From positions 108 to 64,107 of the forward strand of contig JBOIFE010000116.1 in assembly GCA_050741015.1 (NCBI GenBank): a DNA stretch of 64,000 nucleotides, written 5' to 3'. Origin of the DNA: Burkholderiales bacterium. Lineage in GTDB: Bacteria > Pseudomonadota > Gammaproteobacteria > Burkholderiales > SG8-39. The position numbers and the translations under genes are program-made. Shown piece after piece: positions 1-64,000 of this stretch. The notes beneath the pieces were generated by a model. The model did no database searches, was not told where the DNA came from, and saw only the letters and a list, made by a program, of their open reading frames with translations. Every line of letters begins with the position of its first letter. Within the stretch, counting starts at the first letter, position 1.

Positions 1-561
1 GTCCCGGCGCAGCACCGCGCGCTCGCCTTCTCCGATCTCGAGATCCCCCTTGAGGAAGGAACAAAGGCAGGCTCAGGGGAAAAGATGTGGCAGCCGAAGC
101 TGGAAGCCCGGGTGCTCCAGGAAATGAACCTGCGAAAGACGGACCTGGTGCTGGAAGTCGGCACCGGCAGCGGCTACCTCACCGCGCTGCTCGCGAGTTG
201 CGCGGGCCATGTTCACTCGCTCGAAATCCGCCCCGTGCTGGCCGCCTTCGGCCGCGCAAACCTCGAGCGCCATGGGGCAGACAACGTCACGCTCGAGATC
301 GGCGATGGTGCGTCCGGGGATGCCAAGCGGGCGCCCTACGATGCGATCGTGCTGACGGGCTCCACGCCTTTGCTCCCGGCCGGGCTGCGCGAGCAGCTGG
401 CACCCGGCGGACGCCTCTTTGCCGTCTCCGGCGAGCCCCCGGTCATGGTCGCGCGGCTCATCACGTGCACCGCGCCCGGCGCCTGGCGCTCGGTCGAGCT
501 GTTCGATACTGTCGTCGCCCCGCTGCTCAATGCCGAGCAGCCGCCGCGCTTCCGGTTTTGA
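1..561 (+). CDS. pcm: protein-L-isoaspartate O-methyltransferase family protein (5' end outside window)
   Basis: Frame 1 is open from base 1, upstream of the listed ATG at 85. SAM motif I VLEVGTGSGYLTALLA and DAIVLTGS are present. The stop TGA 559-561 shares one base with the tolC ATG. Confidence 0.75.
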   Translation, partial: VPAQHRALAFSDLEIPLEEGTKAGSGEKMWQPKLEARVLQEMNLRKTDLVLEVGTGSGYLTALLASCAGHVHSLEIRPVLAAFGRANLERHGADNVTLEIGDGASGDAKRAPYDAIVLTGSTPLLPAGLREQLAPGGRLFAVSGEPPVMVARLITCTAPGAWRSVELFDTVVAPLLNAEQPPRFRF

Positions 562-1886
562 TGATTCGACGCACTGTTCTAGCAGTCGCGGCGTGCCTGC
601 CCGTTGCCGCCGGCGCCGAGAACCTTTCGCAGGTCTATCAGGATGCGCGTGGGTACGACGCGCAATATGCGGCAGCTCGCCAGACCATGCAGGCGGGGCT
701 CGAGCACGAAGCGCAGGGCCGCGCGCTGGTGCTGCCCTCGCTGGGCCTCACCGCCAACGCGACGGATTCACGCCTGGACTCCCAGTCGGACAGCAACCTG
801 CTGGTCCCGAGCTTCACCCGCAACCTCAATAACTACGGCTACACGCTCACCTTCACGCAGCCGATTTACCGGCGCCAGAACTGGCTGCAGTACGACGAGG
901 GCCAGCTCCAGGCGAAGCAGGCGGAGCTCACGTTCGGCCAGGCCGCGCAGGACCTGGTCCTGCGCCTCGCCCAGGCGTATTTCGACGTGCTGGCGGCACA
1001 GGACACGCTCGCGCTGGTACGCGCGTCGAAGGTCGCCATCGCCGAGCAGCTCGCACAGGCGAAGCGCAACTTCGAGGTCGGCACTGCGACCATCACCGAC
1101 ACGCACGAAGCACAGGCGCGCTACGACCTGTCCGTGTCGCAGGAGATCTCCGCGCAGAACGATCTGGAGGCCAAGTCGCGCGCGCTGCAGCTCATCACCG
1201 GCAAGGAATACACGTCGCTGAAATCGCTGCGGCCCGACGTCAAGCTGTCGCCGCCGGTGCCGAACAACATGCAGACCTGGGTCGACCTCGCGCAAAAGCA
1301 GAGCTATGCGGTGCTGATCCAGGAGGCGACCACGGAGATCGCAGACCTCGAGGCGAAGCGAAACAGCGCCGGGCACCAGCCCACGCTCGACCTCGTCGCC
1401 AGCCACAACTACATCTGGCAGAACGCATCGACGCTGTCGGCGATCGGGAGCAACGTGACCACGGATTCCGTCAGTCTGCAGCTCGCACTCCCGCTGTACC
1501 AGGGCGGCGGCATCAGTTCGCGCGAGCGCGAGGCAGCCTACAACCTGGAGAAGTCACGCCAGGACCTGGAGAACGCGCGGCGCGCATCCGTGCTGGTGGC
1601 GCAGCAGGCCTACCTGTCCGTCATCAACGGCATCGCGCAGGTGGGTGCGCTGGAGCAGGCGCTCGTGTCCTCGGATAGCGCGCTGCAATCCAACCGGTTG
1701 GGCTACGAGGTAGGCGTACGCATCAACATCGACGTGCTGAACGCCCAGCAGCAGGTGTTCTCGACCAAGCGCGACCTGGCGGTGGCGCGCTACAACACGA
1801 TCACGACGCTGCTCAAGCTGAAGGCCGCGGCCGGAGGCCTGCGCGAGCAGGACCTCGAAGAGATCAACCAGGTCCTCGAGCAGTAA
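561..1886 (+). CDS. tolC: TolC-family outer membrane efflux/type I secretion channel
   Basis: Internal ATG of the 87..1886 ORF. Signal peptide MIRRTVLAVAACLPVAAGA followed by ENLSQVYQDARGYDAQYAAAR. Two OEP-type repeats (e.g. RYDLSVSQEISAQNDLE) and about 441 aa. The upstream part of the ORF is Arg/Ala-rich junk overlapping pcm. Confidence 0.85.
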   Translation: MIRRTVLAVAACLPVAAGAENLSQVYQDARGYDAQYAAARQTMQAGLEHEAQGRALVLPSLGLTANATDSRLDSQSDSNLLVPSFTRNLNNYGYTLTFTQPIYRRQNWLQYDEGQLQAKQAELTFGQAAQDLVLRLAQAYFDVLAAQDTLALVRASKVAIAEQLAQAKRNFEVGTATITDTHEAQARYDLSVSQEISAQNDLEAKSRALQLITGKEYTSLKSLRPDVKLSPPVPNNMQTWVDLAQKQSYAVLIQEATTEIADLEAKRNSAGHQPTLDLVASHNYIWQNASTLSAIGSNVTTDSVSLQLALPLYQGGGISSREREAAYNLEKSRQDLENARRASVLVAQQAYLSVINGIAQVGALEQALVSSDSALQSNRLGYEVGVRINIDVLNAQQQVFSTKRDLAVARYNTITTLLKLKAAAGGLREQDLEEINQVLEQ

Positions 1887-3123
1887 GCAGTCGCCGGCAG
1901 ACGTCGAGGTGGCGCACCGTCGCGCCCTGGTGGCGCGCGCAGAGCCGCTTGCCCGCGACGCCCATGCTCGCGCAACGCGCCGGATCCGCAAGCAGCGCCC
2001 GCGCCGCCTCGATCGCCGCATGCGCGTCGCCGACCTGGAGCGCAGCCTGCGCGCGCACCGCCAGCCGTGTGACGTCCGCGAAATTGAACATGTGCGGCCC
2101 GACCACCGCCGGCACGCCCGCGGCACAGGCTTCGATCAGGTTCTGGCCGCCGAGCGGCTCGAAGCTGCCGCCGATCACGGCCACGTCGCATAGCGCGTAG
2201 TAGAAGGCCATTTCGCCCATCGTGTCGCCCAGGTAGAGCCGGCGGCCCTGATGCGGTGCCTCGGCCAGGCTTCGCCGCGCGCTGCTCAGTCCGAGCCTCT
2301 GCGCGATCGCGGCGACCGCGTCGAATCGCTGCGGATGGCGAGGCACGAGGACGAGGAGCGCGTCGGGGTCCACGGCGACGCACTCGGCGAGCAACCGCTC
2401 CTCCTCGCCCTCGCGCGTGCTCGCGAGCAAAAGCACCTTGCGGTGGCGGAGCGCGGCGCGAAACGCGCGGCCCTCGGCCGACTTGCCCGGATCGGGCTCG
2501 ACGTCGAACTTGAGATTACCCGCGATCGTCACGTCCCTTGCGCCGAGCCGCCGCAGTCGCCGGGCGTCGGCCGCGCCTTGCACGCATGCGGCCGAGAGCG
2601 TGCCGAACGCCCGGGCGGCGAGCCGCCCAAATCGCAGGTAGCGGCGCGCCGACCGCTGGGACAGCCGCGCGTTGGCCAGCATCAACGGCACGCCGTCGAC
2701 GCGGCAGGACTCGATCAGGTTGGGCCAGATCTCGGTCTCCATCAGCACGCCGAGACGCGGCCGGAAATGGTCGAGGAACCGGCGCACGGCGTGCGGCAGG
2801 TCGTAGGGCGCATACGCGACGAGCGCCGTCTCCCCGAACACCTGCTTGGCAGCCTCGCGCCCGGCCGCCGTCATGCAGGTCACGAGCAGCGTGTGGTCGC
2901 CGTAGGCGCGCTGGAGCGCGCGCACGAGCGGCGCGCTGGCCCGCACCTCGCCGACCGAGACCGCGTGCACCCAGAGCAGTCGCGCACCCGGCTCGAGATC
3001 GCTCGCGCCAAAGCGCTCCTCGACGTGGTCCCGATAGCCCGGCTCGCGACGCCCGCGCCACCAGAGGCGCGCGAGCGCCCAGGGCAGCGCTGCATAAAGC
3101 AGCCATGTGTAGAGCGAACGCAA
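1864..3123 (-). CDS. waaA: 3-deoxy-D-manno-octulosonic acid (Kdo) transferase
   Basis: 419 aa. N-terminal anchor MRSLYTWLLYAALPWALARLWWRGRREPGYRDHVEERFG, with LWVHAVSVGE, METEIWPNL and GGSFEPLGGQNLIEA, all typical of WaaA/KdtA. Confidence 0.9.
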   Translation of the reverse strand: MRSLYTWLLYAALPWALARLWWRGRREPGYRDHVEERFGASDLEPGARLLWVHAVSVGEVRASAPLVRALQRAYGDHTLLVTCMTAAGREAAKQVFGETALVAYAPYDLPHAVRRFLDHFRPRLGVLMETEIWPNLIESCRVDGVPLMLANARLSQRSARRYLRFGRLAARAFGTLSAACVQGAADARRLRRLGARDVTIAGNLKFDVEPDPGKSAEGRAFRAALRHRKVLLLASTREGEEERLLAECVAVDPDALLVLVPRHPQRFDAVAAIAQRLGLSSARRSLAEAPHQGRRLYLGDTMGEMAFYYALCDVAVIGGSFEPLGGQNLIEACAAGVPAVVGPHMFNFADVTRLAVRAQAALQVGDAHAAIEAARALLADPARCASMGVAGKRLCARHQGATVRHLDVCRRLLTARGPG

Positions 3124-3148
3124 GGTGCCCTATGATAAGAGATACGTC

Positions 3149-4117
3149 ATGCATGTCCTCGTCACTGGCTGCGCCGGCTTCCTCGGCATGCACTGCGCGC
3201 AAAGGCTCCTTGCGCGCGGCGACGAGGTGCTGGGCGTCGACAGTCTTTCGGCCTACTACTCGGTCGAGCTGAAGCGCCTGCGCCTCGCCCAGCTCGAGGG
3301 CCGGCCCGGCTTCCGCTTCGAGCGGGTCGACCTCGCCCGGGACGGAGCCTGCGCTGCACTGCTCGAGTCGGCGCGGCCGGAGGCGGTTTTGCACCTCGCC
3401 GCGCAGCCGGGCGTGCGCTACTCGCTCGAGAATCCCGGCTCCTACGTCGAGTCGAACCTTGTCGCCTTCGGCAACCTGCTCGAGGCCTGCCGCCGGCGCC
3501 CGCCCCGTCACCTGGTCTACGCCTCCAGCTCGAGCGTCTACGGCGCGAACCCGAAGCTGCCGTGGTCCGAGGGCGACAACGTCGACCACCCGGTCAGCCT
3601 GTACGCTGCGACAAAGAAGGCGAACGAATTGATGGCGCACGCCTACAGCCACCTGCACGGCCTGCCGGCGACGGGACTGCGCTACTTCACGGTCTACGGC
3701 CCCTGGGGGCGCCCCGACATGTCGCCGATGCTCTTCGCGCGCGCGATCCTCGACGGCCAGGCCATTCGCCTGTTCAACCACGGCGACATGCGGCGCGATT
3801 TCACCTTCGTCGACGACGCGGTGGAAGCGACGATGCGCGTGCTCGACCGACCGCCGCCGGGAACGCCGCCGTGGCGCGTCTTCAACGTCGGCAACCGCCA
3901 GCCCGTGGCGCTGCTCGACTATGTCGCCGCGCTCGAGCGCGCGCTGGGCAAGCCCGCGCTGCGGGAACTGCTGCCGATGCAGCCTGGCGATGTCCCCGCC
4001 ACCTGGGCTGACACCCGCGCCCTCGAGGCCGCGACGGGATTCGCGCCCGCGACGCCCCTCGCCGCGGGCCTCGAGCGCTTCGCCGCCTGGCTCAGGTCGA
4101 CCGACCTCCCCTCGTAG
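3149..4117 (+). CDS. NAD-dependent epimerase, UDP-glucuronate 4-epimerase-like
   Basis: MHVLVTGCAGFLG Rossmann motif, DSLSAYYSVELKRLRL and the catalytic YAATKKANE (YxxxK). The start is taken at the second ATG; 3125 is the alternative. Confidence 0.75.
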   Translation: MHVLVTGCAGFLGMHCAQRLLARGDEVLGVDSLSAYYSVELKRLRLAQLEGRPGFRFERVDLARDGACAALLESARPEAVLHLAAQPGVRYSLENPGSYVESNLVAFGNLLEACRRRPPRHLVYASSSSVYGANPKLPWSEGDNVDHPVSLYAATKKANELMAHAYSHLHGLPATGLRYFTVYGPWGRPDMSPMLFARAILDGQAIRLFNHGDMRRDFTFVDDAVEATMRVLDRPPPGTPPWRVFNVGNRQPVALLDYVAALERALGKPALRELLPMQPGDVPATWADTRALEAATGFAPATPLAAGLERFAAWLRSTDLPS

Positions 4118-5951
4118 GCGTGTACTCGGGTAGCCAGGTGCGCAACTGCTCGCGCACCGCCTCGGGGCCGGGGTCGCGCGCGGCGGCGATCCACGCGAGC
4201 ACCTCCTCGAGCTGCGCACGGTCCGCGTTTGCACCGGCGCGCGCGACCCGGAGTTTCGGATGCGGCGTCGGCAGCGTCGTCTCCGCGTCCGCGAGCAGTT
4301 CCTCGTAGAGCTTCTCCCCCGGGCGCGGGCCGGTGTACTCGATGCGGATATCGTCTTCTGAATAGCCCGAAAGCCAGATCAGTTGGCGCGCAAGGTCTGC
4401 AATGCGCACCGGGTCACCCATGTCGAGGACGTAGATCTCGCCGTTGCGGCCCATCAGCGCCGCCTGCAGGACCAGCTGCGCGGCCTCCGGGATCGACATG
4501 AAGTAGCGCGTCATGCGCTCGTCGGTGACGGTGACCGGCCCGCCGCGCGCGATCTGCTCGCGAAAACGCGGCACGACGCTGCCCGCGGACCCCAGCACGT
4601 TGCCGAAGCGCACGGTGACGAACTGCGTGCCGGTCGCGTCGGCGAGCGCCTGGCAGGCAAGCTCCGACAGCCGCTTGGAGGCGCCCATGACATTGGTTGG
4701 ATTCACGGCCTTGTCCGTGGACACGAGGACGAACTTCTGCGCCCCGGCCGCCTGCGCCGCGCGCGCGGTCACCACCGTCGAAAGCACGTTGTTCGCGACC
4801 GCCTGGAACGCGTTGCCGCCTTCGAGCAGCGGCACGTGCTTGTAGGCGGCGGCGTGAAACACCAGCTGCGGCCGGTAGCGCTCGAATACGTCGCCCACGC
4901 GCGGCGCGAACTTGGCGTCGCCGATCTGAGGCGAAACCGCAACCGCAGGGTAGCGGTCACGGAACTCCTGCTCGATCGAGTAGAGCGCGAACTCCGCGAG
5001 GTCGAGCAGCACGAGGCGCGACGGGCCGAAGCGCACGATCTGCCGGCAAAGCTCCGAGCCGATCGAGCCGCCCGCGCCGGTGACGAGCACGCAGTGGCCC
5101 TCGATCATGGCGCGCAGCCCCGCGTCGTCGAGTTGCACCGGATCGCGCCCGAGCAGGTCATCCAGCTCCACGTTGCGCAGGGCGGACACGCTCACCTTGC
5201 CCGCCACGAGGTCGGTGTAGGAGGGCACGGTCATGACGGCGAGCCCCGCCGCGCCGCACAGGTCGACGGCGCGCTTGCGCTGGCGATGCGTTGCGCCGGG
5301 CATGGCGATGATCGCGCGCTTGACCCCGAGGCGCCGGGCCTGCGCCTGCGCCGCCTCGAGCGTGCCGAGGATCTTCACGTCCTGGATCGCGCTGCCATGC
5401 TTGGACACATCGTCGTCGAGCAGTCCCACGGCGCGCCATTCGCGGCTGTGCGCGAGCTCGCGCAGCAGGCTCGCCGCGGCGGAGCCCGCGCCCAGCACGA
5501 GCACGGGTTGCGCGCGCGGCCGGCGGACCATGCCCATCAGCGCGCCCTCTTTCCAGGCCCGATACAGCAAGCGGCTGCCGGCCATGACGCCCACGAGCAG
5601 CAGGGGGCAGAGGAGAAACACCGAGCGCGGAATCACCGCAGGGAACGCGAGCAGGGTGAATAGCGTGGGCGTCGCAAGCGCCGCGATGCCCACGGCCACG
5701 AGGATGCGCTGCAGGTCCGGCAAACTCGCATACCGCCAGAGGCCGCGGTAGAGCCCCATCAGCCAGAAGGTGACGGCGTACACGGCAAGGACCCCCGGCA
5801 GCGCGACGAACGCCGTGTGCAGGAACACCGCGGGCGGAATCTCGAGGTTGAATCGCAGCCAGTACGCGCCGAGCCACGCGATGGCGACCGCGGTCACGTC
5901 GTGAAGGAACGCGAGCAGCGCCCGCGCCACGAATCCCAGCCGCGTGCTCAC
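4092..5951 (-). CDS. membrane-anchored nucleotide-sugar 4,6-dehydratase (WbpM/PglF/CapD family)
   Basis: N-terminal hydrophobic helices, LVTGAGGSIGSEL, and FVLVSTDKAVNPTNVMGASKRLSE (CapD signature). The GTG start at 5951 forms a GTGA overlap with the upstream stop. The ORF-track N-terminus (first 42 aa) is Arg-rich junk. Confidence 0.85.
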   Translation of the reverse strand: MSTRLGFVARALLAFLHDVTAVAIAWLGAYWLRFNLEIPPAVFLHTAFVALPGVLAVYAVTFWLMGLYRGLWRYASLPDLQRILVAVGIAALATPTLFTLLAFPAVIPRSVFLLCPLLLVGVMAGSRLLYRAWKEGALMGMVRRPRAQPVLVLGAGSAAASLLRELAHSREWRAVGLLDDDVSKHGSAIQDVKILGTLEAAQAQARRLGVKRAIIAMPGATHRQRKRAVDLCGAAGLAVMTVPSYTDLVAGKVSVSALRNVELDDLLGRDPVQLDDAGLRAMIEGHCVLVTGAGGSIGSELCRQIVRFGPSRLVLLDLAEFALYSIEQEFRDRYPAVAVSPQIGDAKFAPRVGDVFERYRPQLVFHAAAYKHVPLLEGGNAFQAVANNVLSTVVTARAAQAAGAQKFVLVSTDKAVNPTNVMGASKRLSELACQALADATGTQFVTVRFGNVLGSAGSVVPRFREQIARGGPVTVTDERMTRYFMSIPEAAQLVLQAALMGRNGEIYVLDMGDPVRIADLARQLIWLSGYSEDDIRIEYTGPRPGEKLYEELLADAETTLPTPHPKLRVARAGANADRAQLEEVLAWIAAARDPGPEAVREQLRTWLPEYTPTRGGRST

Positions 5952-6916
5952 GGCGCCGCCTTCCAGAGGCGATCGACCCAGAGGGCCGCGCCGCCAAGCC
6001 CCGCCGCGGCGAGCGCGAGCGCGATCCCCTGCACCGCGGCCGGTTCGCGATAGACGAGCAGGGCGAGGCCGGCGCATCCCGCCATGGCCCCGTATTCAAT
6101 CCAGGCGGTGCCGCGGTGGCCGAAGCCCATGAGAATCAGCCGCTGGTAGTAGTGCTCCCGGTGCGCCTGCCAGACCCGCTCGCGGCGCAGGAGCCGCTTG
6201 GCGAGCGTCAGCGTCGCATCGCAAATGAATGGGGCGAATACGAGCGCAGGAAACCAGAGCGGCCAGTCGCCCGCATTCCAGCCCGCGATCCCGAGCGCGC
6301 TGGCGAGGAAGCCGAGCGGCACCGATCCGACGTCGCCCAGGAACAGGCGCGCCGGGTGCCAGTTGAGGACGAGGAATCCCCCCGCCGCCGCGGCGATCGA
6401 TGCGCTCAGGAGCGCGAGCCGCACATCGCCCGCGACATACGAGGCGAGCGCGTAGGTGCCAAAGCCGATCACGGCCATGCCGCCGGCGAGCCCGTCGGAT
6501 CCGTCCATGAAGTTGTACAGGTTCGCGCTCCACGCCAACGCCAGCACGAAGAACACGAACGCCAGGGCGCCGCCCGAGGAAAGTTCGAGCGCGACCGCGA
6601 CGGCCGCCGCGGCGAGGTGCAACACCAGGCGCGCGAGCGTGGGCAGGCCGACAAGGTCGTCGGCGAAGGAAATCACGGCCAGGGCGGCCGCGGCGCCGAG
6701 TACGGCCGGCAGCCCCAGCCTCGCGAGCGCGCAGGCGGCGCCGATTCCCAGCGCGACGGCGATCCCGCCCGTGCGCGGAACGGGCGCCTCGTGCAGCGAT
6801 CTTTCGTTCGGGTGGTCGAGCGCGATCCGGCGCCCGAGCGGCGTGATCAGCAGCCGCGCGGCAAGCAGCGCGACGAGAAACGCGGCAACCGGCGCCAGCG
6901 CGGCCATGCCGGGCAT
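5948..6916 (-). CDS. polyprenyl-phosphate N-acetylhexosamine-1-phosphate transferase (WbpL/WecA/MraY family)
   Basis: Polytopic membrane protein with NLYNFMDGSDGLAGG and FLGDVGSVPLGF motifs. The ATG at 6916 lies 1 nt after the upstream stop. Confidence 0.85.
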   Translation of the reverse strand: MPGMAALAPVAAFLVALLAARLLITPLGRRIALDHPNERSLHEAPVPRTGGIAVALGIGAACALARLGLPAVLGAAAALAVISFADDLVGLPTLARLVLHLAAAAVAVALELSSGGALAFVFFVLALAWSANLYNFMDGSDGLAGGMAVIGFGTYALASYVAGDVRLALLSASIAAAAGGFLVLNWHPARLFLGDVGSVPLGFLASALGIAGWNAGDWPLWFPALVFAPFICDATLTLAKRLLRRERVWQAHREHYYQRLILMGFGHRGTAWIEYGAMAGCAGLALLVYREPAAVQGIALALAAAGLGGAALWVDRLWKAAP

Positions 6917-6917
6917 T

Positions 6918-7691
6918 CTAGCCGCCCCGCGCGCGGAACCATTCCGCGGTCTGACGCAGCCCGGCCTCGAACGTGAAAGGCGGAGCCCAGCCGAGCGCGG
7001 ATCGCAGCGCCGCATCGTCGGCCACTGCGGACTCCGCGAGGCGCGCCAGGCGCGGCGCGAGCCGCAGCAGCGCGGGCGGGAACGGGAAAAGCCTCGACCG
7101 GCGGCCGAGCGCGCGGGCAATCGCGCGGCACAGATCGGGCGTCGACACCGGCGCGCCGTCGCTCAGCTCGAAGACGCGCCCGGCGACCGGCGCGTCGAGG
7201 CATTTCAGGACCGCGTCGGCCAGATTGCCGACGTAGAGCAGGCTGCGCCGGTTGCGCACGCTCGCGAGCGGGAGCCACCAGCCGCGATCGATCGCGCGCA
7301 TCAGCGCGAGGAAATTCGCCCTGACGCGCGGCCCGTACACGAGCGGCGGGCGCAGGACCACGGGCTCGAGATTCGCAAGTCCGAGCAGCCCCTCCTCGGC
7401 GAGCCGCTTCGCGTGACCGTAGGCGTCCGCGGGCGCCTGCGCCTTGAGCGAGCTCAGATAGACGAACCGGCGCACGCCCACCCGCAGCGCGGCCTGCGCT
7501 TGCGCGAGCGTGCCCTGCAGGTTGACGCGGTGGAGCTCGCGCGCGCTCGCGCCGGTGTGCGCGATGTTGGCCAGATGCACGACGGCATCGTAATGTTCGA
7601 CGCCGGTCGCCAGTTCGTGCCCGGCCGACCGGAGCGCGGGGCACAGGTGGCTGCCGATGAAGCCCGATGCTCCGGTGACGAGGATGCGCAT
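6918..7691 (-). CDS. short NAD-dependent epimerase/reductase (WbpK/WbpV-like)
   Basis: MRILVTGASGFIGSHL and YGHAKRLAE (YxxxK), 257 aa. It sits immediately upstream of the wbpL-like and wbpM-like genes. Confidence 0.7.
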   Translation of the reverse strand: MRILVTGASGFIGSHLCPALRSAGHELATGVEHYDAVVHLANIAHTGASARELHRVNLQGTLAQAQAALRVGVRRFVYLSSLKAQAPADAYGHAKRLAEEGLLGLANLEPVVLRPPLVYGPRVRANFLALMRAIDRGWWLPLASVRNRRSLLYVGNLADAVLKCLDAPVAGRVFELSDGAPVSTPDLCRAIARALGRRSRLFPFPPALLRLAPRLARLAESAVADDAALRSALGWAPPFTFEAGLRQTAEWFRARGG

Positions 7692-7744
7692 GGGCTGCGA
7701 TTATCGCCCGTAGAATAGCGGCCCAATCCCGCTCGAGCGCTCCC

Positions 7745-9175
7745 TTGTCCTCCTCGATCGTTCCCGTGATCCTCTGCGGCGGCACCGGCAGCCGGCTCTG
7801 GCCGATGTCGCGACGGCTCCTGCCGAAGCAGTTCCTGGCGCTGGTGTCGGAGCGCACGCTGTTCCAGGAGACGGCGATGCGCACGCACGGGCTCGAGGGG
7901 TTCGGCGCGCCCCTCGTCGTCACCAACGCCGAGCAGCGCTTCCTCGCCGCCGACCAGCTGCGCGACGCGGGCATCGCGCCGCGCGCCATCCTGCTCGAGC
8001 CTGCGGCGCGAAATACGGCGCCCGCGGTCGCGGTCGCCGCGGAAGCCGCACTGCGCGACGATGCCGACGCGGTGCTCTTCGTGCAACCCTCCGACCACCT
8101 GATCGGCAATCTCGAAGCGTTCCGCGCCGCGGCGCGCGCTGCGGTGGCGTTGGCGCGGCGCGACTACCTGATCGCCTTCGGCATTGCGCCGAGCGAGCCG
8201 GCAACCGGCTACGGCTACATCGAGGCGGGCGAGCCGCTCGGCCCGGGCGCATTCCGCATCCGCCGCTTCATCGAGAAGCCGACGCTCGCCCGGGCCCGCG
8301 AGCTCCTCGCGCGGGGCGGCTTCTACTGGAACAGCGGCATGTTCGTCTTCCGGGCGCGGCGCTACCTCGATGAGCTCGAGCGGCTGCGGCCGGAGATGCG
8401 CGCGGCCGCGCGCGAGGCGGTCGCGCTCGCCAAGCCCGACCTCGATTTCCTGCGGCTGGACGCCGCGGCGTTTTCCGCTTCGCCGGCCGACTCGATCGAC
8501 TACGCGGTCATGGAGCACACCGAGGCTGGAGCGGTGGTGCGGGCCGACATGCGCTGGAGCGACGTGGGCTCGTGGTCCGCGCTCTGGGAGGCAGGCGACA
8601 AGGATGCCGCGGGGAACGTCGTGCGTGGCGACGTCGAGCTGCGAGATGCGGCCGGATGCTACGTGCACGCCGATGGCCGGCACGTCTCGGTGCTCGGCGC
8701 GCGCGATCTCGTCGTGGTCGAGACCGACGACGCGGTGCTTGTCGCGGCGAAGGACCGGTCGCAGGAGGTCAAGGAGGTCGTCGAGCACCTCGAGCGGGCG
8801 AAACGCACCGAGCACGTCTCCCATACCCGGGTGCATCGCCCCTGGGGCTACTACGAGAGCGTCGACGCCGGAGTGGGCTACCAGGTCAAGCGGCTGATGG
8901 TAAAGCCCGGGCACAAGCTTTCGCTGCAGATGCACCACCGGCGCGCCGAGCACTGGGTCGTGGTGTCGGGCGTCGCGCGAGTCACGCGCGGCGAGGAAGT
9001 GTTCGAGCTCACGCGAAACCAGTCGACCTACATCCCGGTCGGCACGCGCCACCGCCTCGAGAATCCCGGCCTCGAACCGCTGCTGATCGTCGAGGTGCAG
9101 TCCGGCGACTATGTCGGCGAGGACGACATCGTCCGATTCGAGGACAGCTACAACCGGGACAGCACCTCGCGGTAG
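7745..9175 (+). CDS. manC: mannose-1-phosphate guanylyltransferase / mannose-6-phosphate isomerase (type II PMI-GMP)
   Basis: VPVILCGGTGSRLWPMSR nucleotidyltransferase motif, with a C-terminal cupin (HHRRAEHWVVVSG, GTRHRLENPG). TTG start, 476 aa. Confidence 0.9.
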   Translation: MSSSIVPVILCGGTGSRLWPMSRRLLPKQFLALVSERTLFQETAMRTHGLEGFGAPLVVTNAEQRFLAADQLRDAGIAPRAILLEPAARNTAPAVAVAAEAALRDDADAVLFVQPSDHLIGNLEAFRAAARAAVALARRDYLIAFGIAPSEPATGYGYIEAGEPLGPGAFRIRRFIEKPTLARARELLARGGFYWNSGMFVFRARRYLDELERLRPEMRAAAREAVALAKPDLDFLRLDAAAFSASPADSIDYAVMEHTEAGAVVRADMRWSDVGSWSALWEAGDKDAAGNVVRGDVELRDAAGCYVHADGRHVSVLGARDLVVVETDDAVLVAAKDRSQEVKEVVEHLERAKRTEHVSHTRVHRPWGYYESVDAGVGYQVKRLMVKPGHKLSLQMHHRRAEHWVVVSGVARVTRGEEVFELTRNQSTYIPVGTRHRLENPGLEPLLIVEVQSGDYVGEDDIVRFEDSYNRDSTSR

Positions 9176-10275
9176 ACCGCGAGCGTCCCCCGCGCCACCG
9201 CCTCCGACGTGAACTCGGCATGGGCGCGGCGGCGGCCCGCTTCACCGAGGCGCGAGCGAAGATCCGGGTCGGACTGCAGCCGCGCGAGGGCGCGGGCAAG
9301 CGCCTGGGGATCGGCGGGCGGGACGGCGAGACCGGTATCGCCGTCGCGATTGACCCAATTGACGCCGTTGTTCAGCTGGCAGCACACGACCGGCCGGGCG
9401 CAGGCCATCGCCTCGACCTGCACGATGCCGAACGCCTCGGCCGGCTCGACCGAGGGCAGGCAGAACACGTCGCAAGCGTAGTACCAGGCGGGCAATTCCG
9501 CGTCGGGAATGCGGCCCACGAACTCCACGCGGTCGGCGACGCCGGCCTCCGCGGCGATCCGGCGCAGGTCCGCGGTTAGCGGACCCTGGCCACCGAGCGC
9601 GAGTCGCGCGCCGGGTACGTGCGCGAGCGCGCGCAGCAGGAACTCGAAGCCCTTGTAGTACACGTGGCGGCCGAGGGCGAAGACAAGAAATGCGCTGCCG
9701 AAGCGGCGCCGGATCTCATCGGCGAGCGGCGGCCGCACCGCAAACCTCGACAGGTCCATCCCGTAGGGCACGTAGTGCAAGCGCGTCGAGTCGCGCACGG
9801 CCGCCAGCTGCGTCGAGGAGCTCACATGCGCCGGCGTCGCCGCGATGATCGCGTCGGCGCCGCGCAGCGTCCGGTCGAGAATCGGGCGATACAGCCGCAG
9901 CAGCGCACGCTGGCGCACGATGTCGCTGTGCCAGCCGATCACACGCTTCACGTTGCGCGGAATCAGCGCGTAGGCGAGGTGCGCCATCGGGTCGGCGGGA
10001 AACTGCAGGTGCACGATGTCGAACGGCACTCGCCGGTGCCGGCTCAGCGCATGCCACGGCATGCCCGGACAGATTGGCGTGCCGCCGACACTGAGCCAGG
10101 GCTGCGCGTAGACCGTCTCGCCGACGAGCGTCGTGTCGGGCCGTCCGCCGCGCTCGGCCACGATGTTGACGAATTCGACCTCGCCTTGCAGCGCGCGGGA
10201 CAGCTCGAACACATAGCGCTCGAGGCCGCCGAAGTTGTCGTCGGCGTAGCGCCCGAAGGTGAGCACGCGGATCAC
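9148..10275 (-). CDS. glycosyltransferase family 4 (GT-B)
   Basis: GTG start giving VIRVLTFGRY. Motifs WHSDIVRQR and PSVEPAEAFGIVQVEAMACARPVV (EX7E). Paralogue of 30578..31702. Confidence 0.8.
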   Translation of the reverse strand: MIRVLTFGRYADDNFGGLERYVFELSRALQGEVEFVNIVAERGGRPDTTLVGETVYAQPWLSVGGTPICPGMPWHALSRHRRVPFDIVHLQFPADPMAHLAYALIPRNVKRVIGWHSDIVRQRALLRLYRPILDRTLRGADAIIAATPAHVSSSTQLAAVRDSTRLHYVPYGMDLSRFAVRPPLADEIRRRFGSAFLVFALGRHVYYKGFEFLLRALAHVPGARLALGGQGPLTADLRRIAAEAGVADRVEFVGRIPDAELPAWYYACDVFCLPSVEPAEAFGIVQVEAMACARPVVCCQLNNGVNWVNRDGDTGLAVPPADPQALARALARLQSDPDLRSRLGEAGRRRAHAEFTSEAVARGTLAVYREVLSRL

Positions 10276-10279
10276 GGGC

Positions 10280-11119
10280 TCAGGCGGTCCAGATCCTGGG
10301 CTTGCCGCGCGCGATCCGGTAGACGTCGGCGGCGACGCGATAGGCGCGATCTCCGAGGAAGCGCTCGATCCATGCGCCGAGCTGGGCCGCCGCGAGCGCC
10401 TGCCGCAGCCGTGGCGGCTTGCCGTGCAACCCATGCGCCGCCCGGGCGCGCTGCACCTCCTGCAGCGTGCGGTGGATGGCGGTGGGCTTCGAGCTCATGC
10501 CGCCGAAACGCATGTCGACCACCACCCGGTCCACGAAGACGGGAGCGTGCAGCAGCACCTCGCGCAGCACGAGCTCGTAATCGCCCGCGACCCGGTAGCT
10601 CTCGTCGAACGCGCCGCGCTCCTCGAATACGGAGCGATGGTGAAGGGTTCCCGGATGCGGGATCATGAATCCGGCGAGGCAGCCAGCGCGCGCCGACGGC
10701 CAGGGTCCGCCCCAGACCTCGACCACCTCGCCGCGCGCGGTCACGCGGTTGACGAGCCCATAGACGATGCGCGCCTGCGGCCGCGCTGGCGTCGCCACAT
10801 CGAGCAGGGCGCGCAGCGCCCCGGCGTCGTGGAAGGCGTCGTCGCAGCCGAGGAAACACACCCATTCGCCCCGGCTCATTCGCAGCCCCTTGTTCCACGC
10901 TTCGTACAGGCCGCCGTCGGGCTCCGAGACAAACCGGGTCACTCCGCCCGCGCGCTCGGCTTCCTGCAGGATCGCCACGGTGCCGTCGGTCGAGACGCTG
11001 TCCACGACGATCGCCTCCCGGCTGACGGCGTTCTGCGCGGCGATGCTGTCCAGGCAGCGCTGCAGGGTGCGCGCGCCGTTCTTCACGCCGATGATGACGC
11101 TGACGTCGGGCGCCGGCAT
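10280..11119 (-). CDS. glycosyltransferase family 2
   Basis: VSVIIGVKNGARTLQRCLDSI, VVDSVSTDGT and FLGCDDAF (DxD). Confidence 0.8.
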   Translation of the reverse strand: MPAPDVSVIIGVKNGARTLQRCLDSIAAQNAVSREAIVVDSVSTDGTVAILQEAERAGGVTRFVSEPDGGLYEAWNKGLRMSRGEWVCFLGCDDAFHDAGALRALLDVATPARPQARIVYGLVNRVTARGEVVEVWGGPWPSARAGCLAGFMIPHPGTLHHRSVFEERGAFDESYRVAGDYELVLREVLLHAPVFVDRVVVDMRFGGMSSKPTAIHRTLQEVQRARAAHGLHGKPPRLRQALAAAQLGAWIERFLGDRAYRVAADVYRIARGKPRIWTA

Positions 11120-11203
11120 CGGCCAATGATACGTGACGCTGTTGACGCTGCCGACGCGGCCGGGCGGGCCGCGGGAGCGCGCACGCTACAATCCGGCCGA
11201 CGC

Positions 11204-12184
11204 ATGCAGCGCGCCCTCATCACTGGCGTGAACGGCCAGGACGGCTCCTATCTCGCCGAGCTCCTGCTTGCCAAGGGCTACGAGGTGCATGGCGTCGTAC
11301 GCCGCGACGCGCTGGAGGATCCGGCGCATCGGCTGGCGAACATCGCCGGCGTACGCGACCGAATCCAGCTGCACGTCGGCAGCCTGGAAAACCACCTGAG
11401 CATCTACAAGATCGTCGCGGCCGCGCGACCGGACGAGTGCTATCACCTGGCCTCGTCGAGCTTCGTCAGCTACAACTTCGAGGACGAGGCCTCGATCGTC
11501 GCCAGCAACTTCACCGCGACCCACGCCCTGCTCTCCAGCCTGAAGGAGCTCGCGCCCCGCTGCCGGGTCTACTTTGCGGGGTCGAGCGAGATGTTCGGCG
11601 ACTCAAAGACCTCGCCGCAGAACGAGCAGACTCCGTTCAATCCGCGGTCGGTCTATGGCATTTCCAAGCTCGCCGCCTTCCATCTCGCGCGCAACTACCG
11701 CGAGCACCACGGCCTGTTCGTCGCAGCCGGCATCCTGTTCAACCACGAGTCGCCGCGCCGCGGCCGCCAGTTCGTGACGCGCAAGGTCAGCACCGCGGTC
11801 GCCGAGATCAAGCTCGGACGGGCGAGCCGGCTCACGCTCGGCAACCTGGAGGCGCGGCGCGACTGGGGCTACGCGCCCGACTATGTGCGCGCGATGCACG
11901 CCCTGCTGCAGCGGCCTTCGCCCGTCGACTGCGTCGTGGCGACCGGCGTCACGCACAGCGTGCGCGACCTGCTGCGCGCGGCGTTCGCCGTCGTCGACCT
12001 CGAATTCGAGCGCTACGTCGACACGCAGCCCGAGTACTTCCGGCCGAGCGAGAAAGTGCCTCTGTGCGGCGACGCGTCGCTCGCAAAGAGAGAGCTCGGC
12101 TGGGCGCCGACCCGGGGCTTCGAAGAAATCGTCCGCGAGATGGTGCTCGCGGACCTCGAGCGGATCAGACAAGGCGGCGCGTAG
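11204..12184 (+). CDS. gmd: GDP-mannose 4,6-dehydratase, short form (second copy)
   Basis: Internal ATG of the 10259..12184 ORF. Motifs MQRALITGVNGQDGSYLAELLLAKGYEVHG, GSSEMFG, YGISKLAAFHLARNYRE and [12 protein letters not shown]. 326 aa. Confidence 0.8.
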   Translation: MQRALITGVNGQDGSYLAELLLAKGYEVHGVVRRDALEDPAHRLANIAGVRDRIQLHVGSLENHLSIYKIVAAARPDECYHLASSSFVSYNFEDEASIVASNFTATHALLSSLKELAPRCRVYFAGSSEMFGDSKTSPQNEQTPFNPRSVYGISKLAAFHLARNYREHHGLFVAAGILFNHESPRRGRQFVTRKVSTAVAEIKLGRASRLTLGNLEARRDWGYAPDYVRAMHALLQRPSPVDCVVATGVTHSVRDLLRAAFAVVDLEFERYVDTQPEYFRPSEKVPLCGDASLAKRELGWAPTRGFEEIVREMVLADLERIRQGGA

Positions 12185-12192
12185 GCCGGCGA

Positions 12193-12207
12193 CCGGCAAC
12201 TTGCCGG
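12193..12207. promoter_or_regulatory. perfect 7-1-7 palindrome CCGGCAA-C-TTGCCGG between gmd(short) and the MarR gene
   Basis: Read directly from the sequence. It lies 9 nt after the gmd stop and 46 nt before the MarR ATG. It could be an operator or a small RNA hairpin. No U-tract follows. Confidence 0.3.
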
Positions 12208-12252
12208 GGCGCCCCTTCTCGGGTCTAATGCCGGTGTGTTCAATGATTGAAC

Positions 12253-12609
12253 ATGCTGACTGACGAATACCGCTACCGTATCCTGAAGCTGCTGCAGGCC
12301 GACCCGCGCGCGAACCAGCGGCGCATCGCGGACGAGCTCGGCATCAGCCTCGGGCGCGTCAACTACTGCCTGCAGGCGCTGATCGCCAAGGGCCTGGTCA
12401 AGGCGAAGAATTTTCGCAACAGCACCAACAAGCGAGCCTACCTGTACCTGCTCACGCCCAAGGGCGTCGAGGCGCGGGCCAAGCTCACGGTGCGCTTCCT
12501 GCAGGTGAAGCTCGCCGAGTACGCGGAGCTGACGAGCGAGATCGGCGAGCTGCGGCGCGAAGTCGCGGGGATCGATGGACCCGGGGAGGGGCCGCATGCC
12601 GACACCTAG
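12253..12609 (+). CDS. MarR-family, EPS-associated transcriptional regulator
   Basis: Small winged-helix protein: YRILKLLQADPRANQRRIADELGISLGRVNYCLQALIAKGLVK. It resembles the EPS-locus MarR family (TIGR04176, from memory). The ATG at 12253 is preferred over the TTG at 12247. Confidence 0.75.
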   Translation: MLTDEYRYRILKLLQADPRANQRRIADELGISLGRVNYCLQALIAKGLVKAKNFRNSTNKRAYLYLLTPKGVEARAKLTVRFLQVKLAEYAELTSEIGELRREVAGIDGPGEGPHADT

Positions 12610-13765
12610 CGACGCGCCGATCCGCCGCCGGGAAGATTTCCTCGTCTTCGGCGCGCCCGCGATCGAGGAGGCCGAGATCCAGGAGGTCGTGGCGACGCTC
12701 CGCTCAGGGTGGCTGGGCACCGGCCCGCGCGTGGCGCGGTTCGAGCGCGAGTTCGCGGACTACAAGGGCGTGCAAAGCGCGGCCGCGGTCAACTCCTGCA
12801 CGGCGGCGCTGCATCTTGCGCTGCTCGCGCTCCAGCTCGAGCCCGGCGACGAGGTCATCACCACGGCGCTCACCTTCTGCGCCAGCGTCAACGCGATCAT
12901 CCACGCGGGCGCGAAGCCCGTGCTCGCCGACGTCGACGCGGCGACGATGAACCTCGACCCCGCGGACGTTCGCCGGAAACTGACGCCGCGCACGCGAGCG
13001 CTCCTGCCCGTGCATTTCGCCGGACGGCCGTGCGACATGGGAGCGCTGCAAGCGATCGCCGAGCAGCACGGGCTGCGGGTCGTCGAGGACTGCGCGCACG
13101 CGATCGAGGCCGAGTACCACGGGCGCAAGGCCGGCACCTTCGGCGACTTCGGCTGCTTCAGCTTCTACGTGACGAAGAACGTCGCGACCGGCGAGGGCGG
13201 CATGCTGCTCGCCCGCCGCGAGGAGGACCTCGCGCGCGCGAAGGTGCTGGGACTGCACGGCATGAGCAAGGACGCCTGGAAGCGCTTCGGCGACGAAGGC
13301 TACAAGCACTACCAGGTGGTCGACGCCGGATTCAAGTACAACATGATGGATCTCCAGGCCGCGATCGGCATCCACCAACTGCAGCGCGTCGAGTCGAACT
13401 GGCGGCGGCGGCGGGACATCTGGCGCCGGTACAACGAGGCATTTCGAGGCCTGCCGCTCGGCCTGCCTGCCGAGCCTGAGCCCGGCACGCGGCATGGGCA
13501 TCATCTCTACACGCTGCTGGTCGACGAGCGCGACGCGTTTCTCGATGCGATGACCGCGCACAACATCGGCGTCGGCGTGCACTACCTCGCGATCCCGGAG
13601 CACCCGTATTACCGCGAGGCGTTCGGCTGGCGGCCGGAGGACTTCCCGAATGCGATGCGCATCGGCCGGCGGACAGTGAGCATCCCGCTGTCGCCGAGCC
13701 TGGCTGACAAGGACGTGGACGACGTCATCGCCGCGGTGACCCGCATCGTGCGGCGCGGCCGATGA
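12596..13765 (+). CDS. DegT/DnrJ/EryC1/StrS-family PLP-dependent sugar aminotransferase
   Basis: FGAPAIEEAEIQEV, SCTAALHLAL, and the PLP-lysine context FSFYVTKNVATGEGG. Start at the ATG 12596. Confidence 0.85.
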   Translation: MPTPSDAPIRRREDFLVFGAPAIEEAEIQEVVATLRSGWLGTGPRVARFEREFADYKGVQSAAAVNSCTAALHLALLALQLEPGDEVITTALTFCASVNAIIHAGAKPVLADVDAATMNLDPADVRRKLTPRTRALLPVHFAGRPCDMGALQAIAEQHGLRVVEDCAHAIEAEYHGRKAGTFGDFGCFSFYVTKNVATGEGGMLLARREEDLARAKVLGLHGMSKDAWKRFGDEGYKHYQVVDAGFKYNMMDLQAAIGIHQLQRVESNWRRRRDIWRRYNEAFRGLPLGLPAEPEPGTRHGHHLYTLLVDERDAFLDAMTAHNIGVGVHYLAIPEHPYYREAFGWRPEDFPNAMRIGRRTVSIPLSPSLADKDVDDVIAAVTRIVRRGR

Positions 13766-14997
13766 TCGGGGTCGGGCGCTTCCTCGGTCGGCAGGCCCGC
13801 AACCTCGCCAGGATCGCCCTGGGACGCCGCTTGACCTACACCTCGCTGATTTCGGCCACGCTGGATGCCGACGATGTCGACGTCGCCAAACAGTGCCTCG
13901 AGGATCCTTCGCGCTGGGACGAGGGCTCGACCGTCGCCGACTACGAGCGCGCGTTCCGGAGCTGGAACGGCTCGGGACAGGCCTTCGCGTTCATGGGCGG
14001 GCGCGTGGCGCTGTCGGCCGCGATCGACGCGTTGAAGCTCGGCGCCGGCGACGAGGTGATCGTGCCGGCCTACACCTGCGTCGTGGTCGCCAACGCGCTG
14101 CGATATGCGGGCGTGAAACCCGTGTACGCCGACATCGAGCTGCAGACCTACGGTCTCGACGCGCGCGATGTCGCAGCGCGGATCACGCCCGCCACCAAGG
14201 CGGTCCTCCTTCACCATCTCTACGGGCTCGTGTGCCGCGATTTCGAGGAGATCCTCGATCTCGCCCGGCGGAAGAAGCTCAGGGTGATCGAGGACTGCGC
14301 CCACGCCGCGGGCGCGAGCCACAAGGGCGTCAAGGTGGGAAACTTCGGTGACGTCGCGTTTTACTCGACCGAGCACTCGAAGCCGTTCAACACGATCCTG
14401 GGCGGCCTCGCGGTGACGTCGATCGATTCGATCGCCGATGGCTTGAAGCGTTACTACGATGCGGCGCCCCGACCGCCTCTCAAGTTCACGCAGCGGCTGC
14501 TCGCCAACGTCGTCCTCGACTATTACCGGTTCAAGCACGCACGGCGCTGGCTGCTCGGGGACTGGGAGGAATGGCGGCTGGGCGTGCGGCCCATCGTGTC
14601 CACCCCGGTCGGCGAGGAACGCGGCGAGCGCCCGCCCTACTACGGCCAGCGCATGCCCGCTCCGGTTGCCGCCCTCGGCCTGAACCAGCTGCGCAAGCTC
14701 GACGCGGTCAACGAGCGGCGCCGTGCACAGGCCGCGGTGTGGGACGACTGGTGCCGGCGGCGCGGGCTCGAGTCTCCCACGGTCGTCCCGAAATCGACTC
14801 CGATCTTCCTGCGCTACCCCGTCCTCGTCGATCCGGCGCTGAAGAAGGATCCGCGCCCGATCCGCGAGGAGCTCGGCGTCGAAGTGGGCGGCTGGTACCT
14901 GAGCCACCTGCACCCGGCGAAGGACGACCTCGAAGGGTTCCCGAACGCGGACCGGGCCATCGAGCGCTGCATCAATCTTCCCACGCTGACTGGCTGA
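13762..14997 (+). CDS. second DegT-family PLP-dependent enzyme (aminotransferase-like)
   Basis: ATGA overlap with the previous gene. Motifs GGRVALSAAIDAL, IEDCAHAAG, and the lysine context AFYSTEHSKPFNT. Confidence 0.75.
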   Translation: MIGVGRFLGRQARNLARIALGRRLTYTSLISATLDADDVDVAKQCLEDPSRWDEGSTVADYERAFRSWNGSGQAFAFMGGRVALSAAIDALKLGAGDEVIVPAYTCVVVANALRYAGVKPVYADIELQTYGLDARDVAARITPATKAVLLHHLYGLVCRDFEEILDLARRKKLRVIEDCAHAAGASHKGVKVGNFGDVAFYSTEHSKPFNTILGGLAVTSIDSIADGLKRYYDAAPRPPLKFTQRLLANVVLDYYRFKHARRWLLGDWEEWRLGVRPIVSTPVGEERGERPPYYGQRMPAPVAALGLNQLRKLDAVNERRRAQAAVWDDWCRRRGLESPTVVPKSTPIFLRYPVLVDPALKKDPRPIREELGVEVGGWYLSHLHPAKDDLEGFPNADRAIERCINLPTLTG

Positions 14998-15002
14998 ACC
15001 GC

Positions 15003-15686
15003 ATGCCCCGGATATTCGGATTCGTTCGAGACCTGTGCGCGGATGTCCTGCTCATGGCGGTGGCCCATCTGCCCGGCCGAACGGGCTACGCGGTGCGGCA
15101 TCGCTACTGGCGCCGCCGGCTGCGCCACCTGGGCAAGGGCACGCTGATCGACACCGGCGTGCATTTCCAGAATCCCGGCTTCATCCACATCGGCGACAAC
15201 GCCTGGATCGACAAGGGCGTCGTTCTGCTCGCGGGAACCGACGCTTCGCAACGCGAGAAGGTGCTCTTGCGCAATCCCGCCTACGCGGGCGAGCCCGGCG
15301 TCGTGCACATCGGCGACAACGTGCATGTCGGCATCGGCTGCATCGTCTCGGGGATCGACGCCGGCGTGCACATTGCGAATGATTGCTGCCTCGCCGCCCG
15401 CGTCCAGGTGTACGCCTTCACGCACCACTATCGATCGAAGGCGGATCCTTCGAAAGCAGTGCATTTCGGCACCATGGGCGCGCCGGAGCGCCAATGCCTG
15501 ATCGTGGGCCCCGTGCTGATCGGCGAGAACACCGGCGTGGCGACCAACGCGGTGATCCTGGCGGGTACCTTCATTCCGCGAAACTGCTTCGTGGGCGCCG
15601 GCAGCATCGTAAAGCCCGGCCAGTATGCGGAGAATTCGGTACTGTCCGGCGACCCCGCCAGGAGGGTCCGGGATCGGTTCGCGTGA
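15003..15686 (+). CDS. left-handed beta-helix (hexapeptide-repeat) acyltransferase
   Basis: Internal ATG of the 14571..15686 ORF. Repeated [LIV]-G-x4 turns: IHIGDNAWIDKGVVL, VHIGDNVHVGIGCIV, VLIGENTGVATNAVIL. Confidence 0.75.
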   Translation: MPRIFGFVRDLCADVLLMAVAHLPGRTGYAVRHRYWRRRLRHLGKGTLIDTGVHFQNPGFIHIGDNAWIDKGVVLLAGTDASQREKVLLRNPAYAGEPGVVHIGDNVHVGIGCIVSGIDAGVHIANDCCLAARVQVYAFTHHYRSKADPSKAVHFGTMGAPERQCLIVGPVLIGENTGVATNAVILAGTFIPRNCFVGAGSIVKPGQYAENSVLSGDPARRVRDRFA

Positions 15687-17146
15687 GCCTTCGCAGCGCC
15701 GCCTCGCAAGGCGTCAGGTTCACCACGCTGGCGGTGGCGTGCGGCACGCTCGTGCAGGTCGGTGGCCTGGTCGTCCTCGGGCGCCTGCTGCAGCCGTCGG
15801 ATTTCGGCCTCGTCGCGATGATGGTCGTGGTGTTCGGATTCGCCGACATGCTCGCCCAGATGGGCGTGGGCGACGGGATCGTCCAGCACCCGCAGCCCGT
15901 CGATTCCAACCAGCTCTCCACGCTGTTCTGGACCAATTGCCTGCTGGGCGTCGGCGCCTACGGGGTCGTGCAACTCTCGATCCCGCTGCTCGTCGCGATC
16001 TACGGCGAGCCCGAGCTCGGCGCGCTGGTGCCGGTCGCCTCGCTGTCGCTGGTCGTCACGCCGCTCGGGATCCACGTCGCGGCGCTGCTGCGCAGGGCAC
16101 TGAGGTTCAAGCTCCTCGCCGCGCTCGAGCTGGGCAAGGCGCTCGCCGCCACGGGCACCGCCATCGCCGGCGCGCTGCTCGGATGGGGCGTCTGGGCGCT
16201 CGTCGCGGGACAGCTGGCGGCCGCCGCGTTCGGCACCGCGGCGCTGCTGATCATCGGGGCCGCAAAGGGCTGGCTGCCACGCCTGCGCTACGACGCGGCG
16301 AGCGTGAGGGAAATCCTGCGGTTCGGCGCCTTTTACTTCGGCTCGAACGTCGTCAACTACTTCAATTCGAGAATCGACCAGCTCCTGATCGGCAGCCTGC
16401 TGGGCGCGCGCGCGCTGGGCTACTACAGCATGGCCTTCAACCTCGTCTCGCAGCCGACGTCCAAGGTCAACCAGGTCGTGACGCAGGTCGCGTTCCCGAT
16501 CATGGCGCAGATACGAGACGACGCCGGGCAATTGAACCGATGGTACCTGAAGCTGCTGAACATCCTCGCGACCGTAAACGCGCCGATGCTGCTCGGGTTG
16601 GCGGCCGTCGCGCCGCTACTGGTTCCCCTTGTGCTCGGAGACGGCTGGGCGCCCTCCCTACCGCTCGTGCAGATCCTAGCGATCCTGTTCGTGCTGCGCT
16701 CCGCCGGCAATGCGGGCGGCACGCTGATGTACGCGCTCGGGCGATCGGAGATCAACTTCCGCTGGAACTGCACGATTTCGCTCCTGGTCCCCGCAGCGGT
16801 GTTCCTCGGCGCCAAGGCGGGCGGCCTGGCCGGCGTCGCAGCCGCCCTCGCGCTCGCCCAGGTGCTGCTGTTCTTCCTCTGGTTCCCGGTCGTGAGGCGG
16901 GTGCTGCCGCTGCGGCTCGGCACGTATGCGGCGGCCTTTCTGCGGCCTACGGCTCTCGCGGCTCTCATGGCGCTCGCGGTGTGGCTCGTCGCCGACATCC
17001 CGCTCGAAGGTTCGGTTCCAGCGCGCATCGCCGTGCTCGCCTGCATCGGCGCGGCGGCGTACTTGATCGCGTATCGCGTGCTGTATCGCGCAGAGTTCGA
17101 CGAGTACCTGTCCCTCCTTCGCGGAGGCGCGGCGCCGCAGCCATGA
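15683..17146 (+). CDS. wzx: MOP/PST-family polysaccharide flippase (Wzx-like)
   Basis: GTGA overlap start. About 487 aa and very hydrophobic, with at least 12 predicted helices. PST-type stretches such as YYSMAFNLVSQP and FPIMAQI. Confidence 0.8.
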   Translation: MSLRSAASQGVRFTTLAVACGTLVQVGGLVVLGRLLQPSDFGLVAMMVVVFGFADMLAQMGVGDGIVQHPQPVDSNQLSTLFWTNCLLGVGAYGVVQLSIPLLVAIYGEPELGALVPVASLSLVVTPLGIHVAALLRRALRFKLLAALELGKALAATGTAIAGALLGWGVWALVAGQLAAAAFGTAALLIIGAAKGWLPRLRYDAASVREILRFGAFYFGSNVVNYFNSRIDQLLIGSLLGARALGYYSMAFNLVSQPTSKVNQVVTQVAFPIMAQIRDDAGQLNRWYLKLLNILATVNAPMLLGLAAVAPLLVPLVLGDGWAPSLPLVQILAILFVLRSAGNAGGTLMYALGRSEINFRWNCTISLLVPAAVFLGAKAGGLAGVAAALALAQVLLFFLWFPVVRRVLPLRLGTYAAAFLRPTALAALMALAVWLVADIPLEGSVPARIAVLACIGAAAYLIAYRVLYRAEFDEYLSLLRGGAAPQP

Positions 17147-18309
17147 TCCAGGTCGTGCACAGCAACCCGGTCTGGCTTCCCGCCACCCAGACGTGGATCC
17201 ACACGCAGGTCAGCGAGCTCCCGCCGGCGCGCGTGGAGTGCCACGTGGTGTGCGAGCGGACCGAGAACCTCGGGCAATTTCCAATGAAACACCTCCACGA
17301 CTTCTCGACCGCGCCCTCGTGGGTGCGCACCTGGGATCGCGGCCTGCGTCGGCTCGGCCTGCGGAACCACCTGGGCTACCTCGCGAGGACGGCGCGCGCG
17401 GTCAAGGCAGACATCGTGCATTCGCACTTCGGCGACGTCGCCTGGGCGAACCTCGGCGCGACGAGAGCCGCGGGTTGCCGCCATGTCGCCACCTTCTATG
17501 GCTACGACATGAGCCGCTTGGCGCAGATGGAAGCGTGGCGGGCGCGATTCCGCCAGCTGTTCGGCAAGGTGGACCGGGTCTTCTGCGAGGGCCCGCACAT
17601 GGCGCGGCGGATTGTCGACCTGGGTTGCCCGGAATCGAAGATGCGCGTGCACCACCTGGGCATTTCGCTCGAGCAACTGCCCTTCCGGCCGCGGTCCTGG
17701 GCGCCGGGCGGTGCCCTGAAGGTGCTGATCGCCGCCACGTTTACCGAAAAGAAAGGGATTCCCTACGCGCTCGAGGCGCTGGGACGCTTGCGCCAGCACG
17801 TCGGCGTCGAGGTCACGGTGATCGGCGACGCGCGCGACGAAAGCTCCGAGAACCTGAATCAGAAGCAGAAGATCCTCGCGACGATCGCCGCCCAGGGAAT
17901 GAGCGCGAAGGTGAGGCTACTCGGCTTCCAACCGTACTCACGCCTGATCGAGGAAGCGTACCGCCACCATGTCTTCCTCTCGCCAAGCGTCACGGCGGAA
18001 GATGGCGACACCGAAGGCGGCGCGCCGGTTTCGATCCTGGAAATGGCGGCTTCGGGCATGCTCATCGTAAGCACGCGGCATTGCGACATTCCGGACATCG
18101 TGCAGGAGGGCCGCACCGGCCTGCTGGCCGAGGAGCGTGATGTCGAGGGGCTGCTGGAGCGGCTGCTCTACGCCGTGCGCGAGCCCGAGCGCTGGCCCGA
18201 CATGCTCGCGAACGCGCGCCGGCATGTCGAAGCGGAGTTCGACTCGAAGATCCAGGGCGCGCGCCTCGCCGCCCACTACGAGGCGCTGCTCGAGGGTCGG
18301 CCGTCATGA
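17143..18309 (+). CDS. glycosyltransferase family 4 (GT-B)
   Basis: ATGA overlap start giving MIQVVHSNPVW. Motif GDTEGGAPVSILEMAASGMLIVST (EX7E). Confidence 0.8.
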   Translation: MIQVVHSNPVWLPATQTWIHTQVSELPPARVECHVVCERTENLGQFPMKHLHDFSTAPSWVRTWDRGLRRLGLRNHLGYLARTARAVKADIVHSHFGDVAWANLGATRAAGCRHVATFYGYDMSRLAQMEAWRARFRQLFGKVDRVFCEGPHMARRIVDLGCPESKMRVHHLGISLEQLPFRPRSWAPGGALKVLIAATFTEKKGIPYALEALGRLRQHVGVEVTVIGDARDESSENLNQKQKILATIAAQGMSAKVRLLGFQPYSRLIEEAYRHHVFLSPSVTAEDGDTEGGAPVSILEMAASGMLIVSTRHCDIPDIVQEGRTGLLAEERDVEGLLERLLYAVREPERWPDMLANARRHVEAEFDSKIQGARLAAHYEALLEGRPS

Positions 18310-19259
18310 CCGCCTGCCCGCCGGTTCTGCTGGTAGCGTTCAATCGCCCCGACACGACGGCGCGCGTGTTCGCGGCGATCCGCCAGGCGCGGCCGGCGCG
18401 GCTTTACGTCGCCGCAGACGGGCCGCGGCCCTCGCGTCCTTCGGATTCGGCGCTGTGTGCCGAGGTCCGGCGCATCGCCGCGGAGGTCGATTGGCCCGTC
18501 GAACTGCGCACTCTGTACCGCGACGAGAACCAGGGCTGCAAGCGCAGCGTGAGCGGCGCGCTGGACTGGTTTTTCTCGCAGGAGCCGCAGGGCATCGTCC
18601 TCGAAGACGACTGCCTGCCGAGCGCAAGCTTCTTCAGGTTCAGCGCCGAGTTGCTCGAGCGGTACCGCGACGATCCGCGCGTGTTCTCGATCCAGGGCAA
18701 TTTCTTCGGCAGCGCGCGCGCACCGGCCGCCTCGTACCAGTTCTCGAAGCTGTTCTACATGTGGGGCTGGGCGAGCTGGGCCGACCGTTGGAAGTCGGTC
18801 GACATCGACAACCTGGACGTCGCCGCGATCCGCCGCGCGCTCGCGGACGATCGCTGGCTGGGCGCGGGCTCGTGGCGGCGCGACTACTGGCTTGACGTCG
18901 TGCAGCGGCAGGCCGCGGGCGAGATCGACTCCTGGGGCTACCCGGTGATGTTCCACTGCTTTCGCCGCCGGCTCTTCAACGCGACGCCCGCGAAAAACCT
19001 CGTGCTCAACATTGGCACGGGCCCCTCGGCGACGCGGACCGCGAGCCTCGAGCACGGCCCGCATCACCGCGCGGCCGAGGACATGCCCTTCCCTCTCGTC
19101 GAAGGCCGCAAGTACGAGGGCGCCGACGAGATGCTCGACTTCGAGCACCGTTGGCGGATCCAGCTTACGCCGTGGCGGCTGTTCCGCCAGGTGATGCACC
19201 ATCGCCACCCGCGGCTCTATCGCGCGCTACGATCGGCGTCCGGGGTCGTCCGATCGTGA
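18306..19259 (+). CDS. putative nucleotide-diphospho-sugar transferase of uncertain family (GT-A-like)
   Basis: ATGA overlap start. Motifs VLLVAFNRPDTTARVF and IVLEDDCLPS (acidic DxD-like). No closer assignment is possible by eye. Confidence 0.5.
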   Translation: MTACPPVLLVAFNRPDTTARVFAAIRQARPARLYVAADGPRPSRPSDSALCAEVRRIAAEVDWPVELRTLYRDENQGCKRSVSGALDWFFSQEPQGIVLEDDCLPSASFFRFSAELLERYRDDPRVFSIQGNFFGSARAPAASYQFSKLFYMWGWASWADRWKSVDIDNLDVAAIRRALADDRWLGAGSWRRDYWLDVVQRQAAGEIDSWGYPVMFHCFRRRLFNATPAKNLVLNIGTGPSATRTASLEHGPHHRAAEDMPFPLVEGRKYEGADEMLDFEHRWRIQLTPWRLFRQVMHHRHPRLYRALRSASGVVRS

Positions 19260-20176
19260 CCTCGACGAGGGCGCCGGCTTGCCCCTCCTGCGGCGCCGCG
19301 CCCGCGCGCCTTGTAGGCTCGATTCCTTCCGCTCGAATGTTCGCGGGCCACCCGGTCGAGGGTGTCCTGCCCGATGGTGCGTTGTATGCCTGTACGGCGT
19401 GCGGACTGGCGTTCCGGTTTCCGATCCTCGCCGCTCACGACTATGACGTGCTGTACGGCGACGCGTCGTCGGATTGCTGGGCGGACGACCCCGGCAGGAC
19501 GGACTGGGCGCTCGTCGAGGAGTACCTGTCGCAACATGCGCCCGAGGGCGCCCGCGTGCTCGACTTCGGCTGCCACACGGGCGGGCTGTTGCAGCGTCTC
19601 GGCGCGCGCTACTTGAAGACAGGCGTCGAAGTGAACCCCGGCGCAGCACGGCTCGCCCGCGAGCGCACCGGGACAGAAATCGTCGCGCGCCTCGACGCAC
19701 TCGCGTCCGACAAGCGCTTCGACATCGTCACTGCCGTCGACGTCGTCGAGCACTTCCCCGATCCAGGCGAAGTGATGGCATCGCTGCTCGACGTGCTCGC
19801 GCGGGGTGGCACGCTCGTCGTTACCACGGGCGACGCCGGCCATTGGCTTGCGAAGGTCACTGGTGCGCGCTGGTGGTACTGCTACTTCCCGGAGCACCTC
19901 GCTTTTATCTCCGAGCCATGGGCGCGCGGCTGGCTTGCCCGATCGGGAGTCCGCGCTCAGCTCGTCCTCGCGAGACGCTTTCGACACGCGCGGCTCTCGC
20001 CGGTGCGTACCGTCCTCCAGGCGAGCCTGGTCCCGCTGTACCTCGCGGCGCCGAGATTTTATTTGCGCTTGGGCGCCGCGGCGCGAAAGGCGCTCCGCCG
20101 CGGCGACACCGCGTATCCTCCGGGCGGCGGCTTGACGAAAGACCACTTGCTCCTCGTGCTGAAGCGCCCGTCGTGA
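19256..20176 (+). CDS. class I SAM-dependent methyltransferase with N-terminal zinc ribbon
   Basis: GTGA overlap start. CPSCG...CTACG Cys4 motif, SAM motif I VLDFGCHTGGLL, and DVVEHFPDP. Confidence 0.7.
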   Translation: MTSTRAPACPSCGAAPARLVGSIPSARMFAGHPVEGVLPDGALYACTACGLAFRFPILAAHDYDVLYGDASSDCWADDPGRTDWALVEEYLSQHAPEGARVLDFGCHTGGLLQRLGARYLKTGVEVNPGAARLARERTGTEIVARLDALASDKRFDIVTAVDVVEHFPDPGEVMASLLDVLARGGTLVVTTGDAGHWLAKVTGARWWYCYFPEHLAFISEPWARGWLARSGVRAQLVLARRFRHARLSPVRTVLQASLVPLYLAAPRFYLRLGAAARKALRRGDTAYPPGGGLTKDHLLLVLKRPS

Positions 20177-20904
20177 AGGCCTTCACCCATCGACTGCTGC
20201 AGCGATTCGGGTACGACATCCATCGCTTTCGCGCGAGTGCTTCGCTCGAAGCGCAGCTCGCGGCGATGCTGCGCTCGGGCGGATTCGACCTGGTGCTCGA
20301 TGTCGGCGCCAATGCCGGCCAGTACGGGCGCCGGCTTCGCGATCACGGCTATTCTGGCAGGATCGTTTCCTTCGAGCCGCTGCGCGAGGCCTGGACGCCC
20401 CTCAAGGCCGCATCCTCCGGCGACAAACTTTGGGAGGTCGCCGACCCCATCGCCCTGGGCGAGCGCGACGGCGAGATCGACATCCACGTCTCGGAGAATT
20501 CGTACAGCAGCTCGGCGCTCGGGGTGCTCGACGCGCACCTGCGAGCGGCGCCGGACTCGCGCTACGTCGGCCGCGAGCTCGTGCCAATGCGGCGGCTCGA
20601 TGCCGTGGCCGGGCGGTATCTGCGGCCCGCGTCGGTCGCCTTGCTCAAGGTCGACACGCAGGGCTTTGAAGATCGCGTGCTCGCGGGGGCGGCCGGAATC
20701 CTCCCGCGGATTGCCGGGCTCCAGCTCGAGCTGTCTCTCGTGCCGCTGTACGAGGGGCAGAAGCTGATCGCCGAGATGCTCGAGCAGGTCCGCGGCCTCG
20801 GTTTCGAGCTGTGGGGCGCGTGGCCCGTACTTGTCGAGCCCGACACGGGCCGGTTGCTTCAGGTCGACGCGGTCTTCTTCCGTCCCGCCACGAAATCCTC
20901 GTAG
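20173..20904 (+). CDS. FkbM-family methyltransferase
   Basis: GTGA overlap start. Motifs [12 protein letters not shown] and [14 protein letters not shown], typical of Methyltransf_21. Confidence 0.8.
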
Positions 20905-21833
20905 GCGAGCCGCGCGCCCTCGCGCAGCGGGATCCGCGAGCGCCACCCAAGCGCTTCCAGCCTGCCGACATCGAGCAGCTTCCTCGGGGTGCCGTCGGGC
21001 TTGGAGGCGTCGAACTCGAGCCCGCCGCGATAGCCGACGACCTCGCAGACGAGCTCGGCAAGCTCCCGGATCGTCAGGTCTTTTCCGGCGCCAATGTTGA
21101 CGAGCGGCAGCGCGCCCGCCGCGACCAGCGGGGCATAACGCCCCTCCGGCAGGCCGAGCAGGTACGCGCACGCGTCCGCCATGTCGTCGCTGTAGAGAAA
21201 CTCCCGCCTCGGATTGCCCGTTCCCCATACCGCGAGCGCCCCGTCGCCGCGCTGCTTCGCCTCGTGCGCCTTGCGGATCAGCGCCGGCAGCACATGCGAG
21301 GTCTGCAGGTCGTAGTTGTCACCGGGACCGTAGAGATTCGTCGGCATCACCGCGAGATACTGCGTACCGTACTGCCGGTTGTAGCTCCAGCACATCTCGA
21401 TCCCCGCGATCTTCGCCACGGCATAGGCACGGTTCGTCGCCTCGAGCGGCCCCGTCAGCAGGTACTCTTCCTTCATCGGCTGCGGGCACTCGCGCGGATA
21501 GATGCAGGACGAGCCGAGGAAGAGCAGGCGCTTCACACCCGCGCGCCAAGCCTCGTGGATGACGTTAGTCTGGATCGCAAGGTTCTCGTGGATGAATTCC
21601 GCGGGCAGCGTGTCGTTGGCCAGGATGCCGCCGACCTTGGCTGCCGCGAGGATCACGTGCCGCGGTCGCTCGGCCTCGAAGAAATGCCTCACCGCTGTTG
21701 CGTCGGCAAGCTCGAGCTCGGCGTGCGTGCGCAGCGCAAGGTTCTCGTAACCGGCCGCGCGCAGCCGCCGCACGATCGCCGACCCGGCAAGCCCGCGATG
21801 GCCCGCGACGTAGATCTTCTCGGACCGATCCAC
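20859..21833 (-). CDS. fcl: GDP-L-fucose synthase (GDP-4-keto-6-deoxymannose 3,5-epimerase/4-reductase)
   Basis: [31 protein letters not shown] and [11 protein letters not shown]. 324 aa. Confidence 0.9.
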
Positions 21834-21834
21834 G

Positions 21835-22923
21835 CTACTCGTGCTGCCGGAGGACCGTGTGGCCGTACTTCTTCACCAGCGCGTCGCGCTCGGCCTCGCG
21901 CAGGTCCGCACGCGCCATTTCCTCGACCAGCTCATCGAAGGAGGTCTTCGCGGTCCAGCCGAGCTTCGCCTTCGCCTTCGATGGATCGCCGAGCAGCGTA
22001 TCCACCTCCGCCGGGCGGAAGTAGCGCCGGTCGACGGCGACGACCGTGCGGCCCTTCTCGTCGAGCGCATGCTCGTCCGCGCCCGCGCCACGCCAGGCAA
22101 GTTTCATGTCGAGCTTCTTCGCTGCGAGATTGACGAAGTCGCGCACGCTGTGCTGCTTGCCGGTCGCGATGACGAAATCCTCGGGCGCGCTCTGCTGCAG
22201 GATGAGCCACTGCGCCTCGACGTAGTCGCGCGCGTGGCCCCAGTCGCGGCGCGCGTCGAGGTTGCCTAGGTAGAGACAGTCCTGCAGCCCGAGCTTGATG
22301 CGCGCGAGCGCGCGCGAGATCTTGCGCGAGACGAAGGTCTCGCCGCGGATCGGCGACTCGTGGTTGAACAAGATCCCGTTGCACGCAAACATGCCGTAGG
22401 ACTCGCGGTAATTCACCGTAATCCAGTAGGCGTAGAGCTTGGCCGCGCCGTAAGGCGAGCGCGGATAGAAGGGCGTGGTCTCCTTCTGCGGCGTCTCCAG
22501 CACCTTGCCGTAGAGCTCGGAGGTCGAGGCCTGGTAGAAGCGCGCCTTCTTTTCCATGCCGAGGATGCGGATCGCTTCCAGCAACCGCAGCGTGCCGATG
22601 CCGTCGGAGTCGGCCGTGTATTCGGGCTCCTCGAAGCTCACCGCGACGTGGCTTTGCGCGGCGAGGTTGTAGATCTCGTCGGGCTGCGACTGCTGGATGA
22701 TCCGCGTCAAGCTCGACGAGTCGGTCATGTCGCCGTAGTGCAGGATCAAGCGGCGGTCTTGCTCGTGGGGATCCTGGTAGAGATGATCGATCCGTTGCGT
22801 GTTGAAGCTCGAGGCGCGGCGCTTGATGCCATGCACTTCGTAGCCCTTGCCGAGCAGCAATTCGGCGAGGTAGGCACCGTCCTGTCCGGTGATGCCGGTG
22901 ATCAGTGCGACTTTGCGGGTCAT
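21835..22923 (-). CDS. gmd: GDP-mannose 4,6-dehydratase, long form
   Basis: Internal ATG of the 21835..23949 ORF. Motifs [60 protein letters not shown] and [12 protein letters not shown]. Confidence 0.92.
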
Positions 22924-23759
22924 GCCAACGCGGATGTTACCTCGGTGAGCTGCACTTCCCAGGATTCGAGCGCGAGCCCTGTGTCGTTGCGCAGCTTCGA
23001 GCAGTCGAGCCTCGAACTCCGAGGCCGGCGCGCTGGCGTCGGATAGTCCTCGGTGCGGATCGCCACCACCGGCGTCGCGAGGCCCGCGCCTTTCAGGATC
23101 GCGCGCGCGAATCCGCACCAGGACGTCTCGCCTCCCGCGGTCATGTGATAGAGCCCGTGCGCGCCTTTCGCCAGCAGTTGCGGCGTCGCTCGCGCGATGG
23201 CAAGGCTCGAGGTCGGCGCCCCGACTTGGTCGTCCACGACGCGAAGCTCGGGCCGATCCTTGGCGAGGCGCCGCATCGTGAGGAAGAAATTCTTCCCGCG
23301 CGGCCCGTACACCCAGCTTGTGCGCAGGATCAGGTGCCGGCAGCCGCTTGCCTGGATCGCCTGCTCGCCCGCGAGCTTGGATTCGCCGTAGACGCTGATC
23401 GGCCGAGGCGGATCGCTTTCGATGTACGGCGACGCCTTGTCTCCGGCGAAGACGTAGTCCGTCGAGTAATGAACGAGCATTGCGCCGATGCGATTGGCTT
23501 CCTCGGCGAGCACGCGGGGCGCAGTTGCATTGACGGCGAAAGCGAGGTCCCGCTCGGACTCGGCCTTGTCGACCGCAGTGTAGGCGGCCGCGTTCACGAT
23601 GATGTCGGGCTGCAACGCACGCACGGCGGCGGCAAGCGGCGGCGCGTCCGCGAGGTCGAGCCCATAGCGGTCGAACACCCGTACCTCGCCCATCGGTGCG
23701 AGGGTCTGCCTGAGCTCCCAGCCGACCTGGCCGGTGGCGCCGGTCAGCAGGAGCCTCAA
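22920..23759 (-). CDS. rmlD: dTDP-4-dehydrorhamnose reductase
   Basis: TTG start (TTGA overlap with the rmlC stop). Motifs [14 protein letters not shown] and the catalytic [10 protein letters not shown]. The stop overlaps the gmd ATG (ATGA). Confidence 0.85.
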
Positions 23760-24301
23760 GCGTAGGTCTCGGCGGAGGCGAGCGGCACGCCGCGACGATC
23801 CTTCTCCGCCAGCACCGGCGCGCCCGCCAGGGGCCAGCGGATGCCGAGCGCGGGGTCGCTCCAGAGCAGCGTGCGCTCCTGCTCCGGCGCGTAGTAGTCG
23901 GTGGACTTGTAGAGCACGTCGGCCGAGTCCGACACGACGACGAAGCCATGCGCGAAGCCGGCCGGAATCCACGCGATGCGCCTTGACTCCGCGGATAGCG
24001 TGAATCCCGTCCACTTGCCGAAGGCCGGCGAGCTGCGGCGCAGGTCCACTGCCACGTCCCAGATCTCGCCCGCGAGCACCCGGACGAGCTTTCCCTGCGC
24101 CTGGCGGACCTGGTAGTGCAGGCCGCGCAGCACGTTCTTCGCCGAGCGCGAGACGTTGTCCTGCACGAAGTCGGTATCGATGCCGGTCGCCTTGTGAAAA
24201 GCGCGCCGGTTGTAGGCCTCGTAGAAGAAGCCGCGGTCGTCGCCGAACACCCTGGGCTCGAGCAACAGCACGCCCGGCAGCTCGGTGGGGACCACCTGCA
24301 T
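23756..24301 (-). CDS. rmlC: dTDP-4-dehydrorhamnose 3,5-epimerase
   Basis: [17 protein letters not shown] and PAGFAHGF. 181 aa. ATGA overlap with the rmlA stop. Confidence 0.9.
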
Positions 24302-25176
24302 CAGAACACCTTGTCGGCCAGCACGCGCAGCAGGTACTCGCCGTAGCCACTCCTGGCGAGCGGCCGCGCGAGCGCGCGCAACTGGCGCGCGCTCACCCAA
24401 CCCTGGCGGTAGGCGATCTCCTCCGGGCAGGCGACCTTCAGCCCCTGGCGTTTCTCGATCGTCTCGATGAAGTGGCCGGCCTCGAGCAGCGACTCGTGCG
24501 TGCCCGTGTCGAGCCAGGCGTAGCCGCGGCCCATCGGCACCACGTCGAGCTCGCCCCACTCCAGGTAGCGGCGATTGACGTCGGTGATCTCGAGCTCGCC
24601 GCGGGGCGACGGCCGCAGGCCTTCGGCGATCTTCACCACCCGAGGGTCGTAGAAATACAGGCCCACGACCGCGTAGCGCGACTTGGGCTTCTTCGGTTTT
24701 TCTTCCAGGCTCACCGCGCGGCCCTTCGCGTCGAACTCGACCACGCCGTAGCGCTGCGGGTCCGTGACCGGGTAGGCGAACACGGTCGCGCCGCGTTTCC
24801 TCTTCGCCGCGCGCGCCAGGAGCGCCGAAAGGTCGTGTCCGTGGAACAGGTTGTCGCCCAGGACAAGCGCGACCCGATCGCGCCCGATGAATGGCTTGCC
24901 GATGAGAAACGCCTGCGCCAGGCCCCCGGGCCGCGGCTGCACGGCGTACGAGAGCTTGAGGCCCCAGCGTCGTCCATTGCCCAGAAGCTCACGGAAGCGC
25001 GGCGTGTCCTCGGGCGTGGAAATCACCAGGATGTCGCGGATTCCCGCGAGCATCAGCGTGCTGAGCGGGTAGTACACCATCGGCTTGTCGTAGACCGGCA
25101 GCAGCTGCTTGGACACGACCTGCGTCACCGGGTACAAGCGCGTGCCGGACCCGCCAGCGAGGATGATGCCCTTCAC
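24301..25176 (-). CDS. rmlA: glucose-1-phosphate thymidylyltransferase
   Basis: GTG start (GTGA overlap). Motifs [23 protein letters not shown] and [10 protein letters not shown]. Confidence 0.92.
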
Positions 25177-26183
25177 GCCGCGGCCTTCCGAGCGCGCCGC
25201 TCGAGATACCAGCGCACCGTTTGCTTCAGCCCCGAGGCGAAGGTTTCCGCGGGGCGCCAGCCAAGCTCGCGCTCGATCTTTCGTGCGTCGATCGCGTAGC
25301 GCCGGTCGTGGCCTGGGCGGTCCTTGACGAAGGAGATGAGGTCCGAGTAGCTGCCACCCGTGCGCGGCTGCGCGTCGTCGAGCAGCGCGCACAGCGAGCG
25401 GACGAGGTCGATGTTCCTCATTGGCGCCGCGCCGCCGATGTTGTAGACCTCGCCGGGCCGGCCGCGCGCGAGCACCTGGCGGATCGCCTCGCAGTGGTCG
25501 AGCACGTAGAGCCAGTCGCGCACGTTCTGGCCGTCGCCATAGACCGGCAGCGGCTTGCCGGCGAGCGCCTGGTGGATCATGAGCGGGATGAGCTTTTCCG
25601 GGAACTGGCGCGGCCCGTAGTTGTTCGAGCAGTTCGTGGTGAGCGTCGGCAGGCCGTAGGTGTGCCAGTACGCGCGCACGAGGTGGTCGGATGCGGCCTT
25701 GGACGCGCTGTAGGGGCTGTTCGGCGCATAGGGCGTCGTCTCGCTGAACGCGGGATCGTCGGGCCCGAGCGAGCCGTAGACCTCGTCGGTCGAGACGTGA
25801 AGGAACCGGAACGCCTCGCGCTCGCCCGCGGGCAAGCTCGCCCAGTACGCGCGCGCCTCCTCGAGCAGGTTGAACGTGCCCACGACGTTCGTCTGCACGA
25901 ACGGCGCCGGCCCCTCGATCGAGCGGTCGACGTGGCTTTCGGCCGCGAAGTGCAGCACGGCACGCGGCCTGTGACGCTGCAGCAGCCCGCGCACGAGCGC
26001 GCGGTCGCAGACGTCGCCCTTGGTAAAGGCGTGCCGCATGTCACCGCGCAGCTCGTCCAGGTTGGCGAGGTTGCCGGCATAGGTCAATTTGTCGAGCGTG
26101 ACTACAGCCTCGCCGGTCGCGGCGACCGTCGTTAGCACGAAGTTGGAGCCGATGAAACCTGCGCCGCCGGTGACGAGCAGCAT
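25173..26183 (-). CDS. rmlB: dTDP-glucose 4,6-dehydratase
   Basis: [24 protein letters not shown] and [12 protein letters not shown]. 336 aa. Confidence 0.92.
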
Positions 26184-26190
26184 GGGCCGA

Positions 26191-27963
26191 TTATGCCGTC
26201 GCGGAGAGCGGCCGCGCCGCGAACTGCACCCGGTGCAGGCGTGCGTAGACGCCCCCGCGCGCGAGGAGCTCCGCATGCTTGCCCGACTCCACCACCCGGC
26301 CCTGCTCGAGCACCGCGATGCGGTCGGCGCGCTCGATCGTGGACAGGCGGTGGGCGATGACGATGGTGGTGCGCCCGCGCATCAGCGCCTCGAGCGCCGC
26401 CTGCACGTGGCGCTCGGATTCCGAGTCGAGCGCGGAGGTCGCCTCGTCGAGGATCAGCACCGGCGCGTTCTTGAGCAGCGCGCGCGCGATCGCCAGGCGC
26501 TGGCGCTGGCCGCCCGAGAGGCGCATGCCGTTCTCGCCGATCAGCGTATCCAGGCCCTCGGGCGTCTCGAGGATGAAGCTCAGGGCGTGCGCGGCTTGCG
26601 CGACCGCCTCGACTTCCTGCTTGCTCGCCCCACCCAGGCGGCCGTAGGCGATGTTGGCGTAGATCGTGTCGTTGAACAGCATGATGTCCTGCGACACGAG
26701 CGCGAGGTTGCCGCGCAGGCTCTCAAGCGTCAACGACTGCAGGTCGTGCCCATCCAGCGTGATGCGGCCCGCATCGGGCGAATAGAAGCGAGGCAGCAGG
26801 TTCACGAGCGTGCTCTTGCCGCCGCCCGAGGCGCCCACCAGCGCGAGCGTCTGGCCCGGCTGCACGCGCAGGCTCACATCGCGTAGCGCCGGCTCGTTGC
26901 GCGTGGGATAGGTGAAGGTGACGCTTTCATAGGCGATCTCGCCCTTCGCGCGATCGAGTGTCACCGTGCCGTGGTCCTCCTCCACCGGCGAGTCGATCAT
27001 GCCGAAGACGCTTTCGGAGGCGGCCAGCCCGCGCTGCAGCACCGCGTTGACGTCGGTCAGGTGCTTGATCGGGGCGAAGAGCATGACCATGGCAGTAAAG
27101 AACGAGGCGAATTCGCCCGCGGAGACGCGCGTGCCGATCGTGTCCTGCAGCGCTACGTAGACGATCACGGCCACCGCCGAGGCCGCCAGCAGGTGCGTGG
27201 CGGGCGTAATGAGCGCCTCGGGCACCTTCTGGCGCATGTTGAATCCGCGCAGCGTGCCGATCGCGCGGGCAAAACGTTTTCCTTCGTAGTCCTGGCCGCC
27301 AAACACCTTGACCACGCGATGGCACTCGATCGTCTCCTCCAGCACGTGCACCACGTCGCCCAGGGCCCGCTGGGATGCGCGCGCCATGCTGCGCAACCGC
27401 CGCGAGAGCATGCGCACCATGCCGCCGACGAGCGGCGCGATGACGAACGCGATGAGCGTGAGGCGCCAGTTGAGATACAGAAGCCAGCCGAGCAGGCCGA
27501 TGATCACAATCGAGTCGCGCACCAGTACCGTCGCCGCCGTCGTGGCGGCCGCGCTCACGTTGGCGACGTCATAGGCGACGCGGGAAAGCAGCGCGCCCGC
27601 GGTCTGGTCGTCGTAGGCCCGGGTGGGAAACCTCACCAGCCGCGCGAACATACCGGCGCGCAGGTCGAGCACCACCTTCTCGGCGACCCAGGTCATGCTG
27701 TACTGGCCGACGAAAGTGAAGGCTCCGCGCACCACGAAGATGCCGATGATGCCCAGCGCGATCAGCGTCGGCGACAGCAGCGACTTGCCGCCGCCGAAAT
27801 TGCCGTCCAGCAGCGGCTTGAGCAGCATTGGAAAGAGCGGCTCGGTCCCCGCCGCCACCATGTTGCCGAGGATCGCCACCACGAACGCTTGCGCGTACGG
27901 CCGGACGTAGGACAGAAGGCGGCGGTACAGGTCGCGGCCGGCGTGGGCATACCCTTGAGACAT
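26191..27963 (-). CDS. msbA: lipid A export ATP-binding/permease protein
   Basis: 590 aa half-transporter. The N-terminal 6-TM domain begins LLSYVRPY. Walker [10 protein letters not shown], signature LSGGQRQR, Walker [13 protein letters not shown]. Confidence 0.9.
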
Positions 27964-27986
27964 AGGGGGATTGTACTGGCCGAAAC

Positions 27987-29189
27987 CTAACCGGTCCGGA
28001 GTCGCGGGGCCGTCTGAAGCCCGGCGAACAGAAGACCACTCAGCCAGACATAGAACAGCGACTCCGCGTGGTCGTGCAGGAACGAATTAAACAGGCACCC
28101 CAGCACCATGAGGATCACGAGCCCGCGCGCGAGATCGATGTCGGTGCGGGTGGCGAGCCGCCCGGCGAGGCGCCACTGGGCCGCAAATAGCGCCAGCAGC
28201 GCTGCAACCCCGACCGCGCCGAGCTCGACAGCACTGTAGAGGTACTGGTTCTCGGGATTGGTGCTTGCCGGCCGGCCGCTGCCCCGGATCTCAGACGCAT
28301 AGGCCGCAGGGAATCCGCCGGTTCCCGTCCCCACTACGGGATGGCGGCGCCAGATTCGCACGCTGTTGCTCCAGGCCTCGAGCCGCAGATTGGAGGCGTC
28401 TGCGGGCTTGCCAGCTTCCCATCTTTCCACCTCATGGATCGTCATCAGGGTTCGGATATGAATCACGCTGGCCGGCAAGAGGGCGGCGGCGCCGGCGACC
28501 CCGATCCCGGCGACCGCGGCCACCACGAGCCCGCGCCAGCGCAGGGTCGAATACAGGAAGTAGAGCAGCAGCCCGGCGAGCACCACCTGCCCCGTCCGGC
28601 TCTGGACCATGAACAGCACATTGAACGACGCCACGAGCGCGAGTGCCGCGAAAAGCCATCGCCGATGCGGTCCCCGCGCTTCACGCGCCTGCAACGCGAA
28701 GACGAACGCGGCATAGGCCATGAAGACACTGTGAGTGATCTTTTTCTTGAACACGACGGCATCGACGGGCAGGCCCTTGAAGACGTCGCCCTGCGGAATG
28801 AGGCCCCACCACACCGGGAACGAGAGCGCGAGCGTGACGAGCATCGCCGCGGCGAACGCCGCGAGGGCCCGGCGCCTCCAATGATCATCGGGCTGAAGCG
28901 ACACCAGCAACGGTATGAAGAGGAGCGTCGCCGCCTTGGTGACGGCGTCTCGAATGTCCTCGCCGCTTCCCAGGCTGTAGACGGATCCGGCAACCTGCAG
29001 CAGGAACAGCCCGACCGGAAAAGCGATGAAGGCGTTTCGCCGGAGGAGCGCAAGCTTCTCCCGCCAACTCCCGCTCGCGGCCCAGGCGACGAGCAAGGCG
29101 ACCAGCAGTACCGAATCCAGCGCGGTAGAAAGCGGCAGCGACAGGCCGATCGCGACTGCGATCCAGAGCGCCACGCCCTGCGCCCTCAC
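27987..29189 (-). CDS. O-antigen ligase/polymerase-family (Wzy_C-type) polytopic membrane protein
   Basis: About 400 aa with at least 10 hydrophobic segments and a large loop (TLMTIHEVERWEAGKPADASNLRLEAWS...HPVVGTGTGGF), typical of the WaaL/Wzy_C family. The GTG start at 29189 is inferred, and the true start is uncertain. Confidence 0.65.
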   Translation of the reverse strand: MRAQGVALWIAVAIGLSLPLSTALDSVLLVALLVAWAASGSWREKLALLRRNAFIAFPVGLFLLQVAGSVYSLGSGEDIRDAVTKAATLLFIPLLVSLQPDDHWRRRALAAFAAAMLVTLALSFPVWWGLIPQGDVFKGLPVDAVVFKKKITHSVFMAYAAFVFALQAREARGPHRRWLFAALALVASFNVLFMVQSRTGQVVLAGLLLYFLYSTLRWRGLVVAAVAGIGVAGAAALLPASVIHIRTLMTIHEVERWEAGKPADASNLRLEAWSNSVRIWRRHPVVGTGTGGFPAAYASEIRGSGRPASTNPENQYLYSAVELGAVGVAALLALFAAQWRLAGRLATRTDIDLARGLVILMVLGCLFNSFLHDHAESLFYVWLSGLLFAGLQTAPRLRTG

Positions 29190-30568
29190 TACCGGCCTTT
29201 CCCCAGCAGCACCACCCGCAGCGTCTTGAACACGATCCCGATATCGAGCAGCACCGAGTAGTTCTTGATGTAGTAGAGGTCGTATTGCAGCTTCTCGCGC
29301 GCGTCCTCGACCGAGGCGCCGTAGGGGTACATGACCTGCGCCCACCCCGTGATGCCGGGCCGCACCAGGTGGCGCAGGTTGTAGAGCGGGATCTCTTTCT
29401 CGAGCGTGGCGTTGAAGACCGGGCGCTCGGGGCGGGGGCCGATGAAGCTCATCTCGCCCTTCAGCACGTTGACGAGCTGCGGCAGCTCGTCAATGCGGAG
29501 CTGCCGCAGGATCCGTCCCAGGCGCGTCACGCGCGGGTCGGCGCTCTTCGCCCACTGCGGCCCGTCGCGCTCGGCGTCGTGCGCCATCGAGCGGAACTTG
29601 AGGACCTCGAATTCCCGGCCGCCGAGGCCCGTGCGCGCCTGCCGGAAGATGGCCGGGCCGCGGCTCTCCAGCCGGACCAGCACCGCCACGACCGCCATGA
29701 CCGGCAGCGCCGGCACGAGCAGCGCAAACGCGAGCGCGATGTCCGTCAGGCGCTTGATGCGCAGGCCGAGCGGGTTGTGCAGCAGGTCGAAGCCGTGGGC
29801 GAAGACGAGCCAGCCCTGCCGGGTGTGCAGCACCGGCACCTTGAACCACATCTGCTCGTAGAAATCGGTCACGCCGTAGACGCGAACGCCCGAGAAACGC
29901 AGCTGCATGAGCTGCTGCACGAGCGGCTCGGGCGCGGAGTCGGTGAGCGCGACGACGACGCCCGACCAGGGGCCGGCCGCTGCGAGCTTCTCGACTTCGG
30001 CCTCGGCGGCGATGACGAGCTCGCCCTGCGTGTTGGAGCGCTCGAAGTCCTCGCGCAGGCCCAGCGCCTGCTCGCCGGTGCCGATCACGAGCCACCGAAT
30101 GCGCTCGCCCTGCTCGCGCACCCAGCCGCCCAAGTAGAGGCGCCAGCCGGCGCTCCAGAACGCCTGCGCGAGGAACGCGACCGGAAAGATCCCGCGGCCG
30201 AAGGTCGGGTCGACGCTCCAGAAGCCCCCCGCGTAGGCGGCGGCGCCCGTCAGCAGCCCCGCAATCGCCACGGCCAGGACCGCGCGGGCAGGCGGACGCA
30301 TGCCCGAAACCTGGCGGCCCGGCACGAACGTATCGAGCACGTAGAGGCTGAGCACGAGGAAGAAGAGCGGAATGAGCATGCCGGGCGTGAACCACGGGTG
30401 CTCGTCGAGGCGCAGCCAGAAGGCGAGGTCGAAGAACAGGACCAGGCCCATGATGTCCAGCAGCAGCAACGCGACCGCGACGCGCCGCGGCAAGTTGATC
30501 GCCGAAGCGCCCGGCGCCGCGGCGCCGCGGCTCGCGGAGGACTCTCGCTCTTGCCGCGTGGCTGCCAT
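29189..30568 (-). CDS. polyprenyl glycosylphosphotransferase (WbaP/bacterial sugar transferase family)
   Basis: N-terminal TM helices plus the C-terminal catalytic domain KRLTDIALA...FEVLKFRSM...LRIDELPQLVNVLKGEMSFIGPRPERP. Confidence 0.88.
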   Translation of the reverse strand: MAATRQERESSASRGAAAPGASAINLPRRVAVALLLLDIMGLVLFFDLAFWLRLDEHPWFTPGMLIPLFFLVLSLYVLDTFVPGRQVSGMRPPARAVLAVAIAGLLTGAAAYAGGFWSVDPTFGRGIFPVAFLAQAFWSAGWRLYLGGWVREQGERIRWLVIGTGEQALGLREDFERSNTQGELVIAAEAEVEKLAAAGPWSGVVVALTDSAPEPLVQQLMQLRFSGVRVYGVTDFYEQMWFKVPVLHTRQGWLVFAHGFDLLHNPLGLRIKRLTDIALAFALLVPALPVMAVVAVLVRLESRGPAIFRQARTGLGGREFEVLKFRSMAHDAERDGPQWAKSADPRVTRLGRILRQLRIDELPQLVNVLKGEMSFIGPRPERPVFNATLEKEIPLYNLRHLVRPGITGWAQVMYPYGASVEDAREKLQYDLYYIKNYSVLLDIGIVFKTLRVVLLGKGR

Positions 30569-30577
30569 CGCAAACGA

Positions 30578-31702
30578 TTATAGGCGCAGCGACAGATAGG
30601 CCGCGCGCACCTGCTCAGCCATGCGCTGCGCGGTGAATGTTTCCTCGTATCGGCGGCGCGCCTGCGCGCCCATCTTGCGAGCGAGTTCGAGATCCTGCAG
30701 CAACCGGTTCAGCGCGCTTGAGAGCGCTTCCGGCTGCCGGGCCTCGACCGTGAAGCCGCTCACGCCGTCCTCGTTCACCCAGTCGATGCCGGAGCCGGCG
30801 ATGCGCGTCGATACCACCGGCCGGCCCGCGCGCATCGCCTCGATCTGCACGATGCCGAACGCTTCCGACTTCTGCACCGAAGGCAGGCAGAACACGTCGC
30901 AGGCGCGCATGTGGAGCTCGACCTCGCGGTCGGTCAGGCGGCCCAGCAATGAAACTCGGTCATTGACACCGCGATCGTGGATGAGGCGCTCGAGCTCGCC
31001 ACGCAGCGGGCCTTCTCCTCCGATCAGCACTCGCGCCTCCGGAGCGAGCGAGGCTGCGGCGCGCACCAGGTACTCGAACCCCTTGTACGGCACGAGCCGC
31101 CCGAGCGTGAACACGAGCGGGCGCGCGCCGTACTTCGCGCGCGCCGCGGCGATCTCGTCCACGCTGATGGCTTCCTTTGACTCGGCAATACCTATGGGCA
31201 CGGCGCGAGCCTTGCCGCGGAACCCTTCGAGCGCAGCCGATTCGTCGAGCAACTTGGGCGAGGTCGCGATGATCGCGTCCGCGCGCTCGAGCAGCCGGCG
31301 CTCGAGCCATTGGTACGCGCGATAGAGAAGCCGCTGGCGCACGATGTCGCTGTGCCAGTGCAAGACGACGGCACCGTCGAAACTCGAAAGCAACAGGTTC
31401 AGGCTGCTCTGGGGCCACGGGGCGTGCACGTGGATGACGTCGTAGCGCGAGGCAATCGCGCGCCAGGTACGGTAGTCGCCCCAGGACAGCGCGGCAGCAG
31501 ACACAGCGAGCGTGGGTCGCTCCTCGTACACGGTGCCACGCGAGGAAAGCGGATACTGCCGGCGTTCGGGTCCCTGGCACAGGACGTCGACTTCGAGGTC
31601 AGGGTAGCGGGCGAGCTCCGGCACGAGCTCCTCGACCACGCGCTCGATGCCGCCGAGGGTCGTGCGGTAACCCTTGACGTGCTGGAGGATCTTCATCGCC
31701 AT
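30578..31702 (-). CDS. glycosyltransferase family 4 (GT-B)
   Basis: Start at MAMKILQHV, adjacent to the upstream stop. Motifs WHSDIVRQR and PSVQKSEAFGIVQIEAMRAGRPVV. Confidence 0.8.
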   Translation of the reverse strand: MAMKILQHVKGYRTTLGGIERVVEELVPELARYPDLEVDVLCQGPERRQYPLSSRGTVYEERPTLAVSAAALSWGDYRTWRAIASRYDVIHVHAPWPQSSLNLLLSSFDGAVVLHWHSDIVRQRLLYRAYQWLERRLLERADAIIATSPKLLDESAALEGFRGKARAVPIGIAESKEAISVDEIAAARAKYGARPLVFTLGRLVPYKGFEYLVRAAASLAPEARVLIGGEGPLRGELERLIHDRGVNDRVSLLGRLTDREVELHMRACDVFCLPSVQKSEAFGIVQIEAMRAGRPVVSTRIAGSGIDWVNEDGVSGFTVEARQPEALSSALNRLLQDLELARKMGAQARRRYEETFTAQRMAEQVRAAYLSLRL

Positions 31703-31704
31703 CG

Positions 31705-32787
<1,083 letters not shown>

Positions 32788-32850
32788 TGAGGGGACTTCG
32801 CCCGCCGCTTAGAATCCATCGGTGCACGCGCCCAACGCCGACCTCCCCGC

Positions 32851-33798
32851 ATGAAGCTCGGCGTCGTCGTCCTGAATTGGAACGGGAAGGACGTCACGCC
32901 GCGATGTCTGGAGTCCCTCTACCGCGGCACGTGTCCGCCCGATCTTGTCGTCGTCGTCGACAACGCGTCCATCGACGGCTCTGCAGAACTCGTGCGCGAG
33001 CGGTTTCCCCAGGCCGAACTGATACGTAACGATTCTAACCTCGGCTTCGCCGAGGGCTGCAACGTGGGCATCCGCATCCTGCTCCAGCGCGGGTTCGAGC
33101 TCGTCCTGCTGCTCAACAACGACGCGGTCGTGGAATCCGGCTGCCTGGATGAATTGAAACGCGCCGCGCGGGACCAGCTCGCCGCCGCCTATGGCGCGAC
33201 CATCTACGAATTGGGCGAGCCCGCGCGGATCTGGTATGCGGGCGGCACGATAAGCCGACTTACATTGGATGCACGGCACGAGCTGACGCCTCCCGATGCC
33301 GGTGCATCTCCGCGGGCGACGGATTTCATCACTGGCTGCTGCCTCATGATTCGGGCCGAGGCGCTGCGGCGTATCGGGCTGCTCGAGGCGAGCTTCTTCG
33401 CGTACTACGAGGACGTGGACTGGTGTCTTCGCGCCGCGACTGCCGGAGAGCAGCTTCTCTACGTTCCCGGAGCAAAAGTGCAACACGAGGTGTCCTATTC
33501 TTTCCGCAGAAACGAATCTGGCGATGCAAGCGGGTCGCGCTTGCCGTGGGCGCAGAGCCCGCCGCTCGTCCTCTACCTCGGGTACCGCAACCGTCTTCTA
33601 CTGGCCAGACGGCATGCCGGCGGTGCGCTACTGACTTGCTTTGTGATCTGCCGCCGCCTCGCGCGCGCAGCGATCCATTCGTCAGGGCTGCTCCTCGCCG
33701 GTCGGGGAGCGCAGGCGCGAGCCGTGCTCTGCGGCTCCTACGACGGAATCATTCGGCCGGAGTGGCCTGCCGACGTAGAACGCTACATGCGCACGTAG
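32851..33798 (+). CDS. glycosyltransferase family 2 (WbbL/rhamnosyltransferase-like)
   Basis: VVVLNWNGKDVT, VVVDNASIDGS, NLGFAEGCN and LLLNNDAVV. Confidence 0.8.
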   Translation: MKLGVVVLNWNGKDVTPRCLESLYRGTCPPDLVVVVDNASIDGSAELVRERFPQAELIRNDSNLGFAEGCNVGIRILLQRGFELVLLLNNDAVVESGCLDELKRAARDQLAAAYGATIYELGEPARIWYAGGTISRLTLDARHELTPPDAGASPRATDFITGCCLMIRAEALRRIGLLEASFFAYYEDVDWCLRAATAGEQLLYVPGAKVQHEVSYSFRRNESGDASGSRLPWAQSPPLVLYLGYRNRLLLARRHAGGALLTCFVICRRLARAAIHSSGLLLAGRGAQARAVLCGSYDGIIRPEWPADVERYMRT

Positions 33799-33812
33799 GC
33801 AATCGCTACGTC

Positions 33813-34799
33813 CTAGCCGGACATGCGCGTCGCCGCGCACCTTCGCATGCCCCACCAGGCGGCGAGCAGCCATCGGGGCGCGAGCTGCACCAGCAGGAGC
33901 TGAATCGCCCTTGCCTTGCGGCGGGCGCTGGCAAATGCGGTGGCATAGCGGCGCATACCGGTTCTCAAGCGACCCGCAGCGATTTCGGCGGCCCCCAGCT
34001 CGCACTGGTCGTAGCTTGCGCACTCTCGGTTCTTGGCGCGCAGGTCCTCCGTTTGGGCGAGACGCTCGATGCGTTTCCTGACCGCCAGGCGCGTTTCCGC
34101 CATGGTGATGGTACTTCGCGTAAGGCTTTGGCTGTGCTCGCGGATCAGGGTCCTCGTACCGGGCAAGTCCTCGCCGAAAAATCGCTTTCTGGAGAACGCC
34201 CAGCGTAGCCAGAATTCCCAATCCTCGTGTGACCGTAGCGCCTCGTCGAAGTACCCGGTTTCGACCAGCACGGCACGACGGAACAGCGCCGCAGAAACTG
34301 GAAACTGATTCCCCTCGACCATGGCTGCGAGCATGGCTTCGTCGGATGCGCGCCACATTTTCATCCACTCGACGGCACTTGAGTTTCGACCAGGCGCGAG
34401 CACCCTGGCACCCGCATGCAATTGAAAGTAGCGCATGCCCCCGTAGACCAGCGCACAGTCCCGATGCCGGTCGAGAAGCGCCACCTGTTGCTCGAGCTTT
34501 CGTTCTTCTAGCAAATCATCGGCGTCCAACAGCTGGATATAGTCGCCCCGCGCACCGCGCATCCCGGCGTTCCTCGCGGCGCTGAGGCCCCGATTCTCCT
34601 GGCGCACGCAGGCGTATCTTTCGTCCTTGCCGGCGTAGGCGTGGGCGACCGCGCTCGTGTCATCCGTCGACCCGTCGTCAATCACGATACATTCCCAGTT
34701 CTGGAACGTTTGCGCGCGTACTGAATCCAGGCACTCGGCAAGAAAGTGGCCGTAGTTGAAGCACGGAACGACGACGCTGACCCTCGGGGCCGGAATCAT
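33813..34799 (-). CDS. glycosyltransferase family 2
   Basis: ATGA overlap start. Motifs VSVVVPCFNYGHFL, IVIDDGSTDDT and LLDADD. Confidence 0.8.
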   Translation of the reverse strand: MIPAPRVSVVVPCFNYGHFLAECLDSVRAQTFQNWECIVIDDGSTDDTSAVAHAYAGKDERYACVRQENRGLSAARNAGMRGARGDYIQLLDADDLLEERKLEQQVALLDRHRDCALVYGGMRYFQLHAGARVLAPGRNSSAVEWMKMWRASDEAMLAAMVEGNQFPVSAALFRRAVLVETGYFDEALRSHEDWEFWLRWAFSRKRFFGEDLPGTRTLIREHSQSLTRSTITMAETRLAVRKRIERLAQTEDLRAKNRECASYDQCELGAAEIAAGRLRTGMRRYATAFASARRKARAIQLLLVQLAPRWLLAAWWGMRRCAATRMSG

Positions 34800-35809
34800 C
34801 GGGTGCCCAAAGCCGCGCCCGCCCGGACGATCAGCATGCCGAGCCGGTTCTTGAGCGGCAACGAGCGCGTCAACGGAGATGTGTAGAACGCGCTCAGGAT
34901 TCCGCTCTGGGCCGATCGCGCTGAACAATAGCGCCACCACAGGATGGCGATCGCGCGCCGAAACGCCGACGGAGGAAAGCCCGCGGACGTCGCCTCGTTC
35001 CTGCGGATGAGGTTGCCCAGCCAGGCTTCGACGTAACCGACCTCCGGCGCCTCCGCCTTGCGATTGCGGACGATCGCCGCGTGGGCCTCGCACTCAGACT
35101 CCGTCGCGTCCGGATGGATTCTGCGCAGCTGACGCAGGACAATCTTCTTCACGCTCTCTGCCTGAACCCTCTCATGCCGGGCGCTAACTTGACCACCGTG
35201 CTGTCGATATAGCAGCAGGACTTCCGGCACGTTCGCAAGCTTCGTAACCTGGGCGACTCGCGTCCACAGCTCGAAATCCTCGGCATGCGGGAACTCGGCG
35301 TCGTAGCGTAGCCCGTGATTCGCGAAGAACGTCCGGCGGAACATCACCGAGGGATGCGCGAGCGGAGACTCGTAGAAGAGCTTTGCTGCGAGATCTTCCG
35401 GGCGGACCAGCGACCGCACCACCCCGGCTGCCGCGCCATCGAGCATTCGGAACCACGTGCCGCACAGTCCGATTCGCGGCGAGCCCACAAGTAGTTCTCG
35501 TTGCCTCTCCAGGCGCCTCGGCAACGCGGTGTCATCCGCGTCCATGCGCGCGACATACTCGCCCCTTGCCTCCTCCAGCCCCCTGTTGAGCGAGGCGATC
35601 AAGCCGAGATTTCGATCATTTCGCAGTACCCGCAATCGCGGATCCGGGCAGGCGCGAAGCATCTCGGGGCTCGCATCGGTCGACCCGTCATCGACAACGA
35701 GGAGCTCGAAGTCCTCGAAGCTCTGGGCGCGGATGCTCGCTATTGCCTCACCGAGATGTTCTGCGCCGTTGTAGACGGGCATCAGGACGCTAACCGCGGG
35801 AGCCTTCAT
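34796..35809 (-). CDS. glycosyltransferase family 2
   Basis: VSVLMPVYNGAEHL, LVVDDGSTDAS, ARMDADD and EDFELWTR. Paralogue of 38772..39782. Confidence 0.8.
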   Translation of the reverse strand: MKAPAVSVLMPVYNGAEHLGEAIASIRAQSFEDFELLVVDDGSTDASPEMLRACPDPRLRVLRNDRNLGLIASLNRGLEEARGEYVARMDADDTALPRRLERQRELLVGSPRIGLCGTWFRMLDGAAAGVVRSLVRPEDLAAKLFYESPLAHPSVMFRRTFFANHGLRYDAEFPHAEDFELWTRVAQVTKLANVPEVLLLYRQHGGQVSARHERVQAESVKKIVLRQLRRIHPDATESECEAHAAIVRNRKAEAPEVGYVEAWLGNLIRRNEATSAGFPPSAFRRAIAILWWRYCSARSAQSGILSAFYTSPLTRSLPLKNRLGMLIVRAGAALGTR

Positions 35810-35830
35810 GGCCTGATTGCCGCCGGTACG

Positions 35831-36547
35831 TCAGGACGCTCGAGGGTAGAGAAGCGTCATCCCCGGCAGCCCGAGGCCCGAGTCGATCCTCCTGTAGTGG
35901 CCGGGGTTCACCCGCAGGACTTCTTCGATCGCCCGATGCGGGCCCACGTTGTAGCCCGATTCCTTCGGCTGGAAGAACGTGTCGTGCAGCAGGACGCTTG
36001 CGCCCGGAATTTCGGCGGTGACGGCGGAGAGTTCCCTGTGGACCGAGTCGTAGGCGTGGTCGCCGTCGATGAAGAAGACCGGTGCCAGGGCCCGTCCGCT
36101 CGACCTCCAGACAGACAGTGAAACCTCAATGCCATCACCCTGGTGCAGGTGGATCCCAGCCAGCCCGCGCACCAGCCTCCCACGGATGTCCCCGGGATGC
36201 TCGACGTGCTGCGCCTCGTCGGGCAGATCCACGGAATGGATCTGCAGCGGAACGGCATAGTGCTTCGCGCACTCATAGAAAACGCGCGCCGACTTGCCGA
36301 CATGCGTCCCCCATTCGAATATCTGCGTTGGCTTGAGCCGGCATACTGTCGCGCACATGAGCATCAGCTCGTGCAGCGGAAACGGCTCCACGCCCACGAC
36401 TGGGATCAGCCTGGCGAGTACGAAGCGCGACAGCGACCAGTTGTCGACTTCGAACTCCGAGCATCCGGAGTTCTTCGCCGGATTGGTCGTGCTAAGCCGC
36501 GGCTTCCGGCCGGCGAGCCGCAACAGGGCGCTTATCTGCTCCCGCAT
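35831..36547 (-). CDS. class I SAM-dependent methyltransferase (CmcI/Methyltransf_24-like)
   Basis: IFEWGTHVGKSARVF and VFFIDGDHAYDSV. Starting at MREQIS would overlap the upstream GT by 56 nt, so the start is uncertain. Confidence 0.55.
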   Translation of the reverse strand: MREQISALLRLAGRKPRLSTTNPAKNSGCSEFEVDNWSLSRFVLARLIPVVGVEPFPLHELMLMCATVCRLKPTQIFEWGTHVGKSARVFYECAKHYAVPLQIHSVDLPDEAQHVEHPGDIRGRLVRGLAGIHLHQGDGIEVSLSVWRSSGRALAPVFFIDGDHAYDSVHRELSAVTAEIPGASVLLHDTFFQPKESGYNVGPHRAIEEVLRVNPGHYRRIDSGLGLPGMTLLYPRAS

Positions 36548-37814
36548 CCCGAGATTTCTCCGCAATGACGCGCTCGAAGAGCGCTTCGTAATGGTCAGCG
36601 ATTTTCGCCCAAGTGTACCGTTCGAGCCAGCTTGCACGTCCCGCTTTGCCCATGCAGTTCAACCTCTCGGGATCCGAGACAAGCGCCTCGATTTGCGCGG
36701 CAAGCTCGCGGGGCTCGACTCGCGTGTACCCGCGGGCGTCGCGCGGCGCAGGGCAGATCTCTCCTGCTCCCGTCCAGCGCGCGATTTCCTCTGAATTACC
36801 CACGGGCACAGACAGGAACGGCAGTCCTGCGGCCGCAGACTCAAAGAGCACGAGGGGTGAGTACTCGATGTTGGAAGCGAAGACGAAAAGGTCGCTGTTG
36901 AGGTAGGCCTGCACGAGCTCGGAGCGTGAGAGATCGACGAGCAGTGCGCACTTGGCCGATTCCGAGCGGTTGATGCGCGCGACGATGTCCTCCAAGCGCG
37001 GGGCGATCGAGGCGCCGAGGGCCTTGAGAAGGCCCCCAAGGCCGGCGCGTAGAAGGATGGGCTTTAGAAGCCCGACCAGCCTAGCGCGCATTCCGGCGCT
37101 GACCGTTGGATTGTTGCCATTGAGAATCAGCACCGCTTGCCGACCATTCCGCAAGCGCGCAACGTCAAAGGCCTCCGCGAGTTCGCGATGCCCCTTCAGT
37201 CCGGTCAGGCTGCCCACGGTCAGGACAACAAAGGCGTTCGCCGAAATCCCGTGCCTGCGCCTGAAGTCGGGATCACGCGCGATCATGAACTCGCGTTCGC
37301 TCGCACCGTTCGGGACAATGCTAAGGGCTGACAGCCCGTGCTCGCGCGCAAGGTTGATGTCGCGATAGGCAGACGCGTAGAAGATCAGGTGGTCGAACTT
37401 GCGCATCAGATCCGGCATGCGCCGGTAGTAGTCCGAGTATGCGGGCTCATAGAGTCCCGAAAATCCGCACGGGACAAAGATTTTCGGTTTCTTTATCTGA
37501 TCGAGGACGGGGATTAGCGCATCAAACGTCCATTGCTGGGCGGCCTTCACCATGAACACGTCATAGTCGCCCTGGAGCACGAGCCGGCGGTAAGCGTCCG
37601 TTTCGCCACTAATTCCGCGGGCGAGATTTCCCGAGACCGCAAATTCGATGATGTCTACGCCGTCAATTCTTTGGCTAGAACGCTCCGGGAGGCGGGAGGT
37701 CGCCACCGTGACCTGGTGGCTGCGCTCGGCCAACCGCCCCGCGACCTGTCGCACAACTTCCTGCACACCACCCACCGAAGGGGCGTAGAGCTCGCATGCG
37801 AAGAGAACACGCAT
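36492..37814 (-). CDS. glycosyltransferase family 4 (GT-B)
   Basis: MRVLFACELYAPSVGGVQEV and NIEYSPLVLFESAAAGLPFLS (EX7E-like). Confidence 0.75.
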   Translation of the reverse strand: MRVLFACELYAPSVGGVQEVVRQVAGRLAERSHQVTVATSRLPERSSQRIDGVDIIEFAVSGNLARGISGETDAYRRLVLQGDYDVFMVKAAQQWTFDALIPVLDQIKKPKIFVPCGFSGLYEPAYSDYYRRMPDLMRKFDHLIFYASAYRDINLAREHGLSALSIVPNGASEREFMIARDPDFRRRHGISANAFVVLTVGSLTGLKGHRELAEAFDVARLRNGRQAVLILNGNNPTVSAGMRARLVGLLKPILLRAGLGGLLKALGASIAPRLEDIVARINRSESAKCALLVDLSRSELVQAYLNSDLFVFASNIEYSPLVLFESAAAGLPFLSVPVGNSEEIARWTGAGEICPAPRDARGYTRVEPRELAAQIEALVSDPERLNCMGKAGRASWLERYTWAKIADHYEALFERVIAEKSRDAGADKRPVAARRPEAAA

Positions 37815-37817
37815 GGC

Positions 37818-38750
37818 CTATGTCTTGTAGCTCTCCAGCGCTGCTCGCCAGGCACGTTCCAGTCCCGCCTCAAATCCGATTTGCGGTCTCCACCCGGATA
37901 CGCCGCTCAATTTCCCGCTGTCCAGCACGTTTGCCGACACATCGAAGCGGCGCGCCTCCAACCGCTCGGAACGGACCTCGAGGCTGGCGCGCGAGGCGAG
38001 CGGCTCCAGACATCGCAGCACATCCATGTTGCTCCTGCCTACGCCGGTACCAATGTTGTACGCGCTTCCGGAATCGCCCTTCTCGAGCACGGCAATAATC
38101 CCCTTCGCGACATCGGACACGTGCACGTAGTCCCGGATAGTGCCCTCCGTGCCGAACACGCGAACCATCTCGCCGCGAATGATCGAATGCATGGCCGTCG
38201 CGATGAAGCCTTGGCCGGCGAACGGGCGCTGACCTTCTCCAAACGCGTTGCCCGGTCGCGCGATGGCCACGGGCAGGTCGGCGACGTGATGGAACATTCC
38301 TGCGTACTTTTCGATGGTGAGCTTCGTGATGCCGTAGGGCGAGACTGGCATCGTCGGATGGTCCTCGCCAATCGGTAGCGAATGTGCATTGCCGTAAACG
38401 GCTCCGCCTGTGGAGACAAGCACCACTTTGTGCGCCCCCGCCGCCACTGCTTCCTGAAGTAACTGGACGCTCGGCGGGAGGTTCGCAAGGATGTCGTAGA
38501 TCGGATCCGCGAAGCTGGTCTGCGGAACCGTCGCATAGGCAAGATCGACAATCTCATCGACCCCTCGCAGCAGGGTCTTCAGGACGGCCCGATCGCCATA
38601 ATCGCCGCAGACGTAGGTGACCTCTCTGGGCAACGCTACGTCCGGCCGGACCCGGCGACCCAGGATAACGACATCACGCCCCGAATCAGTCAAGTACTGG
38701 GCCAAGCGCGTACCGATGAATCCAGCTCCTCCGATTAAGCAAGTCCGCAT
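37818..38750 (-). CDS. NAD-dependent sugar epimerase/dehydratase (GalE-like SDR)
   Basis: CLIGGAGFIGTRL and the catalytic YGITKLTIE. Confidence 0.75.
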   Translation of the reverse strand: MRTCLIGGAGFIGTRLAQYLTDSGRDVVILGRRVRPDVALPREVTYVCGDYGDRAVLKTLLRGVDEIVDLAYATVPQTSFADPIYDILANLPPSVQLLQEAVAAGAHKVVLVSTGGAVYGNAHSLPIGEDHPTMPVSPYGITKLTIEKYAGMFHHVADLPVAIARPGNAFGEGQRPFAGQGFIATAMHSIIRGEMVRVFGTEGTIRDYVHVSDVAKGIIAVLEKGDSGSAYNIGTGVGRSNMDVLRCLEPLASRASLEVRSERLEARRFDVSANVLDSGKLSGVSGWRPQIGFEAGLERAWRAALESYKT

Positions 38751-38771
38751 GCGATTAGGTTCTTCCCGGAT

Positions 38772-39782
38772 CTAGGACCCTAGCATGAGCCGTCGCGCGC
38801 GCCGGACAATCCTGAAGAGATTGCGGCGCCAACCGTGCCCGTAGATCAACTCCCAATAGCGCGTCCTGAGTCCGGCGACATGCTTTGCAGCTTCCTTTGC
38901 AAAGAACTCGCCGCGGTCACCGGTGACACGCTCAGCGGCGCGCGCGAAAATCGCGCTCATTTCTCCGAAATCCGGCTTGCCGCCAATGCGCTCCGCGGCT
39001 GAATGCTCTAGCGCTGCGATGTTGATGATCTGCGGATTGGACGAGTCGGTGCCTGAGGCCCAAGCGATGTTTTCCGCGCAGATTTTCACGAGGCGACTCA
39101 CGAAGGGCGCTTTCCCGACGCGCGACATGCTGCCCGGGACCTCCCTGTAGATATGCAGGATTTCCGGGATGTTGGCGAGCTGATATCTGCGCGCCACGCG
39201 CGACCACAGCTCGAAATCCTCCGGGGGCTGTCGCTCGACGTCTGTGCTGTAGCCGCCGACGACGCGAAGCGCATCCTTTCGCAGCATTACCGAGCTGTGA
39301 ACAAACGGGTTGTTGAGAAGCAGTCGATACTGCAGAGCTTCGTTGTCTGTAGGATGCCGATGTGACCGACCACTGGGCGTTCGATCGACCCACACATCTG
39401 CCCAGGTCCCCACAAGAGCGCACTGCGGGTTGGCATCGAGGAACGCTGCCTGCCGCCCGAGCCGCGCGGGCTTCGACACGTCATCTTGGTCCTGGCGCGC
39501 GATGTACTTCCCCTTGGCAAGCTCGATGCCGCGATTAAGCGTCGCCGATAAGCCGCGGTTTTCCTGGCTGTAGAACCGCATTCGTGGATCGCTGTATTGC
39601 TGCGCAATCTGCGGCGTACTGTCAGTTGAGCCGTCGTCGATAACGATCAGTTCGAAGTCGCGATAGCCCTGAGCAAGGATGCTGTCGATCGCCTCTCCGA
39701 CATACTCGACGCAATTGAATACCGGGAGAACGACGCTAATGGACGGTTGCACGATCGCATGAGCCCTTAGACTCTGACCCAT
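38772..39782 (-). CDS. glycosyltransferase family 2
   Basis: ISVVLPVFNCVEYV, IVIDDGSTDST, ARQDQDD and EDFELWSR. The start at MGQS overlaps the upstream stop by 16 nt. Confidence 0.8.
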   Translation of the reverse strand: MGQSLRAHAIVQPSISVVLPVFNCVEYVGEAIDSILAQGYRDFELIVIDDGSTDSTPQIAQQYSDPRMRFYSQENRGLSATLNRGIELAKGKYIARQDQDDVSKPARLGRQAAFLDANPQCALVGTWADVWVDRTPSGRSHRHPTDNEALQYRLLLNNPFVHSSVMLRKDALRVVGGYSTDVERQPPEDFELWSRVARRYQLANIPEILHIYREVPGSMSRVGKAPFVSRLVKICAENIAWASGTDSSNPQIINIAALEHSAAERIGGKPDFGEMSAIFARAAERVTGDRGEFFAKEAAKHVAGLRTRYWELIYGHGWRRNLFRIVRRARRLMLGS

Positions 39783-40648
39783 TCGTCCGGGATCAGATCG
39801 ATGGTGCTGTGCGACGCATCTTGAAACCATTTCTGCGGGGCAACTACGACCTTTGTCCGGTTGCTACATAGCCAGGCGCCCCACCAGCTAAACGTGCTAT
39901 TTGCGATGATGTGATGCCGGCATAATGATAGGAGCCGCAAGTCTTCCTCGCCTCTCGTCACGGCATTGTGACGAAGAACGGTAGTCGGAAAGGGAAAACG
40001 CAAATTGGTCTCCGCCCATTCCGGGTCATCGGAGAAGATAAAGATGTGGGGATTCCCAACCCGTTGCCGAACCACGGCTATTGCTCGTTCGTAATACTCC
40101 GGTCCGCACGTGCCATGGTAGCGGCTCGTATGTGCATCGGCGACGTAGTCCCCTCGTCGGACATGCAATGAAACCGAAGTGCAATCCTCTATCATCTCGG
40201 CGAGCTCCAGATTCTTGCCGGCCAAGGGACAGCGGACCTTGAACTCCCCTCGCACTACCTCTTCGATTTCGTTGAAGTATTTTGGACTCTGCCAGTATCC
40301 ATCAAGGTAGATGCCGTCGCCCAATAAGAGAATCTGTGGGTCAAAGTGAAAATGCCTCTCCCGCACGAGCTTCGGCCCGGTCCAGCCAATAGCAGATGCA
40401 CCCTTGCGCAATAGCGTAGCCGTACTGCCCTGACCCAGCAGAAGACTCGCCAAACTGGAATGCCGCCGAAAGCTGACCTCCTTTGGCAGGCGGAAGCGGT
40501 CTAGCCGGAAGCCACCATGTAGTCGATAAGTGCGGAATCCACTGAGATCCAGCTGTAGTGGAACACGAAGTATCGCCGATAGGCGCCTTCCCGCGGCGTA
40601 CTGGAACATCTGATTTCCAAGGCCGCCAAGTACCCGAACAGTAATCAC
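39767..40648 (-). CDS. alpha-1,2-fucosyltransferase (GT11 family)
   Basis: The three GT11 hallmarks are all present: LGGLGNQMFQYAAG, SLHVRRGDY and NSTFSWWGAWL. Confidence 0.85.
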   Translation of the reverse strand: MITVRVLGGLGNQMFQYAAGRRLSAILRVPLQLDLSGFRTYRLHGGFRLDRFRLPKEVSFRRHSSLASLLLGQGSTATLLRKGASAIGWTGPKLVRERHFHFDPQILLLGDGIYLDGYWQSPKYFNEIEEVVRGEFKVRCPLAGKNLELAEMIEDCTSVSLHVRRGDYVADAHTSRYHGTCGPEYYERAIAVVRQRVGNPHIFIFSDDPEWAETNLRFPFPTTVLRHNAVTRGEEDLRLLSLCRHHIIANSTFSWWGAWLCSNRTKVVVAPQKWFQDASHSTIDLIPDEWVRV

Positions 40649-40681
40649 CCGGCGTCTGCTTCGGCAATCCAGCGCATCACG

Positions 40682-41410
40682 CTACGGTTGCCGAGCAACT
40701 CGCCAGTTCTCCCAAATGAATGGGTATTGGTAAGTAAGCGTGTGCGTTAACTGCAGCGCGGCGTGGATCTTCTTCATCCGATTTACCGCGTCCGGTACAA
40801 AATCATGGAACTGTACCTGGATATTATCGATCCTCTTTACGGTGCCTCGAACAATCAGATGCTCCAATAGCTCATACTCCGCGCCCTCAATATTTATCTT
40901 CATTAGATCGACACGTCCAGGAAAGTGTTTATCCAAGAAATCCGCGCCCGCGACTATGTCGATGGATTGAGCTTCACCATTTCGCTCACCTACGAAAGTT
41001 GAAGCGTCACCTGCGATTGTAATTTTCTCATTCCGGTCGCTTCCACCCAGACCAAACGGAAAAACGTGTATCCGATCGTTCGCACGGAATCGTCGCTTGA
41101 TGCTCTCACAGTATGCGTTGACCGGCTCAAAGATATGCACATCACACAAGTGCATTCCGAAAATATCGCTCGCCCACTGCCCTTCAAATCCGCCCACGTC
41201 CAAAACAACGGACTCTCGTCGCAGGTCATAGTCGAGCCTTAGCGTTTTATCACCTCTCACCGCAACCCATTCGCGGTGTGCTTCAACAATCATTTGCTTA
41301 ATGGGGTTAGGTTGCTCCACCGGCTGTGAGCGCCTGATAGAGCTGAGGCCGGGCAGACTTCCGATCCGCCGTCGTATTCGACCAAATAGCGCGCTTGGGT
41401 CAATAGGCAT
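40682..41410 (-). CDS. FkbM-family methyltransferase
   Basis: VLDVGGFEGQW and LMKINIEGAEYELL. Confidence 0.75.
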   Translation of the reverse strand: MPIDPSALFGRIRRRIGSLPGLSSIRRSQPVEQPNPIKQMIVEAHREWVAVRGDKTLRLDYDLRRESVVLDVGGFEGQWASDIFGMHLCDVHIFEPVNAYCESIKRRFRANDRIHVFPFGLGGSDRNEKITIAGDASTFVGERNGEAQSIDIVAGADFLDKHFPGRVDLMKINIEGAEYELLEHLIVRGTVKRIDNIQVQFHDFVPDAVNRMKKIHAALQLTHTLTYQYPFIWENWRVARQP

Positions 41411-41490
41411 GGTGGAGCTGTCGAATGACTACAAGGGGGTCGCTTCTTTCCTCGAGGACGACATCTTTTGGAATCCACCACCTGCGGCGA

Positions 41491-42360
41491 CTAGGTGTTC
41501 TTCCGAAACAACTGCACCGGCATTAGGCGACCTTCGCTGTCGACCCGATCTTGTCGTACTTTGTCCGCGGATCGCGTTCGCCACCATAGATCAACACTGT
41601 CTCTCAACTTGGGGCCACGGAAAGCGGGCACATACACAGGTTGCGCGGTCAAGTAGCAGTTACCGCGGTAGTCGCTTACCAAGTAGGTGAGATGAGCATT
41701 GGGAAACGATGCCTCTAGGTCAAATTCGGGCACCTCGAGTTTGTGAAAGTCGTCCGAGTGAACGAATATGCAGTTCGAGTCCGTCATGCATGCAAGCTTG
41801 TATCCCCTTTCAGCCGCAGCTCGCGTGATCGCCAATCCCGATGAGCCCAAATTACCGCCAGGTGACTGAAATAAGTCCAAGTGAGGCGGTATAGTCGGGT
41901 TGTACTCGACGACCAATACCCTTGGACGGATATTCTTCAGTGAACAGAGGATGTGATAGTCGTCGCCATCAATGTCGATACAAAGCAGATCTAGGTCTCT
42001 TTCCTCGTACCTAGCGCGTTTCACGAGGGAGTCGAGAGAGTCGTTTCCGCTTGGCGCCACAAATGCATTTAATACGGTGACCAAAGAGTTCGTGAGGACC
42101 CTTTGCCGTAACTGGGCACAGCGAGCTGTGTCCCCTTCTATGAGCAGCGCGCTCCACCCTTGGTCGTGCCAAAGTCGATAGGTATTGCTGAGATGCTTTC
42201 CATCCCAGGCTCCAAACTCGATACAGGTCTTTGTGCGCGGGACGATCCGGCGGAAAATTTCCTCGATAATTCCATCCTCGCCAAATTGCGACGTAATGTT
42301 CCTCGCATAGTTCGCGAGGGGTGGGGCACTGCTTCGAGGTTCTATATTCACGGTCATCAT
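41491..42360 (-). CDS. FkbM-like methyltransferase
   Basis: SQFGEDGIIEEIF, CIEFGAWDGKHLSNT, WSALLIEGD, LLCIDIDGDDYHIL and VLVVEYN. Confidence 0.6.
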   Translation of the reverse strand: MMTVNIEPRSSAPPLANYARNITSQFGEDGIIEEIFRRIVPRTKTCIEFGAWDGKHLSNTYRLWHDQGWSALLIEGDTARCAQLRQRVLTNSLVTVLNAFVAPSGNDSLDSLVKRARYEERDLDLLCIDIDGDDYHILCSLKNIRPRVLVVEYNPTIPPHLDLFQSPGGNLGSSGLAITRAAAERGYKLACMTDSNCIFVHSDDFHKLEVPEFDLEASFPNAHLTYLVSDYRGNCYLTAQPVYVPAFRGPKLRDSVDLWWRTRSADKVRQDRVDSEGRLMPVQLFRKNT

Positions 42361-42413
42361 TCAATTTGCTCTTAACTAGGAAATGCTTCAATCAACACTC
42401 AGGAGCCAGCGCG

Positions 42414-43718
42414 TCAACCTACCTCTCGGAAGCCCCGAGACTCGTCCACCCAAGGCAGTACAGGCGCCAACATCGTGGGCCTCTTGTTGATCCAGTACGG
42501 TGAATCGCTGCTTCCGCCTTGCACTTCCATGTAAATTGTCGGGACACGCTGACGCGGCTCGAATAGCCATTCCGAATAGTGCAATCCACCAATCAGTTCC
42601 AGCTGATAGACACCTTCATTCAACAATCGTGGCGGAATTCTGGATCGCACCATATGCGATCCGGGTTCCAGTTTCACCGTTGTGCCATCTCCAGCATCTG
42701 TGTTGTATGACCAGTAAAGGCATGCCCCCTCCTGCGTATATAGCGCATAGCCTATCGTAAGGTTTTCGTTGAATTGCTCCACCTTTCCTTCAATTGTCAC
42801 GTATGCATCTTCGTCGGCTCTCATCGGCATTTGAAGTGGCCTCCCGTTCTCAGATGCAACATAGAAGCGCTTCGGCGAAAAGTATGGATTTTCATACTCC
42901 CCACCGCCATTTTCCCAAATCGAGCTCGCGTGACTAGCATTCATACCTACGTAGCTTCGAATTACCGAATCGACGTCATCCGAGTACAACGCAAGTCTCC
43001 CCTCGGAGATGAGCATCGCGCTCGTGCACAATTGACGGACCGCGCTCATGTTGTGGCTGACAAACAGCACAGTCCGCCCGCTTTGAGCCACTTCCGCCAT
43101 TCGCCCTAAGCACTTCCTCTGGAAAGAAACATCCCCAACCGCCAGCACCTCGTCCACCACAAGAATCTCCGGCTCCAGGTGTGCCGAGACCGCGAATGCT
43201 AGACGGACATACATGCCGCTCGAGTAGCGCTTGACCGGTGTATCTAGGAACCTCTCGATCTCCGCAAAAGACACTATGTCGTCAAACTTGCGTTGGATCT
43301 CGCTTCCACTCATGCCCAGTATCGCGCCATTCAAGAAGATGTTTTCGCGGCCTGTGAGCTCTGGATGAAACCCCGTTCCGACCTCAAGCAGGCTTGAAAC
43401 CCTTCCGCACATAGTTACGCGGCCCGCAGTGGGCGCGGTGATCCGAGAGAGAATCTTAAGAAGCGTGGACTTCCCCGCCCCATTCTTTCCAATGATTCCT
43501 ACGCGCGCTCCCTCTCTCACCTCGAAATTGATATCTTGTAGGGCCCAGAAGGACTCACTGTGTACATTGGATTCGTTCCGACGAAATGGGTTGATCAATC
43601 GCCGGCCAAACCCTCTGGCGGCCGCGCTCAGAGCATCGCGGAGCGTGTTATAGCGATCCGCGTGCTCATGTCGGATCACATAAGACTTTCCTAGCCCTTC
43701 AGCTTTTATCGCTAACAC
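42414..43718 (-). CDS. wzt: O-antigen/teichoic-type ABC exporter ATP-binding protein with C-terminal glycan-binding extension
   Basis: GTG start. Walker A GKNGAGKST, Wzt/TagH-type signature YSSGM, Walker B ILVVDEVLAVGD. About 180 extra C-terminal residues, predicted beta-rich, as in Wzt_C carbohydrate-binding domains. Confidence 0.85.
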   Translation of the reverse strand: MLAIKAEGLGKSYVIRHEHADRYNTLRDALSAAARGFGRRLINPFRRNESNVHSESFWALQDINFEVREGARVGIIGKNGAGKSTLLKILSRITAPTAGRVTMCGRVSSLLEVGTGFHPELTGRENIFLNGAILGMSGSEIQRKFDDIVSFAEIERFLDTPVKRYSSGMYVRLAFAVSAHLEPEILVVDEVLAVGDVSFQRKCLGRMAEVAQSGRTVLFVSHNMSAVRQLCTSAMLISEGRLALYSDDVDSVIRSYVGMNASHASSIWENGGGEYENPYFSPKRFYVASENGRPLQMPMRADEDAYVTIEGKVEQFNENLTIGYALYTQEGACLYWSYNTDAGDGTTVKLEPGSHMVRSRIPPRLLNEGVYQLELIGGLHYSEWLFEPRQRVPTIYMEVQGGSSDSPYWINKRPTMLAPVLPWVDESRGFREVG

Positions 43719-43727
43719 CGTGTCCTA

Positions 43728-44555
43728 CTAAATTACGTCGGCAAAGGTACGTTCGACGCGCCGAAAATATGCCATACCACTAATCAGTAGTAACGCGACC
43801 AGCACCATCGATAGAACGAAGCCTGGCCAGTAGAGTTGTGTACGCCCCGCTAAGAGAGACCAGCGGAAGCCGTCGATTACCCCGACCATGGGATTCAACG
43901 AGTAAACAAGTCGCCATCTTTCGGGGACTACCGAACTGCTGAAGCCTACGGGGGAGATAAACAGGCCCAACTGCAATATGAACGGAATGAGGTACCTGAA
44001 ATCGCGATACTTGACGTTTAACGCCGCCATCCACAATCCCGTGCCAAGGGCCGCGCTGGCGCCCGCAATGACGAACAACGGTAGTGCGAGCGCGCGCCAG
44101 TCTGGGAGCAGTTGATACCAGACCATCAATCCCATGAGGATTAGCAACGAAACGAGGAAGTCGGCAAACGCAACGACCACTGTGCTTGCAGGTATCAGCA
44201 GACGAGGAAAATACGTCTTTGAGATTAGGCTTGCGTTCCCGATCAAACTATTCGCGACCTCCGAGAATGCGCTTGAGAAAAATTGCCAAGGTAGCATGGC
44301 AGCGGACACGAGAATTGGATACGGGACGCCGTCTGAGGGAAGGCCGGCCAGACGACCAAAGACAACGGTAAAGACTACGATGGTCAGAAGCGGCTTTATG
44401 AGCGCCCACAACACCCCGATCGCGGTCTGCTTGTAGCGAACCAATATGTCGCGCCACGCAAGGAAATAGAACAACTGCCGGTACCGCCAAAGGTCGCGCC
44501 AATAGTGGCGTTCGGCTCGGCCAGCCTCGATGACTAATGTCGGCTTGGTTTCCAT
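43728..44555 (-). CDS. wzm: ABC-2-type polysaccharide exporter permease
   Basis: 275 aa with six hydrophobic segments. N-terminus YWRDLWRYRQLFYFLAWRDILVRYKQTAIGVLWA, typical of Wzm/TagG. Confidence 0.85.
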   Translation of the reverse strand: METKPTLVIEAGRAERHYWRDLWRYRQLFYFLAWRDILVRYKQTAIGVLWALIKPLLTIVVFTVVFGRLAGLPSDGVPYPILVSAAMLPWQFFSSAFSEVANSLIGNASLISKTYFPRLLIPASTVVVAFADFLVSLLILMGLMVWYQLLPDWRALALPLFVIAGASAALGTGLWMAALNVKYRDFRYLIPFILQLGLFISPVGFSSSVVPERWRLVYSLNPMVGVIDGFRWSLLAGRTQLYWPGFVLSMVLVALLLISGMAYFRRVERTFADVI

Positions 44556-44565
44556 GAACGAACAG

Positions 44566-45591
44566 CTACCTCAAAACGCGCGCGTGTACCTTCGACAATT
44601 TCCGCGAGTTCGCTTCCCACCGATAAGCAGTTGAGCAGCTGTCCGCCAGATCAGCATGCGCCGGCCGCCATCCGAGTACATTCCTGATCTTCGCCGATTC
44701 TGAGACCAACTCCACCGAATCCCCCGCCCTCCTCGTCCCCTCCTCGATCCGCAGCCTTATCCCGGCCGCCTTTTCCACCTCCAGCAACACCTCCCGCACG
44801 CTGTACCCACGCCCATACCCGACGTTGAATGTATTCGACGCACCACCATTTTCCAGATAGCGCAGCGCATCCATGTGCGCGCGCGCAAGGTCCTCGACAT
44901 GGATGTAGTCGCGAATGCACGTGCCGTCGGGCGTCGGGTAGTCGGTGCCGAAAATCGTGACCTTCTCCCGCGCGCCGCACGCGGCCTCGCAGGCGATCTT
45001 GATGAGGTGCGTCGCGTTTTCGGTCGCCTGGCCGAGCGTACCGTCGAGGCTCGCGCCCGCCACGTTGAAGTAGCGCAGGATCACGTGCCGCAAGGCGCCC
45101 GCCGCTCCGCTCGCGGCGACGTCTTCGAGCATCCACTCGGTGATGAGCTTCGACTTGCCGTACGGGTTGATCGGGCGCGTCGGCGCAGTCTCGGCGACCG
45201 GAACTTTCTCCGGCGTGCCATACACCGCAGCGGTCGACGAAAAGATGAACCGGGAGATGTTCTTGCACACGCAGACCTCGATCAGGTTGCGCGAGACACC
45301 GGTGTTGTTGCCGTAGTACTTGAGCGGATCGACTACCGACTCCGAGACGACGATGCTGCCTGCGAAGTGGATCACCGCTTCGACTCTGTGCTCGTCAATC
45401 AGCGCGCCGACGAGCGCAGTGTCGCCCGCGTTGCCGACTACCAGCGTCGCCTCGGGCGCCACCGCCCAGCGGTGTCCCGTGGAAAGATCGTCCAGCACGA
45501 CGACGCGGTGGCGCGCGGCAATCAACTGCCGCACCGTATGCGAGCCGATGTAGCCCGCGCCGCCCGTGACCAGGACCGTTCCGCTCGTCAT
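44566..45591 (-). CDS. galE: UDP-glucose 4-epimerase
   Basis: Internal ATG giving MTSGTVLVTGGAGYIGSH. Motifs FSSTAAVYG, YGKSKLITE and RDYIHVEDLA. Confidence 0.85.
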   Translation of the reverse strand: MTSGTVLVTGGAGYIGSHTVRQLIAARHRVVVLDDLSTGHRWAVAPEATLVVGNAGDTALVGALIDEHRVEAVIHFAGSIVVSESVVDPLKYYGNNTGVSRNLIEVCVCKNISRFIFSSTAAVYGTPEKVPVAETAPTRPINPYGKSKLITEWMLEDVAASGAAGALRHVILRYFNVAGASLDGTLGQATENATHLIKIACEAACGAREKVTIFGTDYPTPDGTCIRDYIHVEDLARAHMDALRYLENGGASNTFNVGYGRGYSVREVLLEVEKAAGIRLRIEEGTRRAGDSVELVSESAKIRNVLGWRPAHADLADSCSTAYRWEANSRKLSKVHARVLR

Positions 45592-45625
45592 GAGTCCGTG
45601 ATTGTATGGGAAACTTGCGACGCCG

Positions 45626-46486
45626 ATGGCGACGTTCTCGATCCTCATCCCAAGCTGGAACAACCTGCCTTACCTGCGCCTGTGCGTAGAGAGCCTGCGC
45701 CGGCATTCCGCGCGCGAACACCAGGTTGTCGTGCATGCAAATCCCGGTACGGACGGCACTCGCGAATGGTTGCTCGAAGAACGCATCGACCACACCGCGA
45801 GCGACGTAAACATCGGCATTTGCCACGCGCTCAACATTGCCGCGACCAAAGCGCGCTGCGAGTACCTTATCTACGTAAATGACGACATGGTCTTTGCGCC
45901 AGGATGGGACGTGGCGCTGGATCGTGCAATCGAGCGCGTTGCGCGCAACGAAATGTTTACGCTATCCGCGACCATGATCGAGCCGGTCGCCACCGGCAAT
46001 TCCTGCGTGGTAATCGCGAACTACGGGCGCGACCCGGCGAGCTTCGAGCTCGAGCGCTTTGCGAGCGATGCGCCTAAACTCGCGCGGGCGGATTGGCTCG
46101 GCGCAACCTGGTCGCCAACTCTGGTCGCTCGTTCGCTCTGGCACCAAGTCGGCGGATACAGCATCGAATTCTCGCCCGGCATGAGCAGCGAGAATGACTT
46201 TTCGATGAAGCTATGGAGCGCCGGATGCCGCGTATTTCTCGGCGTCGGCGACAGTCTCGTGTATCACTTCGCGGAAGTCTCGACGCGGCGCATGCGCAAG
46301 AACGACGGCCGGCAACAGTTCCTGCTCAAATGGGGCACTACGCAGTCGGCCTTCAGCAAGTACTATTTGCGTCGCGGCGATGTCGTGCCCTCAGGGGAAC
46401 AAGGGGTTCGCCTCCCGGAGCCTGAGCCCTCGTGGGGATTGCGGTGGCAGGGCGTCAAGGCCCAATTGAAGCGCCGCCTCGGTTGA
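45626..46486 (+). CDS. glycosyltransferase family 2-like
   Basis: FSILIPSWNNLPYLRLCVESL and YVNDDMVF. ATG at 45626 preferred over TTG at 45602. Confidence 0.7.
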   Translation: MATFSILIPSWNNLPYLRLCVESLRRHSAREHQVVVHANPGTDGTREWLLEERIDHTASDVNIGICHALNIAATKARCEYLIYVNDDMVFAPGWDVALDRAIERVARNEMFTLSATMIEPVATGNSCVVIANYGRDPASFELERFASDAPKLARADWLGATWSPTLVARSLWHQVGGYSIEFSPGMSSENDFSMKLWSAGCRVFLGVGDSLVYHFAEVSTRRMRKNDGRQQFLLKWGTTQSAFSKYYLRRGDVVPSGEQGVRLPEPEPSWGLRWQGVKAQLKRRLG

Positions 46487-46499
46487 ACGACTTGCGCGC

Positions 46500-46527
46500 C
46501 GCGACGACCTCCCGGAGGTTGCTCGCG
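46500..46527. terminator. imperfect hairpin between convergent genes (possible bidirectional terminator)
   Basis: CGCGACGACCTCC-C-GGAGGTTGCTCGCG. The stem is imperfect and there is no U-tract. It lies in the 47-nt gap between convergent stops. Confidence 0.25.
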
Positions 46528-46533
46528 ACGGCT

Positions 46534-47400
46534 TCACTCGCCACTGGCGTACTTGGCACGCAAGTAGGCCCCGAGGGCTTCGTTCCAACTACGCATCGTT
46601 ACGCCCAGGGCCCGCGCCTTGGTGTTCCCTAGAATCGAATAGAGCGGCCGGCGCATGCCGCCTGTCCTGCCGCCGCGGTCCACCGGCACGACCTCTGTCT
46701 GCGTGCCGCACAGACGCACGATCTCGCAGGTGAACTCGTACCAGGAACATTCGCCCTCGTTCACCAGGTGGTAGATACCCGGCGGCGCGAATTTCCCCAG
46801 CAGCGCATAGACGGCGCGGCTGAGGTCCTCGGTTGACGTCGGCGACACGACCTGCTCACTCGCCATCTCAATGCGCTTGCCGGCGCGCGCCTCGGTCACA
46901 CGGGCATCGACGAAGTTACCGCCCTTGGATCGCGCCCCGGAGCGCCCGTAGAGGCCGCACGTGCGTATCACCACGGCGTGCGCCGGCGCCGAGGCGAGCG
47001 CCGCGTACTCGCCGGCCAGCCGGCTCAAGCCGTAGACCTGCAAGGGGAACGGCCGGTCGTCCTCGCGCCAGGGCTCGCAGCGCGCGCCGCCGAAGACATA
47101 GTCGCTGCTAAAGGTCACCAGGCGCGCGTCCTGCCCGGCACAGGCCACGGCCAGATCCCGCACCGCCGTACAGTTAACCAGAAACGCCTGGCTCGGCTCG
47201 TCCTCGCATCGGAGCAGGTTGTGGAAAGCGGCGCAGTTGATCACTACATCGGGGCGCGAGGCCGCGACAAGTCGCGCGCCTTCCCCCGCCCGCGCGAGAT
47301 CGAGCTCCGCGCGCGACGGCGCGACGATCTCGTGACCGGGGTTGCTGCGCAGCAGGTCGCCGCCGAGTTGCCCGGTGGCGCCGATCAGCAGGATCTTCAT
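46534..47400 (-). CDS. RmlD-like NDP-4-ketohexose reductase (catalytic motif reads YxxxR)
   Basis: ATGA overlap start. Motif MKILLIGATGQLGGDL. The position equivalent to VYGxSKLAGE reads VYGLSRLAGE, with the Arg encoded by CGG (checked on the DNA). Confidence 0.75.
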   Translation of the reverse strand: MKILLIGATGQLGGDLLRSNPGHEIVAPSRAELDLARAGEGARLVAASRPDVVINCAAFHNLLRCEDEPSQAFLVNCTAVRDLAVACAGQDARLVTFSSDYVFGGARCEPWREDDRPFPLQVYGLSRLAGEYAALASAPAHAVVIRTCGLYGRSGARSKGGNFVDARVTEARAGKRIEMASEQVVSPTSTEDLSRAVYALLGKFAPPGIYHLVNEGECSWYEFTCEIVRLCGTQTEVVPVDRGGRTGGMRRPLYSILGNTKARALGVTMRSWNEALGAYLRAKYASGE

Positions 47401-47924
47401 GGCAGCAGGGCGTAGGAGCGGTCCCGCTCGGACAGCGTGGGCCCAGGCAGGGGCCAGCAGATGGCGAGCTTCGGATCGTCCCAACGCAGCCCGCGCGCGA
47501 GCTCCGGTTGGTAGGGCACCGACATCTGGTAGAGGACCTCGGCGTCGTCGGCGAGCGTCTGGAAACCGTGCGCGAAGCCTTCCGGCACGTACAGCGCGAG
47601 CCGGTTTGCCGCGTTTAGCTCCGCGGCGTGCCAGCGCAGGCGCGTGGCGGATTCCTCGCGCAGATCCACGATCACGTCCCAGATGGCGCCGCGCGTGCAA
47701 CGCACGACCTTGGCCTCCTCGTGTGGTGCCGCTTGGTAGTGCAGGCCACGCAAGGTCCCGCGGTTGTGGTTCCAGGAGACGTTGCATTGCGCCACAGCCG
47801 GGTTGAGACCGTGGCGCCTGAACTCCTCGGCGCAGAACGAGCGCGCGAAGAAGCCACGCTCGTCCTCCAGCCGCTCGAGCTCGATGGCAAAGGCGCCGGC
47901 AAGCGGCAGCGGCACGAATTTCAA
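47397..47924 (-). CDS. RmlC-like NDP-4-ketohexose 3,5-epimerase (cupin)
   Basis: TTG start (TTGA overlap). Motifs DERGFFARSF, LRGLHYQ and PEGFAHGF. Confidence 0.8.
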   Translation of the reverse strand: MKFVPLPLAGAFAIELERLEDERGFFARSFCAEEFRRHGLNPAVAQCNVSWNHNRGTLRGLHYQAAPHEEAKVVRCTRGAIWDVIVDLREESATRLRWHAAELNAANRLALYVPEGFAHGFQTLADDAEVLYQMSVPYQPELARGLRWDDPKLAICWPLPGPTLSERDRSYALLP

Positions 47925-49156
47925 TCGAGAACCCTCGTCTCGGGAATCGGCACCACGAATCGGCCGCCCCACGCATGAATCGCGCCCATCTGCGCTACGA
48001 CCTCGTCCTGCAGGTTCCACGGCAGTATCAGCACGTAGTCGGGCTTGTCCCGCAGGATGCGCTCGGGCGCGTGGATCGGAATGTGCACGCCGGGAAGGAA
48101 ACGCCCCTGCTTGTGCGGGCTGCGGTCCACCGTGTACGCAAGCAGATCCGCCCGGACACCACAATAGTTGAGAAGTGTGTTGCCTTTAGCGGGGGCGCCG
48201 TACCCGACGACACGCTTGCCGACTTCTTTTGCGCCAATGAGAAACTTGAGCAGGCTACGCTTTGCCGAGCGCACCTGGTCGGCGAATGCGCGGTACGTGT
48301 CGGCGCGCTCCAGGCCGGCCGCTCTCTCGCGGTTACGCAACTCCACAACCTTGTTCGACACCGGAAGCGCGGCGTTCGCCGCATGCCGCGCATAGATGCG
48401 CAGCGACCCTCCATGCGTCGGTATCTCGTCCACGTCGAACAGGGTCAGGCCGTGCGCCGCGAATACGTGCTCGGCAACGAGGAAAGAGAGATACGAGAAG
48501 TGTTCATGGTAGATGGTGTCGAACTGGCTCTCCTGCATCAGCCTGAGCAGGTGCGGAAACTCCATGGTCGCCACGCCGCCGGGCTTGAGCAGCACGGTCA
48601 TGCCGCGCACGAAGTCGTTCAGGTCCGGCACGTGCGCGAGCACGTTGTTGCCGAGGATCAGGTCCGCCTTGCGCCCGGCGGAGGCGAGGTCGGTCGCGGT
48701 CTTGGTTCCGAAGAACTTCACCAGCGTCGGCACGCCCTTCTTCTCGGCTACTGCCGCGACATTCGCCGCGGGCTCGATGCCGAGAACGGGAATGCCCTGC
48801 TCTACGAAGTACTGCAACAAGTATCCGTCGTTGCTCGCGATCTCGACCACGAAGCTGGCGGACGCCAGGCCCAGTCGCTTCTTCATCGCGTGCGCGTACG
48901 CCCTCGCGTGCGCCAGCCACGTATCCGAATAAGAGGAGAAGTAGGCGTAGTCGCTAAAGATCTGCTCCGGCGTCTCGAACTCTTCAAGCTGCACGAGAAA
49001 ACACTTTTCACAGACCCAGGCATGCAGCGGATAGAAGCGCTCCATGCGATTCAGGTCTTCTACTTTGAGGTAGGAATTCGATGGCGGCGACATGCCCAGG
49101 TCGGCGAATGAGAGCGTGAGAGGGGCCGCGCAGAAGCGGCAGATTCCCCGCTTCAT
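47921..49156 (-). CDS. NDP-hexose C-methyltransferase (TylC3/TcaB9-like)
   Basis: ATGA overlap start. N-terminal zinc ribbon CRFC..(x)..CEKC, SAM fold VVEIASNDGYLLQYF, and C-terminal C-methyltransferase domain VVGYGAPAKGNTLLNYCGV...PDYVLILPWNL. Confidence 0.75.
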   Translation of the reverse strand: MKRGICRFCAAPLTLSFADLGMSPPSNSYLKVEDLNRMERFYPLHAWVCEKCFLVQLEEFETPEQIFSDYAYFSSYSDTWLAHARAYAHAMKKRLGLASASFVVEIASNDGYLLQYFVEQGIPVLGIEPAANVAAVAEKKGVPTLVKFFGTKTATDLASAGRKADLILGNNVLAHVPDLNDFVRGMTVLLKPGGVATMEFPHLLRLMQESQFDTIYHEHFSYLSFLVAEHVFAAHGLTLFDVDEIPTHGGSLRIYARHAANAALPVSNKVVELRNRERAAGLERADTYRAFADQVRSAKRSLLKFLIGAKEVGKRVVGYGAPAKGNTLLNYCGVRADLLAYTVDRSPHKQGRFLPGVHIPIHAPERILRDKPDYVLILPWNLQDEVVAQMGAIHAWGGRFVVPIPETRVLD

Positions 49157-50217
49157 GCAGGCGACAAAGACATGTAGCGCTCGATTTGCCCAAGCGTCAG
49201 TTGCCGCGCGTCGCCGCCTTGTGCCTGCTTCTTGTACCAATCCACCGTCCACTCGAGCGCGGCCTGCAGGCGCAATCGCGGGCGCCAGCCCAGGCGCGCG
49301 CGAGCCTTCGTGCTGTCGAGCCTGAGGAAGTGAGCCTCGTGCGGGTGTGAGCCCTTGTCCACGGTCCAGCCTGCTGGCGGACCCCACAGGCGAGCCACTG
49401 TGGATACGATCGTCTCCACCGGGACAGCGTCCTCATTGTCCGAGCCAAAATTCCATCCTTCCGAGAAATCCCGAGGCGCGGCGCACAGGCGCTCAGCCAG
49501 CTGCAGATATCCCGACACCGGCTCGAGCACGTGCTGCCATGGGCGGACCGCTTTCGGATTGCGCACGAGTACAGATTTGCCTGCAGCGGTCGCGCGCACC
49601 ATATCCGGAACGATTCGGTCCGCCGCCCAGTCGCCCCCGCCAATCACATTGCCGGCCCTTGCCGACGCGAGCGCCGGTGCATCCTCGCCGCTGAAAAACG
49701 ACGCGCGGTAGGCGGTGGTCACCAGCTCGGCGCAGCCCTTGCTGCTGCTGTAAGGGTCCCGGCCGCCCATCGGATCGTCCTCGCTGTAGGACTGGCCGGT
49801 TTCCAGGTTCTGGTAGCACTTGTCGCTGGTGACGTTGACGATCGCGCGCACACTGCCTGCGCGGCGGGCCGCTTCCAGTACGTGCACAGTGCCCAGCACG
49901 TTCGTGGCGTAGGTACCAACCGGGTCCTCATAGGACGGGCGCACCAGCGACTGTGCCGCAAGATGGAAGACGACTTCGGGCTGGAATGCAGTGATCGTTT
50001 TCGACAGCGTCGCGAGATCACGGATGTCGGCGGTGGTGCTGGCGACGCCAGATGCGGGTCCGGCCAATTGCCACAGCGAAGGCATGCTCGCCGGCGCCAG
50101 CGCGTAGCCGGCGACTCGTGCCCCGAGCGAGCCGAGCCACAGCGCGAGCCACGCCCCCTTGAATCCGGTGTGACCGGTGACGAAGACTTTCTTGCCCGCC
50201 CAGAACCCGCCGCCCAT
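49153..50217 (-). CDS. rfbG: CDP-glucose 4,6-dehydratase
   Basis: KKVFVTGHTGFKGAWL, VNVTSDKCY, PYSSSKGCAELV and RPWQHVLEP. Confidence 0.85.
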   Translation of the reverse strand: MGGGFWAGKKVFVTGHTGFKGAWLALWLGSLGARVAGYALAPASMPSLWQLAGPASGVASTTADIRDLATLSKTITAFQPEVVFHLAAQSLVRPSYEDPVGTYATNVLGTVHVLEAARRAGSVRAIVNVTSDKCYQNLETGQSYSEDDPMGGRDPYSSSKGCAELVTTAYRASFFSGEDAPALASARAGNVIGGGDWAADRIVPDMVRATAAGKSVLVRNPKAVRPWQHVLEPVSGYLQLAERLCAAPRDFSEGWNFGSDNEDAVPVETIVSTVARLWGPPAGWTVDKGSHPHEAHFLRLDSTKARARLGWRPRLRLQAALEWTVDWYKKQAQGGDARQLTLGQIERYMSLSPA

Positions 50218-50984
50218 TACCACTTCTTCCACGGCGGATTGCCGCCCGCCCAGAGCTCCTCGAGATAATTCTTGTCGCGCAGAGTGTCCATCGGCTGCCA
50301 GAAGCCGCGATGAGAGTAAGCGGCCAGCTGGCGCTCGCGCGCTAGCCGCTCGAGTGGGTCGCGCTCCCACACAGTGGCGTCGCCCGCGATGAGCTCGACA
50401 ACCGAGGGCGAGCACACGAAAAAACCCCCGTTAATCCAGCCGCCGTCGCCCTTGGGCTTTTCCTGGAAGCTGGTCACGCGCGCGCCGTCCATGACCAGCG
50501 AGCCGAAGCGCCCGGGCGGCTGCACCGCGGTAAGCGTCGCCTTCACCTTCTGCGCCCGGTGGAAGGCGATCAGCGCTTTCAAGTCGACGTCGGCGACGCC
50601 GTCGCCGTAGGTGAAGCAGAAGTCCTCTTTGCCCAGGTGCGGCGCCACCCGCCTGAGGCGCCCCCCGGTCTGTGTGGCCTCGCCCGTGTCCACCAGCGTC
50701 ACCTTCCAGGGCTCGGCGCTCTTCTGGTGCACCTGCATCGAGTTGTCGCGCATGTCGAACGTGACGTCCGACATGTGCAGGAAGTAGTTGGCGAAGTACT
50801 CCTTGATGACGTAGCCCTTATATCCAAGGCACACGATGAACTCGTCCACGCCCTGCGCGGAATAGATCTTCATGATGTGCCAGATGATCGGCTTGCCGCC
50901 AATCTCGATCATCGGCTTGGGCTTCACGGCGGACTCCTCGCTAATCCGCGTACCCATGCCGCCGGCGAGAATTACCGCTTTCAC
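50217..50984 (-). CDS. rfbF: glucose-1-phosphate cytidylyltransferase
   Basis: GTG start giving [18 protein letters not shown]. Motifs [17 protein letters not shown] and [12 protein letters not shown]. Confidence 0.85.
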
Positions 50985-50991
50985 GCTCTCA

Positions 50992-52065
50992 TTATCGCCC
51001 TGATTCCAACAGCTCGAGCGCCGCTTCGATGACCCGCGCGGCGTCCATGCGATCGAGGCAATCCGCGCGGCTCTGCCGGTGCCGCTCGCAGCCCTCCTGC
51101 TGGCACGGGACGCATGCGAGCGAAGGCTCCTGCAGCAGCACGACGCGATCGCGCCGCTGGAGCGGCTGCACTTTCTCGTACGGCTCAGCGAGTCCCTCGC
51201 GCGGGATGGGCCCCCACAGCCGCGGATCGGTCGGGCCGAAGAGCGCAACCGTCGGTGTGCCGCACGCGGCGGCGAGGTGCGTGGTCGCGGTATCCGGACC
51301 CACGTAGACCGCCGCCCGCCGGAGGAGGTCCGCGGTCTGGGCGAACCGCAAGCGCCCGGTCGTGTCGGTGACGGAGGGGCGCACTCCCGCGAGCACCTCG
51401 CGCGCGTACGCAAGTTCGTCCGCTCCCGGGCCGCCCGTGATCACGACGCGCATCCCCTGGCCGTGCAGCCACGCGATCAGCGCGTGCCAGCCCGGCGTGT
51501 TCCAGCGCTTGTAGCGAAAGCGCGGCGCGAGGTGCAGCACCGCGAAGCGCTCGGTGGCCGCATCGAACTCGACGAGCTCGCGCCAGGCCGCGGCCGGCGT
51601 GTGCGCGGTCGGCGCGACCATCGCCGGCCGCCACTCAATCTCGAGCGCCTCCGCGAGCGCGCGGTAGGCGACCGGCCGCGGCTGCTCGGCCGGCGAAATC
51701 ACCGACCGCTCGAGCAGCAGCGATTTCCACCAGCGCTTGCCCGGCTCCGGCGGCAGGAGCCCCACGCGCCGTCGCGCCGCCAGCCAGCCGCAGAGGTGCG
51801 GGCGGTCCGCCGTCTCCGCGATCACCGCGAGGTCATATCGTTGCCCCAGCGCGCGCCAGAGCGGGAGGATCTCGCCGCGCTCGGTCGCGATCGCGCGGCG
51901 CACGTCCGGATTGCCTTCGAGCGCGCCCTCTCCACCAGCGAAGACGAGCGCGTCGATCGCGGCGACCGGGTAAGCGGCGCGCAGCGACCGGATGAGCGGC
52001 GTGGCGAGCAGCAGGTCGCCGAGGTAGCGCAGCGAGACGACGAGGATCGAGCGCGGGTCGTTCAT
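50992..52065 (-). CDS. GT9-family LPS heptosyltransferase
   Basis: [22 protein letters not shown] and [26 protein letters not shown]. Confidence 0.8.
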
Positions 52066-52098
52066 CGGCTTACCCGATGCAGCCGAAGCGCTCCCGGG

Positions 52099-52323
52099 CT
52101 ATTCGTGCTCGAAAAGCCGGCGCGGCAGCCCGGTCTGCCGAATTATCGATTGAAGTGTCCCGATACGGATCTCGTCGTGCATCGGCACGGGCACCGTGAC
52201 GGTCGACGTCTCCGTTCGCTTCTGCATGACAGCGTGGCTTCCCCGCTGCCTCACCTGCTGGAACCCGTACTGCGACAGCAGCCGGCATAGCTCCTTGCCG
52301 GAAAAGACGCGTAGCCTACCCAA
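52099..52323 (-). CDS. hicA: HicA-family mRNA-interferase toxin
   Basis: 74 aa. SGKELCRLLSQYGFQQVRQRGSHAVMQK is the HicA/YcfA dsRBD-like signature with a catalytic His. TTG start overlapping the hicB stop by 8 nt. Confidence 0.8.
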   Translation of the reverse strand: MGRLRVFSGKELCRLLSQYGFQQVRQRGSHAVMQKRTETSTVTVPVPMHDEIRIGTLQSIIRQTGLPRRLFEHE

Positions 52324-52543
52324 CGGCGATCTCGACGCGAGTCACGAATATCTCTTCGTGCAGGCGCGTCGTTATTTCCGCCGTATCCGCGGTCTCGAAG
52401 AACAACTCCAGCGCTTCCTTCAGATTGGCGCGCGCCTGCTCGATGCTGGTGCCCTGGCTGGCAATGTCCAGTTCCGGGCAGAGCGCGACGTAACCGTCAC
52501 CCTCTCGTTCGATGATCGCGGTAAGTTCCCGGTTCTGCGCCAT
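52316..52543 (-). CDS. hicB: HicB-family (UPF0150) antitoxin, short form
   Basis: The ATG at 52543 is preceded by GGGAGGAG. LTAIIEREGDGYVALCPELDIASQGTSIEQARANLKEALELF is the HicB N-domain pattern. 75 aa with no appended DNA-binding domain. Confidence 0.75.
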   Translation of the reverse strand: MAQNRELTAIIEREGDGYVALCPELDIASQGTSIEQARANLKEALELFFETADTAEITTRLHEEIFVTRVEIAVG

Positions 52544-52607
52544 GTGCTCCTCCCGGCAATTGCGCCATTGTCGCATGAGCGCGCCGCGCGCGGCGATTTC
52601 CGGTCAA

Positions 52608-54680
52608 TCAGTCAAGCCTGAATTCCGCTGAAACGTAGAACGTCCGCCCCGGCAGGGGATACACCGAGTAGCGGTCGGGGGTGAACGCGCTGCGCACCGC
52701 GTAAGTGTAGTATTTCTCGTCGAACAGGTTGTTCGCCGCCGCCGCGAGCCGGCCCCAGCCGAAGTCGTGCGCGAGCTTGAGGTCCGCCACGGCGAACGCC
52801 GGAATCTGCGTGCCGAGCGTGTTGGGCTCGTCGTTGTCCATGTACTGCGCGCTCATCGCGGTGACCGTCCCCGTCAGCTGTGTGCGCGCATCGATGTCCC
52901 AGGTCGCGCCAAGGTCAATCTTGTGCTCGGGCACGAGCGGCACGTGGCGGCCGGCGATGTCGAGGTTGGTGCCGATGGCGAAGCCGCTGCCCGGCAGCAC
53001 GCCGTCGAGAAAGCGTGCGTCGGTCCAGGTATAAGCGCCGAAGATGCGAAGCTGCCCAGCGACGCGCGACTCACCCTCGAGCTCCATGCCCTGGCGACGT
53101 GACGGCGGGAGGTTCGTGTTGCCTACGCCGGTGGTGAACGGGTCGAGATGGATTTCATCCTGCACGTCGATCTGGAACAGGGTCAGGCGCGTCCGTGCCC
53201 GAGCGCCACGCCATTCGCCCCCTATCTCGTTCGTGCGCGCGGTCTGCGGCCGCAGGATCTGGAACTGGGCGTTGAAGAATGCGTCGTTCTCGTAGATCTC
53301 GTCGACGCCCACGAACCGGTACGAACGCCCGGCGCGCGCGAACGCGTTCCATTCGGCCGAAAACACCTGCTTGAGCCCGAGCTCCCAGGCGTGCTGCTGC
53401 TGGCGCTGGGACGCGGCCGGCGCTTCGGTGCCGAAGGCGCCGCCCGGCGCCGTCGGGTCGAGCTTGTCGGTCGCGTCGTAGTCGACGCTTTCCTCGCGCC
53501 AGCCCAGCGTGGCGAGCGTGCTCGATGTCAACTGGATTGCGTCCTGCGCATACCAGCCCAGGCTTTCGCGGTCGATCCCCACGCGGTTCACCGGCTGCCC
53601 GATGTCCTGCGGCACGCCGGTGCGCTTCGAGTCGTAGCGCCACTGCACCCAGTCCACGCCGAGCGTCAGCCGGTGCGAGGTGCCGCCCAGTCCGAACGGG
53701 ATGCGAAGCCGCGGCGTGAGCGCGGTGTAGTCGAGCTCGTCGTCGCGATACGAGGGAAACCCCATCTGGTCGAAGTACGCCGTCTGGTGCTTGCCGCGCC
53801 AGTCGGCGCCCACGTTGAGCTCGGTATCGCCGATCCGGGTGACCAATGTCGCGCCGGCGCGGTCGCCGTCGCGCGTGGACCAATCGAGCGGCGTCTGCGC
53901 GCCCCGCGGGTCGGCCGCGTACTCGTCCAGGCCGATCGAGGGCTGGATCGTGCGCGCGCCCGGCAGGCGCAGGTCCTGCCGGTCGGTCCCGAAGCGCATG
54001 TCGAGATAGCTTTCGCCGGGGCCCCAGCGCAGGTTCAGGCTCGAGTTGCGCTGCAGGTTCCGGTTGTTGTCGCGATAGCCCTGGGAGTCGTAGCCGTAGA
54101 GCGTCGCGTTCACGCCGAGCGACTCGCCCGCGGCGCTCGCGTACAGCTGCCCTTCATTGGTGCGGTAGGTGCCGACGCGCGCCTGCGCCTCGAATGCCTT
54201 GCCCTGCTTGAGCGGCGAGCGCGTGATGATGTTGATTACGCCCGCGGTCGCGCCGTCGCCATAGAGCACGGCGCCCGTGCCGCGCAGGATCTCGATGCGC
54301 TCGATCGAGGAGAGTGGAATCGCCGCCCATTGCACGCCCGACAGGTCGATGTCGGTGACGCGGCGCCCGTCGACCAGGATCAGCGTGTTCTGCGTGCCCG
54401 TCACGCCGAAGCCGCGCAGGTCGATCGAGGTCGTGGCCGCGTTGTTGCCGTAGAAGTCCTTCATCGTGAGCCCCGCCTGCCCGGAGAGGAGCTCGGGCAG
54501 CGTTCGCGCCGGGCTGCGCGCGATGTCATCGGCGTTCAGCACGGTCACGCTGGCGGGAAGGCGCTGCGCCTCTTCCGGGAACCGCGTGGCCTCGATAAGA
54601 ACCGCGCCGTCCGACTGGGCGAGCACGTGTGTGGCGTATGTGGCGAGCGCGGCGAGCGCCGCAACGGTTGCGATGCGCAT
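52608..54680 (-). CDS. btuB: TonB-dependent outer-membrane receptor, cobalamin-type (btuB-like)
   Basis: Internal ATG giving signal peptide MRIATVAALAALATYATHVLAQ. Plug motifs VTVLNADDI and IERIEILRGTGAVLYG. Preceded by a cobalamin riboswitch. Confidence 0.85.
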   Translation of the reverse strand: MRIATVAALAALATYATHVLAQSDGAVLIEATRFPEEAQRLPASVTVLNADDIARSPARTLPELLSGQAGLTMKDFYGNNAATTSIDLRGFGVTGTQNTLILVDGRRVTDIDLSGVQWAAIPLSSIERIEILRGTGAVLYGDGATAGVINIITRSPLKQGKAFEAQARVGTYRTNEGQLYASAAGESLGVNATLYGYDSQGYRDNNRNLQRNSSLNLRWGPGESYLDMRFGTDRQDLRLPGARTIQPSIGLDEYAADPRGAQTPLDWSTRDGDRAGATLVTRIGDTELNVGADWRGKHQTAYFDQMGFPSYRDDELDYTALTPRLRIPFGLGGTSHRLTLGVDWVQWRYDSKRTGVPQDIGQPVNRVGIDRESLGWYAQDAIQLTSSTLATLGWREESVDYDATDKLDPTAPGGAFGTEAPAASQRQQQHAWELGLKQVFSAEWNAFARAGRSYRFVGVDEIYENDAFFNAQFQILRPQTARTNEIGGEWRGARARTRLTLFQIDVQDEIHLDPFTTGVGNTNLPPSRRQGMELEGESRVAGQLRIFGAYTWTDARFLDGVLPGSGFAIGTNLDIAGRHVPLVPEHKIDLGATWDIDARTQLTGTVTAMSAQYMDNDEPNTLGTQIPAFAVADLKLAHDFGWGRLAAAANNLFDEKYYTYAVRSAFTPDRYSVYPLPGRTFYVSAEFRLD

Positions 54681-54721
54681 GTGTGAACCCTCCCCGGCGT
54701 CATCCCCGACGCCCCAAAGCG

Positions 54722-54935
54722 GTTGAGAAAGACGCCAAGGCCGGTCTCCGGACTCGCGAGCGGGCGCGCGTGCATCTTCGCGCCTGGGCGTGCCGCCTTC
54801 CCGTGAGGATCGCCTCACAGTGGCCGGGGGGCACGCCCTCTCGCCTACCGTTGCGGGGGCAGTACAGGCATTGCGGCGGGGCCGCGCACCTGTTTCCCGT
54901 TTCATCCGCTGGGGTTGGAACCCGCGCGGACACCT
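54722..54935 (-). promoter_or_regulatory. cobalamin (B12) riboswitch in the btuB leader
   Basis: On the minus strand the leader reads GGTTCC...GAAACGGGAAACAGGTGCG...GCCCCCGCAAC...CCACTG...GGGAAGGC. A B12 box AGTCCGGAGACCGGCC follows (plus-strand coordinates 54739-54754). Next is a GGCGTC/GACGCC hairpin next to the GGAGGG Shine-Dalgarno sequence. Confidence 0.8.
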
Positions 54936-54955
54936 TGCCGTCGACTACGAGGACG

Positions 54956-54961
54956 ATTATA
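54956..54961 (-). promoter_or_regulatory. candidate -10 box (TATAAT) of the btuB/riboswitch promoter
   Basis: The minus strand reads TTGTGC-17 nt-TATAAT about 20 nt upstream of the riboswitch start. The -35 region overlaps the btuF start codon on the other strand. Confidence 0.35.
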
Positions 54962-54970
54962 CAAACCGGC

Positions 54971-55858
54971 ATGTCGCGCACAACCACAATCCTCGCCGCC
55001 ATCCTTTTCGCTGCTGCGGGCGCGGTGCAGGCCGAGGTCCGCGCGCTCGACGACTACGGCGACGCGGTCGTGCTCGCCGCACCTGCGCGGCGCGTGGTGA
55101 GCCTCGCGCCTCACCTCACCGAGCTGATGTACGACGCGGGCGCGGGCGATCGCATGGTCGGAGCGCTCGCCTACAGCGACTACCCTGCCGCGGCGCGGCG
55201 GCTGCCACGAGTGGGTAGCGAGGGGGCGATCGACCTGGAGGCGCTGGTTGCGCTCAAACCCGACCTCGTGCTCGCCTGGCCGGATTCGGGCAGCGCGGCG
55301 TCGGTGCGACGCATCGCAGCGCTTGGGATCCCGGTCTATCGCTCCGAGCCGCGCGAGCTCGAGGACATTGCGCGCACGCTGGAGCGGCTCGGTCGCCTTG
55401 CCGGCACCGAAGCGCAGGCCGACCGTGCCGCGCGGGCCTTCCGCGAGCGGGCAGCGCGCATCGCCCGTGACTACGGCACGCGCCCGACTGTGCGCGTCTT
55501 CTACGAGATCTGGAACCGTCCACTGATGACGGTCAACGGCAATCACGTCATCAGCAAGGTCATTCGCCTTTGCGGTGGCGTGAACGTCATGGCCGACCTG
55601 CCCGCGCTCGCGCCCGAGATCGACCGCGAGCTCGTGCTGCGGGCCGACCCCGAAGTGATCCTGGCCAGCGGCGCCGGCGGCCGGCGCCCGGCCTGGCTGG
55701 ACGACTGGCGCGCCTATCCGGGGCTCTCCGCCGTGCGTGCTGACAATCTCTTTACGATTCGCGCCGACCTGCTGCAGCGCCAGACGCCGAGAATCCTGGA
55801 TGGGGCCGAGATCCTGTGCCGGATGCTGCAGGCGGCCCGGGCCAAAAGGGGGGCCTGA
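54971..55858 (+). CDS. btuF: periplasmic cobalamin-binding protein (BtuF-like)
   Basis: Internal ATG giving signal peptide MSRTTTILAAILFAAAGAVQA. Motifs RVVSLAPHLTELMYDAGAG, KPDLVLAW and IWNRPLMTVNGNH. Confidence 0.8.
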   Translation: MSRTTTILAAILFAAAGAVQAEVRALDDYGDAVVLAAPARRVVSLAPHLTELMYDAGAGDRMVGALAYSDYPAAARRLPRVGSEGAIDLEALVALKPDLVLAWPDSGSAASVRRIAALGIPVYRSEPRELEDIARTLERLGRLAGTEAQADRAARAFRERAARIARDYGTRPTVRVFYEIWNRPLMTVNGNHVISKVIRLCGGVNVMADLPALAPEIDRELVLRADPEVILASGAGGRRPAWLDDWRAYPGLSAVRADNLFTIRADLLQRQTPRILDGAEILCRMLQAARAKRGA

Positions 55859-55915
55859 AGCCTTCTCAGGAAACACATTCAGAACCGCCCCTTATTTCTT
55901 GACGCAGTAGCGGTT

Positions 55916-56125
55916 TTGAAAGATAGTTGCCGCGTGCAGGAGGAGCTCACCTCGCTCGAGGCCAAGGTCGCGCAGTTCGTCGGACTGTGCGAGCGGCTGC
56001 GCGCGGAGAACATCTCGCTGCGCCAGGAGCTGGCCACCGCGCGCAACGACGCCAAGCGCCTCAACGAGAAGATCGACGGCGCACGCAACCGGGTCGAGCA
56101 ACTGCTCGCCCGCCTGCCCGAGTGA
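55916..56125 (+). CDS. small coiled-coil protein found upstream of zapA (ZapB-like/TIGR02449-like)
   Basis: 63-69 aa, heptad-rich: LEAKVAQFVGLCERLRAENISLRQELATARNDAKRLNEKI. GTGA junction with zapA. Alternative GTG start at 55934. Confidence 0.6.
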   Translation: MKDSCRVQEELTSLEAKVAQFVGLCERLRAENISLRQELATARNDAKRLNEKIDGARNRVEQLLARLPE

Positions 56126-56454
56126 GCGCCAACGGCAAGCGCGCCACCGACGACGTCCAGGCGCTCGACGTCACGCTTCTGGGACGCTCCTACCGCGTTT
56201 CCTGCGCCGAGGACGAGCGCGAAGCGCTGATGCAGGCGGTCTCCTACCTCGAAGGCAAGATGAACGAGATCAAGAAGGCGGGCAAGGTCGCCGGCGCGGA
56301 GCGCATCGCCGTGATGGCGGCGCTCAACGTCGCGCACGAGTTGCTCAGCATGCGGCTCGGCCAGGGTTTTGACTTGGGGGAGGCCAAGCGTAGAATCGCT
56401 TCGATGGAGGCGAGGCTGGAAGCGGTGCTCGCCAAGCAGGAGAAGTTGTTCTAG
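56122..56454 (+). CDS. zapA: cell division protein ZapA
   Basis: GTG start. Motifs LDVTLLGRSYRVSCAEDEREALMQAVSYLEGKMNEIK and RIAVMAALNVAHELL. Confidence 0.85.
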   Translation: MSANGKRATDDVQALDVTLLGRSYRVSCAEDEREALMQAVSYLEGKMNEIKKAGKVAGAERIAVMAALNVAHELLSMRLGQGFDLGEAKRRIASMEARLEAVLAKQEKLF

Positions 56455-56467
56455 TCGTTTGTTGCTC

Positions 56468-56658
56468 AATGTTCCCTGCTGTGTTCGACCGGGCTCTAAT
56501 TTTCCGAACCGATAGCTTCCTTAGGTTGCAGACCTAGCGTCACTGTTGCGATCGTCCCTCCTTCGGGTGCCGGACGAACCTGAGGTGACCGGCAAGCGAC
56601 CGCCCTGAACAAGCACAGGGTTCGGGAGCAGAGCCCACCGGCATGCGCGGGGAACACC
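56468..56658 (+). ncRNA. ssrS: 6S RNA
   Basis: Lies immediately downstream of zapA, as in E. coli. The 5' arm TGTTCCCTGCTGTGTTCGACCGGGC...CCGATAGCTTCC and the 3' arm CCCTGAACAAGCACAGGGTTCGGGAGCAGAGCCCACCGGCATGCGCGGGGAACA can pair into a long closing stem. They also resemble the E. coli 6S blocks GUUCGCAAGCGGGC..GCCGAUAUUUC and CCUUGAAC..GGGUUC..CAGCC..GGCAUC. Confidence 0.7.
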
Positions 56659-56662
56659 ACCC

Positions 56663-57121
56663 ATGAAGTACTGGCTCATGAAGTCCGAGCCCGACGAGTG
56701 CTCGATCGACGACGCGCTCGCCGCGCCGCGCCGGATCACGCCCTGGACCGGCGTGCGCAACTACCAGGCGCGCAATTTCATGCGCGACGGCATGGGCGTC
56801 GGCGACGGCGTGTTGTTCTACCACTCGAGCTGCCCCGAGCCCGGGATCGCCGGCCTTGCCGAGGTCGCCAGCGCCGCCTATACGGACCCGACGCAGTTCC
56901 AGCGGCGCAGCCCCTACTTCGACCCGGCCGCGAAGCGCGACGCCCCGCGCTGGATGATGGTGGACGTGCGTGCGACGAAGAAGACGCGGCTCGCGACGCT
57001 CGCCGATCTGCGATCGCACAAGGCCCTCGCGAAGATGTGGCTGCTGCGGCCCGGCTCGCGCCTCTCGATCACGCCGGTGAGCGACGCGGAGTGGCGCTAC
57101 ATCACCGGCAAGCTCCTTTGA
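56663..57121 (+). CDS. EVE (PUA-like) domain protein
   Basis: [31 protein letters not shown] and GDGVLFYHS. 152 aa. Confidence 0.8.
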
Positions 57122-58191
57122 TGAACGACGTGCTGCTGCGGGCGCTGGCCCGCGAGCCCACCGAGTACACCCCGGTCTGGCTCATGCGCCAGGCCGGCCG
57201 CTACCTGCCGGAGTACCGTGCGACGCGCGAGCGCGCCGGTAGCTTCCTCGCCCTCGCGCGCTCGCCCGCGCTCGCGACCGAAGTCACGCTCCAGCCGCTC
57301 GAACGGTTTCCGCTCGATGCCGCGATTCTGTTCTCCGACATCCTCACCGTGCCCGACGCGATGGGCCTCGGATTGCACTTCGCCGAAGGCGAGGGTCCGC
57401 GCTTCGAGCGACCCCTGCGAGATGAGGCCGCAATCCGGGCGCTCGCCGCTCCCGACCCGGCCGGGCCCCTCGGCTACGTGATCGACGCGGTGCGCGAGAT
57501 CCGCAAATCGCTCGCGGGTCGCGTTCCGCTCATCGGCTTTGCCGGCAGCCCCTTCACGCTCGCCTGCTACATGGTGGAAGGCCGGGGCAGCGACGATTGG
57601 CGCATGTTGAAGACGATGCTCTACGCGCGTCCGGACCTGCTGCACTGCATCCTCCAGGTCAATGCAAGGGCGGTGACGGACTATCTCAACGCGCAGATCG
57701 AGGCGGGCGCGCAAGCAGTGATGCTGTTCGACACCTGGGGCGGCCAGCTGAGTCACGAGGGGTACGAGGAATTCTCGCTCGCCTACACTCGACGCGTGCT
57801 CGCGGGCCTGACCAAGGTGAGCGCCGGCCGCCGCGTGCCGTCGATCCTGTTCACCAAGGGCGGTGGGGCGTGGCTGGAAGCGATGGCGGCGAGCGGCTGC
57901 GATGCAGTGGGGTTGGATTGGACCGTCGACGCGGCCAAAGCGCGCGCGCGCGTTGGAGCGCGTGTCGCGCTGCAAGGCAACCTCGATCCCGCCGTACTCT
58001 TTTCGCCGCCCGACCGCGTGCGGGAAGAGGTGCGGCGCGTGCTCGATGCGTTCGGGCCTGCGCCCGGCCACGTATTCAACCTCGGGCACGGAATTTCGCA
58101 ACACGCCCCGACCGACAGCGTCGCCGCGCTCGTGGACGAAGTGCGCACTTACAGCCTCAAAATGCGCGGCACCGCGCAAAAAACCGCTTGA
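57121..58191 (+). CDS. hemE: uroporphyrinogen decarboxylase
   Basis: Internal ATG, sharing one base with the EVE gene stop. Motifs [32 protein letters not shown] and VFNLGHGI. Confidence 0.92.
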
Positions 58192-58192
58192 C

Positions 58193-58201
58193 TTATTCAC
58201 A
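58193..58201 (+). promoter_or_regulatory. DnaA-box-like 9-mer TTATTCACA (8/9 to TTATCCACA)
   Basis: Read directly from the sequence, 2 nt after the hemE stop. Confidence 0.35.
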
Positions 58202-58356
58202 CGTTGGCATTTTGCAGAGCGCCTCGACGCCGTGCAGGCGGCATTCCGCCTTCTTCCTCCTAAATTATTGAGCGGACACGGTTTTCTGCTACTTTGCGGG
58301 CGGCGGATTCGAGCCTTTCGAGGGAGTCCCGCCAGAGTGACGCCTGCGTGACCAGT

Positions 58357-58377
58357 TTATTCACACTCTTATCCACA
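58357..58377 (+). promoter_or_regulatory. tandem DnaA boxes TTATTCACA-ctc-TTATCCACA (second is a perfect consensus)
   Basis: Read directly from the sequence. Both boxes have the same orientation and sit about 105 nt upstream of the priA GTG. Confidence 0.45.
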
Positions 58378-58480
58378 CCCTGTGCTGGATTCGAGAAATG
58401 CCGTTTTGCGGCAAGGGCTACGGACACAATCGAGATGCGCCGTGTCAACTCGAAAAACTAACCCGTTGCCGACACTAGAC

Positions 58481-60466
58481 GTGTTGCGCGTTGCACTCGA
58501 CGTCCCGCTCGCAACGCTGTTCGACTATCTGCCGTCGCCGGAGATCGACGCGAGGCCCGGCGACCGGGTCGTCGTGCCGTTTGGCACGCGTTCGCGCGTC
58601 GGCGTGGTCGTCGAGACCGGCGCGGGCAGCACCGTCGCCGCCGAAAAGCTCAAACCCGTCACGAGCGTGCTCGAAGATGCGCCGCGGCTGCCGCCGGCGT
58701 GGCTGGAATTCATGCGATTTCTCGCCGTGTACTACCAGCGACCGCTCGGCGAGACGGTGATCGGCGCGCTGCCGCCGCGCCTGCGCTCGCTCAAGCCATT
58801 GCCCAAGGCGGTACGCGAGGGTGGCGAGGCGACGCCCGCGAGCGCGCGGTTCGTCGCGATCCACGCGCTAAGCGAGGCACAAACCGCCGCCGACGCCCGC
58901 ATCGCGGGGGCGCTCGGCCGGTACGCGGCCCTCCTCCTGCATGGCATTACCGGCAGCGGCAAGACCGAGGTGTACCTGCGCGCGATCTCGCGCGTGCTGG
59001 CGCGCGGCGGCCAGGCGCTGGTGCTGGTGCCCGAGATCAGCCTGACGCCGCAGCTCGAAGCGCGCTTTCGGCGCGCTTTCCCGGAGGCGAAGATCGCTCT
59101 CCTGCACAGCGCGCTGCAGGACGTGCCGCGAACCGCGGCGTGGCTCGCGGCCGCGCGCGGCGAAGCGGGCGTGGTGCTTGGCACGCGGCTCGCGGTGCTC
59201 GCGCCGATGCCGCGCCTGGAGCTCGTGGTCGTGGACGAAGAGCACGACACGTCCTTCAAGCAGCAGGAGGGCCTGCGCTACTCGGGCCGCGACGCGGCGG
59301 TCGTACGCGCCAAGCTCGTCGGCTGCCCGGTGATCCTCGGCTCGGCCACGCCGTCGCTGGAGACCTGGCACAACGCCCTCGGCGGCCGCTACGAGCGTCT
59401 CGCGCTTCCAGAGCGGGCCGTTCCCGGGGCGCGGCTGCCCGAGCTCCGAACCGTCGACCTGCGCCGCGAGAACGCCGAACATGGCTTCGCGCCGAGCGTG
59501 CTGGCCGCGATCGGCGCGCGGCTCGAGCGGGGCGAGCAGAGCCTCGTGTTCATCAATCGCCGCGGCTACGCCCCGGTGCTTGCCTGCCACGCCTGCGACT
59601 GGAGCGCAGGCTGCGGGCGCTGCACCGCGCGCCTGGTGCTGCATCGCGCCGACCGGCGGCTGCGTTGCCACCATTGCGGCGACGAATCGCCCATCCCGCG
59701 CGCCTGCCCGGTTTGCGGGAACCTGGACCTGAAGGCGATGGGGCGCGGCACGCAGCGCGTGGAGGAGACGCTCGCCGCGCGCTTTCCCGAGGCGCGCGTG
59801 GTCCGCATCGACCGCGACAGCGCGCGGCGCCGCGGCCAGCTCACGGCAACGCTGGCCGGCATCGCGCGCGGCGAGGCCGACATCCTGGTCGGCACGCAGC
59901 TGCTCGCCAAGGGGCACGACTTTCCGCTGCTCACTTTTGTCGCCGTGCTCGACGCCGACGGCGGGCTACTGTCCACCGACTACCGGGCCGGCGAGCGCCT
60001 GTACTCGACCCTCGCGCAAGTCGCGGGACGAGCGGGCCGCGCCGACCGCGCGGGCGAGGTGCTGGTGCAGACGCGCTATCCGGGGCACCCGCTGTTCGCC
60101 GCGCTGGCAAGCCACGACTACGCCGCGTTTGCCGCGGCGCAGCTCGCCGAGCGCGAGGGCGCCGGGTTTCCGCCGTTCGTGCACGAGGCGGCGCTGCGCG
60201 CCGAGGCCGACCGGCTCGCGAAAGCGATGGCGTTCCTCGAGTCGGCGGGGCGCCTGGTGCCCGCGCCCGAGGACGTGCGCATCTACGACCCGGTGCCGCA
60301 CGTCATCACGCGGCGCGCCGACCTCGAGCGCGCCCAGCTGCTTGTGCAGTCGCCCTCGCGACCGTCGCTGCAGGCGTTCTTGCGCTCGTGGAGCGAACGG
60401 CTCTTCGCCGAGGCGCCGCACGGGGTACGCTGGCATCTCGACGTGGACCCGATCGGGTTCGACTGA
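58481..60466 (+). CDS. priA: primosomal replication-restart helicase PriA
   Basis: The GTG at 58481 gives (M)[17 protein letters not shown], which resembles the E. coli N-terminus as I recall it. Walker [19 protein letters not shown], and the zinc cluster [24 protein letters not shown]. The ORF-track start at 58382 is probably too early. Confidence 0.88.
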
Positions 60467-60504
60467 GAAAATCTCCTTACCCTTACAATCCGCGACCTCT
60501 TTCG

Positions 60505-62151
60505 ATGGAACGCGACGCGAAATCCGAGCTCGAGCGAATCCTCACCGACGAGGTGAGGAAGCTGCCGTACGCGCCCGCCGGCTTCAGCGTCGTGCTGGAG
60601 CGGCCGCGCCGTCCCGATCACGGAGACTTCTCGAGCACCGCCGCGCTGCAGCTCGCCAAGGCCGCGGGCAAGCCCTCGCGTACCGTGGCCGAGGACATCC
60701 TGCGCGTGGCGCGAAACCGGCTCGCCGCCTCGGGCCTCGCCGAGGCGCCGGAGATCGTCGGCCCGGGATTCTTCAACCTCCGGCTTAAGAAGGGCGCGCA
60801 GCAGACGGTCGTTGCCGAGATCCTGCGGCGGGGAGGGAACTACGGCCGCGCGACGCAGCCGAACGCGGAGCGCGTCATGGTCGAATTCGTCTCCGCCAAT
60901 CCGACGGGCCCCCTGCACGTCGGCCACGGACGGCAGGCAGCGCTCGGGGATGCGCTCGCGGCGCTGCTCGAGGCGCAGGGGAACGCCGTCACGCGCGAGT
61001 TCTACTACAACGACGCGGGCGCGCAGATCGAAAACCTCGCGCGCTCGGTGCAAGCGCGCGCCGGCGGCATGACGCCGGAGGACCCCGGGTGGCCGCCCGA
61101 CGGCTATCGCGGCGAGTACATCGAGGAGATCGCGCGCGACTTCGTCGCGGGCGGCGGCGACGCCGCGAACCTCGAGGCCGCGCGCAAGTTCGCGGTCGCG
61201 GCGCTGCGGCGCGAGCAGGACGCAGACCTGCAGGCCTTCGGCGTGAAGTTCGACGTCTATTACCTCGAGTCGAGCCTGTACACCGACGGTCGCGTCGATG
61301 CGGTGGTGCAGGCGCTCGTCGCGGGCGGGCACGCCTACGAGCGCGACGGCGCGCTTTGGCTGCGCACAACCGACTATGGCGATGACAAGGACCGAGTCGT
61401 GCGCAAGTCCGACGGCACGTATACCTATTTCGTCCCCGACGTCGCCTACCACGTGACGAAGTGGGAGCGGGGGTTTCGCAAGGCGATCGACGTCCAGGGC
61501 ACCGACCACCACAGTACGGTGACACGCGTTCGGGCGGGGCTGCAGGCCCTCGGCCTCGGAATCCCGGCCGGATATCCCGACTACGTGCTGCACAGCCTGG
61601 TCAAGGTGATGCGCGGCGGCGAAGAGGTGAAGATTTCCAAGCGCGCCGGCAGCTACGTCACGGTGCGCGACCTGATCGACTGGGTCGGGCGCGACGCGGT
61701 GCGCTTCTTCCTCGTGTCGCGGCGCGCGGACTCCGAGTTCGTGTTCGACGTCGACCTCGCGCGCTCGCAGAGCGAGGAGAACCCGGTCTACTACGTCCAG
61801 TACGCGCACGCCCGGGTGTGCAGCATGCTGCGGCAGTGGGGCGGGGAAGCGTCGTCGCTGGGCGACGCGCCGCTCGAGGCGCTCAAGGGCGAGCGCGAAG
61901 CCGCGCTGATGCGCCGCCTCGGCGAGTATCCCGAGCTCATCGCGACCGCGGCACGCGAGCTTGCGCCGCATTCGGTTGCGTTTTACCTGCGCGAACTCGC
62001 GGCAGAGTTTCACAGCTACTATAATGCCGAGCGCATCCTGGTCGAGGACGCGGCGACGCGCGCGGCGCGGCTCGCGCTGTGCGCCGCGGTCCGCCAGGTG
62101 CTCGCGAGCGGGCTCGCGCTGCTCGGCGTGGGCGCCCCGGAAAGGATGTGA
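60505..62151 (+). CDS. argS: arginine--tRNA ligase
   Basis: Internal ATG of the 1150-aa ORF. HIGH-type [18 protein letters not shown]-like VKISKRAGS, and [12 protein letters not shown]. Confidence 0.92.
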
Positions 62152-62771
62152 TGGCGGCAATCGCACACGCGCAATCCCGCAAGGGCTCGGGCGGCGGATT
62201 CCTCGCAGGCCTCTTCGTCGGGCTGCTCGCGGGCCTTGCGCTCGCGCTCGGCATCGCGATGTACCTGAACAAGACGCCGATCCCGTTCATGAGCCGCGCC
62301 AAGTCCGGCGACGAGCCCAAGCCGCCGCCGTTCGCGGGGCTGCCGCAGGGCGGCCAGGCGCAAAAGCCGACCGTGCCGGCGAAGACCGCAGTCAAACCGC
62401 GCTTCGACTTCTACAAGATCCTCGCGGGCGGCGAGGAGCCGCTCAGCGACCGCGAGCTGCGCGAGAAGCTGCGCGCCGCGCAGGCGCCGGCCGCCGGCGC
62501 GCCGGCGTCCAAGGACGTGTTCTTCATCCAGGCCGGGGCGTTCCAGAACCCCGCCGAGGCCGACAACCAGAAGGCGCGGCTCGCGATCCTCGGGTTCGAG
62601 TCCAACGTCGAGACCGCGAGCCTGCCGGACAAGGGCAGTTTCTACCGCGTGCGCCTGGGTCCCTACACCAAGATCGAGGACCTGAACCGCGTTCGCCAGT
62701 CGCTGGCGCAGAACGGAATCGACGCGACGCTGGTCAAACTCAAGGATTCCGCCAACCGCAAGGTCAATTGA
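62151..62771 (+). CDS. SPOR-domain septal peptidoglycan-binding protein (FtsN-like)
   Basis: The ATG shares one base with the argS stop. One TM segment FLAGLFVGLLAGLALALGIAMY, a Pro-rich linker, and the C-terminal SPOR domain FFIQAGAFQNPAEADNQKARLAILGF...YRVRLGPY. Confidence 0.8.
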   Translation: MAAIAHAQSRKGSGGGFLAGLFVGLLAGLALALGIAMYLNKTPIPFMSRAKSGDEPKPPPFAGLPQGGQAQKPTVPAKTAVKPRFDFYKILAGGEEPLSDRELREKLRAAQAPAAGAPASKDVFFIQAGAFQNPAEADNQKARLAILGFESNVETASLPDKGSFYRVRLGPYTKIEDLNRVRQSLAQNGIDATLVKLKDSANRKVN

Positions 62772-62772
62772 G

Positions 62773-63411
62773 ATGGATCAACGCCGCCGCACCCTGACCG
62801 CCCTGCTCGCGCTCGCGCCGCTCGCCGCCCGGGCGCAACCCCAAGCGCCGCTCGCCGGCGAGGACTACACGGAGGTCCGCCCCGCGCAGCCCGTGGAGGT
62901 CCCGGGCAAGATCGAGGTCGTCGAGTTCTTCTGGTATGGCTGCCCGCACTGCTATTCGCTCGAGCCCTTGCTGGAGAAGTGGATCGCGCGGCTGCCCGCC
63001 GACGTCAATTTCCGCCGCGTGCCCGCGGTGCTGAACGAAGGCTGGGCCAAGGAAGCGGCGGATTTCTACAGTTTCGAGGCGCTCGGCGTGCTTGCGCGGC
63101 TGCATCGGCCCTTCTTCGACGCCATCCACCGCGACCACGTCGATACGCGCGATCCCAAGGTCCTCGACGAATGGTTGTCAAAGCACGACGTCGACGCCAA
63201 GCGCTTCGAAGAGGCGTACAAGTCCTTCGGCGTGCAGACCAAGGTGCGCCGTGCGATGCAGGTCACGGCAAGCTACCGCATCGACGGCACGCCGGCGCTC
63301 GCGGTCGCCGGCCTGTACACGGTGAGCGCGCAGCAGGGCCGCACGCAAGACCGGCTGCTCGGCATCGTGGACTACCTGGTCGAGGTCGTGCGCAAGGGCG
63401 GCAAGTTCTAG
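62773..63411 (+). CDS. dsbA: periplasmic thiol:disulfide oxidoreductase DsbA
   Basis: Signal peptide, FFWYGCPHCYSLEP (CPHC active site), and GTPALAV (cis-Pro loop). Confidence 0.85.
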   Translation: MDQRRRTLTALLALAPLAARAQPQAPLAGEDYTEVRPAQPVEVPGKIEVVEFFWYGCPHCYSLEPLLEKWIARLPADVNFRRVPAVLNEGWAKEAADFYSFEALGVLARLHRPFFDAIHRDHVDTRDPKVLDEWLSKHDVDAKRFEEAYKSFGVQTKVRRAMQVTASYRIDGTPALAVAGLYTVSAQQGRTQDRLLGIVDYLVEVVRKGGKF

Positions 63412-63420
63412 GGCGCACGC

Positions 63421-63999
63421 TTGCGCCGGATCCTTGCTGGGTTCGCGGGCTTCGCGATCCTCGCGCTCGTCGCCGCGAACGCGGCCTGGGCGCAGACCGC
63501 GCCCGTCGAGGGGCGCGCCTTCCGGACGTTCGATCCGGCGCAGGCGAGCCCGCGTGATCGGATCGAGGTCATCGAGTTCTTCTACTACGGCTGTCCCGTG
63601 TGCTACGAGACCGAGCCGCAGCTCGCGCGCTGGCTGCAGGGCGCGGGGCCCGACGTGCGCCTGCGCCGCGTGCCAGCCGCCAACCCCGTCGCCTGGGAGT
63701 CTTTCGCCCGCACCTACTACACGCTCGAGGCGATGGGCGAGCTCGAGCGCCTGCACTGGGCGGTCTACGACAATCACCATTTCGATGACCGCCGCCTCGA
63801 CGTGGAGGCGAACGTCGAGGCCTGGGCCGGCGCCAACGGTGTCGATGCGGCGCGCTTTCGCAGCATCTGGCATTCGCTCGAGACGCGGCAGAAGGTCGAG
63901 TTCGCCCGCCACATGCTTGGCACCTACGATGTGCACGGCGTACCGACCTTCGTCGTCGACGGCCGCTATGCGACCTCGCCGAAGATGGCGGGGGGCGTG
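63421..63999 (+). CDS. second DsbA-like thiol:disulfide oxidoreductase (3' end outside window; absent from ORF track)
   Basis: My own frame-1 translation from TTG 63421: (M)RRILAGFAGFAILALVAANAAWA/QTAPVEG...IEVIEFFYYGCPVCYETEPQLARW...HGVPTFVVDGRYATSPKMAGGV. The frame stays open to the window end. Signal peptide plus CPVC motif. Confidence 0.75.
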   Translation, partial: MRRILAGFAGFAILALVAANAAWAQTAPVEGRAFRTFDPAQASPRDRIEVIEFFYYGCPVCYETEPQLARWLQGAGPDVRLRRVPAANPVAWESFARTYYTLEAMGELERLHWAVYDNHHFDDRRLDVEANVEAWAGANGVDAARFRSIWHSLETRQKVEFARHMLGTYDVHGVPTFVVDGRYATSPKMAGGV

Positions 64000-64000
64000 A

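Follow-up and report, generated by a model that had tools for sequence, protein, structure and literature searches.

The DNA analysed here (the window, 64,000 nucleotides) belongs to an NCBI MAG contig of 64,234 bp from an uncultured soil Burkholderiales, a betaproteobacterium. Genes were called with a self-trained codon model, and Pfam and NCBIfam were run on every gene. From waaA (1864) to a GT9 heptosyltransferase (52065) there runs a contiguous glycan block of about 50 kb, after which come a B12-riboswitch-controlled TonB receptor and housekeeping genes. A glycan-related domain is carried by 46 of the 49 genes in the block, and the remaining three are an HTH_24 regulator (12247-12609) and two soluble proteins without a Pfam domain (18306-19259 and 41491-42360), each with 0 transmembrane (TM) segments and each a conserved member of its own cassette. 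The genes and gene blocks to which the text refers are as follows.

1864..3123, minus strand: waaA (Kdo transferase), backbone anchor at the left end of the block; Pfam Glycos_transf_N, 217 bits
3125..4117, plus: GalE-like NAD-dependent sugar epimerase/dehydratase; Pfam Epimerase, 189 bits; NCBIfam galE, 138 bits, below cut-off
4092-5951, minus: WbpM/WbiI/PglF-type membrane UDP-HexNAc 4,6-dehydratase; Polysacc_synt_2, 370 bits
5948-6916, minus: WbpL/WecA-family HexNAc-1-P transferase; PF00953, 99 bits
6918-7691, minus: compact SDR of the priming triad; Pfam Epimerase
7766-9175, plus: manC; Pfam
9148-10275, minus: GT4-family glycosyltransferase; Pfam
10280-11119, minus: GT2-family glycosyltransferase; Pfam
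11204..20904, plus: Wzy-less Wzx cassette; Pfam and NCBIfam
15683-17146, plus: Wzx; Polysacc_synt_3, passes NF007773
20859..26183, minus: precursor block fcl, gmd, rmlD, rmlC, rmlA, rmlB (GDP-L-fucose, dTDP-L-rhamnose); Pfam
26191..27963, minus: msbA (lipid A-core flippase), backbone gene; TIGR02203, 760 bits against an equivalog cut-off of 602
27987..29189, minus: WaaL-family (Wzy_C) protein, adjoining msbA; Wzy_C, 77 bits
29189-30568, minus: WbaP-like polyprenyl-phosphate hexose-1-P transferase (PGT); Bac_transf, 224 bits; TIGR03025, 361 bits against a cut-off of 296
29189..32787, minus: PGT with two GT4 enzymes, as putative priming and adaptor steps; Pfam
32851..42360, mixed strands: elongation/termination genes of the ABC cassette; Pfam
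32851-33798, plus: inverted GT2; Pfam
42414-43718, minus: Wzt, 434 aa, with a nucleotide-binding domain and an all-beta C-terminal carbohydrate-binding domain; Pfam
43728-44555, minus: Wzm (ABC-2 permease); Pfam
44566..50984, mixed strands: epimerase, CDP-sugar branch and inverted GT2; Pfam
45602-46486, plus: inverted GT2; Pfam
50992..52065, minus: GT9 heptosyltransferase, backbone anchor; Glyco_transf_9, 101 bits

The glycosyltransferases number 16 (12 internal enzymes, waaA, GT9 and the two initiating enzymes), and four nucleotide-sugar branches are encoded, namely GDP (manC, gmd, fcl and a second gmd-like gene), dTDP (rmlBACD), UDP (the WbpM-like dehydratase) and CDP (rfbF and rfbG, each exceeding its equivalog cut-off). 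The two initiating enzymes are of different families and are accompanied by two different flippase/export machines, all of normal length with their signature motifs intact. When all six frames of the window were scanned for hydrophobicity (ORFs with at least five segments), the strongly polytopic ORFs came to no more than five, namely WbpL, Wzx, Wzy_C, PGT and Wzm, with no Wzz and no second Wzy within the 64 kb. A preliminary description of the window had put these features in their correct places, and the Pfam/TIGRFAM annotation of all genes that it proposed as a check was run and gave the gene families it had claimed. Its count of about 16 glycosyltransferases, its four sugar branches, its failure to recognize a Wzz or a second Wzy, and its two initiators and two export machines in one contiguous locus beside lipid A-core genes all stand; its statement that every gene from waaA to GT9 is glycan-related holds save for the three genes mentioned above.

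About 90 related loci were compared, 80 of them anchored on msbA, and most of these 80 show the order priA-hemE-EVE-zapA-PBP-tonB-GT9-msbA-rmlBACD (tonB-GT9-msbA is present in L018-L033 and others). The lipid A-core backbone, waaA ... rmlBACD-msbA and GT9, is conserved, as is the rml/gmd/fcl precursor block beside msbA in most relatives; in the window, the gmd of this block passes TIGR01472, and fcl, at 462 bits, falls short of its cut-off of 500. GT9 adjoins msbA in most relatives, whereas 23 kb separates them in the window. To judge from gene order, the locus is a patchwork of conserved cassettes that appear to have accreted onto this backbone, and such accretion recurs in relatives rather than being peculiar to the source genome. 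The locus had been described as fused, which is right as to its contiguity, but the fusion is better read as recurrent cassette accretion.

One cassette lies between msbA and GT9. Its PGT shows the RIDELPQ and GPRP motifs, and the block of PGT and two GT4 genes is conserved in L002, L010, L082 and L085 and slightly rearranged in L083 and L086. Leftward from the transporter come the Pfam-less, weakly FkbM-like protein (41491-42360), an FkbM methyltransferase, a GT11 fucosyltransferase-like enzyme, a GT2, an epimerase, a GT4, a Methyltransf_24/CmcI-like protein and two further GT2 enzymes, an order matched in L087 and L085 at 41-74% identity. On the other side of the transporter, the CDP-sugar branch comprises RmlD-like and RmlC-like proteins, a C-methyltransferase, a CDP-glucose 4,6-dehydratase (TIGR02622, 475 bits) and a glucose-1-P cytidylyltransferase (TIGR02623, 466 bits), the last two above their cut-offs. 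In L087, RmlC- and RmlD-type genes, whose best matches are the rmlC and rmlD of the window, precede wzm (80% identity), wzt (74%) and the 289-aa Pfam-less protein (64%), and these are followed in the window order by FkbM, GT11, GT2, epimerase, GT4, MT24, three GT2 and GT4. GC is low along a stretch of this array (0.51-0.56 for Wzm/Wzt), and low GC from wzm to GT11 is common to L087 and the window. L085 continues the series with GT2, epimerase, GT4, MT24, three GT2, two GT4, PGT (81%), Wzy_C, msbA, rml, gmd and fcl. The overlap of these two partial contigs, neither of which holds both, ties PGT to Wzm/Wzt by synteny, and we infer that the cassette is a single co-linear unit, primed by the WbaP-like enzyme and exported by Wzm/Wzt.

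Wzt itself resembles the WzmWzt transporters of Aquifex aeolicus (7k2t/8dku) and E. coli O9a in joining a nucleotide-binding domain to a C-terminal beta-sandwich domain. Residues 54-373 align to full-length A. aeolicus Wzt (8dku) at 30% identity, and full-length WzmWzt chains take the first seven places among the fold matches (E 1e-33). In contrast to those systems, the Pfam Wzt_C match is weak (18.7 bits, below the cut-off of 30.4) and priming is probably by a PGT and not by WecA; homologues of the protein at 54-63% identity do bear PF14524. The methyltransferase genes adjoin the transporter, as in cap-dependent export systems, and from the domain families these enzymes would be the chain terminators, with the identities of the sugars deduced in the same way.

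ABC-dependent O-polysaccharides of the model systems, such as E. coli O9a, K. pneumoniae and the CPA of P. aeruginosa, are primed by WecA/WbpL-type (PNPT) enzymes, and WbpL primes both O-polysaccharides of P. aeruginosa. It may be, then, that WbpL initiates the ABC polymer here as it does CPA and leaves the WbaP-like enzyme, both GT4 enzymes and Wzx to build a short unit, or else one initiator could serve both glycans; two relatives (L021 and L028) also show a weak wzm-like match after rmlBACD with no PGT in view. Such an exchange or sharing of initiators is nevertheless improbable, more so than the two-polymer reading taken up below, as PGT and the two GT4 genes directly adjoin the GT/MT/Wzt/Wzm array, run in its direction and are found again with parts of it in L085, L086 and L087, the Wzx cassette recurs free of PGT, and a WbaP-primed, ABC-dependent O-antigen is known from Myxococcus xanthus.

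Beside the second cassette lies a priming triad (4092..7691) in which the HexNAc-1-P transferase keeps an intact NLYNFMDGSDG motif and the SDR retains GxxGxxG and YxxxK, in the same compact form as in L022 and L005; the triad is also found beside msbA in L022, L025, L073 and L074. The Wzx cassette proper consists of a gmd-like dehydratase, the HTH_24 regulator, two DegT aminotransferases, a hexapeptide acyltransferase, Wzx, a GT4, the Pfam-less protein of 18306-19259 (317 aa), a Methyltransf_23 and an FkbM methyltransferase. It occurs gene for gene and in the same order in three other contigs (L088, L089 and L090), a more distant relative, L091, has an altered version, and in related contigs it recurs without PGT. 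Wzy is absent from all five contexts of the cassette that were examined, among them these four, where it is missing within up to 17 kb. With Wzy and Wzz also missing from the window, the cassette probably makes one oligosaccharide unit for en bloc transfer, which is likelier than a polymer. The preliminary description, which had inferred two distinct surface polysaccharides, is not borne out as to the second. It had itself named detection of only one polymer as evidence against its reading, and a product of one short unit comes near that case.

It is still conceivable, if unlikely, that two full surface polysaccharides are made, a WbpL-primed Wzx/Wzy heteropolymer and a WbaP-like-primed ABC polymer, with Wzy and Wzz encoded elsewhere in the genome. 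Wzx and WbpL are both present and intact, wzy and wzz genes can sit outside O-antigen clusters in some bacteria, and the window is only a part of the genome, so that Wzy, Wzz, PglL or a second WaaL could lie elsewhere. Against this, Wzy and Wzz are missing from the window, the cassette repeats without Wzy in the contigs just named, and Wzy-less Wzx clusters beside ABC O-antigen clusters in Bordetella and Burkholderia yield short units.

Both of these genera bear on the locus as a whole. The wbm pathway of Bordetella depends on an ABC transporter, and wlb, which makes the band A trisaccharide, shares with the window an amino-sugar-rich unit, a WbpL-like initiator, a WbpM-like dehydratase, DegT aminotransferases and an acetyltransferase. 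As in the window, a Wzy-less short-unit cluster (wlb) adjoins an O-polysaccharide cluster (wbm) in B. bronchiseptica and B. parapertussis, which are likewise Burkholderiales (PMC2279256; PMC3849452). The proteins are not orthologous, however, and the window differs in its 6-deoxyhexoses, methylation and CDP-sugar branch, in its WbaP-type second initiator, in having msbA, rml, gmd and fcl between the two cassettes, and in a ligase-family protein with Glu instead of His. In B. cenocepacia K56-2/IST439, the O-antigen cluster beside waaA combines wzx and wzm/wzt with a pair of HexNAc-1-P transferases but lacks wzy, and it has a low-GC hybrid segment around wzm/wzt (PMC5462993). The locus in the window likewise adjoins waaA and core genes and shares wzx, wzm/wzt, two initiators, wbiI-wbiH-wbiG, rmlBACD and the absence of wzy; the product of the wzx sub-cluster of B. 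cenocepacia (the O-glycosylation genes ogcXABEI) is a trisaccharide, which PglL, whose gene lies elsewhere, attaches to proteins. The source organism is not a Burkholderia, one of its initiators is a Bac_transf PGT where both of those in B. cenocepacia are HexNAc-1-P transferases, and its Wzx is no orthologue of OgcX, reaching 168 bits with NF058658, whose cut-off is 720. To our knowledge, waaL is not in the O-antigen cluster of Burkholderia. That every pathway brings its own initiator and that bacteria with two glycans use separate loci was too strong a premise. WbpL serves both O-polysaccharides in P. aeruginosa; wlb and wbm lie side by side in Bordetella (PMC2279256), and one cluster of B. 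cenocepacia has wzx as well as wzm/wzt (PMC5462993). The single contiguous locus with two initiators and two export routes stands.

The Wzy_C protein, whose role had been left unresolved between ligase and polymerase, is named by no NCBIfam model. It has about 12 TM helices, and its AF2 model (pLDDT 91) has one strong fold match in the PDB, the top-ranking CmWaaL (7tpg, TM 0.70, E 9e-10), as against 0.45 for the next matches, FtsW and RodA; PDB sequence matches are to WaaL only. A homologue adjoins msbA in the 12 closest relatives, with or without PGT. Like WaaL of Cupriavidus metallidurans (7tpg/7tpj), it thus combines a Wzy_C domain, this fold, conserved Arg residues (R198 and R269) and linkage to msbA and core genes, but it has Glu313 at the place of the proposed catalytic His and Gln at that of a downstream Glu. 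Position 313 is His in 143 of 150 family representatives and Glu in three. Clusters at least 50% identical to the window protein all have Glu there, except for one with Ala, and the change, with which E315Q and G267N are coupled, marks out a clade that numbers over 100 sequence clusters and usually lies beside the WbaP-like transferase. Fold and synteny favour a WaaL-type ligase; with the catalytic His absent this role is not secure, and the choice between ligase and polymerase is narrowed and not closed.

The least likely of the alternatives is that the protein is a polymerase or other GT-C enzyme, perhaps polymerizing the Wzx-flipped units, with the true WaaL elsewhere. The replaced His with its coupled changes and the silence of NCBIfam speak for it, as does Brucella, where the main ligase is a protein other than the one annotated as the waaL homologue (PMC9938171). 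On the other side stand the WaaL fold match, the retained Arg residues of the ligase motifs, an identity of 40-45% to His-bearing homologues, some of them in the same msbA-adjacent slot, and the fact that the protein travels with the PGT/ABC cassette, whose polymer, made in the cytoplasm, needs a ligase and not a polymerase.

The best overall explanation, to which we give a probability of about one half, is one LPS/surface-glycan locus of accreted cassettes that makes an ABC-exported polymer and a short Wzx-dependent unit. Cassette 1 (about 28-51 kb, mostly minus strand) would be an ABC-transporter-dependent O-polysaccharide pathway, in which the WbaP-like transferase loads hexose-1-P onto undecaprenyl phosphate, two GT4 enzymes add an adaptor, and GT2, GT4 and GT11 enzymes polymerize in the cytoplasm a 6-deoxyhexose-rich chain from rhamnose, fucose and CDP-derived 3-C-methyl-6-deoxyhexose donors. 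Methyltransferases would cap the chain, the carbohydrate-binding domain of Wzt would recognize the cap, and Wzm/Wzt would export the finished chain, to be joined to lipid A-core by the msbA-adjacent WaaL-family protein. In cassette 2 (about 3-21 kb), the triad of WbpL, WbpM-like enzyme and SDR would prime with a 6-deoxy-HexNAc, and a few glycosyltransferases, the amino-sugar branch and methyltransferases would complete a short oligosaccharide. Wzx would flip it and, without Wzy, the single unit would be transferred en bloc, either to the LPS core, as with the band A trisaccharide of Bordetella, or to proteins, as with the O-glycosylation cluster of Burkholderia. From these two mechanisms it follows that the locus most likely encodes one polymer and one short unit, not two polymers.

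P. aeruginosa also makes two lipid-linked glycans by two alternative routes, CPA by Wzm/Wzt and OSA by Wzx/Wzy, and a single WaaL, encoded near msbA among the core genes, attaches both; it differs from the window in its separate loci, its one shared initiator (WbpL) and its genuine Wzy and Wzz for OSA. The cassette layout of the window is already known from Bordetella and Burkholderia, and the unusual part is the ligase-family protein only, in which Glu313 in place of a near-invariant catalytic His is an unexplained enzyme variant.

Raw ORF lists are useless at the ~69% GC of the window, so genes were called with a self-trained codon model, built on 13 confident ORFs. The resulting map is tightly packed, with many ATGA-type overlaps. 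A Pfam search of every gene and an NCBIfam search of the key genes recovered the glycan block much as the preliminary description had drawn it, and the features named there (waaA, a PF00953 transferase, a Bac_transf phosphoglycosyltransferase or PGT, Wzx, Wzm/Wzt, a single Wzy_C protein, MsbA and the GT9 heptosyltransferase) were all found at the coordinates assigned to them. The count of about 16 transferases and the four nucleotide-sugar branches also hold. The statement that every gene from waaA to GT9 is glycan-related stands for the 49 genes except an HTH_24 regulator and two soluble proteins without a Pfam match, both of which are conserved cassette members. RfbF, RfbG, Gmd and MsbA pass NCBIfam equivalog cut-offs (for MsbA, TIGR02203 at 760 bits against 602), the signature motifs of WbpL, PGT, Wzt and MsbA are intact, and protein lengths agree with those of homologues. 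Three window proteins have identical NCBI entries, MGH8687192.1, MGH8687204.1 and MGH8687217.1. The block ends at 52065, and the parts of it discussed below include the following.

4092-7691: triad of a WbpM-like dehydratase, the WbpL HexNAc-1-P transferase and an SDR (257 aa, 6918-7691)
18306-19259: 317-aa soluble protein
27987-29189 (-): Wzy_C protein of the WaaL family
29189-30568: PGT
41491-42360: 289-aa soluble protein
46534-50984 (-): CDP-sugar branch

The short SDR is not an internally deleted pseudogene, as two related loci (L022 and L005) share the compact form and its cofactor and catalytic motifs are retained. Promoter and terminator scans for operon boundaries gave counts not above those of shuffled controls.

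The setting of the block was examined by an msbA-anchored comparison, for which 80 related loci were fetched and all window proteins were mapped onto them. The nearest genomes are MAGs of uncultured soil and groundwater betaproteobacteria, with MsbA identities of at most 77-81%, and a Burkholderia origin is ruled out by these relatives. Most of them have the order priA-hemE-EVE-zapA-PBP-tonB-GT9-msbA-rmlBACD, with GT9 adjoining msbA; in the window, 23 kb (27987-50984) separate the two, which identifies the GT9/msbA junction as a variable slot. In the closest relatives, the slot holds a Wzy_C gene, with or without PGT and GT4 genes, and other relatives have the WbpM-like/WbpL/SDR triad beside msbA. 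The GC content of the window dips to 51-56% at 39.6-44.6 kb. In this lineage of uncultured soil Burkholderiales, the slot is a hot spot where O-glycan cassettes, in part low in GC, collect. A mobile-element signature was looked for around the low-GC segment and not found: neither a tRNA nor an IS nor flanking direct repeats mark the insert, and the repeats present in the window are paralogous genes (gmd/gmd2 and GT4/GT4).

The cassette in this slot is built around an ABC transporter. Wzm (ABC2_membrane, 67 bits) and Wzt (ABC_tran, 77 bits) are encoded together, the Walker A, signature and Walker B motifs of Wzt are intact, and the closest PDB matches of the transporter, by sequence and by fold, are WzmWzt. 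Wzt has an all-beta C-terminal extension of ~170 aa and aligns to full-length Aquifex aeolicus Wzt, carbohydrate-binding domain included. The Pfam Wzt_C model scores 18.7 bits on the window protein, under its cut-off of 30.4, and PF14524 is carried by Wzt homologues at 54-63% identity. On these matches, the window Wzt possesses the C-terminal carbohydrate-binding domain of the cap-dependent subtype. Together with three methyltransferase-type genes nearby (FkbM, the weakly FkbM-like 289-aa protein and Methyltransf_24), this domain points to cap-dependent export, with a putative cap and terminator enzyme for the ABC polymer. Domain searches of the cassette genes gave no WbdD-type kinase/methyltransferase.

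The integrity of the cassette was read from the genomic neighbourhoods in which homologues of Wzt and of the ligase-family protein lie. One relative, L087, carries rmlC- and rmlD-type genes, wzm (80%), wzt (74%), the gene of the 289-aa protein (64%), FkbM, GT11, GT2, epimerase, GT4, Methyltransf_24, three GT2 genes and GT4, in the order of the window and with equally low GC from wzm to GT11. Another, L085, has GT2, epimerase, GT4, the Methyltransf_24 gene, three GT2 genes, two GT4 genes, PGT (81%), Wzy_C, msbA, rml, gmd and fcl, and variants of the layout occur in L082, L083 and L086. This conserved co-linearity ties the PGT to Wzm/Wzt, by way of overlapping contigs because no single one spans both ends. 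The ABC cassette would accordingly seem to be one unit, PGT included, and the PGT is a candidate initiating enzyme of its polymer, with WbpL, also in the locus, as the alternative candidate. Wzt homologues at 52-60% identity are found in Geobacter, Sulfurimonadaceae, Desulfuromonadaceae and Hyphomicrobium, a spread that fits a mobile transporter module.

Three smaller observations follow. The CDP-sugar branch comprises a glucose-1-P cytidylyltransferase, a CDP-glucose 4,6-dehydratase, a Methyltransf_13/14 C-methyltransferase, an RmlC-like epimerase and an RmlD-like reductase, from which a rare CDP-6-deoxy-3-C-methyl-hexose donor is predicted. Between the ligase-family protein and Wzt (29189-42414), NCBI accession numbering leaves room for 12 proteins against 13 mapped genes, so one ORF there has no deposited protein; all 13 lengths resemble those of homologues. 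In L085 (14826-16872), the rmlBACD operon is broken by toxin-antitoxin-type genes (HepT-like with a nucleotidyltransferase, and HicB-like).

The second export route lies in the cassette at ~3-21 kb. Its Wzx is well supported (Polysacc_synt_3, 263 bits; NF007773, 380 bits against a cut-off of 273) and stands in an array of HTH, DegT, DegT, hexapeptide acyltransferase, methyltransferase (in some arrays), Wzx, GT4, the 317-aa protein, methyltransferase and FkbM, convergent on fcl/gmd. The array recurs in the related loci L088, L089 and L090; the 317-aa protein and GT4 lie beside fcl in L007 and L083, and the 317-aa protein does so in L082. Such recurrence marks the two cassettes flanking msbA-rml-gmd-fcl as the architecture of a clade and not a one-off.

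The preliminary description had recognised neither a Wzz nor a second Wzy, and within the window this was borne out by domain searches and a six-frame hydrophobicity scan. No Wzz domain occurs among the called and scanned genes, and the only strongly polytopic ORFs (at least 5 segments) are five, encoding WbpL, Wzx, Wzy_C, PGT and Wzm, which leaves no place for a hidden Wzy there. The 317-aa and 289-aa proteins were each considered as the missing Wzy and rejected, as neither has a TM segment. Neither has sequence relatives in the PDB; at relaxed Pfam thresholds the 317-aa protein still has no match and the 289-aa protein has the weak one to FkbM. Nor was a Wzy seen in the Wzx-cassette contexts of L088, L089, L090 and the more distant L091. 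Upstream of the Wzx array are the triad and two further GTs, and the simplest reading of these genes and of the missing Wzy is a short oligosaccharide that Wzx flips and that serves as a single unit. Such a unit is the most likely product of the Wzx route.

This outcome qualifies the idea of two distinct surface polysaccharides encoded in one fused locus. The locus does contain two initiators and two assembly routes, both intact, and it is the second polymer that is in doubt; Wzx alone is not proof of one. The fused layout is real as well, but it follows a pattern already known in Burkholderiales, here produced by the accretion of cassettes at the hot spot beside msbA. The wlb cluster of Bordetella makes the band A trisaccharide, and the wbm O-antigen cluster adjoins it (PMC2279256; PMC3849452). 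The O-antigen cluster of B. cenocepacia adjoins waaA and contains wzx, wzm/wzt, two HexNAc-1-P transferases, wbiI/H/G and rmlBACD, without wzy, and its GC content drops sharply across a hybrid wzm/wzt segment (PMC5462993). The wzx sub-cluster there constitutes the ogcXABEI system for protein O-glycosylation, with the gene for its transferase PglL at another site, and Oxalobacteraceae also combine wzm/wzt with wzx in the absence of wzy. Like wlb and ogc, the window has a PNPT initiator, a WbpM-like dehydratase, an aminotransferase, an acetyltransferase and a flippase but no polymerase, beside an O-polysaccharide cluster. The composition of its cassette differs from that of ogc, and its Wzx is not an OgcX orthologue (NF058658 Oglyco_Wzx, 168 bits against a cut-off of 720), so that the likeness to the Burkholderia locus is one of logic and not of descent. 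The layout extends the one known from Bordetella and Burkholderia, and the locus is a useful but ordinary example of cassettes building up beside lipid A-core genes.

The one element that could repay experiments, and the more interesting by-product of the analysis, is the Wzy_C protein. It has a Wzy_C domain, ~12 TM helices and a WaaL-like fold, and its sole PDB sequence match, over the full length, is Cupriavidus WaaL. The AF2 model (pLDDT 91) gives a TM-score of 0.70 to that structure (7tpg) and of only ~0.45 to FtsW and RodA. In each of the 12 closest relatives a homologue lies next to msbA, whether the PGT is present or not. The PDB match, the fold and the msbA-adjacent position favour a ligase over a polymerase, and the protein is described here as a putative WaaL-type ligase.

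The H(X10)G motif of WaaL has a His that is cited as its proposed catalytic residue (PMC12800693, PMC9938171). In the window protein the position is taken by Glu313, within ENQYLYSAVELG, and this His is lacking. Two conserved periplasmic-loop arginines are kept, R269 (in 149 of 150 representatives) and R198 (125 of 150). The survey took in the 150 nearest cluster representatives at the 50% identity level, out of 1.84 billion proteins, and position 313 is His in 143 of them, Glu in three, all from the query's own clade, and Gly and Leu in one each. At the level of 90% identity, the clusters that share 50% or more with the query carry Glu throughout, apart from one with Ala, and those that share less than 50% carry His throughout. 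The Glu clade is large, with more than 100 clusters at 90% identity (P0002-P0107), from metagenomes throughout. The change from His313 to Glu goes together with E315Q, G267N and further substitutions, and no compensating His was found among the clade-specific positions. Glu here replaces a His regarded as catalytic in WaaL, PglL and PglS, and the replacement is under evident constraint.

The gene neighbourhoods of the two types differ. A Bac_transf PGT lies at most four genes away in six of the seven Glu-type contexts examined, and the His-type ones contain either WbpL plus a WbpM-like gene or core GTs alone. The Glu proteins may be ligases with altered chemistry, ligases for PGT-primed donors, or proteins of changed function. 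A more specific proposal, to which about one chance in four is given, is that the Glu313 proteins of soil betaproteobacteria form a branch of the WaaL family with a mechanism of its own, in which a carboxylate, possibly with a metal, stands in for His, and which may be specialised for WbaP-type-primed, Wzm/Wzt-exported glycans. Another possibility is that they ligate the ABC polymer onto the Wzx-delivered unit instead of directly onto the core. Should the Glu-clade proteins prove to be active ligases, they would provide a natural test for the mechanism proposed for WaaL. Glycoengineering could also draw on them for ligases or oligosaccharyltransferase-like enzymes that prefer other donors.

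Beyond the end of the glycan block, a cobalamin riboswitch with a TonB receptor is followed by zapB/zapA, a 6S RNA, hemE, priA and argS. Features in this flank include the following.

52316-52543 (-): 75-aa ORF between GT9 and the TonB receptor, with coding-like codon usage and weak HicB/UPF0150-like matches
52608-54680: TonB-dependent receptor
54722-54952 (-): cobalamin riboswitch RF00174 (95 bits), upstream of the receptor
54971-55858: Peripla_BP_2 binding-protein gene, divergent from the same riboswitch
55934-56125: zapB-like gene
56122-56454: zapA
56470-56657 (+): 6S RNA RF00013, 47.5 bits, barely over the gathering score of 46.4
62773-63411 and 63421-64000 (+): adjacent paralogues

The riboswitch, the receptor and the Peripla_BP_2 gene look like a B12 uptake unit abutting the glycan locus. 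The 6S RNA comes directly after the zapB-like gene and zapA, with an EVE-domain gene next. The two paralogues share a repeat encoding FFWYGCPHCY and FFYYGCPVCY, which are putative DsbA-like thioredoxin motifs.

Follow-up and report, generated by a model that had tools for sequence, protein, structure and literature searches.

The lipopolysaccharide (LPS) region of the 64,000-nt stretch of DNA analysed here (the window), from an uncultured 'Burkholderiales' metagenome-assembled genome (MAG), includes a block of low-GC genes for an O-polysaccharide exporter, and the question it raises is how much of the locus was exchanged and from what source. A first-pass annotation had proposed that an island of exactly five genes (∼4.8 kb, left edge at 39,767) was acquired horizontally from a much lower-GC donor and spliced between resident high-GC genes. 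We find that the low-GC stretch is real but that it is probably the export-and-termination end of an 11-gene O-antigen cassette occupying a hypervariable LPS slot (Table 1).

Table 1. GC segments and genes of the LPS region (window coordinates)
Feature	Coordinates	Strand	Basis and remarks
Segment 1	1-32,440		likelihood-ratio segmentation; 69.0% GC
Segment 2, left shoulder	32,441-39,500		likelihood-ratio segmentation; 63.1% GC
Segment 3, island	39,501-44,640		likelihood-ratio segmentation; 53.7% GC
Segment 4, right shoulder	44,641-46,370		likelihood-ratio segmentation; 62.8% GC
Segment 5	46,371-64,000		likelihood-ratio segmentation; 68.3% GC
fcl, resident high-GC, GDP-L-fucose	20,859-21,833	-	NF047922 462 bits, E = 1e-138, below 500-bit cut-off; GC3 0.87
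gmd, resident high-GC, GDP-L-fucose	about 21,835-22,914	-	TIGR01472 587 bits, above cut-off
MsbA, resident LPS gene	26,191-27,963	-	Pfam
O-antigen ligase-family protein (WaaL), resident	27,987-29,345	-	Pfam
Polyprenyl-phosphate glycosyl-phosphotransferase (PGT), resident	29,189-30,568	-	Pfam
Two GT4, resident	30,578-31,753 and 31,705-32,787	-	Pfam
GT2, conserved left flank, opposite strand	32851..33798	+	74% aa identity to closest relative
GT2	33,813-34,799	-	Pfam; gene call from Logan contig
GT2	34,796-35,809	-	Pfam; gene call from Logan contig
CmcI-like methyltransferase	35,831-36,547	-	Pfam; gene call from Logan contig
GT4	36,492-37,814	-	Pfam; gene call from Logan contig
SDR epimerase/dehydratase	37,818-38,750	-	Pfam; gene call from Logan contig
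GT2, first gene of 63% shoulder	38772..39782	-	Pfam GT2
GT11-family glycosyltransferase (alpha-1,2-fucosyltransferase family)	39767..40648	-	Pfam Glyco_transf_11 E = 5e-32
FkbM-family methyltransferase	40682..41410	-	Methyltransf_21 E = 9e-10; TIGR01444 50.8 bits, above cut-off
Divergent FkbM-like methyltransferase	41491..42360	-	Pfam Methyltransf_21 E = 0.0033, 18 bits, below 22.7 cut-off
wzt, ATPase with C-terminal carbohydrate-binding domain	42414..43718	-	Pfam ABC_tran; GC 53.7%
wzm, ABC-2 permease of O-polysaccharide exporter	43728..44555	-	Pfam ABC2_membrane E = 1.7e-18; GC 54.5%, GC3 0.66
galE, conserved right flank	44566..45591	-	TIGR01179 429 bits

The stretch from 39,767 to 44,565 has a GC content of 53.6%, as compared to 67.8% in the remaining window and 69.0% in the window minus the whole LPS region; the contrast of about 50% with 70% reported in the first-pass annotation was thus essentially right, if slightly exaggerated. 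Its 500-nt windows range from 49 to 57% GC, its GC lies 11.7 sd under that of the other 4.8-kb windows of the contig (z = −11.7), and the contig-wide minimum among such windows starts at 39,501. Because likelihood-ratio segmentation of GC, supplied with no prior coordinates, recovered the island and both shoulders among its five segments, we consider all three to be real; the shoulders have ∼63% GC (32.4–39.5 and 44.6–46.4 kb). The discontinuity at the island is seen in windowed GC as well as in GC3 and codon usage by gene. GC3 is 0.54–0.66 in the five island genes, 0.70–0.80 in left-shoulder genes, and 0.83–0.95 in typical genes, and the five are the window's extremes in GC3, codon bias (distance +3.4 to +5 sd), and CAI (about −3 sd, both relative to other genes), with the lowest GC in the FkbM gene at 40682..41410 (50.9%; GC3 0.54).

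The gene content originally assigned to the island (GT11, two FkbM methyltransferases, wzt, and wzm) was borne out by profile matches, with a reservation about one methyltransferase. The wzm gene starts 10 nt past the galE stop. The best PDB sequence match of Wzt is full-length A. aeolicus Wzt (54–373 aligned to 32–346 of 404), and although its C-terminal 175 residues match Wzt_C only with a sub-threshold score (E = 3.4e-4), an AF2 model has residues from about 267 to 400 as all-beta (pLDDT mostly 83–94), and the top Foldseek matches of this model are full-length WzmWzt structures (8dne/7k2t/8dku; 398–426 columns, E about 1e-34). The product of 41491..42360 alone is sub-threshold in Pfam/NCBIfam (E = 0.003–0.009), but 38 of 50 sampled members of its family (5,831 representatives at E ≤ 0.001) match the FkbM model, it shares motifs with the neighbouring FkbM protein, and it has orthologues of 64–66% identity in metagenome contigs L081 and L082, so that FkbM is an acceptable label for what is a divergent member. 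This gene apparently has no public protein accession; the accession numbers of its neighbours run consecutively.

The same site was compared in five relatives, all comparators being MAG or metagenome contigs. GalE is 78–82% identical in these relatives and a variable region lies downstream of it in 5 of 5, directly in all except L010. The closest relative (ENA ERZ25039558 contig_34378) retains the far-side flank (GT2/GT4/GT4/PGT/WaaL/MsbA) in the same order at 74–92% amino acid identity (78–92% over 26191..32787, where GC3 is 0.76–0.95 in the window), and its Wzm and Wzt are only 48% and 41% identical to the window's; no orthologues were found there for the genes between galE and the opposite-strand GT2. 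In L084, L090, and L010, galE is followed by wzm/wzt, after a 632-aa ORF in L010, and then by other genes, whereas L089 carries galE-Wzz-Wzy_C-Wzx...PGT, a Wzx/Wzy-type cluster. Wzm is 65–72% and Wzt 48–65% identical in relatives other than the closest, and methyltransferase genes directly follow wzt in L084 and in the more distant relatives L091 and L092. These alternative gene sets beyond a conserved galE support the earlier view of the cassette as mosaic and serotype-determining. In three of the five relatives the fall in GC comes immediately past galE, in L084 it is confined to a patch of two genes, and in L010 none is resolved; GC or GC3 thus falls after galE in all except L010. Because wzm and wzt of L084 (65% amino acid identity) have host-like composition (GC3 0.87/0.78; GC4 0.85), such genes need not be GC-poor.

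The extent of the cassette is best seen in L081, an unrelated metagenome contig that is collinear with the window from wzm to the last GT2 (41–80% amino acid identity; 80% for Wzm and 41–61% for the genes of 33813..38750) and carries rmlC-rmlD upstream where the window has galE. The GT2 at 38772..39782, whose in-frame ATG at 39,782 gives a 16-nt overlap with the end of the GT11 gene, is 56% identical to the gene that follows GT11 in L081 and 74% to the fragment that follows it in L082, which runs beyond GT11 into the same GT2. Because this 11-gene block is syntenic in L081, the left edge at 39,767 does not mark an insertion boundary, nor are the adjacent GT2/GT4 genes resident ones, contrary to what had been claimed; the galE side of that claim stands, conserved as it is in relatives, but on the other side orthologues of the six left-shoulder genes (33,813–39,782) were sought in the closest relative and none was found. 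The exchanged unit is therefore probably the ∼10.7 kb and 11 genes from 33,813 to 44,555, with the island only its most AT-rich half. L081 segments into 62.0, 54.3, and 61.0% GC with a step near the equivalent place, its 54.3% block running from wzm through the GT2 beside GT11, one gene longer than ours; because of this similar internal step, the GC step near 39.5–39.8 kb seems to have existed before the cassette entered this genome.

That only the five-gene 4.8-kb block (wzm-wzt-MT-MT-GT11) was inserted or replaced between resident galE and GT2/GT4, from a much lower-GC donor, seems unlikely to us, although it has some evidence in its favour. The sharpest compositional change points are at 39,500 and 44,640, the GC3 step from island to shoulder is +0.14, roughly double the +0.07 of L081, and the patch in L084 shows that low-GC patches in such loci can be as small as two genes. 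The shoulder genes also have a higher GC4 here than in L081 (0.72–0.87 vs 0.64–0.69), the island genes being equal or lower here, which would fit older residence of the shoulder genes. Besides their absence from the closest relative and the shared order and low-GC sub-block in L081, however, amino acid identity to L081 is continuous over the GT11|GT2 junction (62, 56% vs 56, 61%), and GT11 and GT2 overlap or abut. Given the roughly doubled GC3 step, the five or six low-GC genes alone may have been exchanged afterwards, in an event of their own, for a related allele.

A native block that retained low GC locally (through membrane-protein composition, selection for low expression, or local mutational bias) would not require any transfer, and the variable part is indeed low in GC in most relatives examined; a GC3 of about 0.6 is shared by two copies of the module whose divergence is ancient, and GC1 and GC2 in the island are lowered as well, with a shift in amino acid composition. 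We nevertheless regard this explanation as very improbable. Relatives with ∼80% identical flanks have non-homologous genes here, which means that replacement occurred; the host-like wzm/wzt of L084 argue against it, and the soluble FkbM and GT11 genes are as AT-rich as the membrane-protein gene wzm. Moreover, the nearest homologues of the block lie on low-GC contigs with flanks different from the window's: the closest matches to island proteins (74–80%) are on metagenome contigs of 52–58% GC, and the named ones (≤59%) are from Geobacter, Sulfurimonadaceae, Desulfuromonadaceae, and Hyphomicrobium, discordant with the neighbouring GalE and PGT, whose named homologues (57–83%) are from Burkholderiales, Steroidobacteraceae, or Betaproteobacteria (unnamed matches reach 88%). 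Least probable of all is an assembly or binning artefact in which reads of a lower-GC organism were joined chimerically into a high-GC contig. Such errors might be suspected in a metagenome-assembled genome, but the junctions are not one assembler's product, because a Logan assembly made independently from run SRR27067715 (13.8 kb) matches the window at 100% identity over 31,491–44,950 (13.5 kb, both edges included). They lie within an operon, with spacers of 6–16 nt or overlaps and intact frames, and galE and wzm are also adjacent in four assemblies of other samples (with the 632-aa ORF between them in one).

The horizontal acquisition first proposed is thus upheld as to foreign origin, by homologue taxonomy and by the relatives' differing gene sets, and comparison of fourfold sites supports a cassette that has not been ameliorated: at conserved residues these sites are saturated relative to L081/L082 (0.27–0.41 identical vs 0.25–0.28 expected), and their GC4 is 0.50–0.65 here, as compared to 0.89–0.90 in galE. 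The alternative polarity, in which the cassette is old in this lineage and the relatives changed instead, could also hold.

As to how the 11-gene cassette arrived, the stretch that differs from the closest relative spans about 33.1/33.8 to 44.6/44.8 kb, and nucleotide identity to it decays within the flanking genes. In galE it is about 80% before dropping to about 60% within the last ∼250 nt; because the C-terminal part of GalE varies between all pairs of relatives, the right breakpoint can be placed only to 44.55–44.82 kb. In the opposite-strand GT2 it is 92–95% at 32,781–33,080 and 55–70% past about 33,400, and GC3 changes from 0.82–0.84 over the first 135 codons to 0.64–0.69 thereafter. In agreement with the first-pass annotation, the window has no tRNA gene, flanking direct or inverted repeats do not exceed chance, and none of the ORFs in 29–52 kb is an integrase or IS gene; a search for full-length plasmid or phage matches was likewise negative. 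Because of this decay, the tight junctions, and the lack of tRNA, repeat, and integrase, we infer that recombination rather than a mobile element brought in the cassette. It would have been imported or exchanged by homologous recombination into the slot bounded by galE and, on the far side, by the opposite-strand GT2 with GT4-GT4-PGT-WaaL-MsbA behind it, with cross-overs within or close to the galE 3′ end and within that GT2, and it was probably two-tiered before arrival (about 54% GC in wzm-wzt-MT-MT-GT11, about 61–63% in the other GT and epimerase genes).

Family knowledge suggests how the locus may work. Nucleotide sugars would come from resident high-GC genes (rmlA/B/C, gmd/fcl, and a pathway for a CDP-glucose-derived C-methyl sugar), and the resident PGT would prime undecaprenyl phosphate. 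The GT2, GT4, and GT11 enzymes of the cassette may then build the chain and the methyltransferases beside wzt cap its non-reducing end, the putative cap being read by the carbohydrate-binding domain of Wzt before Wzm/Wzt export the finished chain and the resident ligase joins it to lipid A-core. Both the chemistry of the cap and the sugar that GT11 would transfer are predicted from family membership.

The locus follows a well-known pattern, of which it is a good if unexceptional case, and adds one more to the low-GC O-antigen loci swapped by recombination that are known from Xanthomonas, Pseudomonas syringae, and enterobacteria. In the Xanthomonas lps locus (metB-etfA), a cluster of about 50% GC with wzm and wzt and altered codon usage lies in a host of ∼65% GC, with conserved flanks, strain-specific gene sets, and breakpoints in the 3′ ends of flanking genes (Patil & Sonti 2004, PMC524487; Patil et al. 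2007, PMC2238763). The high-GC host, low-GC wzm/wzt cluster, conserved flanks, and swapped gene sets are common to both, but our locus, in an uncultured MAG, has different flanks (galE and GT2/GT4/PGT/WaaL/MsbA), no IS, and a cassette that is two-tiered in composition, as in the foreign copy. The 'TET operon' for P. syringae CPA comprises Transport (wzm, and wzt with a C-terminal domain), Elongation (GT), and Termination (O-methyltransferase) genes amid conserved rhamnose and CDP-sugar (rfbG) genes, shuffled by recombination/HGT independently of the core genome (Jayaraman et al. 2020, PMC7820976). A shuffled transport-elongation-termination sub-operon among conserved genes is found here as well, although with two FkbM-type methyltransferases and GT11 in place of WbdA/WbdD-like proteins, and within a unit that adds five further GTs and an epimerase. 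Cap-dependent WzmWzt transporters are known from E. coli O9a and Aquifex aeolicus, and in the latter the Wzt domain has been shown to bind a 3-O-methyl cap (Spellmon et al. 2022, PMC9445017). The window's Wzt shares with them an NBD and a C-terminal beta-sandwich, and the adjoining methyltransferase genes would fit export signalled by a methylated terminal sugar. The cap enzymes here are instead FkbM-type, possibly with GT11, and identity to A. aeolicus Wzt is about 30%, its cap-binding residues 350–362 falling outside the confidently aligned region, so that specificity is putative. Enterobacterial O-antigen clusters are generally low in GC. They lie between galF and gnd (for example, Iguchi et al. 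2015, PMC4379981) and resemble our locus in having conserved flanks, a variable centre, and either Wzx/Wzy- or ABC-type systems at one site (L089 vs the window), whereas the flanking genes differ and the high-GC host makes for a larger contrast (15 GC points).

The low-GC island that the first-pass annotation had reported within the LPS region is real. Its GC content is 53.6%, compared with 67.8% for the remaining window and 69.0% outside the LPS region, it lies 11.7 standard deviations below the other 4.8-kb windows (z = -11.7), and a segmentation to which no coordinates were supplied found it independently (1-32,440, 69.0%; 32,441-39,500, 63.1%; 39,501-44,640, 53.7%; 44,641-46,370, 62.8%; 46,371-64,000, 68.3%). 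Profiles of GC3 and codon usage, which that annotation had proposed as a check, contain the same discontinuity: GC3 is 0.54-0.66 in the five island genes, 0.70-0.80 in the six cassette genes to their left, 0.83 in galE, and 0.83-0.95 in typical genes; GC1 and GC2 are lowered in the island genes as well; and these five genes are the extremes of the window by both codon-bias distance and CAI. The set of core genes used for the codon statistics held some wrong-frame ORFs, which inflated the standard deviation, and the island genes were outlying regardless. The deviating base composition and codon usage of an exchanged O-antigen cassette are thus both found here, and the eleven-gene module as a whole has 58.5% GC.

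Features of the LPS region, in the order read along the minus strand
Feature	Position	Strand	Remarks
LPS synthesis genes	~52 kb down to 26 kb		all genes in this interval
Heptosyltransferase (GT9)			first in the order
CDP-glucose pathway with C-methyltransferase and RmlD-like reductase	46.5-51.4 kb		next after GT9
Opposite-strand GT2, then galE			between the CDP-glucose pathway and the cassette
Eleven-gene cassette	33,813-44,555		wzm, wzt, MT, MT, GT11, GT2, epimerase, GT4, MT, GT2, GT2
Low-GC island	39,767-44,565		first five cassette genes
Divergent FkbM-like methyltransferase gene	41,491-42,360	(-)	289 aa
Opposite-strand GT2, two GT4, PGT (polyprenyl-phosphate glycosyl-phosphotransferase), O-antigen-ligase-family protein, MsbA			past the cassette
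rmlB, rmlA, rmlC, gmd, fcl			beyond MsbA; host-like GC

The gene content assigned to the island also held: it consists of wzm, wzt, an FkbM methyltransferase gene, a GT11 gene, and a divergent FkbM-like gene. The wzm (PF01061, E = 1.7e-18) and wzt (PF00005, E = 3e-21) genes are separated by 9 nt, and this adjacent pair of an ABC-2 permease and a nucleotide-binding subunit is that of the ABC-transporter-dependent O-polysaccharide pathway. A C-terminal carbohydrate-binding (Wzt_C, jelly-roll) domain is found in Wzt at the level of the fold. The Pfam Wzt_C profile gave 21 bits, under its threshold of 30.4, and the AF2 model contains an all-beta domain at ~267-400 with pLDDT mostly 83-94. In Foldseek searches with this model, the top matches were full-length Aquifex aeolicus Wzt in WzmWzt structures (398-426 columns, E = 1e-34), whereas chains limited to the nucleotide-binding domain scored about nine orders of magnitude worse (E about 1e-25). 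The best PDB sequence match was likewise full-length A. aeolicus Wzt, with a phmmer alignment that extends to residue 346 of 404 and so runs into the A. aeolicus carbohydrate-binding domain. Two FkbM-type methyltransferase genes follow wzt, and a like adjacency occurs in five other loci (L081, L082, L084, L091, and L092). The GT11 product belongs to the alpha-1,2-fucosyltransferase family (PF01531, 111.7 bits against a cut-off of 23.9, profile positions 124-295 of 298), with no match in NCBIfam and no usable PDB sequence match; gmd (587 bits, above its cut-off) and fcl (462 bits, just under its cut-off of 500) lie at 20.9-22.9 kb.

The divergent FkbM-like gene scored below threshold with both family profiles (PF05050, 18 bits with a cut-off of 22.7; TIGR01444, 16.4 bits with a cut-off of 37.7). 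PF05050 was matched by 38 of 50 sampled homologues of its product (best 2.9e-9), the product and the neighbouring FkbM protein have two FkbM motifs in common in the same order, its family has 5,831 representatives at E ≤ 0.001, and orthologues with 64-66% identity are present on two other contigs; PDB sequence searches with the protein and with its family profile gave nothing usable. The proteins of the window carry accessions of the form MGH86872xx, and the sequence of this gene was found in the Logan assembly only. Because its two neighbours bear consecutive accession numbers, the gene appears to be without a public protein accession. It probably encodes a divergent FkbM-like methyltransferase whose gene call was missed or flagged as a pseudogene, and annotation pipelines appear to overlook this conserved gene.

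The junctions at both edges of the island are tight. The start of wzm lies 10 nt past the galE stop, the junction spacers are 6-16 nt, and the GT2 gene beside GT11 either overlaps it by 16 nt or starts within 14 nt of it (a GT2 start at ATG 39,760 was dropped because it is out of frame). Over 31,491-44,950 the window matches, at 100% identity, a Logan contig that was assembled separately (L087, run SRR27067715), so every junction discussed here has been reproduced by a second assembler. On the right, the LPS region is bounded by a TonB-dependent receptor (-) and a Peripla_BP_2-type periplasmic binding protein (+) at 52,608-55,858; the contig of the closest relative (ENA ERZ25039558 contig_34378, loci L083 and L086; hereafter rel1) begins with a receptor 84% identical to this one.

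Homologues of GalE with 78-85% identity are common, those of PGT reach 88%, and the named ones (57-83% identity) are labelled Burkholderiales, Steroidobacteraceae, or Betaproteobacteria. The best homologues of Wzt (74-77%) are metagenome proteins on contigs of 52-58% GC, and its named homologues, from Geobacter, Sulfurimonadaceae, Desulfuromonadaceae, and Hyphomicrobium, reach 59% at most. The taxonomic check proposed in the first-pass annotation was therefore positive, in that the affinities of Wzt differ from those of GalE and PGT, as judged by best-hit lists. A single scan of species-representative genomes with Wzt returned full-length identities of at most 54%, spread over many phyla, and no close relative, so no donor could be named from it.

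In five relatives galE is 78-82% identical to that of the window, and it is followed by five differing gene sets, one of them of the Wzx/Wzy type. On the galE side, rel1 shares the order TonB receptor, GT9, opposite-strand GT2 (80%), and galE (82%), and on the far side it shares the opposite-strand GT2 (74%), two GT4 (85% each), PGT (88%), the ligase (78%), and MsbA (87-92%). In rel1 the space between these flanks is occupied by wzm (48%), wzt (41%), a gene for a PhyH protein, the CDP-sugar genes, and glycosyltransferase genes that are unrelated, and none of the nine other cassette genes has an orthologue there. Three further relatives have galE followed by wzm, wzt, and then different genes: L084 (wzm 65%, wzt nucleotide-binding domain 65%), L090 (72% and 52%), and L010, in which a 632-aa ORF precedes wzm (72%) and wzt (48%). 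In L089 (GCA_040902065.1, a Steroidobacteraceae MAG; 1-11,091), the order is galE-Wzz-Wzy_C-Wzx-MT-GT2-MT-GT11-GT2-PGT, so that a cluster which is by its gene content of the Wzx/Wzy type, at 50-58% GC, occupies the same slot between galE and PGT. The GC content falls directly after galE in rel1, L089, and L090, with no resolved drop in L010. Conserved flanks, gene sets that vary between genomes at one site, and these GC drops together define a hypervariable O-antigen slot.

The first-pass annotation had taken the five low-GC genes to be the transferred unit, spliced between resident genes of high GC. Transfer and mosaicism are upheld by the swapped gene sets after galE, but the five-gene unit and its left boundary are not, as seen in a foreign metagenome contig (L081, Logan SRR34572451, 14.6 kb) that is collinear with the window for all eleven genes and has rmlC-rmlD upstream in place of galE. 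Identities to L081 are 80% for wzm, 74% for wzt, 64% for the FkbM-like product, 62% for FkbM, 56% for GT11, and 56% for the adjacent GT2, followed by 61% (epimerase), 55% (GT4), 60% (MT), 46% (GT2), and 41% (GT2). The segment collinear with L081 is exactly the one in which rel1 differs, which makes the exchanged unit ~10.7 kb rather than 4.8 kb. L081 itself segments into 62.0%, 54.3% (wzm up to and including the GT2 that follows GT11), and 61.0% GC, and the GC content of each of the five island genes is within 2 points of its value in the window; the step at 39.5-39.8 kb thus belongs to the cassette, and it appears from these sequences to predate the divergence of the two copies and to be no insertion scar here. 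Two metagenome contigs of 52% GC (L082 and L088) hold the first genes of the block, L082 running from GT11 into the same GT2. When all cluster proteins were compared by tblastn with the 80 loci of the Wzt scan, the module was not conserved beyond L081 and L082, and partial sets of cassette genes were seen in a Chryseobacterium MAG (L040) and a Geobacter MAG (L091).

At the left edge, nucleotide identity to rel1 is 92-95% at 32,781-33,080 and decays at ~33.1-33.4 kb, inside the opposite-strand GT2. At the right edge it falls from ~80% to ~60% over the last 250 nt of galE, and the GC3 of galE drops in its last 41 codons. This fall does not place the right breakpoint inside galE: over the last ~85 codons (window 44,566-44,820, compared with L083 of rel1, L084, and L090), identity is 33-78% as against 78-94% elsewhere in every pair, so the drop is not attributable to this genome and the right breakpoint is only bracketed. 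The 3' ends of galE may be a shared, recombination-scarred zone beside the variable region.

Since integrase, tRNA, and repeats are all missing, the cassette is not a classical integrative genomic island, which would have an integrase or transposase, a tRNA target, and direct repeats. As the first-pass annotation had observed at the island, ORF, tRNA, and repeat searches gave no integrase or IS genes (the ORFs at 29-52 kb are all genes for sugars, LPS, or transport), no tRNA in the 64-kb window, and only chance-level flanking repeats. Carriage on a mobile replicon received no evidence from the plasmid collection, where matches covered 11-24% and fell on conserved parts of wzm and wzt, or from the phage collection, which had no match to the locus. 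The ops/JUMPStart core GGCGGTAG had a single chance-level match distant from the operon, and a promoter and terminator scan gave nothing above the shuffled expectation and nothing at the edges.

With regard to age, fourfold sites at conserved residues are 0.27-0.41 identical between the window and L081 or L082, with 0.25-0.28 expected from composition, and are saturated; for galE and the C-methyltransferase compared with rel1, the values are 0.58-0.70 against 0.38-0.41 expected. GC4 is 0.50-0.65 in the island genes, 0.89-0.90 in galE, and 0.85 in the wzm and wzt of L084. Because long residence under the host mutational bias would have raised it, this low GC4 means that the block has resided for most of its past in genomes of lower GC, or else keeps moving. 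The shoulder genes (the six left cassette genes) have on average a GC3 0.06 higher than their L081 counterparts, while the island genes differ by ~0, so the five or six low-GC genes could have been replaced again later by a related allele, which we regard as a minority possibility. A more speculative reading is that the export and cap block of five or six genes (wzm, wzt with its carbohydrate-binding domain, both FkbM-type methyltransferase genes, GT11, and perhaps the GT2 beside it) is an ancient, separately evolving sub-module, whose ~54% GC would persist across hosts of differing GC and through synonymous saturation because it circulates continually between phyla as matched cap-making enzymes and cap-reading transporter. 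The cap that this block specifies may be a methylated 6-deoxyhexose (e.g., O-methyl-fucose) outside the biochemically characterised Wzt signals. Taken as a whole, we consider this reading unlikely.

From the gene families, a biosynthetic route can be proposed in which resident genes would supply dTDP-rhamnose, GDP-fucose, and a CDP-derived C-methyl sugar, and the resident PGT would prime the lipid carrier. The cassette GT2, GT4, and GT11 enzymes would then elongate the chain, the methyltransferases adjacent to wzt would modify its non-reducing end, and Wzt would read the methylated cap and export the chain together with Wzm, after which the ligase-family protein beside MsbA would join it to lipid A-core. 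The PDB match, the sub-threshold Wzt_C score, the predicted fold, and the recurrent adjacent methyltransferase genes argue for cap-reading by Wzt. The corresponding A. aeolicus domain binds 3-O-methyl-mannose/rhamnose caps (PMC9445017).

The locus is a further instance of the already known swapped O-antigen cassette, and O-antigen genetics as presently understood is unchanged by it. Its pattern matches that of the enterobacterial galF-gnd clusters, that of the P. syringae CPA 'TET operon' (transport, elongation, termination), which is shuffled by recombination (PMC7820976), and the low-GC wzm/wzt cassette of the Xanthomonas lps locus, which has 50.5% versus 65% GC, conserved metB/etfA flanks, alternative cassettes, and breakpoints in the 3' ends of the flanking genes (PMC524487). 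It is a clean, well-bounded example of surface-antigen diversification in uncultured high-GC soil or water proteobacteria, in which the organism retains its own genes for precursor sugars, priming, ligation, and the export of lipid A, while the glycosyltransferase/methyltransferase/exporter block is probably exchanged through recombination within the conserved genes on either side. Because the cassette brought its own internal GC step, compositional change points in such loci need not mark insertion boundaries. For this clade, galE and the GT2/GT4/PGT block are usable as anchors for O-antigen typing.

Smaller-scale features were seen in several of the relatives. In L084 (GCA_035251315.1), only the two genes after wzt (3,376-4,880; FkbM and a 227-aa unknown, GC3 0.59-0.61) are low in GC, wzm and wzt have host-like GC3 (0.87 and 0.78), and a GT10-family gene past the patch is also host-like in GC; the mosaic pattern here is as fine as one or two genes. 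In L091 (Geobacter sp. MAG GCA_016177775.1, 5,455-10,541), a PIN-domain gene and two small ORFs lie between wzm (62%) and wzt (59%), and the cluster is interspersed with genes of the 23S-rRNA-intervening-sequence protein family and also has homologues (44-52%) of the cassette GT4, CmcI-like methyltransferase, and GT11; its wzt has 46% GC and the next gene 33%, with neighbours at 58-63%. The GalE and PGT of L089 are 73-79% identical to those of a 'Burkholderiales' MAG, suggesting that these MAGs carry loose taxonomic labels.

The CDP-glucose genes (46,534-51,413, minus strand) encode an rfbF cytidylyltransferase, an rfbG 4,6-dehydratase, a TylC3-like C-methyltransferase, and an RmlD-like reductase, pointing to an O-antigen that contains a branched (C-methyl) 6-deoxy sugar. 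They lie upstream of galE here and downstream of wzt, in the variable region, in rel1 (L083, 6.7-9.7 and 12.0-14.8 kb); being 69-86% identical but differently placed, the pathway has been translocated. Within it, a 480-aa ORF (46,534-47,976, minus strand; GC2 unusually high at 0.60) matches RmlD over residues 193-474, and its N-terminal ~190 residues resemble a separate rmlC-like gene of rel1 (47%), where the rmlC-like and RmlD counterparts are separated by a 415-aa gene; either two genes are fused here or the ORF is over-extended.

Follow-up and report, generated by a model that had tools for sequence, protein, structure and literature searches.

How does an ABC-transporter-dependent O-polysaccharide cluster decide that a chain is complete and may leave the cell, when no coiled-coil ruler is encoded in it? 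To our knowledge, all cap-dependent O-antigen exporters that have been resolved biochemically (those of E. coli O8/O9a and O101, and of K. pneumoniae O3, O4, O5, O7 and O12) use a terminator with such a ruler. [quoted passage not shown] Recognition of specific caps by the C-terminal carbohydrate-binding domain (CBD) of Wzt is itself established (PMC9445017, PMC11231755). The locus discussed here lies in a window of 64,000 nucleotides, by which the whole stretch of DNA analysed is meant, and the source organism is an uncultured Burkholderiales MAG. At its center are five co-directional, tightly spaced genes, wzm-wzt-ORF289-FkbM242-GT11, the last of them encoding the glycosyltransferase:

43728..44555, minus strand: wzm, ABC-2 permease of the O-polysaccharide exporter, 275 aa (Pfam ABC2_membrane, 67 bits; GC 0.54)
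42414-43718, minus strand: wzt, 434 aa, GTG start, beginning 9 bp after wzm
42936..43718, minus strand: nucleotide-binding domain of Wzt, aa 1 to ~261 (Pfam ABC_tran at aa 60-191, 76.9 bits)
42414..42935, minus strand: predicted C-terminal CBD of Wzt, aa ~262-434 (AF2 model and Foldseek)
41491..42360, minus strand: ORF289, divergent FkbM-like putative SAM methyltransferase, 289 aa (weak PF05050 match, motifs, hhalign)
40682..41410, minus strand: FkbM242, FkbM-family SAM methyltransferase, 242 aa (PF05050 and TIGR01444)
39767..40648, minus strand: GT11-family glycosyltransferase (alpha-1,2-fucosyltransferase family), candidate capping transferase (PF01531, 111.7 bits)

Calling the genes of this contig independently gave Wzt, ORF289 and FkbM242 again. 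The GC content of the block, 0.51-0.55, stands apart from the 0.60-0.70 of the neighboring genes, and the same step is seen in a related locus (L082). A scan for promoters and terminators across 39-46.6 kb returned fewer matches than shuffled sequence, none of them between genes of the block, and matches to the ops/JUMPstart element (GGCGGTAGnnTG) were at chance level.

The first-pass annotation described a 434-aa Wzt with an extra domain following its nucleotide-binding domain. Its coordinates are confirmed, the boundary falls at ~aa 261, up to which the protein aligns with Wzt structures consisting of the nucleotide-binding domain only, and the extension measures ~175 aa. Among solved structures, the best sequence match is Wzt from A. 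aeolicus (8dku/7k2t, E 4e-61), followed by TagH/TarH. With its domain closest to Wzt/TagH and the ABC-2 permease gene wzm adjoining, the protein belongs to the Wzt family, and Foldseek with the full-length model likewise returns A. aeolicus Wzt as the best match (E 1e-33 to 1e-34, 416-431 columns).

The extension is predicted to be all-beta, with pLDDT 85-95 over the last ~175 aa of Wzt, and the AF2 model of the isolated domain (pLDDT 84, pTM 0.82) has 9-10 strands, in agreement with the beta-sandwich expected beforehand. The best Foldseek matches of this model are the three solved Wzt CBDs (2r5o, 8dky/6o14 and 5hno/5hnp), and all of the top 13 are Wzt CBDs, including those of the full-length structures 8dl0, 8dne, 7k2t and 8dku (E 3e-6 to 5e-5). 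One of these top matches, 8dky, is a Wzt CBD with bound 3-O-methyl-mannose. Against known CBDs the model reaches moderate TM-scores of 0.5-0.6, and generic Ig-like lipid binders come just below. At the level of sequence, the suggested search with the Pfam model Wzt_C (PF14524) stayed under threshold (18.7 bits at aa 285-375, E 0.0018, cut-off 30.4), precomputed matches to it exist for only a few members of the subfamily, and searches of solved structures with the C-terminus, as single sequence and as profile, gave nothing significant and no solved CBD. The subfamily counts 155 representatives at E<=1e-30 and has a conserved tail, GG[LS]SDSPYW..KRP..LAPV..W. Over 176 columns of an alignment of 26 homologues (down to 33% identity), 14 positions are invariant and 13 near-invariant, and several tryptophans are among the strongly conserved residues. 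The C-terminus of Wzt is thus a separate sequence subfamily with the predicted fold of a carbohydrate-binding domain. When plasmids were searched by tblastn with the domain, nothing matched except two distant sequences in Chelatococcus (32% identity), which are set in the context manC-gmd-fcl-wzm-wzt-GT2-FkbM.

Downstream of wzt, both genes that had been called FkbM methyltransferases lie where stated, but only the second passes the family cut-offs. FkbM242 scores 39.3 bits with PF05050 (cut-off 22.7) and 50.8 bits with TIGR01444 (cut-off 37.7), and its translation holds the glycine-rich SAM loop LDVGGFEG and a second conserved motif, MKINIEGAEYELL. Orthologues occupy the same position in two other loci (L082 and L085), and a third (L155) has one of 53% identity. 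The matches of ORF289 are partial and below both cut-offs (18.0 bits against 22.7 with PF05050, 16.4 against 37.7 with TIGR01444). Its motifs comprise an N-terminal SQxGEDG, the glycine loop EFGAWDG and IDIDGDDY, and 23 of the 42 members of its family match PF05050 at E<=1e-3. Alignment of ORF289 with FkbM242 by hhalign superimposes both motifs at E 1.3e-3, with a probability of only 18%, and sequence searches found no solved relative. ORF289 can be called FkbM-like at the family level only, and is a putative methyltransferase. Its orthologues directly adjoin wzt in five further loci (L082, L085, L087, L152 and L163).

The last gene of the block, which the first-pass annotation overlooked along with a CmcI-like O-methyltransferase gene further on, belongs to GT11 by a wide margin (111.7 bits with PF01531, cut-off 23.9) and carries the donor-binding motif HxRRxD as HVRRGDY; an alternative start at 40609 would give a protein of 280 aa. 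A GT11 enzyme would be expected to use GDP-L-fucose as its donor, and the two genes for the synthesis of this sugar nucleotide lie in the same window, 17 kb from the block:

20859-21833, minus strand: fcl (tblastn with Chelatococcus fcl, 56% identity; Pfam)
~21898-22914, minus strand: gmd (tblastn with Chelatococcus gmd, 72% identity; Pfam)

Both adjoin a second, Wzx-type cluster, which may instead be the user of their product.

The remainder of the O-polysaccharide assembly cluster, assigned by Pfam and by gene calls on the same contig, occupies 29189..39782 on the minus strand, with the exception of one GT2 gene:

38772-39782, minus strand: GT2 (Pfam)
37818-38750, minus strand: SDR epimerase (Pfam)
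36492-37814, minus strand: GT4 (Pfam)
35831-36547, minus strand: CmcI/Methyltransf_24-like O-methyltransferase, the third O-methyltransferase of the operon (Pfam)
34796-35809, minus strand: GT2 (Pfam)
33813-34799, minus strand: GT2 (Pfam)
32851-33798, plus strand: GT2 (Pfam)
31705-32787, minus strand: GT4 (Pfam)
30578-31753, minus strand: GT4 (Pfam)
29189-30568, minus strand: Bac_transf initiating phosphoglycosyl transferase (Pfam)

None of these proteins resembles a WbdD-type terminator, judged by Pfam domains, protein size and runs free of proline and glycine. Pfam detects no kinase domain among the cluster proteins, and there is no candidate for a long coiled coil, since all of them measure at most 460 aa and the longest Pro/Gly-free run is 54 aa. 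For the proteins of the cluster, the earlier observation that no kinase-methyltransferase with a long coiled coil is encoded is supported on all three counts. An 894-aa ORF at 15625-18309, considered as ruler or terminator, is spurious and arises where the frames of Wzx and a GT4 gene overlap.

Which genes accompany this type of Wzt domain was assessed by comparing 74 non-redundant loci, found on metagenome contigs with a 7-sequence alignment of the domain, with 81 other wzt loci, taken from genome contigs with a full-length Wzt alignment whose nucleotide-binding-domain motifs retrieve generic Wzt loci. Duplicates were removed by clustering Wzt at 95% identity. The statistics treat loci as independent of phylogeny, and they set metagenome against genome contigs. 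Counting gene starts between -800 and +300 bp relative to the wzt stop, an FkbM-like gene abuts wzt in 32/60 subfamily loci (53%) and 6/75 others (8%; p 5e-9, uncorrected for phylogeny). Of the subfamily loci, 16/34 (47%) have a GT11 gene at most 5 kb from wzt, as against 2/65 others (3%; p 2e-7, also uncorrected), an enrichment of ~15-fold. Either gene is present in 29/34 subfamily loci against 19/65 others. At least one recognized methyltransferase occurs in 32/40 against 17/68, a contrast in which the controls are possibly undercounted, because the families other than FkbM were defined from clusters in the same data. An unbiased clustering of downstream ORFs recovers the same partners, with GT11 and methyltransferases (FkbM with SQxGED, DUF268/Methyltransf_11 and class I) as the enriched groups.

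Commonly wzt is followed by one to three methyltransferase genes, these by GT11, and GT11 by the polymer glycosyltransferases. The layout of the block is repeated in L082, whose Wzt is 74% identical, and in L085 the wzt-ORF289-FkbM242 trio stands beside unrelated glycosyltransferases; adjacency of FkbM-like genes to the domain subfamily spans very different glycosyltransferase sets. Wzt domains next to the same type of methyltransferase are slightly more alike than those next to different types (52.2% vs 48.7% identity, permutation p 5e-4, uncorrected for phylogeny), a weak tracking. The CmcI-like enzyme, considered as a partner for the Wzt domain, was rejected for its lack of enrichment with the subfamily (4/23 loci vs 3/60 others). 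Its GT2-epimerase-GT4-CmcI set is found again with other Wzt types (L041, L017 and L029).

Gene content, predicted domain fold, neighborhood statistics and the absence of a ruler are the direct observations behind the reading that we prefer, to which we would give about an even chance: the five genes form an export-and-cap cassette, in which GT11 would provide a terminal 6-deoxyhexose that is methylated by both FkbM-type enzymes and read by Wzt. The GT2 and GT4 enzymes encoded downstream would build the polymer on undecaprenyl diphosphate, until GT11 adds a 6-deoxyhexose at the non-reducing end that the polymerising transferases would be unable to extend. This sugar would most likely be L-fucose, drawn from the GDP-L-fucose of gmd and fcl. 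The two small FkbM-type methyltransferases would then O-methylate the terminal residue, probably at two positions, and binding of the methylated terminus by the C-terminal domain of Wzt would license export, as in A. aeolicus and E. coli O8/O9a. Because there is no coiled-coil ruler, chain length is proposed to follow from kinetic competition between capping and elongating enzymes. The presence of one to three methyltransferase genes between wzt and GT11 would fit multiple methylation of a single residue, and the same grouping leaves without support the earlier division of labor in which one FkbM makes the cap and the other modifies internal residues. For internal methylation, the CmcI-like methyltransferase would be a better candidate than either FkbM-type enzyme.

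The first-pass annotation proposed a methyl cap read by Wzt. The CBD fold, the missing ruler and the stand-alone methyltransferases linked to the subfamily all favor this, but the cap as a bare methyl fits poorly with GT11 in the partner set. In its strict form, resembling the O8 system, one stand-alone FkbM would methylate the last repeat residue, stopping elongation and producing the signal for Wzt, with GT11 acting as a polymerising or adaptor transferase. We regard this as possible, if rather unlikely. In A. aeolicus and in E. coli O8, the cap is a simple O-methyl group carried by a sugar of the repeat type (PMC9445017), and some half of the subfamily loci combine methyltransferases with the lack of a GT11 gene within 5 kb. 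Moreover, GT11 sits beside the CmcI-like gene inside the polymer module in L155, L083, L017 and L029, the last two of which have a Wzt C-terminus of a different type, and could therefore be a repeat-unit enzyme. Against this stand the enrichment of GT11 near the domain subfamily, usually right after the methyltransferase genes, its place within the low-GC cassette rather than among the polymer genes in the window and in L082, and the difficulty of explaining two or three different methyltransferases by a single methyl. Given that the conserved partners are methyltransferases and GT11, a dedicated, then methylated terminal sugar would be likelier than a methyl placed directly on the final repeat residue.

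It is improbable, in our estimation, that the methyltransferases instead modify internal residues, making the polymer more hydrophobic, and that the Wzt domain reads an unmethylated terminal sugar, another substituent or the backbone. The cluster does contain the CmcI-like O-methyltransferase as well as a C-methyltransferase for sugar precursors, so that the polymer is probably rich in methylated sugars, and some subfamily loci have no recognizable methyltransferase nearby (for instance L084 and L118 from Hyphomicrobium). Nevertheless, it is the FkbM-like genes that specifically adjoin the domain subfamily, across diverse glycosyltransferase sets, and the CmcI-like enzyme, a companion of the polymer module, that shows no enrichment; the weak tracking between domain and methyltransferase type also speaks against internal decoration. 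Very improbable is a merely structural or dimerisation role of the domain, with no gating and with export itself determining length, as modelled for K. pneumoniae O2a, since the sub-threshold Wzt_C score and the empty sequence searches that would favor it are opposed by the best fold match to known cap-binding domains, the strongly conserved residues and the terminal modification required by every characterized Wzt with such a domain (PMC11231755).

The proposed export-and-cap cassette shares several traits with known systems. That of E. coli O8/O9a (equivalent to K. pneumoniae O5/O3, with polymerase WbdA and terminator WbdD) is also ABC-transporter-dependent, with a C-terminal beta-sandwich on Wzt (2r5o, a top fold match) and SAM-dependent methylation implicated in the export signal. 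The caps there are methyl or methyl-phosphate. It differs from the present locus, which has no WbdD-like kinase, coiled-coil ruler, or membrane or polymerase-recruitment region, whose small FkbM-type proteins are not of the WbdD methyltransferase class, whose conserved module includes a GT11 gene, and whose Wzt domain is only ~15% identical and under the Pfam Wzt_C cut-off. In Rhizobium etli CE3, the O-antigen reportedly ends in a 2,3,4-tri-O-methyl-fucose cap and has a discrete length. Wzm/Wzt exports this polymer, its methyltransferases are encoded by several separate genes, and a ruler is not known. A terminal fucose bearing more than one O-methyl group is the chemistry that the module of wzt, one to three methyltransferases and GT11 would predict; the likeness is one of chemistry and serves as a lead.

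WzmWzt of A. aeolicus is the top full-length match in sequence and structure, its domain is among the top fold matches, and its cap is a plain O-methyl sugar, 3-O-methyl-D-mannose or -rhamnose (8dky, 8dku; PMC9445017), for which no capping enzyme is named in that paper. The two domains nevertheless have no HMM-detectable relation, and the present subfamily has its own C-terminal tail motif. In E. coli O101/O162 and K. pneumoniae O4/O7, a Wzt with such a domain likewise couples a terminal O-methyl, methyl-phosphate or Kdo cap to export (PMC13168486, PMC11231755), but the terminator resides in a coiled-coil-ruler protein. The P. aeruginosa CPA cluster (PA5455-PA5459) and the P. syringae TET operon have small stand-alone methyltransferases lacking WbdD interaction domains, in ABC-dependent clusters with a C-terminal domain on Wzt. 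CPA disappears when both methyltransferases are lost in P. aeruginosa, where the glycosyltransferase PA5455 has been proposed as the key length-controlling step (PMC3560663), and a role in transport, elongation and termination has been proposed for the wzm-wzt-GT-O-methyltransferase operon of P. syringae (PMC7820976). On the other hand, the P. aeruginosa enzymes resemble the methyltransferase of WbdD(O8) rather than FkbM (PMC3560663), no GT11 has been reported there, and the polymer is a D-rhamnan. Since stand-alone methyltransferases next to a Wzt with a CBD were the subject of study in the one case and have been proposed in the other, the arrangement is not unprecedented, contrary to the first-pass annotation, which took it to be uncharacterized.

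The practical impact is modest, as these are environmental organisms and the principle of a cap read by the transporter is already established. The locus and the 74 related loci define a concrete module that recurs in metagenomes, consisting of the Wzt domain subfamily, FkbM-type or other methyltransferases and GT11, and offer a sequence signature from which a methylated terminal sugar can be predicted from genomes alone. Somewhat tentatively, this may be a widespread, horizontally mobile and uncharacterized cassette of wzm, subfamily wzt, one to three interchangeable stand-alone methyltransferases and GT11, whose cap would be a mono- to tri-O-methylated fucose-type sugar, with a methylation state predicted by the number of methyltransferase genes, a pattern read by the Wzt domain and a length set without a ruler. 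More generally, the combination of a CBD-bearing Wzt, stand-alone methyltransferases and GT11, recurrent in many uncultured bacteria, probably serves to form a methylated end-cap and to recognize it, with no ruler protein of the usual kind.

In keeping with the first-pass annotation, gene calls, Pfam and structure models agree that the Wzt encoded in the window is a 434-aa protein with an extra C-terminal domain. ABC_tran covers residues 60-191 (Pfam), and the nearest solved relatives by sequence are the A. aeolicus Wzt (E 4e-61) and then TagH/TarH. The Wzt_C match anticipated for the extension is present at residues 285-375, but its 18.7 bits fall under the Pfam cut-off of 30.4, and no solved structure was retrieved by sequence, whether with the C-terminus alone or with a profile built from 26 such sequences. 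The model of the full-length protein (pLDDT 82) is all-beta over residues 267-400 (pLDDT 85-95), and in the PDB it is matched best by full-length A. aeolicus Wzt, which accounts for the top seven hits with 416-431 columns aligned. Modelled alone (pLDDT 84, pTM 0.82), the domain has as its 13 best structural matches solved Wzt carbohydrate-binding domains (E 3e-6 to 5e-5, TM-scores 0.5-0.6, identity 14-16%). These include 2r5o from E. coli O9a, 8dky and 6o14 from A. aeolicus, of which 8dky is bound to 3-O-methyl-mannose, and the Kdo-cap binder 5hno. Since the fold is matched at low sequence similarity, the extension is, as modelled, a module with the carbohydrate-binding-domain fold that has diverged in sequence.

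This domain is kept in 43 full-length Wzt homologues at 52-77% identity, and domain sequences as distant as 33% identity still share 14 invariant positions; W268 and W423 are invariant Trp residues of the domain. When all 1.84 billion cluster representatives were scanned, 155 fell in the subfamily at E<=1e-30 and 417 matched at E<=1e-10; where the listed best matches are full-length proteins, these are ~413-445 aa long and carry the domain at their C-terminus. The most conserved motif of the subfamily is the C-terminal tail GG[LS]SDSPYW..KRP..LAPV..W (residues ~397-434, window 42414-42530), which is modelled with low confidence in the monomer. By analogy with the dimer of the A. aeolicus domain, where one protomer's binding pocket is completed by a C-terminal residue of the other (PMC9445017), the conserved tail may play this part here.

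The genes around wzt are arranged as follows.

Genes of the Wzm/Wzt region (window coordinates, strand where called)
46534-51413, minus: CDP-hexose branch (glucose-1-phosphate cytidylyltransferase, CDP-glucose 4,6-dehydratase, NDP-hexose C-methyltransferase, RmlD-like reductase)
45602-46486, plus: GT2, convergent to the minus-strand operon, flanked by the GalE-like and CDP-sugar genes
43728-44555, minus: wzm, directly upstream of wzt
42414-43718, minus: wzt
41491-42360, minus: ORF289, FkbM-like gene (289 aa)
40682-41410, minus: FkbM242, FkbM gene (242 aa)
39767-40648, minus: GT11, alpha-1,2-fucosyltransferase family gene, directly downstream of FkbM242 (111.7 bits, HVRRGDY motif)
35831-36547: CmcI/Methyltransf_24-like O-methyltransferase, in the operon after GT4
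29189-30568: Bac_transf initiating transferase, at the end of the series downstream of GT11

The calls for wzm, wzt, ORF289 and FkbM242 are the same on a copy of the contig that was assembled independently. An apparent 894-aa ORF was rejected as an artefact of overlapping frames. Beyond GT11 follow a GT2, an SDR epimerase, a GT4, the CmcI-like gene, three GT2 (one on the plus strand), two GT4 and Bac_transf. On the 5' side of the cassette lie a GalE-like epimerase, the convergent GT2 and the CDP-hexose branch, which includes a Zn-ribbon NDP-hexose C-methyltransferase (PF08421 and PF08484) and suggests that the polymer contains a rare sugar, a C-methyl-branched 6-deoxyhexose. Several ORFs of this branch have long N-terminal extensions, which are probably spurious.

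The two genes 3' of wzt had been taken for FkbM methyltransferases, an assignment that stands for one and weakens for the other. FkbM242 scores above the cut-offs (PF05050 39.3 bits, TIGR01444 50.8 bits) and is, by these domain matches, a bona fide FkbM-family enzyme. The matches of ORF289, on the other hand, are both partial and under the cut-off (18.0 and 16.4 bits, respectively). Its family counts 1030 homologues, mostly unnamed proteins, and 23 of 42 sampled members match PF05050. Profile comparison relates ORF289 to FkbM242 (E 1.3e-3), aligning the glycine-rich loop EFGAWDG with DVGGFEG and, at the second FkbM motif, IDIDGDDY with INIEGAEY. ORF289 is treated here as a divergent, FkbM-like putative methyltransferase. 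Some members of its family (P0131, P0132, P0141, P0145 and others) combine two methyltransferase modules, being fused to a Methyltransf_24 domain in proteins of ~505 aa.

The association of these genes with the Wzt subfamily was assessed in 80 metagenome loci, found via two subfamily-specific domain motifs, and five contigs encoding close homologues, against 80 generic wzt loci from reference genomes. Wzt sequences were clustered at 95% identity to eliminate duplicate loci, and every locus was searched in the same way with profiles built from the proteins of the window. In these counts, which ignore phylogeny and compare sets from different collections (metagenome and reference genome), an FkbM-like ORF starts between -800 and +300 bp from the wzt stop in 32/60 subfamily loci versus 6/75 others (Fisher p 5e-9), GT11 lies within 5 kb of wzt in 16/34 versus 2/65 (Fisher p 2e-7), and one or the other is near wzt in 29/34 versus 19/65. 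The CmcI-like methyltransferase showed no enrichment within 8 kb of wzt (4/23 versus 3/60, Fisher p 0.089).

Unbiased all-against-all clustering of the downstream ORFs agrees with the profile-based counts. The enriched families, with the numbers of subfamily and control loci, were GT11 (26 vs 3), a DUF268/Methyltransf_11 methyltransferase (21 vs 3), an FkbM with an N-terminal SQxGED motif (PF05050, 50-64 bits; 19 vs 1), a class I methyltransferase (11 vs 3) and a ~225-aa family that has no Pfam match (8 vs 1). The latter, with the motifs ETGT and LDAHW (L143 10607-11290, L084 11623-12147 and seven other loci), may be another methyltransferase class. The common gene order runs from wzt through one to three methyltransferase genes and GT11 to variable glycosyltransferases: FkbM, DUF268, class I methyltransferase and GT11 in L088, L098 and L100; DUF268 and GT11 in L124 and L162; ORF289, FkbM242 and GT11 in the window and L082. 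In L085 the wzt-ORF289-FkbM242 trio recurs with downstream genes that are unrelated. Other subfamily loci, L084 from Hyphomicrobium among them, show neither partner, and in L155, L083, L017 and L029 GT11 sits inside the polymer module, adjoining the CmcI-like gene.

On a contig of 68-70% GC, the segment from wzm to GT11 forms a trough of 0.51-0.56 GC against 0.57-0.70 in its neighbors, both in the window (39700-44600) and in L082 (1928-6697). Given this trough, and as no terminator-like site was found between the five genes, the block behaves as a cassette; the trough's occurrence in two different genomes suggests that the five genes are transferred horizontally as a unit. The window's GT2-epimerase-GT4-CmcI set recurs at 37-57% identity with a non-subfamily Wzt C-terminus in L041 (Methylobacillus sp. 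MM3) and in L017 and L029 (Bacteroidota), and with a subfamily Wzt in L155, where GT11 is relocated next to CmcI. Since the same polymer genes accompany differing Wzt types, the polymer module and the export/cap module recombine.

The window further holds another polysaccharide cluster, which is of the Wzx type and mostly on the plus strand (1-21000), and a set of genes between the two clusters.

Genes of the Wzx-type cluster and of the intervening segment
4092-6077, minus: WbpM-like
5948-7120, minus: WecA/WbpL-like
7745-9175: manC
9148-10434, minus: GT4
~11.2-12.2 kb: gmd-like gene
12575-13765 and 13762-14997: two DegT aminotransferases
15383-17146: Wzx
17125-18309: GT4
18141-19259: unknown ORF
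19474-20904: further FkbM-domain ORF
20859-29345, minus: intervening segment with fcl, gmd and the four genes below
24301-25392, minus: rmlA
25173-26276, minus: rmlB
26191-27963, minus: MsbA-like ABC exporter
27987-29345, minus: WaaL-type O-antigen ligase

Since the waaL, msbA-like, rml, gmd and fcl genes link the two clusters, the window as a whole is one large LPS locus.

The annotated lack of a WbdD-type protein held up. No cluster protein has a kinase domain, all are <=460 aa, and the longest Pro/Gly-free run is 54 aa; domain content, protein lengths and these runs thus support the absence of a WbdD-type ruler, and the system falls outside the WbdD-type terminators. Coiled coils are found, in contrast, in the resolved K. 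pneumoniae O4 and O7 terminators and the predicted E. coli O101/O162 methyltransferase (PMC11231755, PMC13168486).

In known systems, the carbohydrate-binding domain of Wzt recognizes a modification at the non-reducing terminus, and export is limited to capped chains (PMC11231755); for the A. aeolicus domain the ligand is a plain 3-O-methyl sugar, on whose methyl group a Trp stacks (PMC9445017). From gene anatomy and neighborhood statistics, a methylated cap would be both made and read by the cassette. GT11 would most likely add a terminal 6-deoxyhexose, for which L-fucose is the obvious candidate because gmd and fcl are in the window; both FkbM-type enzymes would methylate this residue, and the Wzt domain would recognize the product. 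A methylated terminus is the favored export signal, with reasonable confidence, whereas the role of GT11 as the capping transferase is put forward tentatively. The cap had originally been envisaged as a methyl group added by a stand-alone FkbM enzyme. The enrichment of FkbM-like genes beside wzt agrees with this, but that of GT11 favors a dedicated methylated sugar over a bare methyl group as the probable cap. The assignment of the second FkbM gene to internal residues found no support: the two FkbM genes probably both serve the cap, and internal methylation is better assigned, as a candidate role, to the CmcI-like enzyme, which is not enriched. Without a ruler, chain length would be governed by how capping competes with elongation. 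The chemistry predicted here is similar to that of the tri-O-methyl-fucose cap that R. etli CE3 reportedly carries. Such Wzt domains and terminators are also said to have been surveyed bioinformatically by Mann, Kimber and Whitfield in 2019, and the cassette may already be described in earlier literature.

The system would follow the same cap-dependent export paradigm as E. coli O8/O9a, K. pneumoniae and A. aeolicus, here on the evidence of genes and models. The closest precedent for the arrangement is the P. aeruginosa CPA, where two small methyltransferases that lack interaction domains are jointly essential and a glycosyltransferase step has been proposed to control length (PMC3560663); the P. 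syringae TET operon provides a further one (PMC7820976). Overall, the feature is real, the original observation stands with corrections, and its interpretation, now refined, is partly supported. A possible experimental entry point is a fucose and FkbM system from a cultured organism, on the 535 kb plasmid pTAD1 of Chelatococcus daeguensis (L167, 420457-438915; manC-gmd-fcl-wzm-wzt-GT2-FkbM-GTs), whose Wzt domain is 32% identical to that of the window. For ruler-less chain termination, the cassette is a defined, recurrent and clonable module to study.
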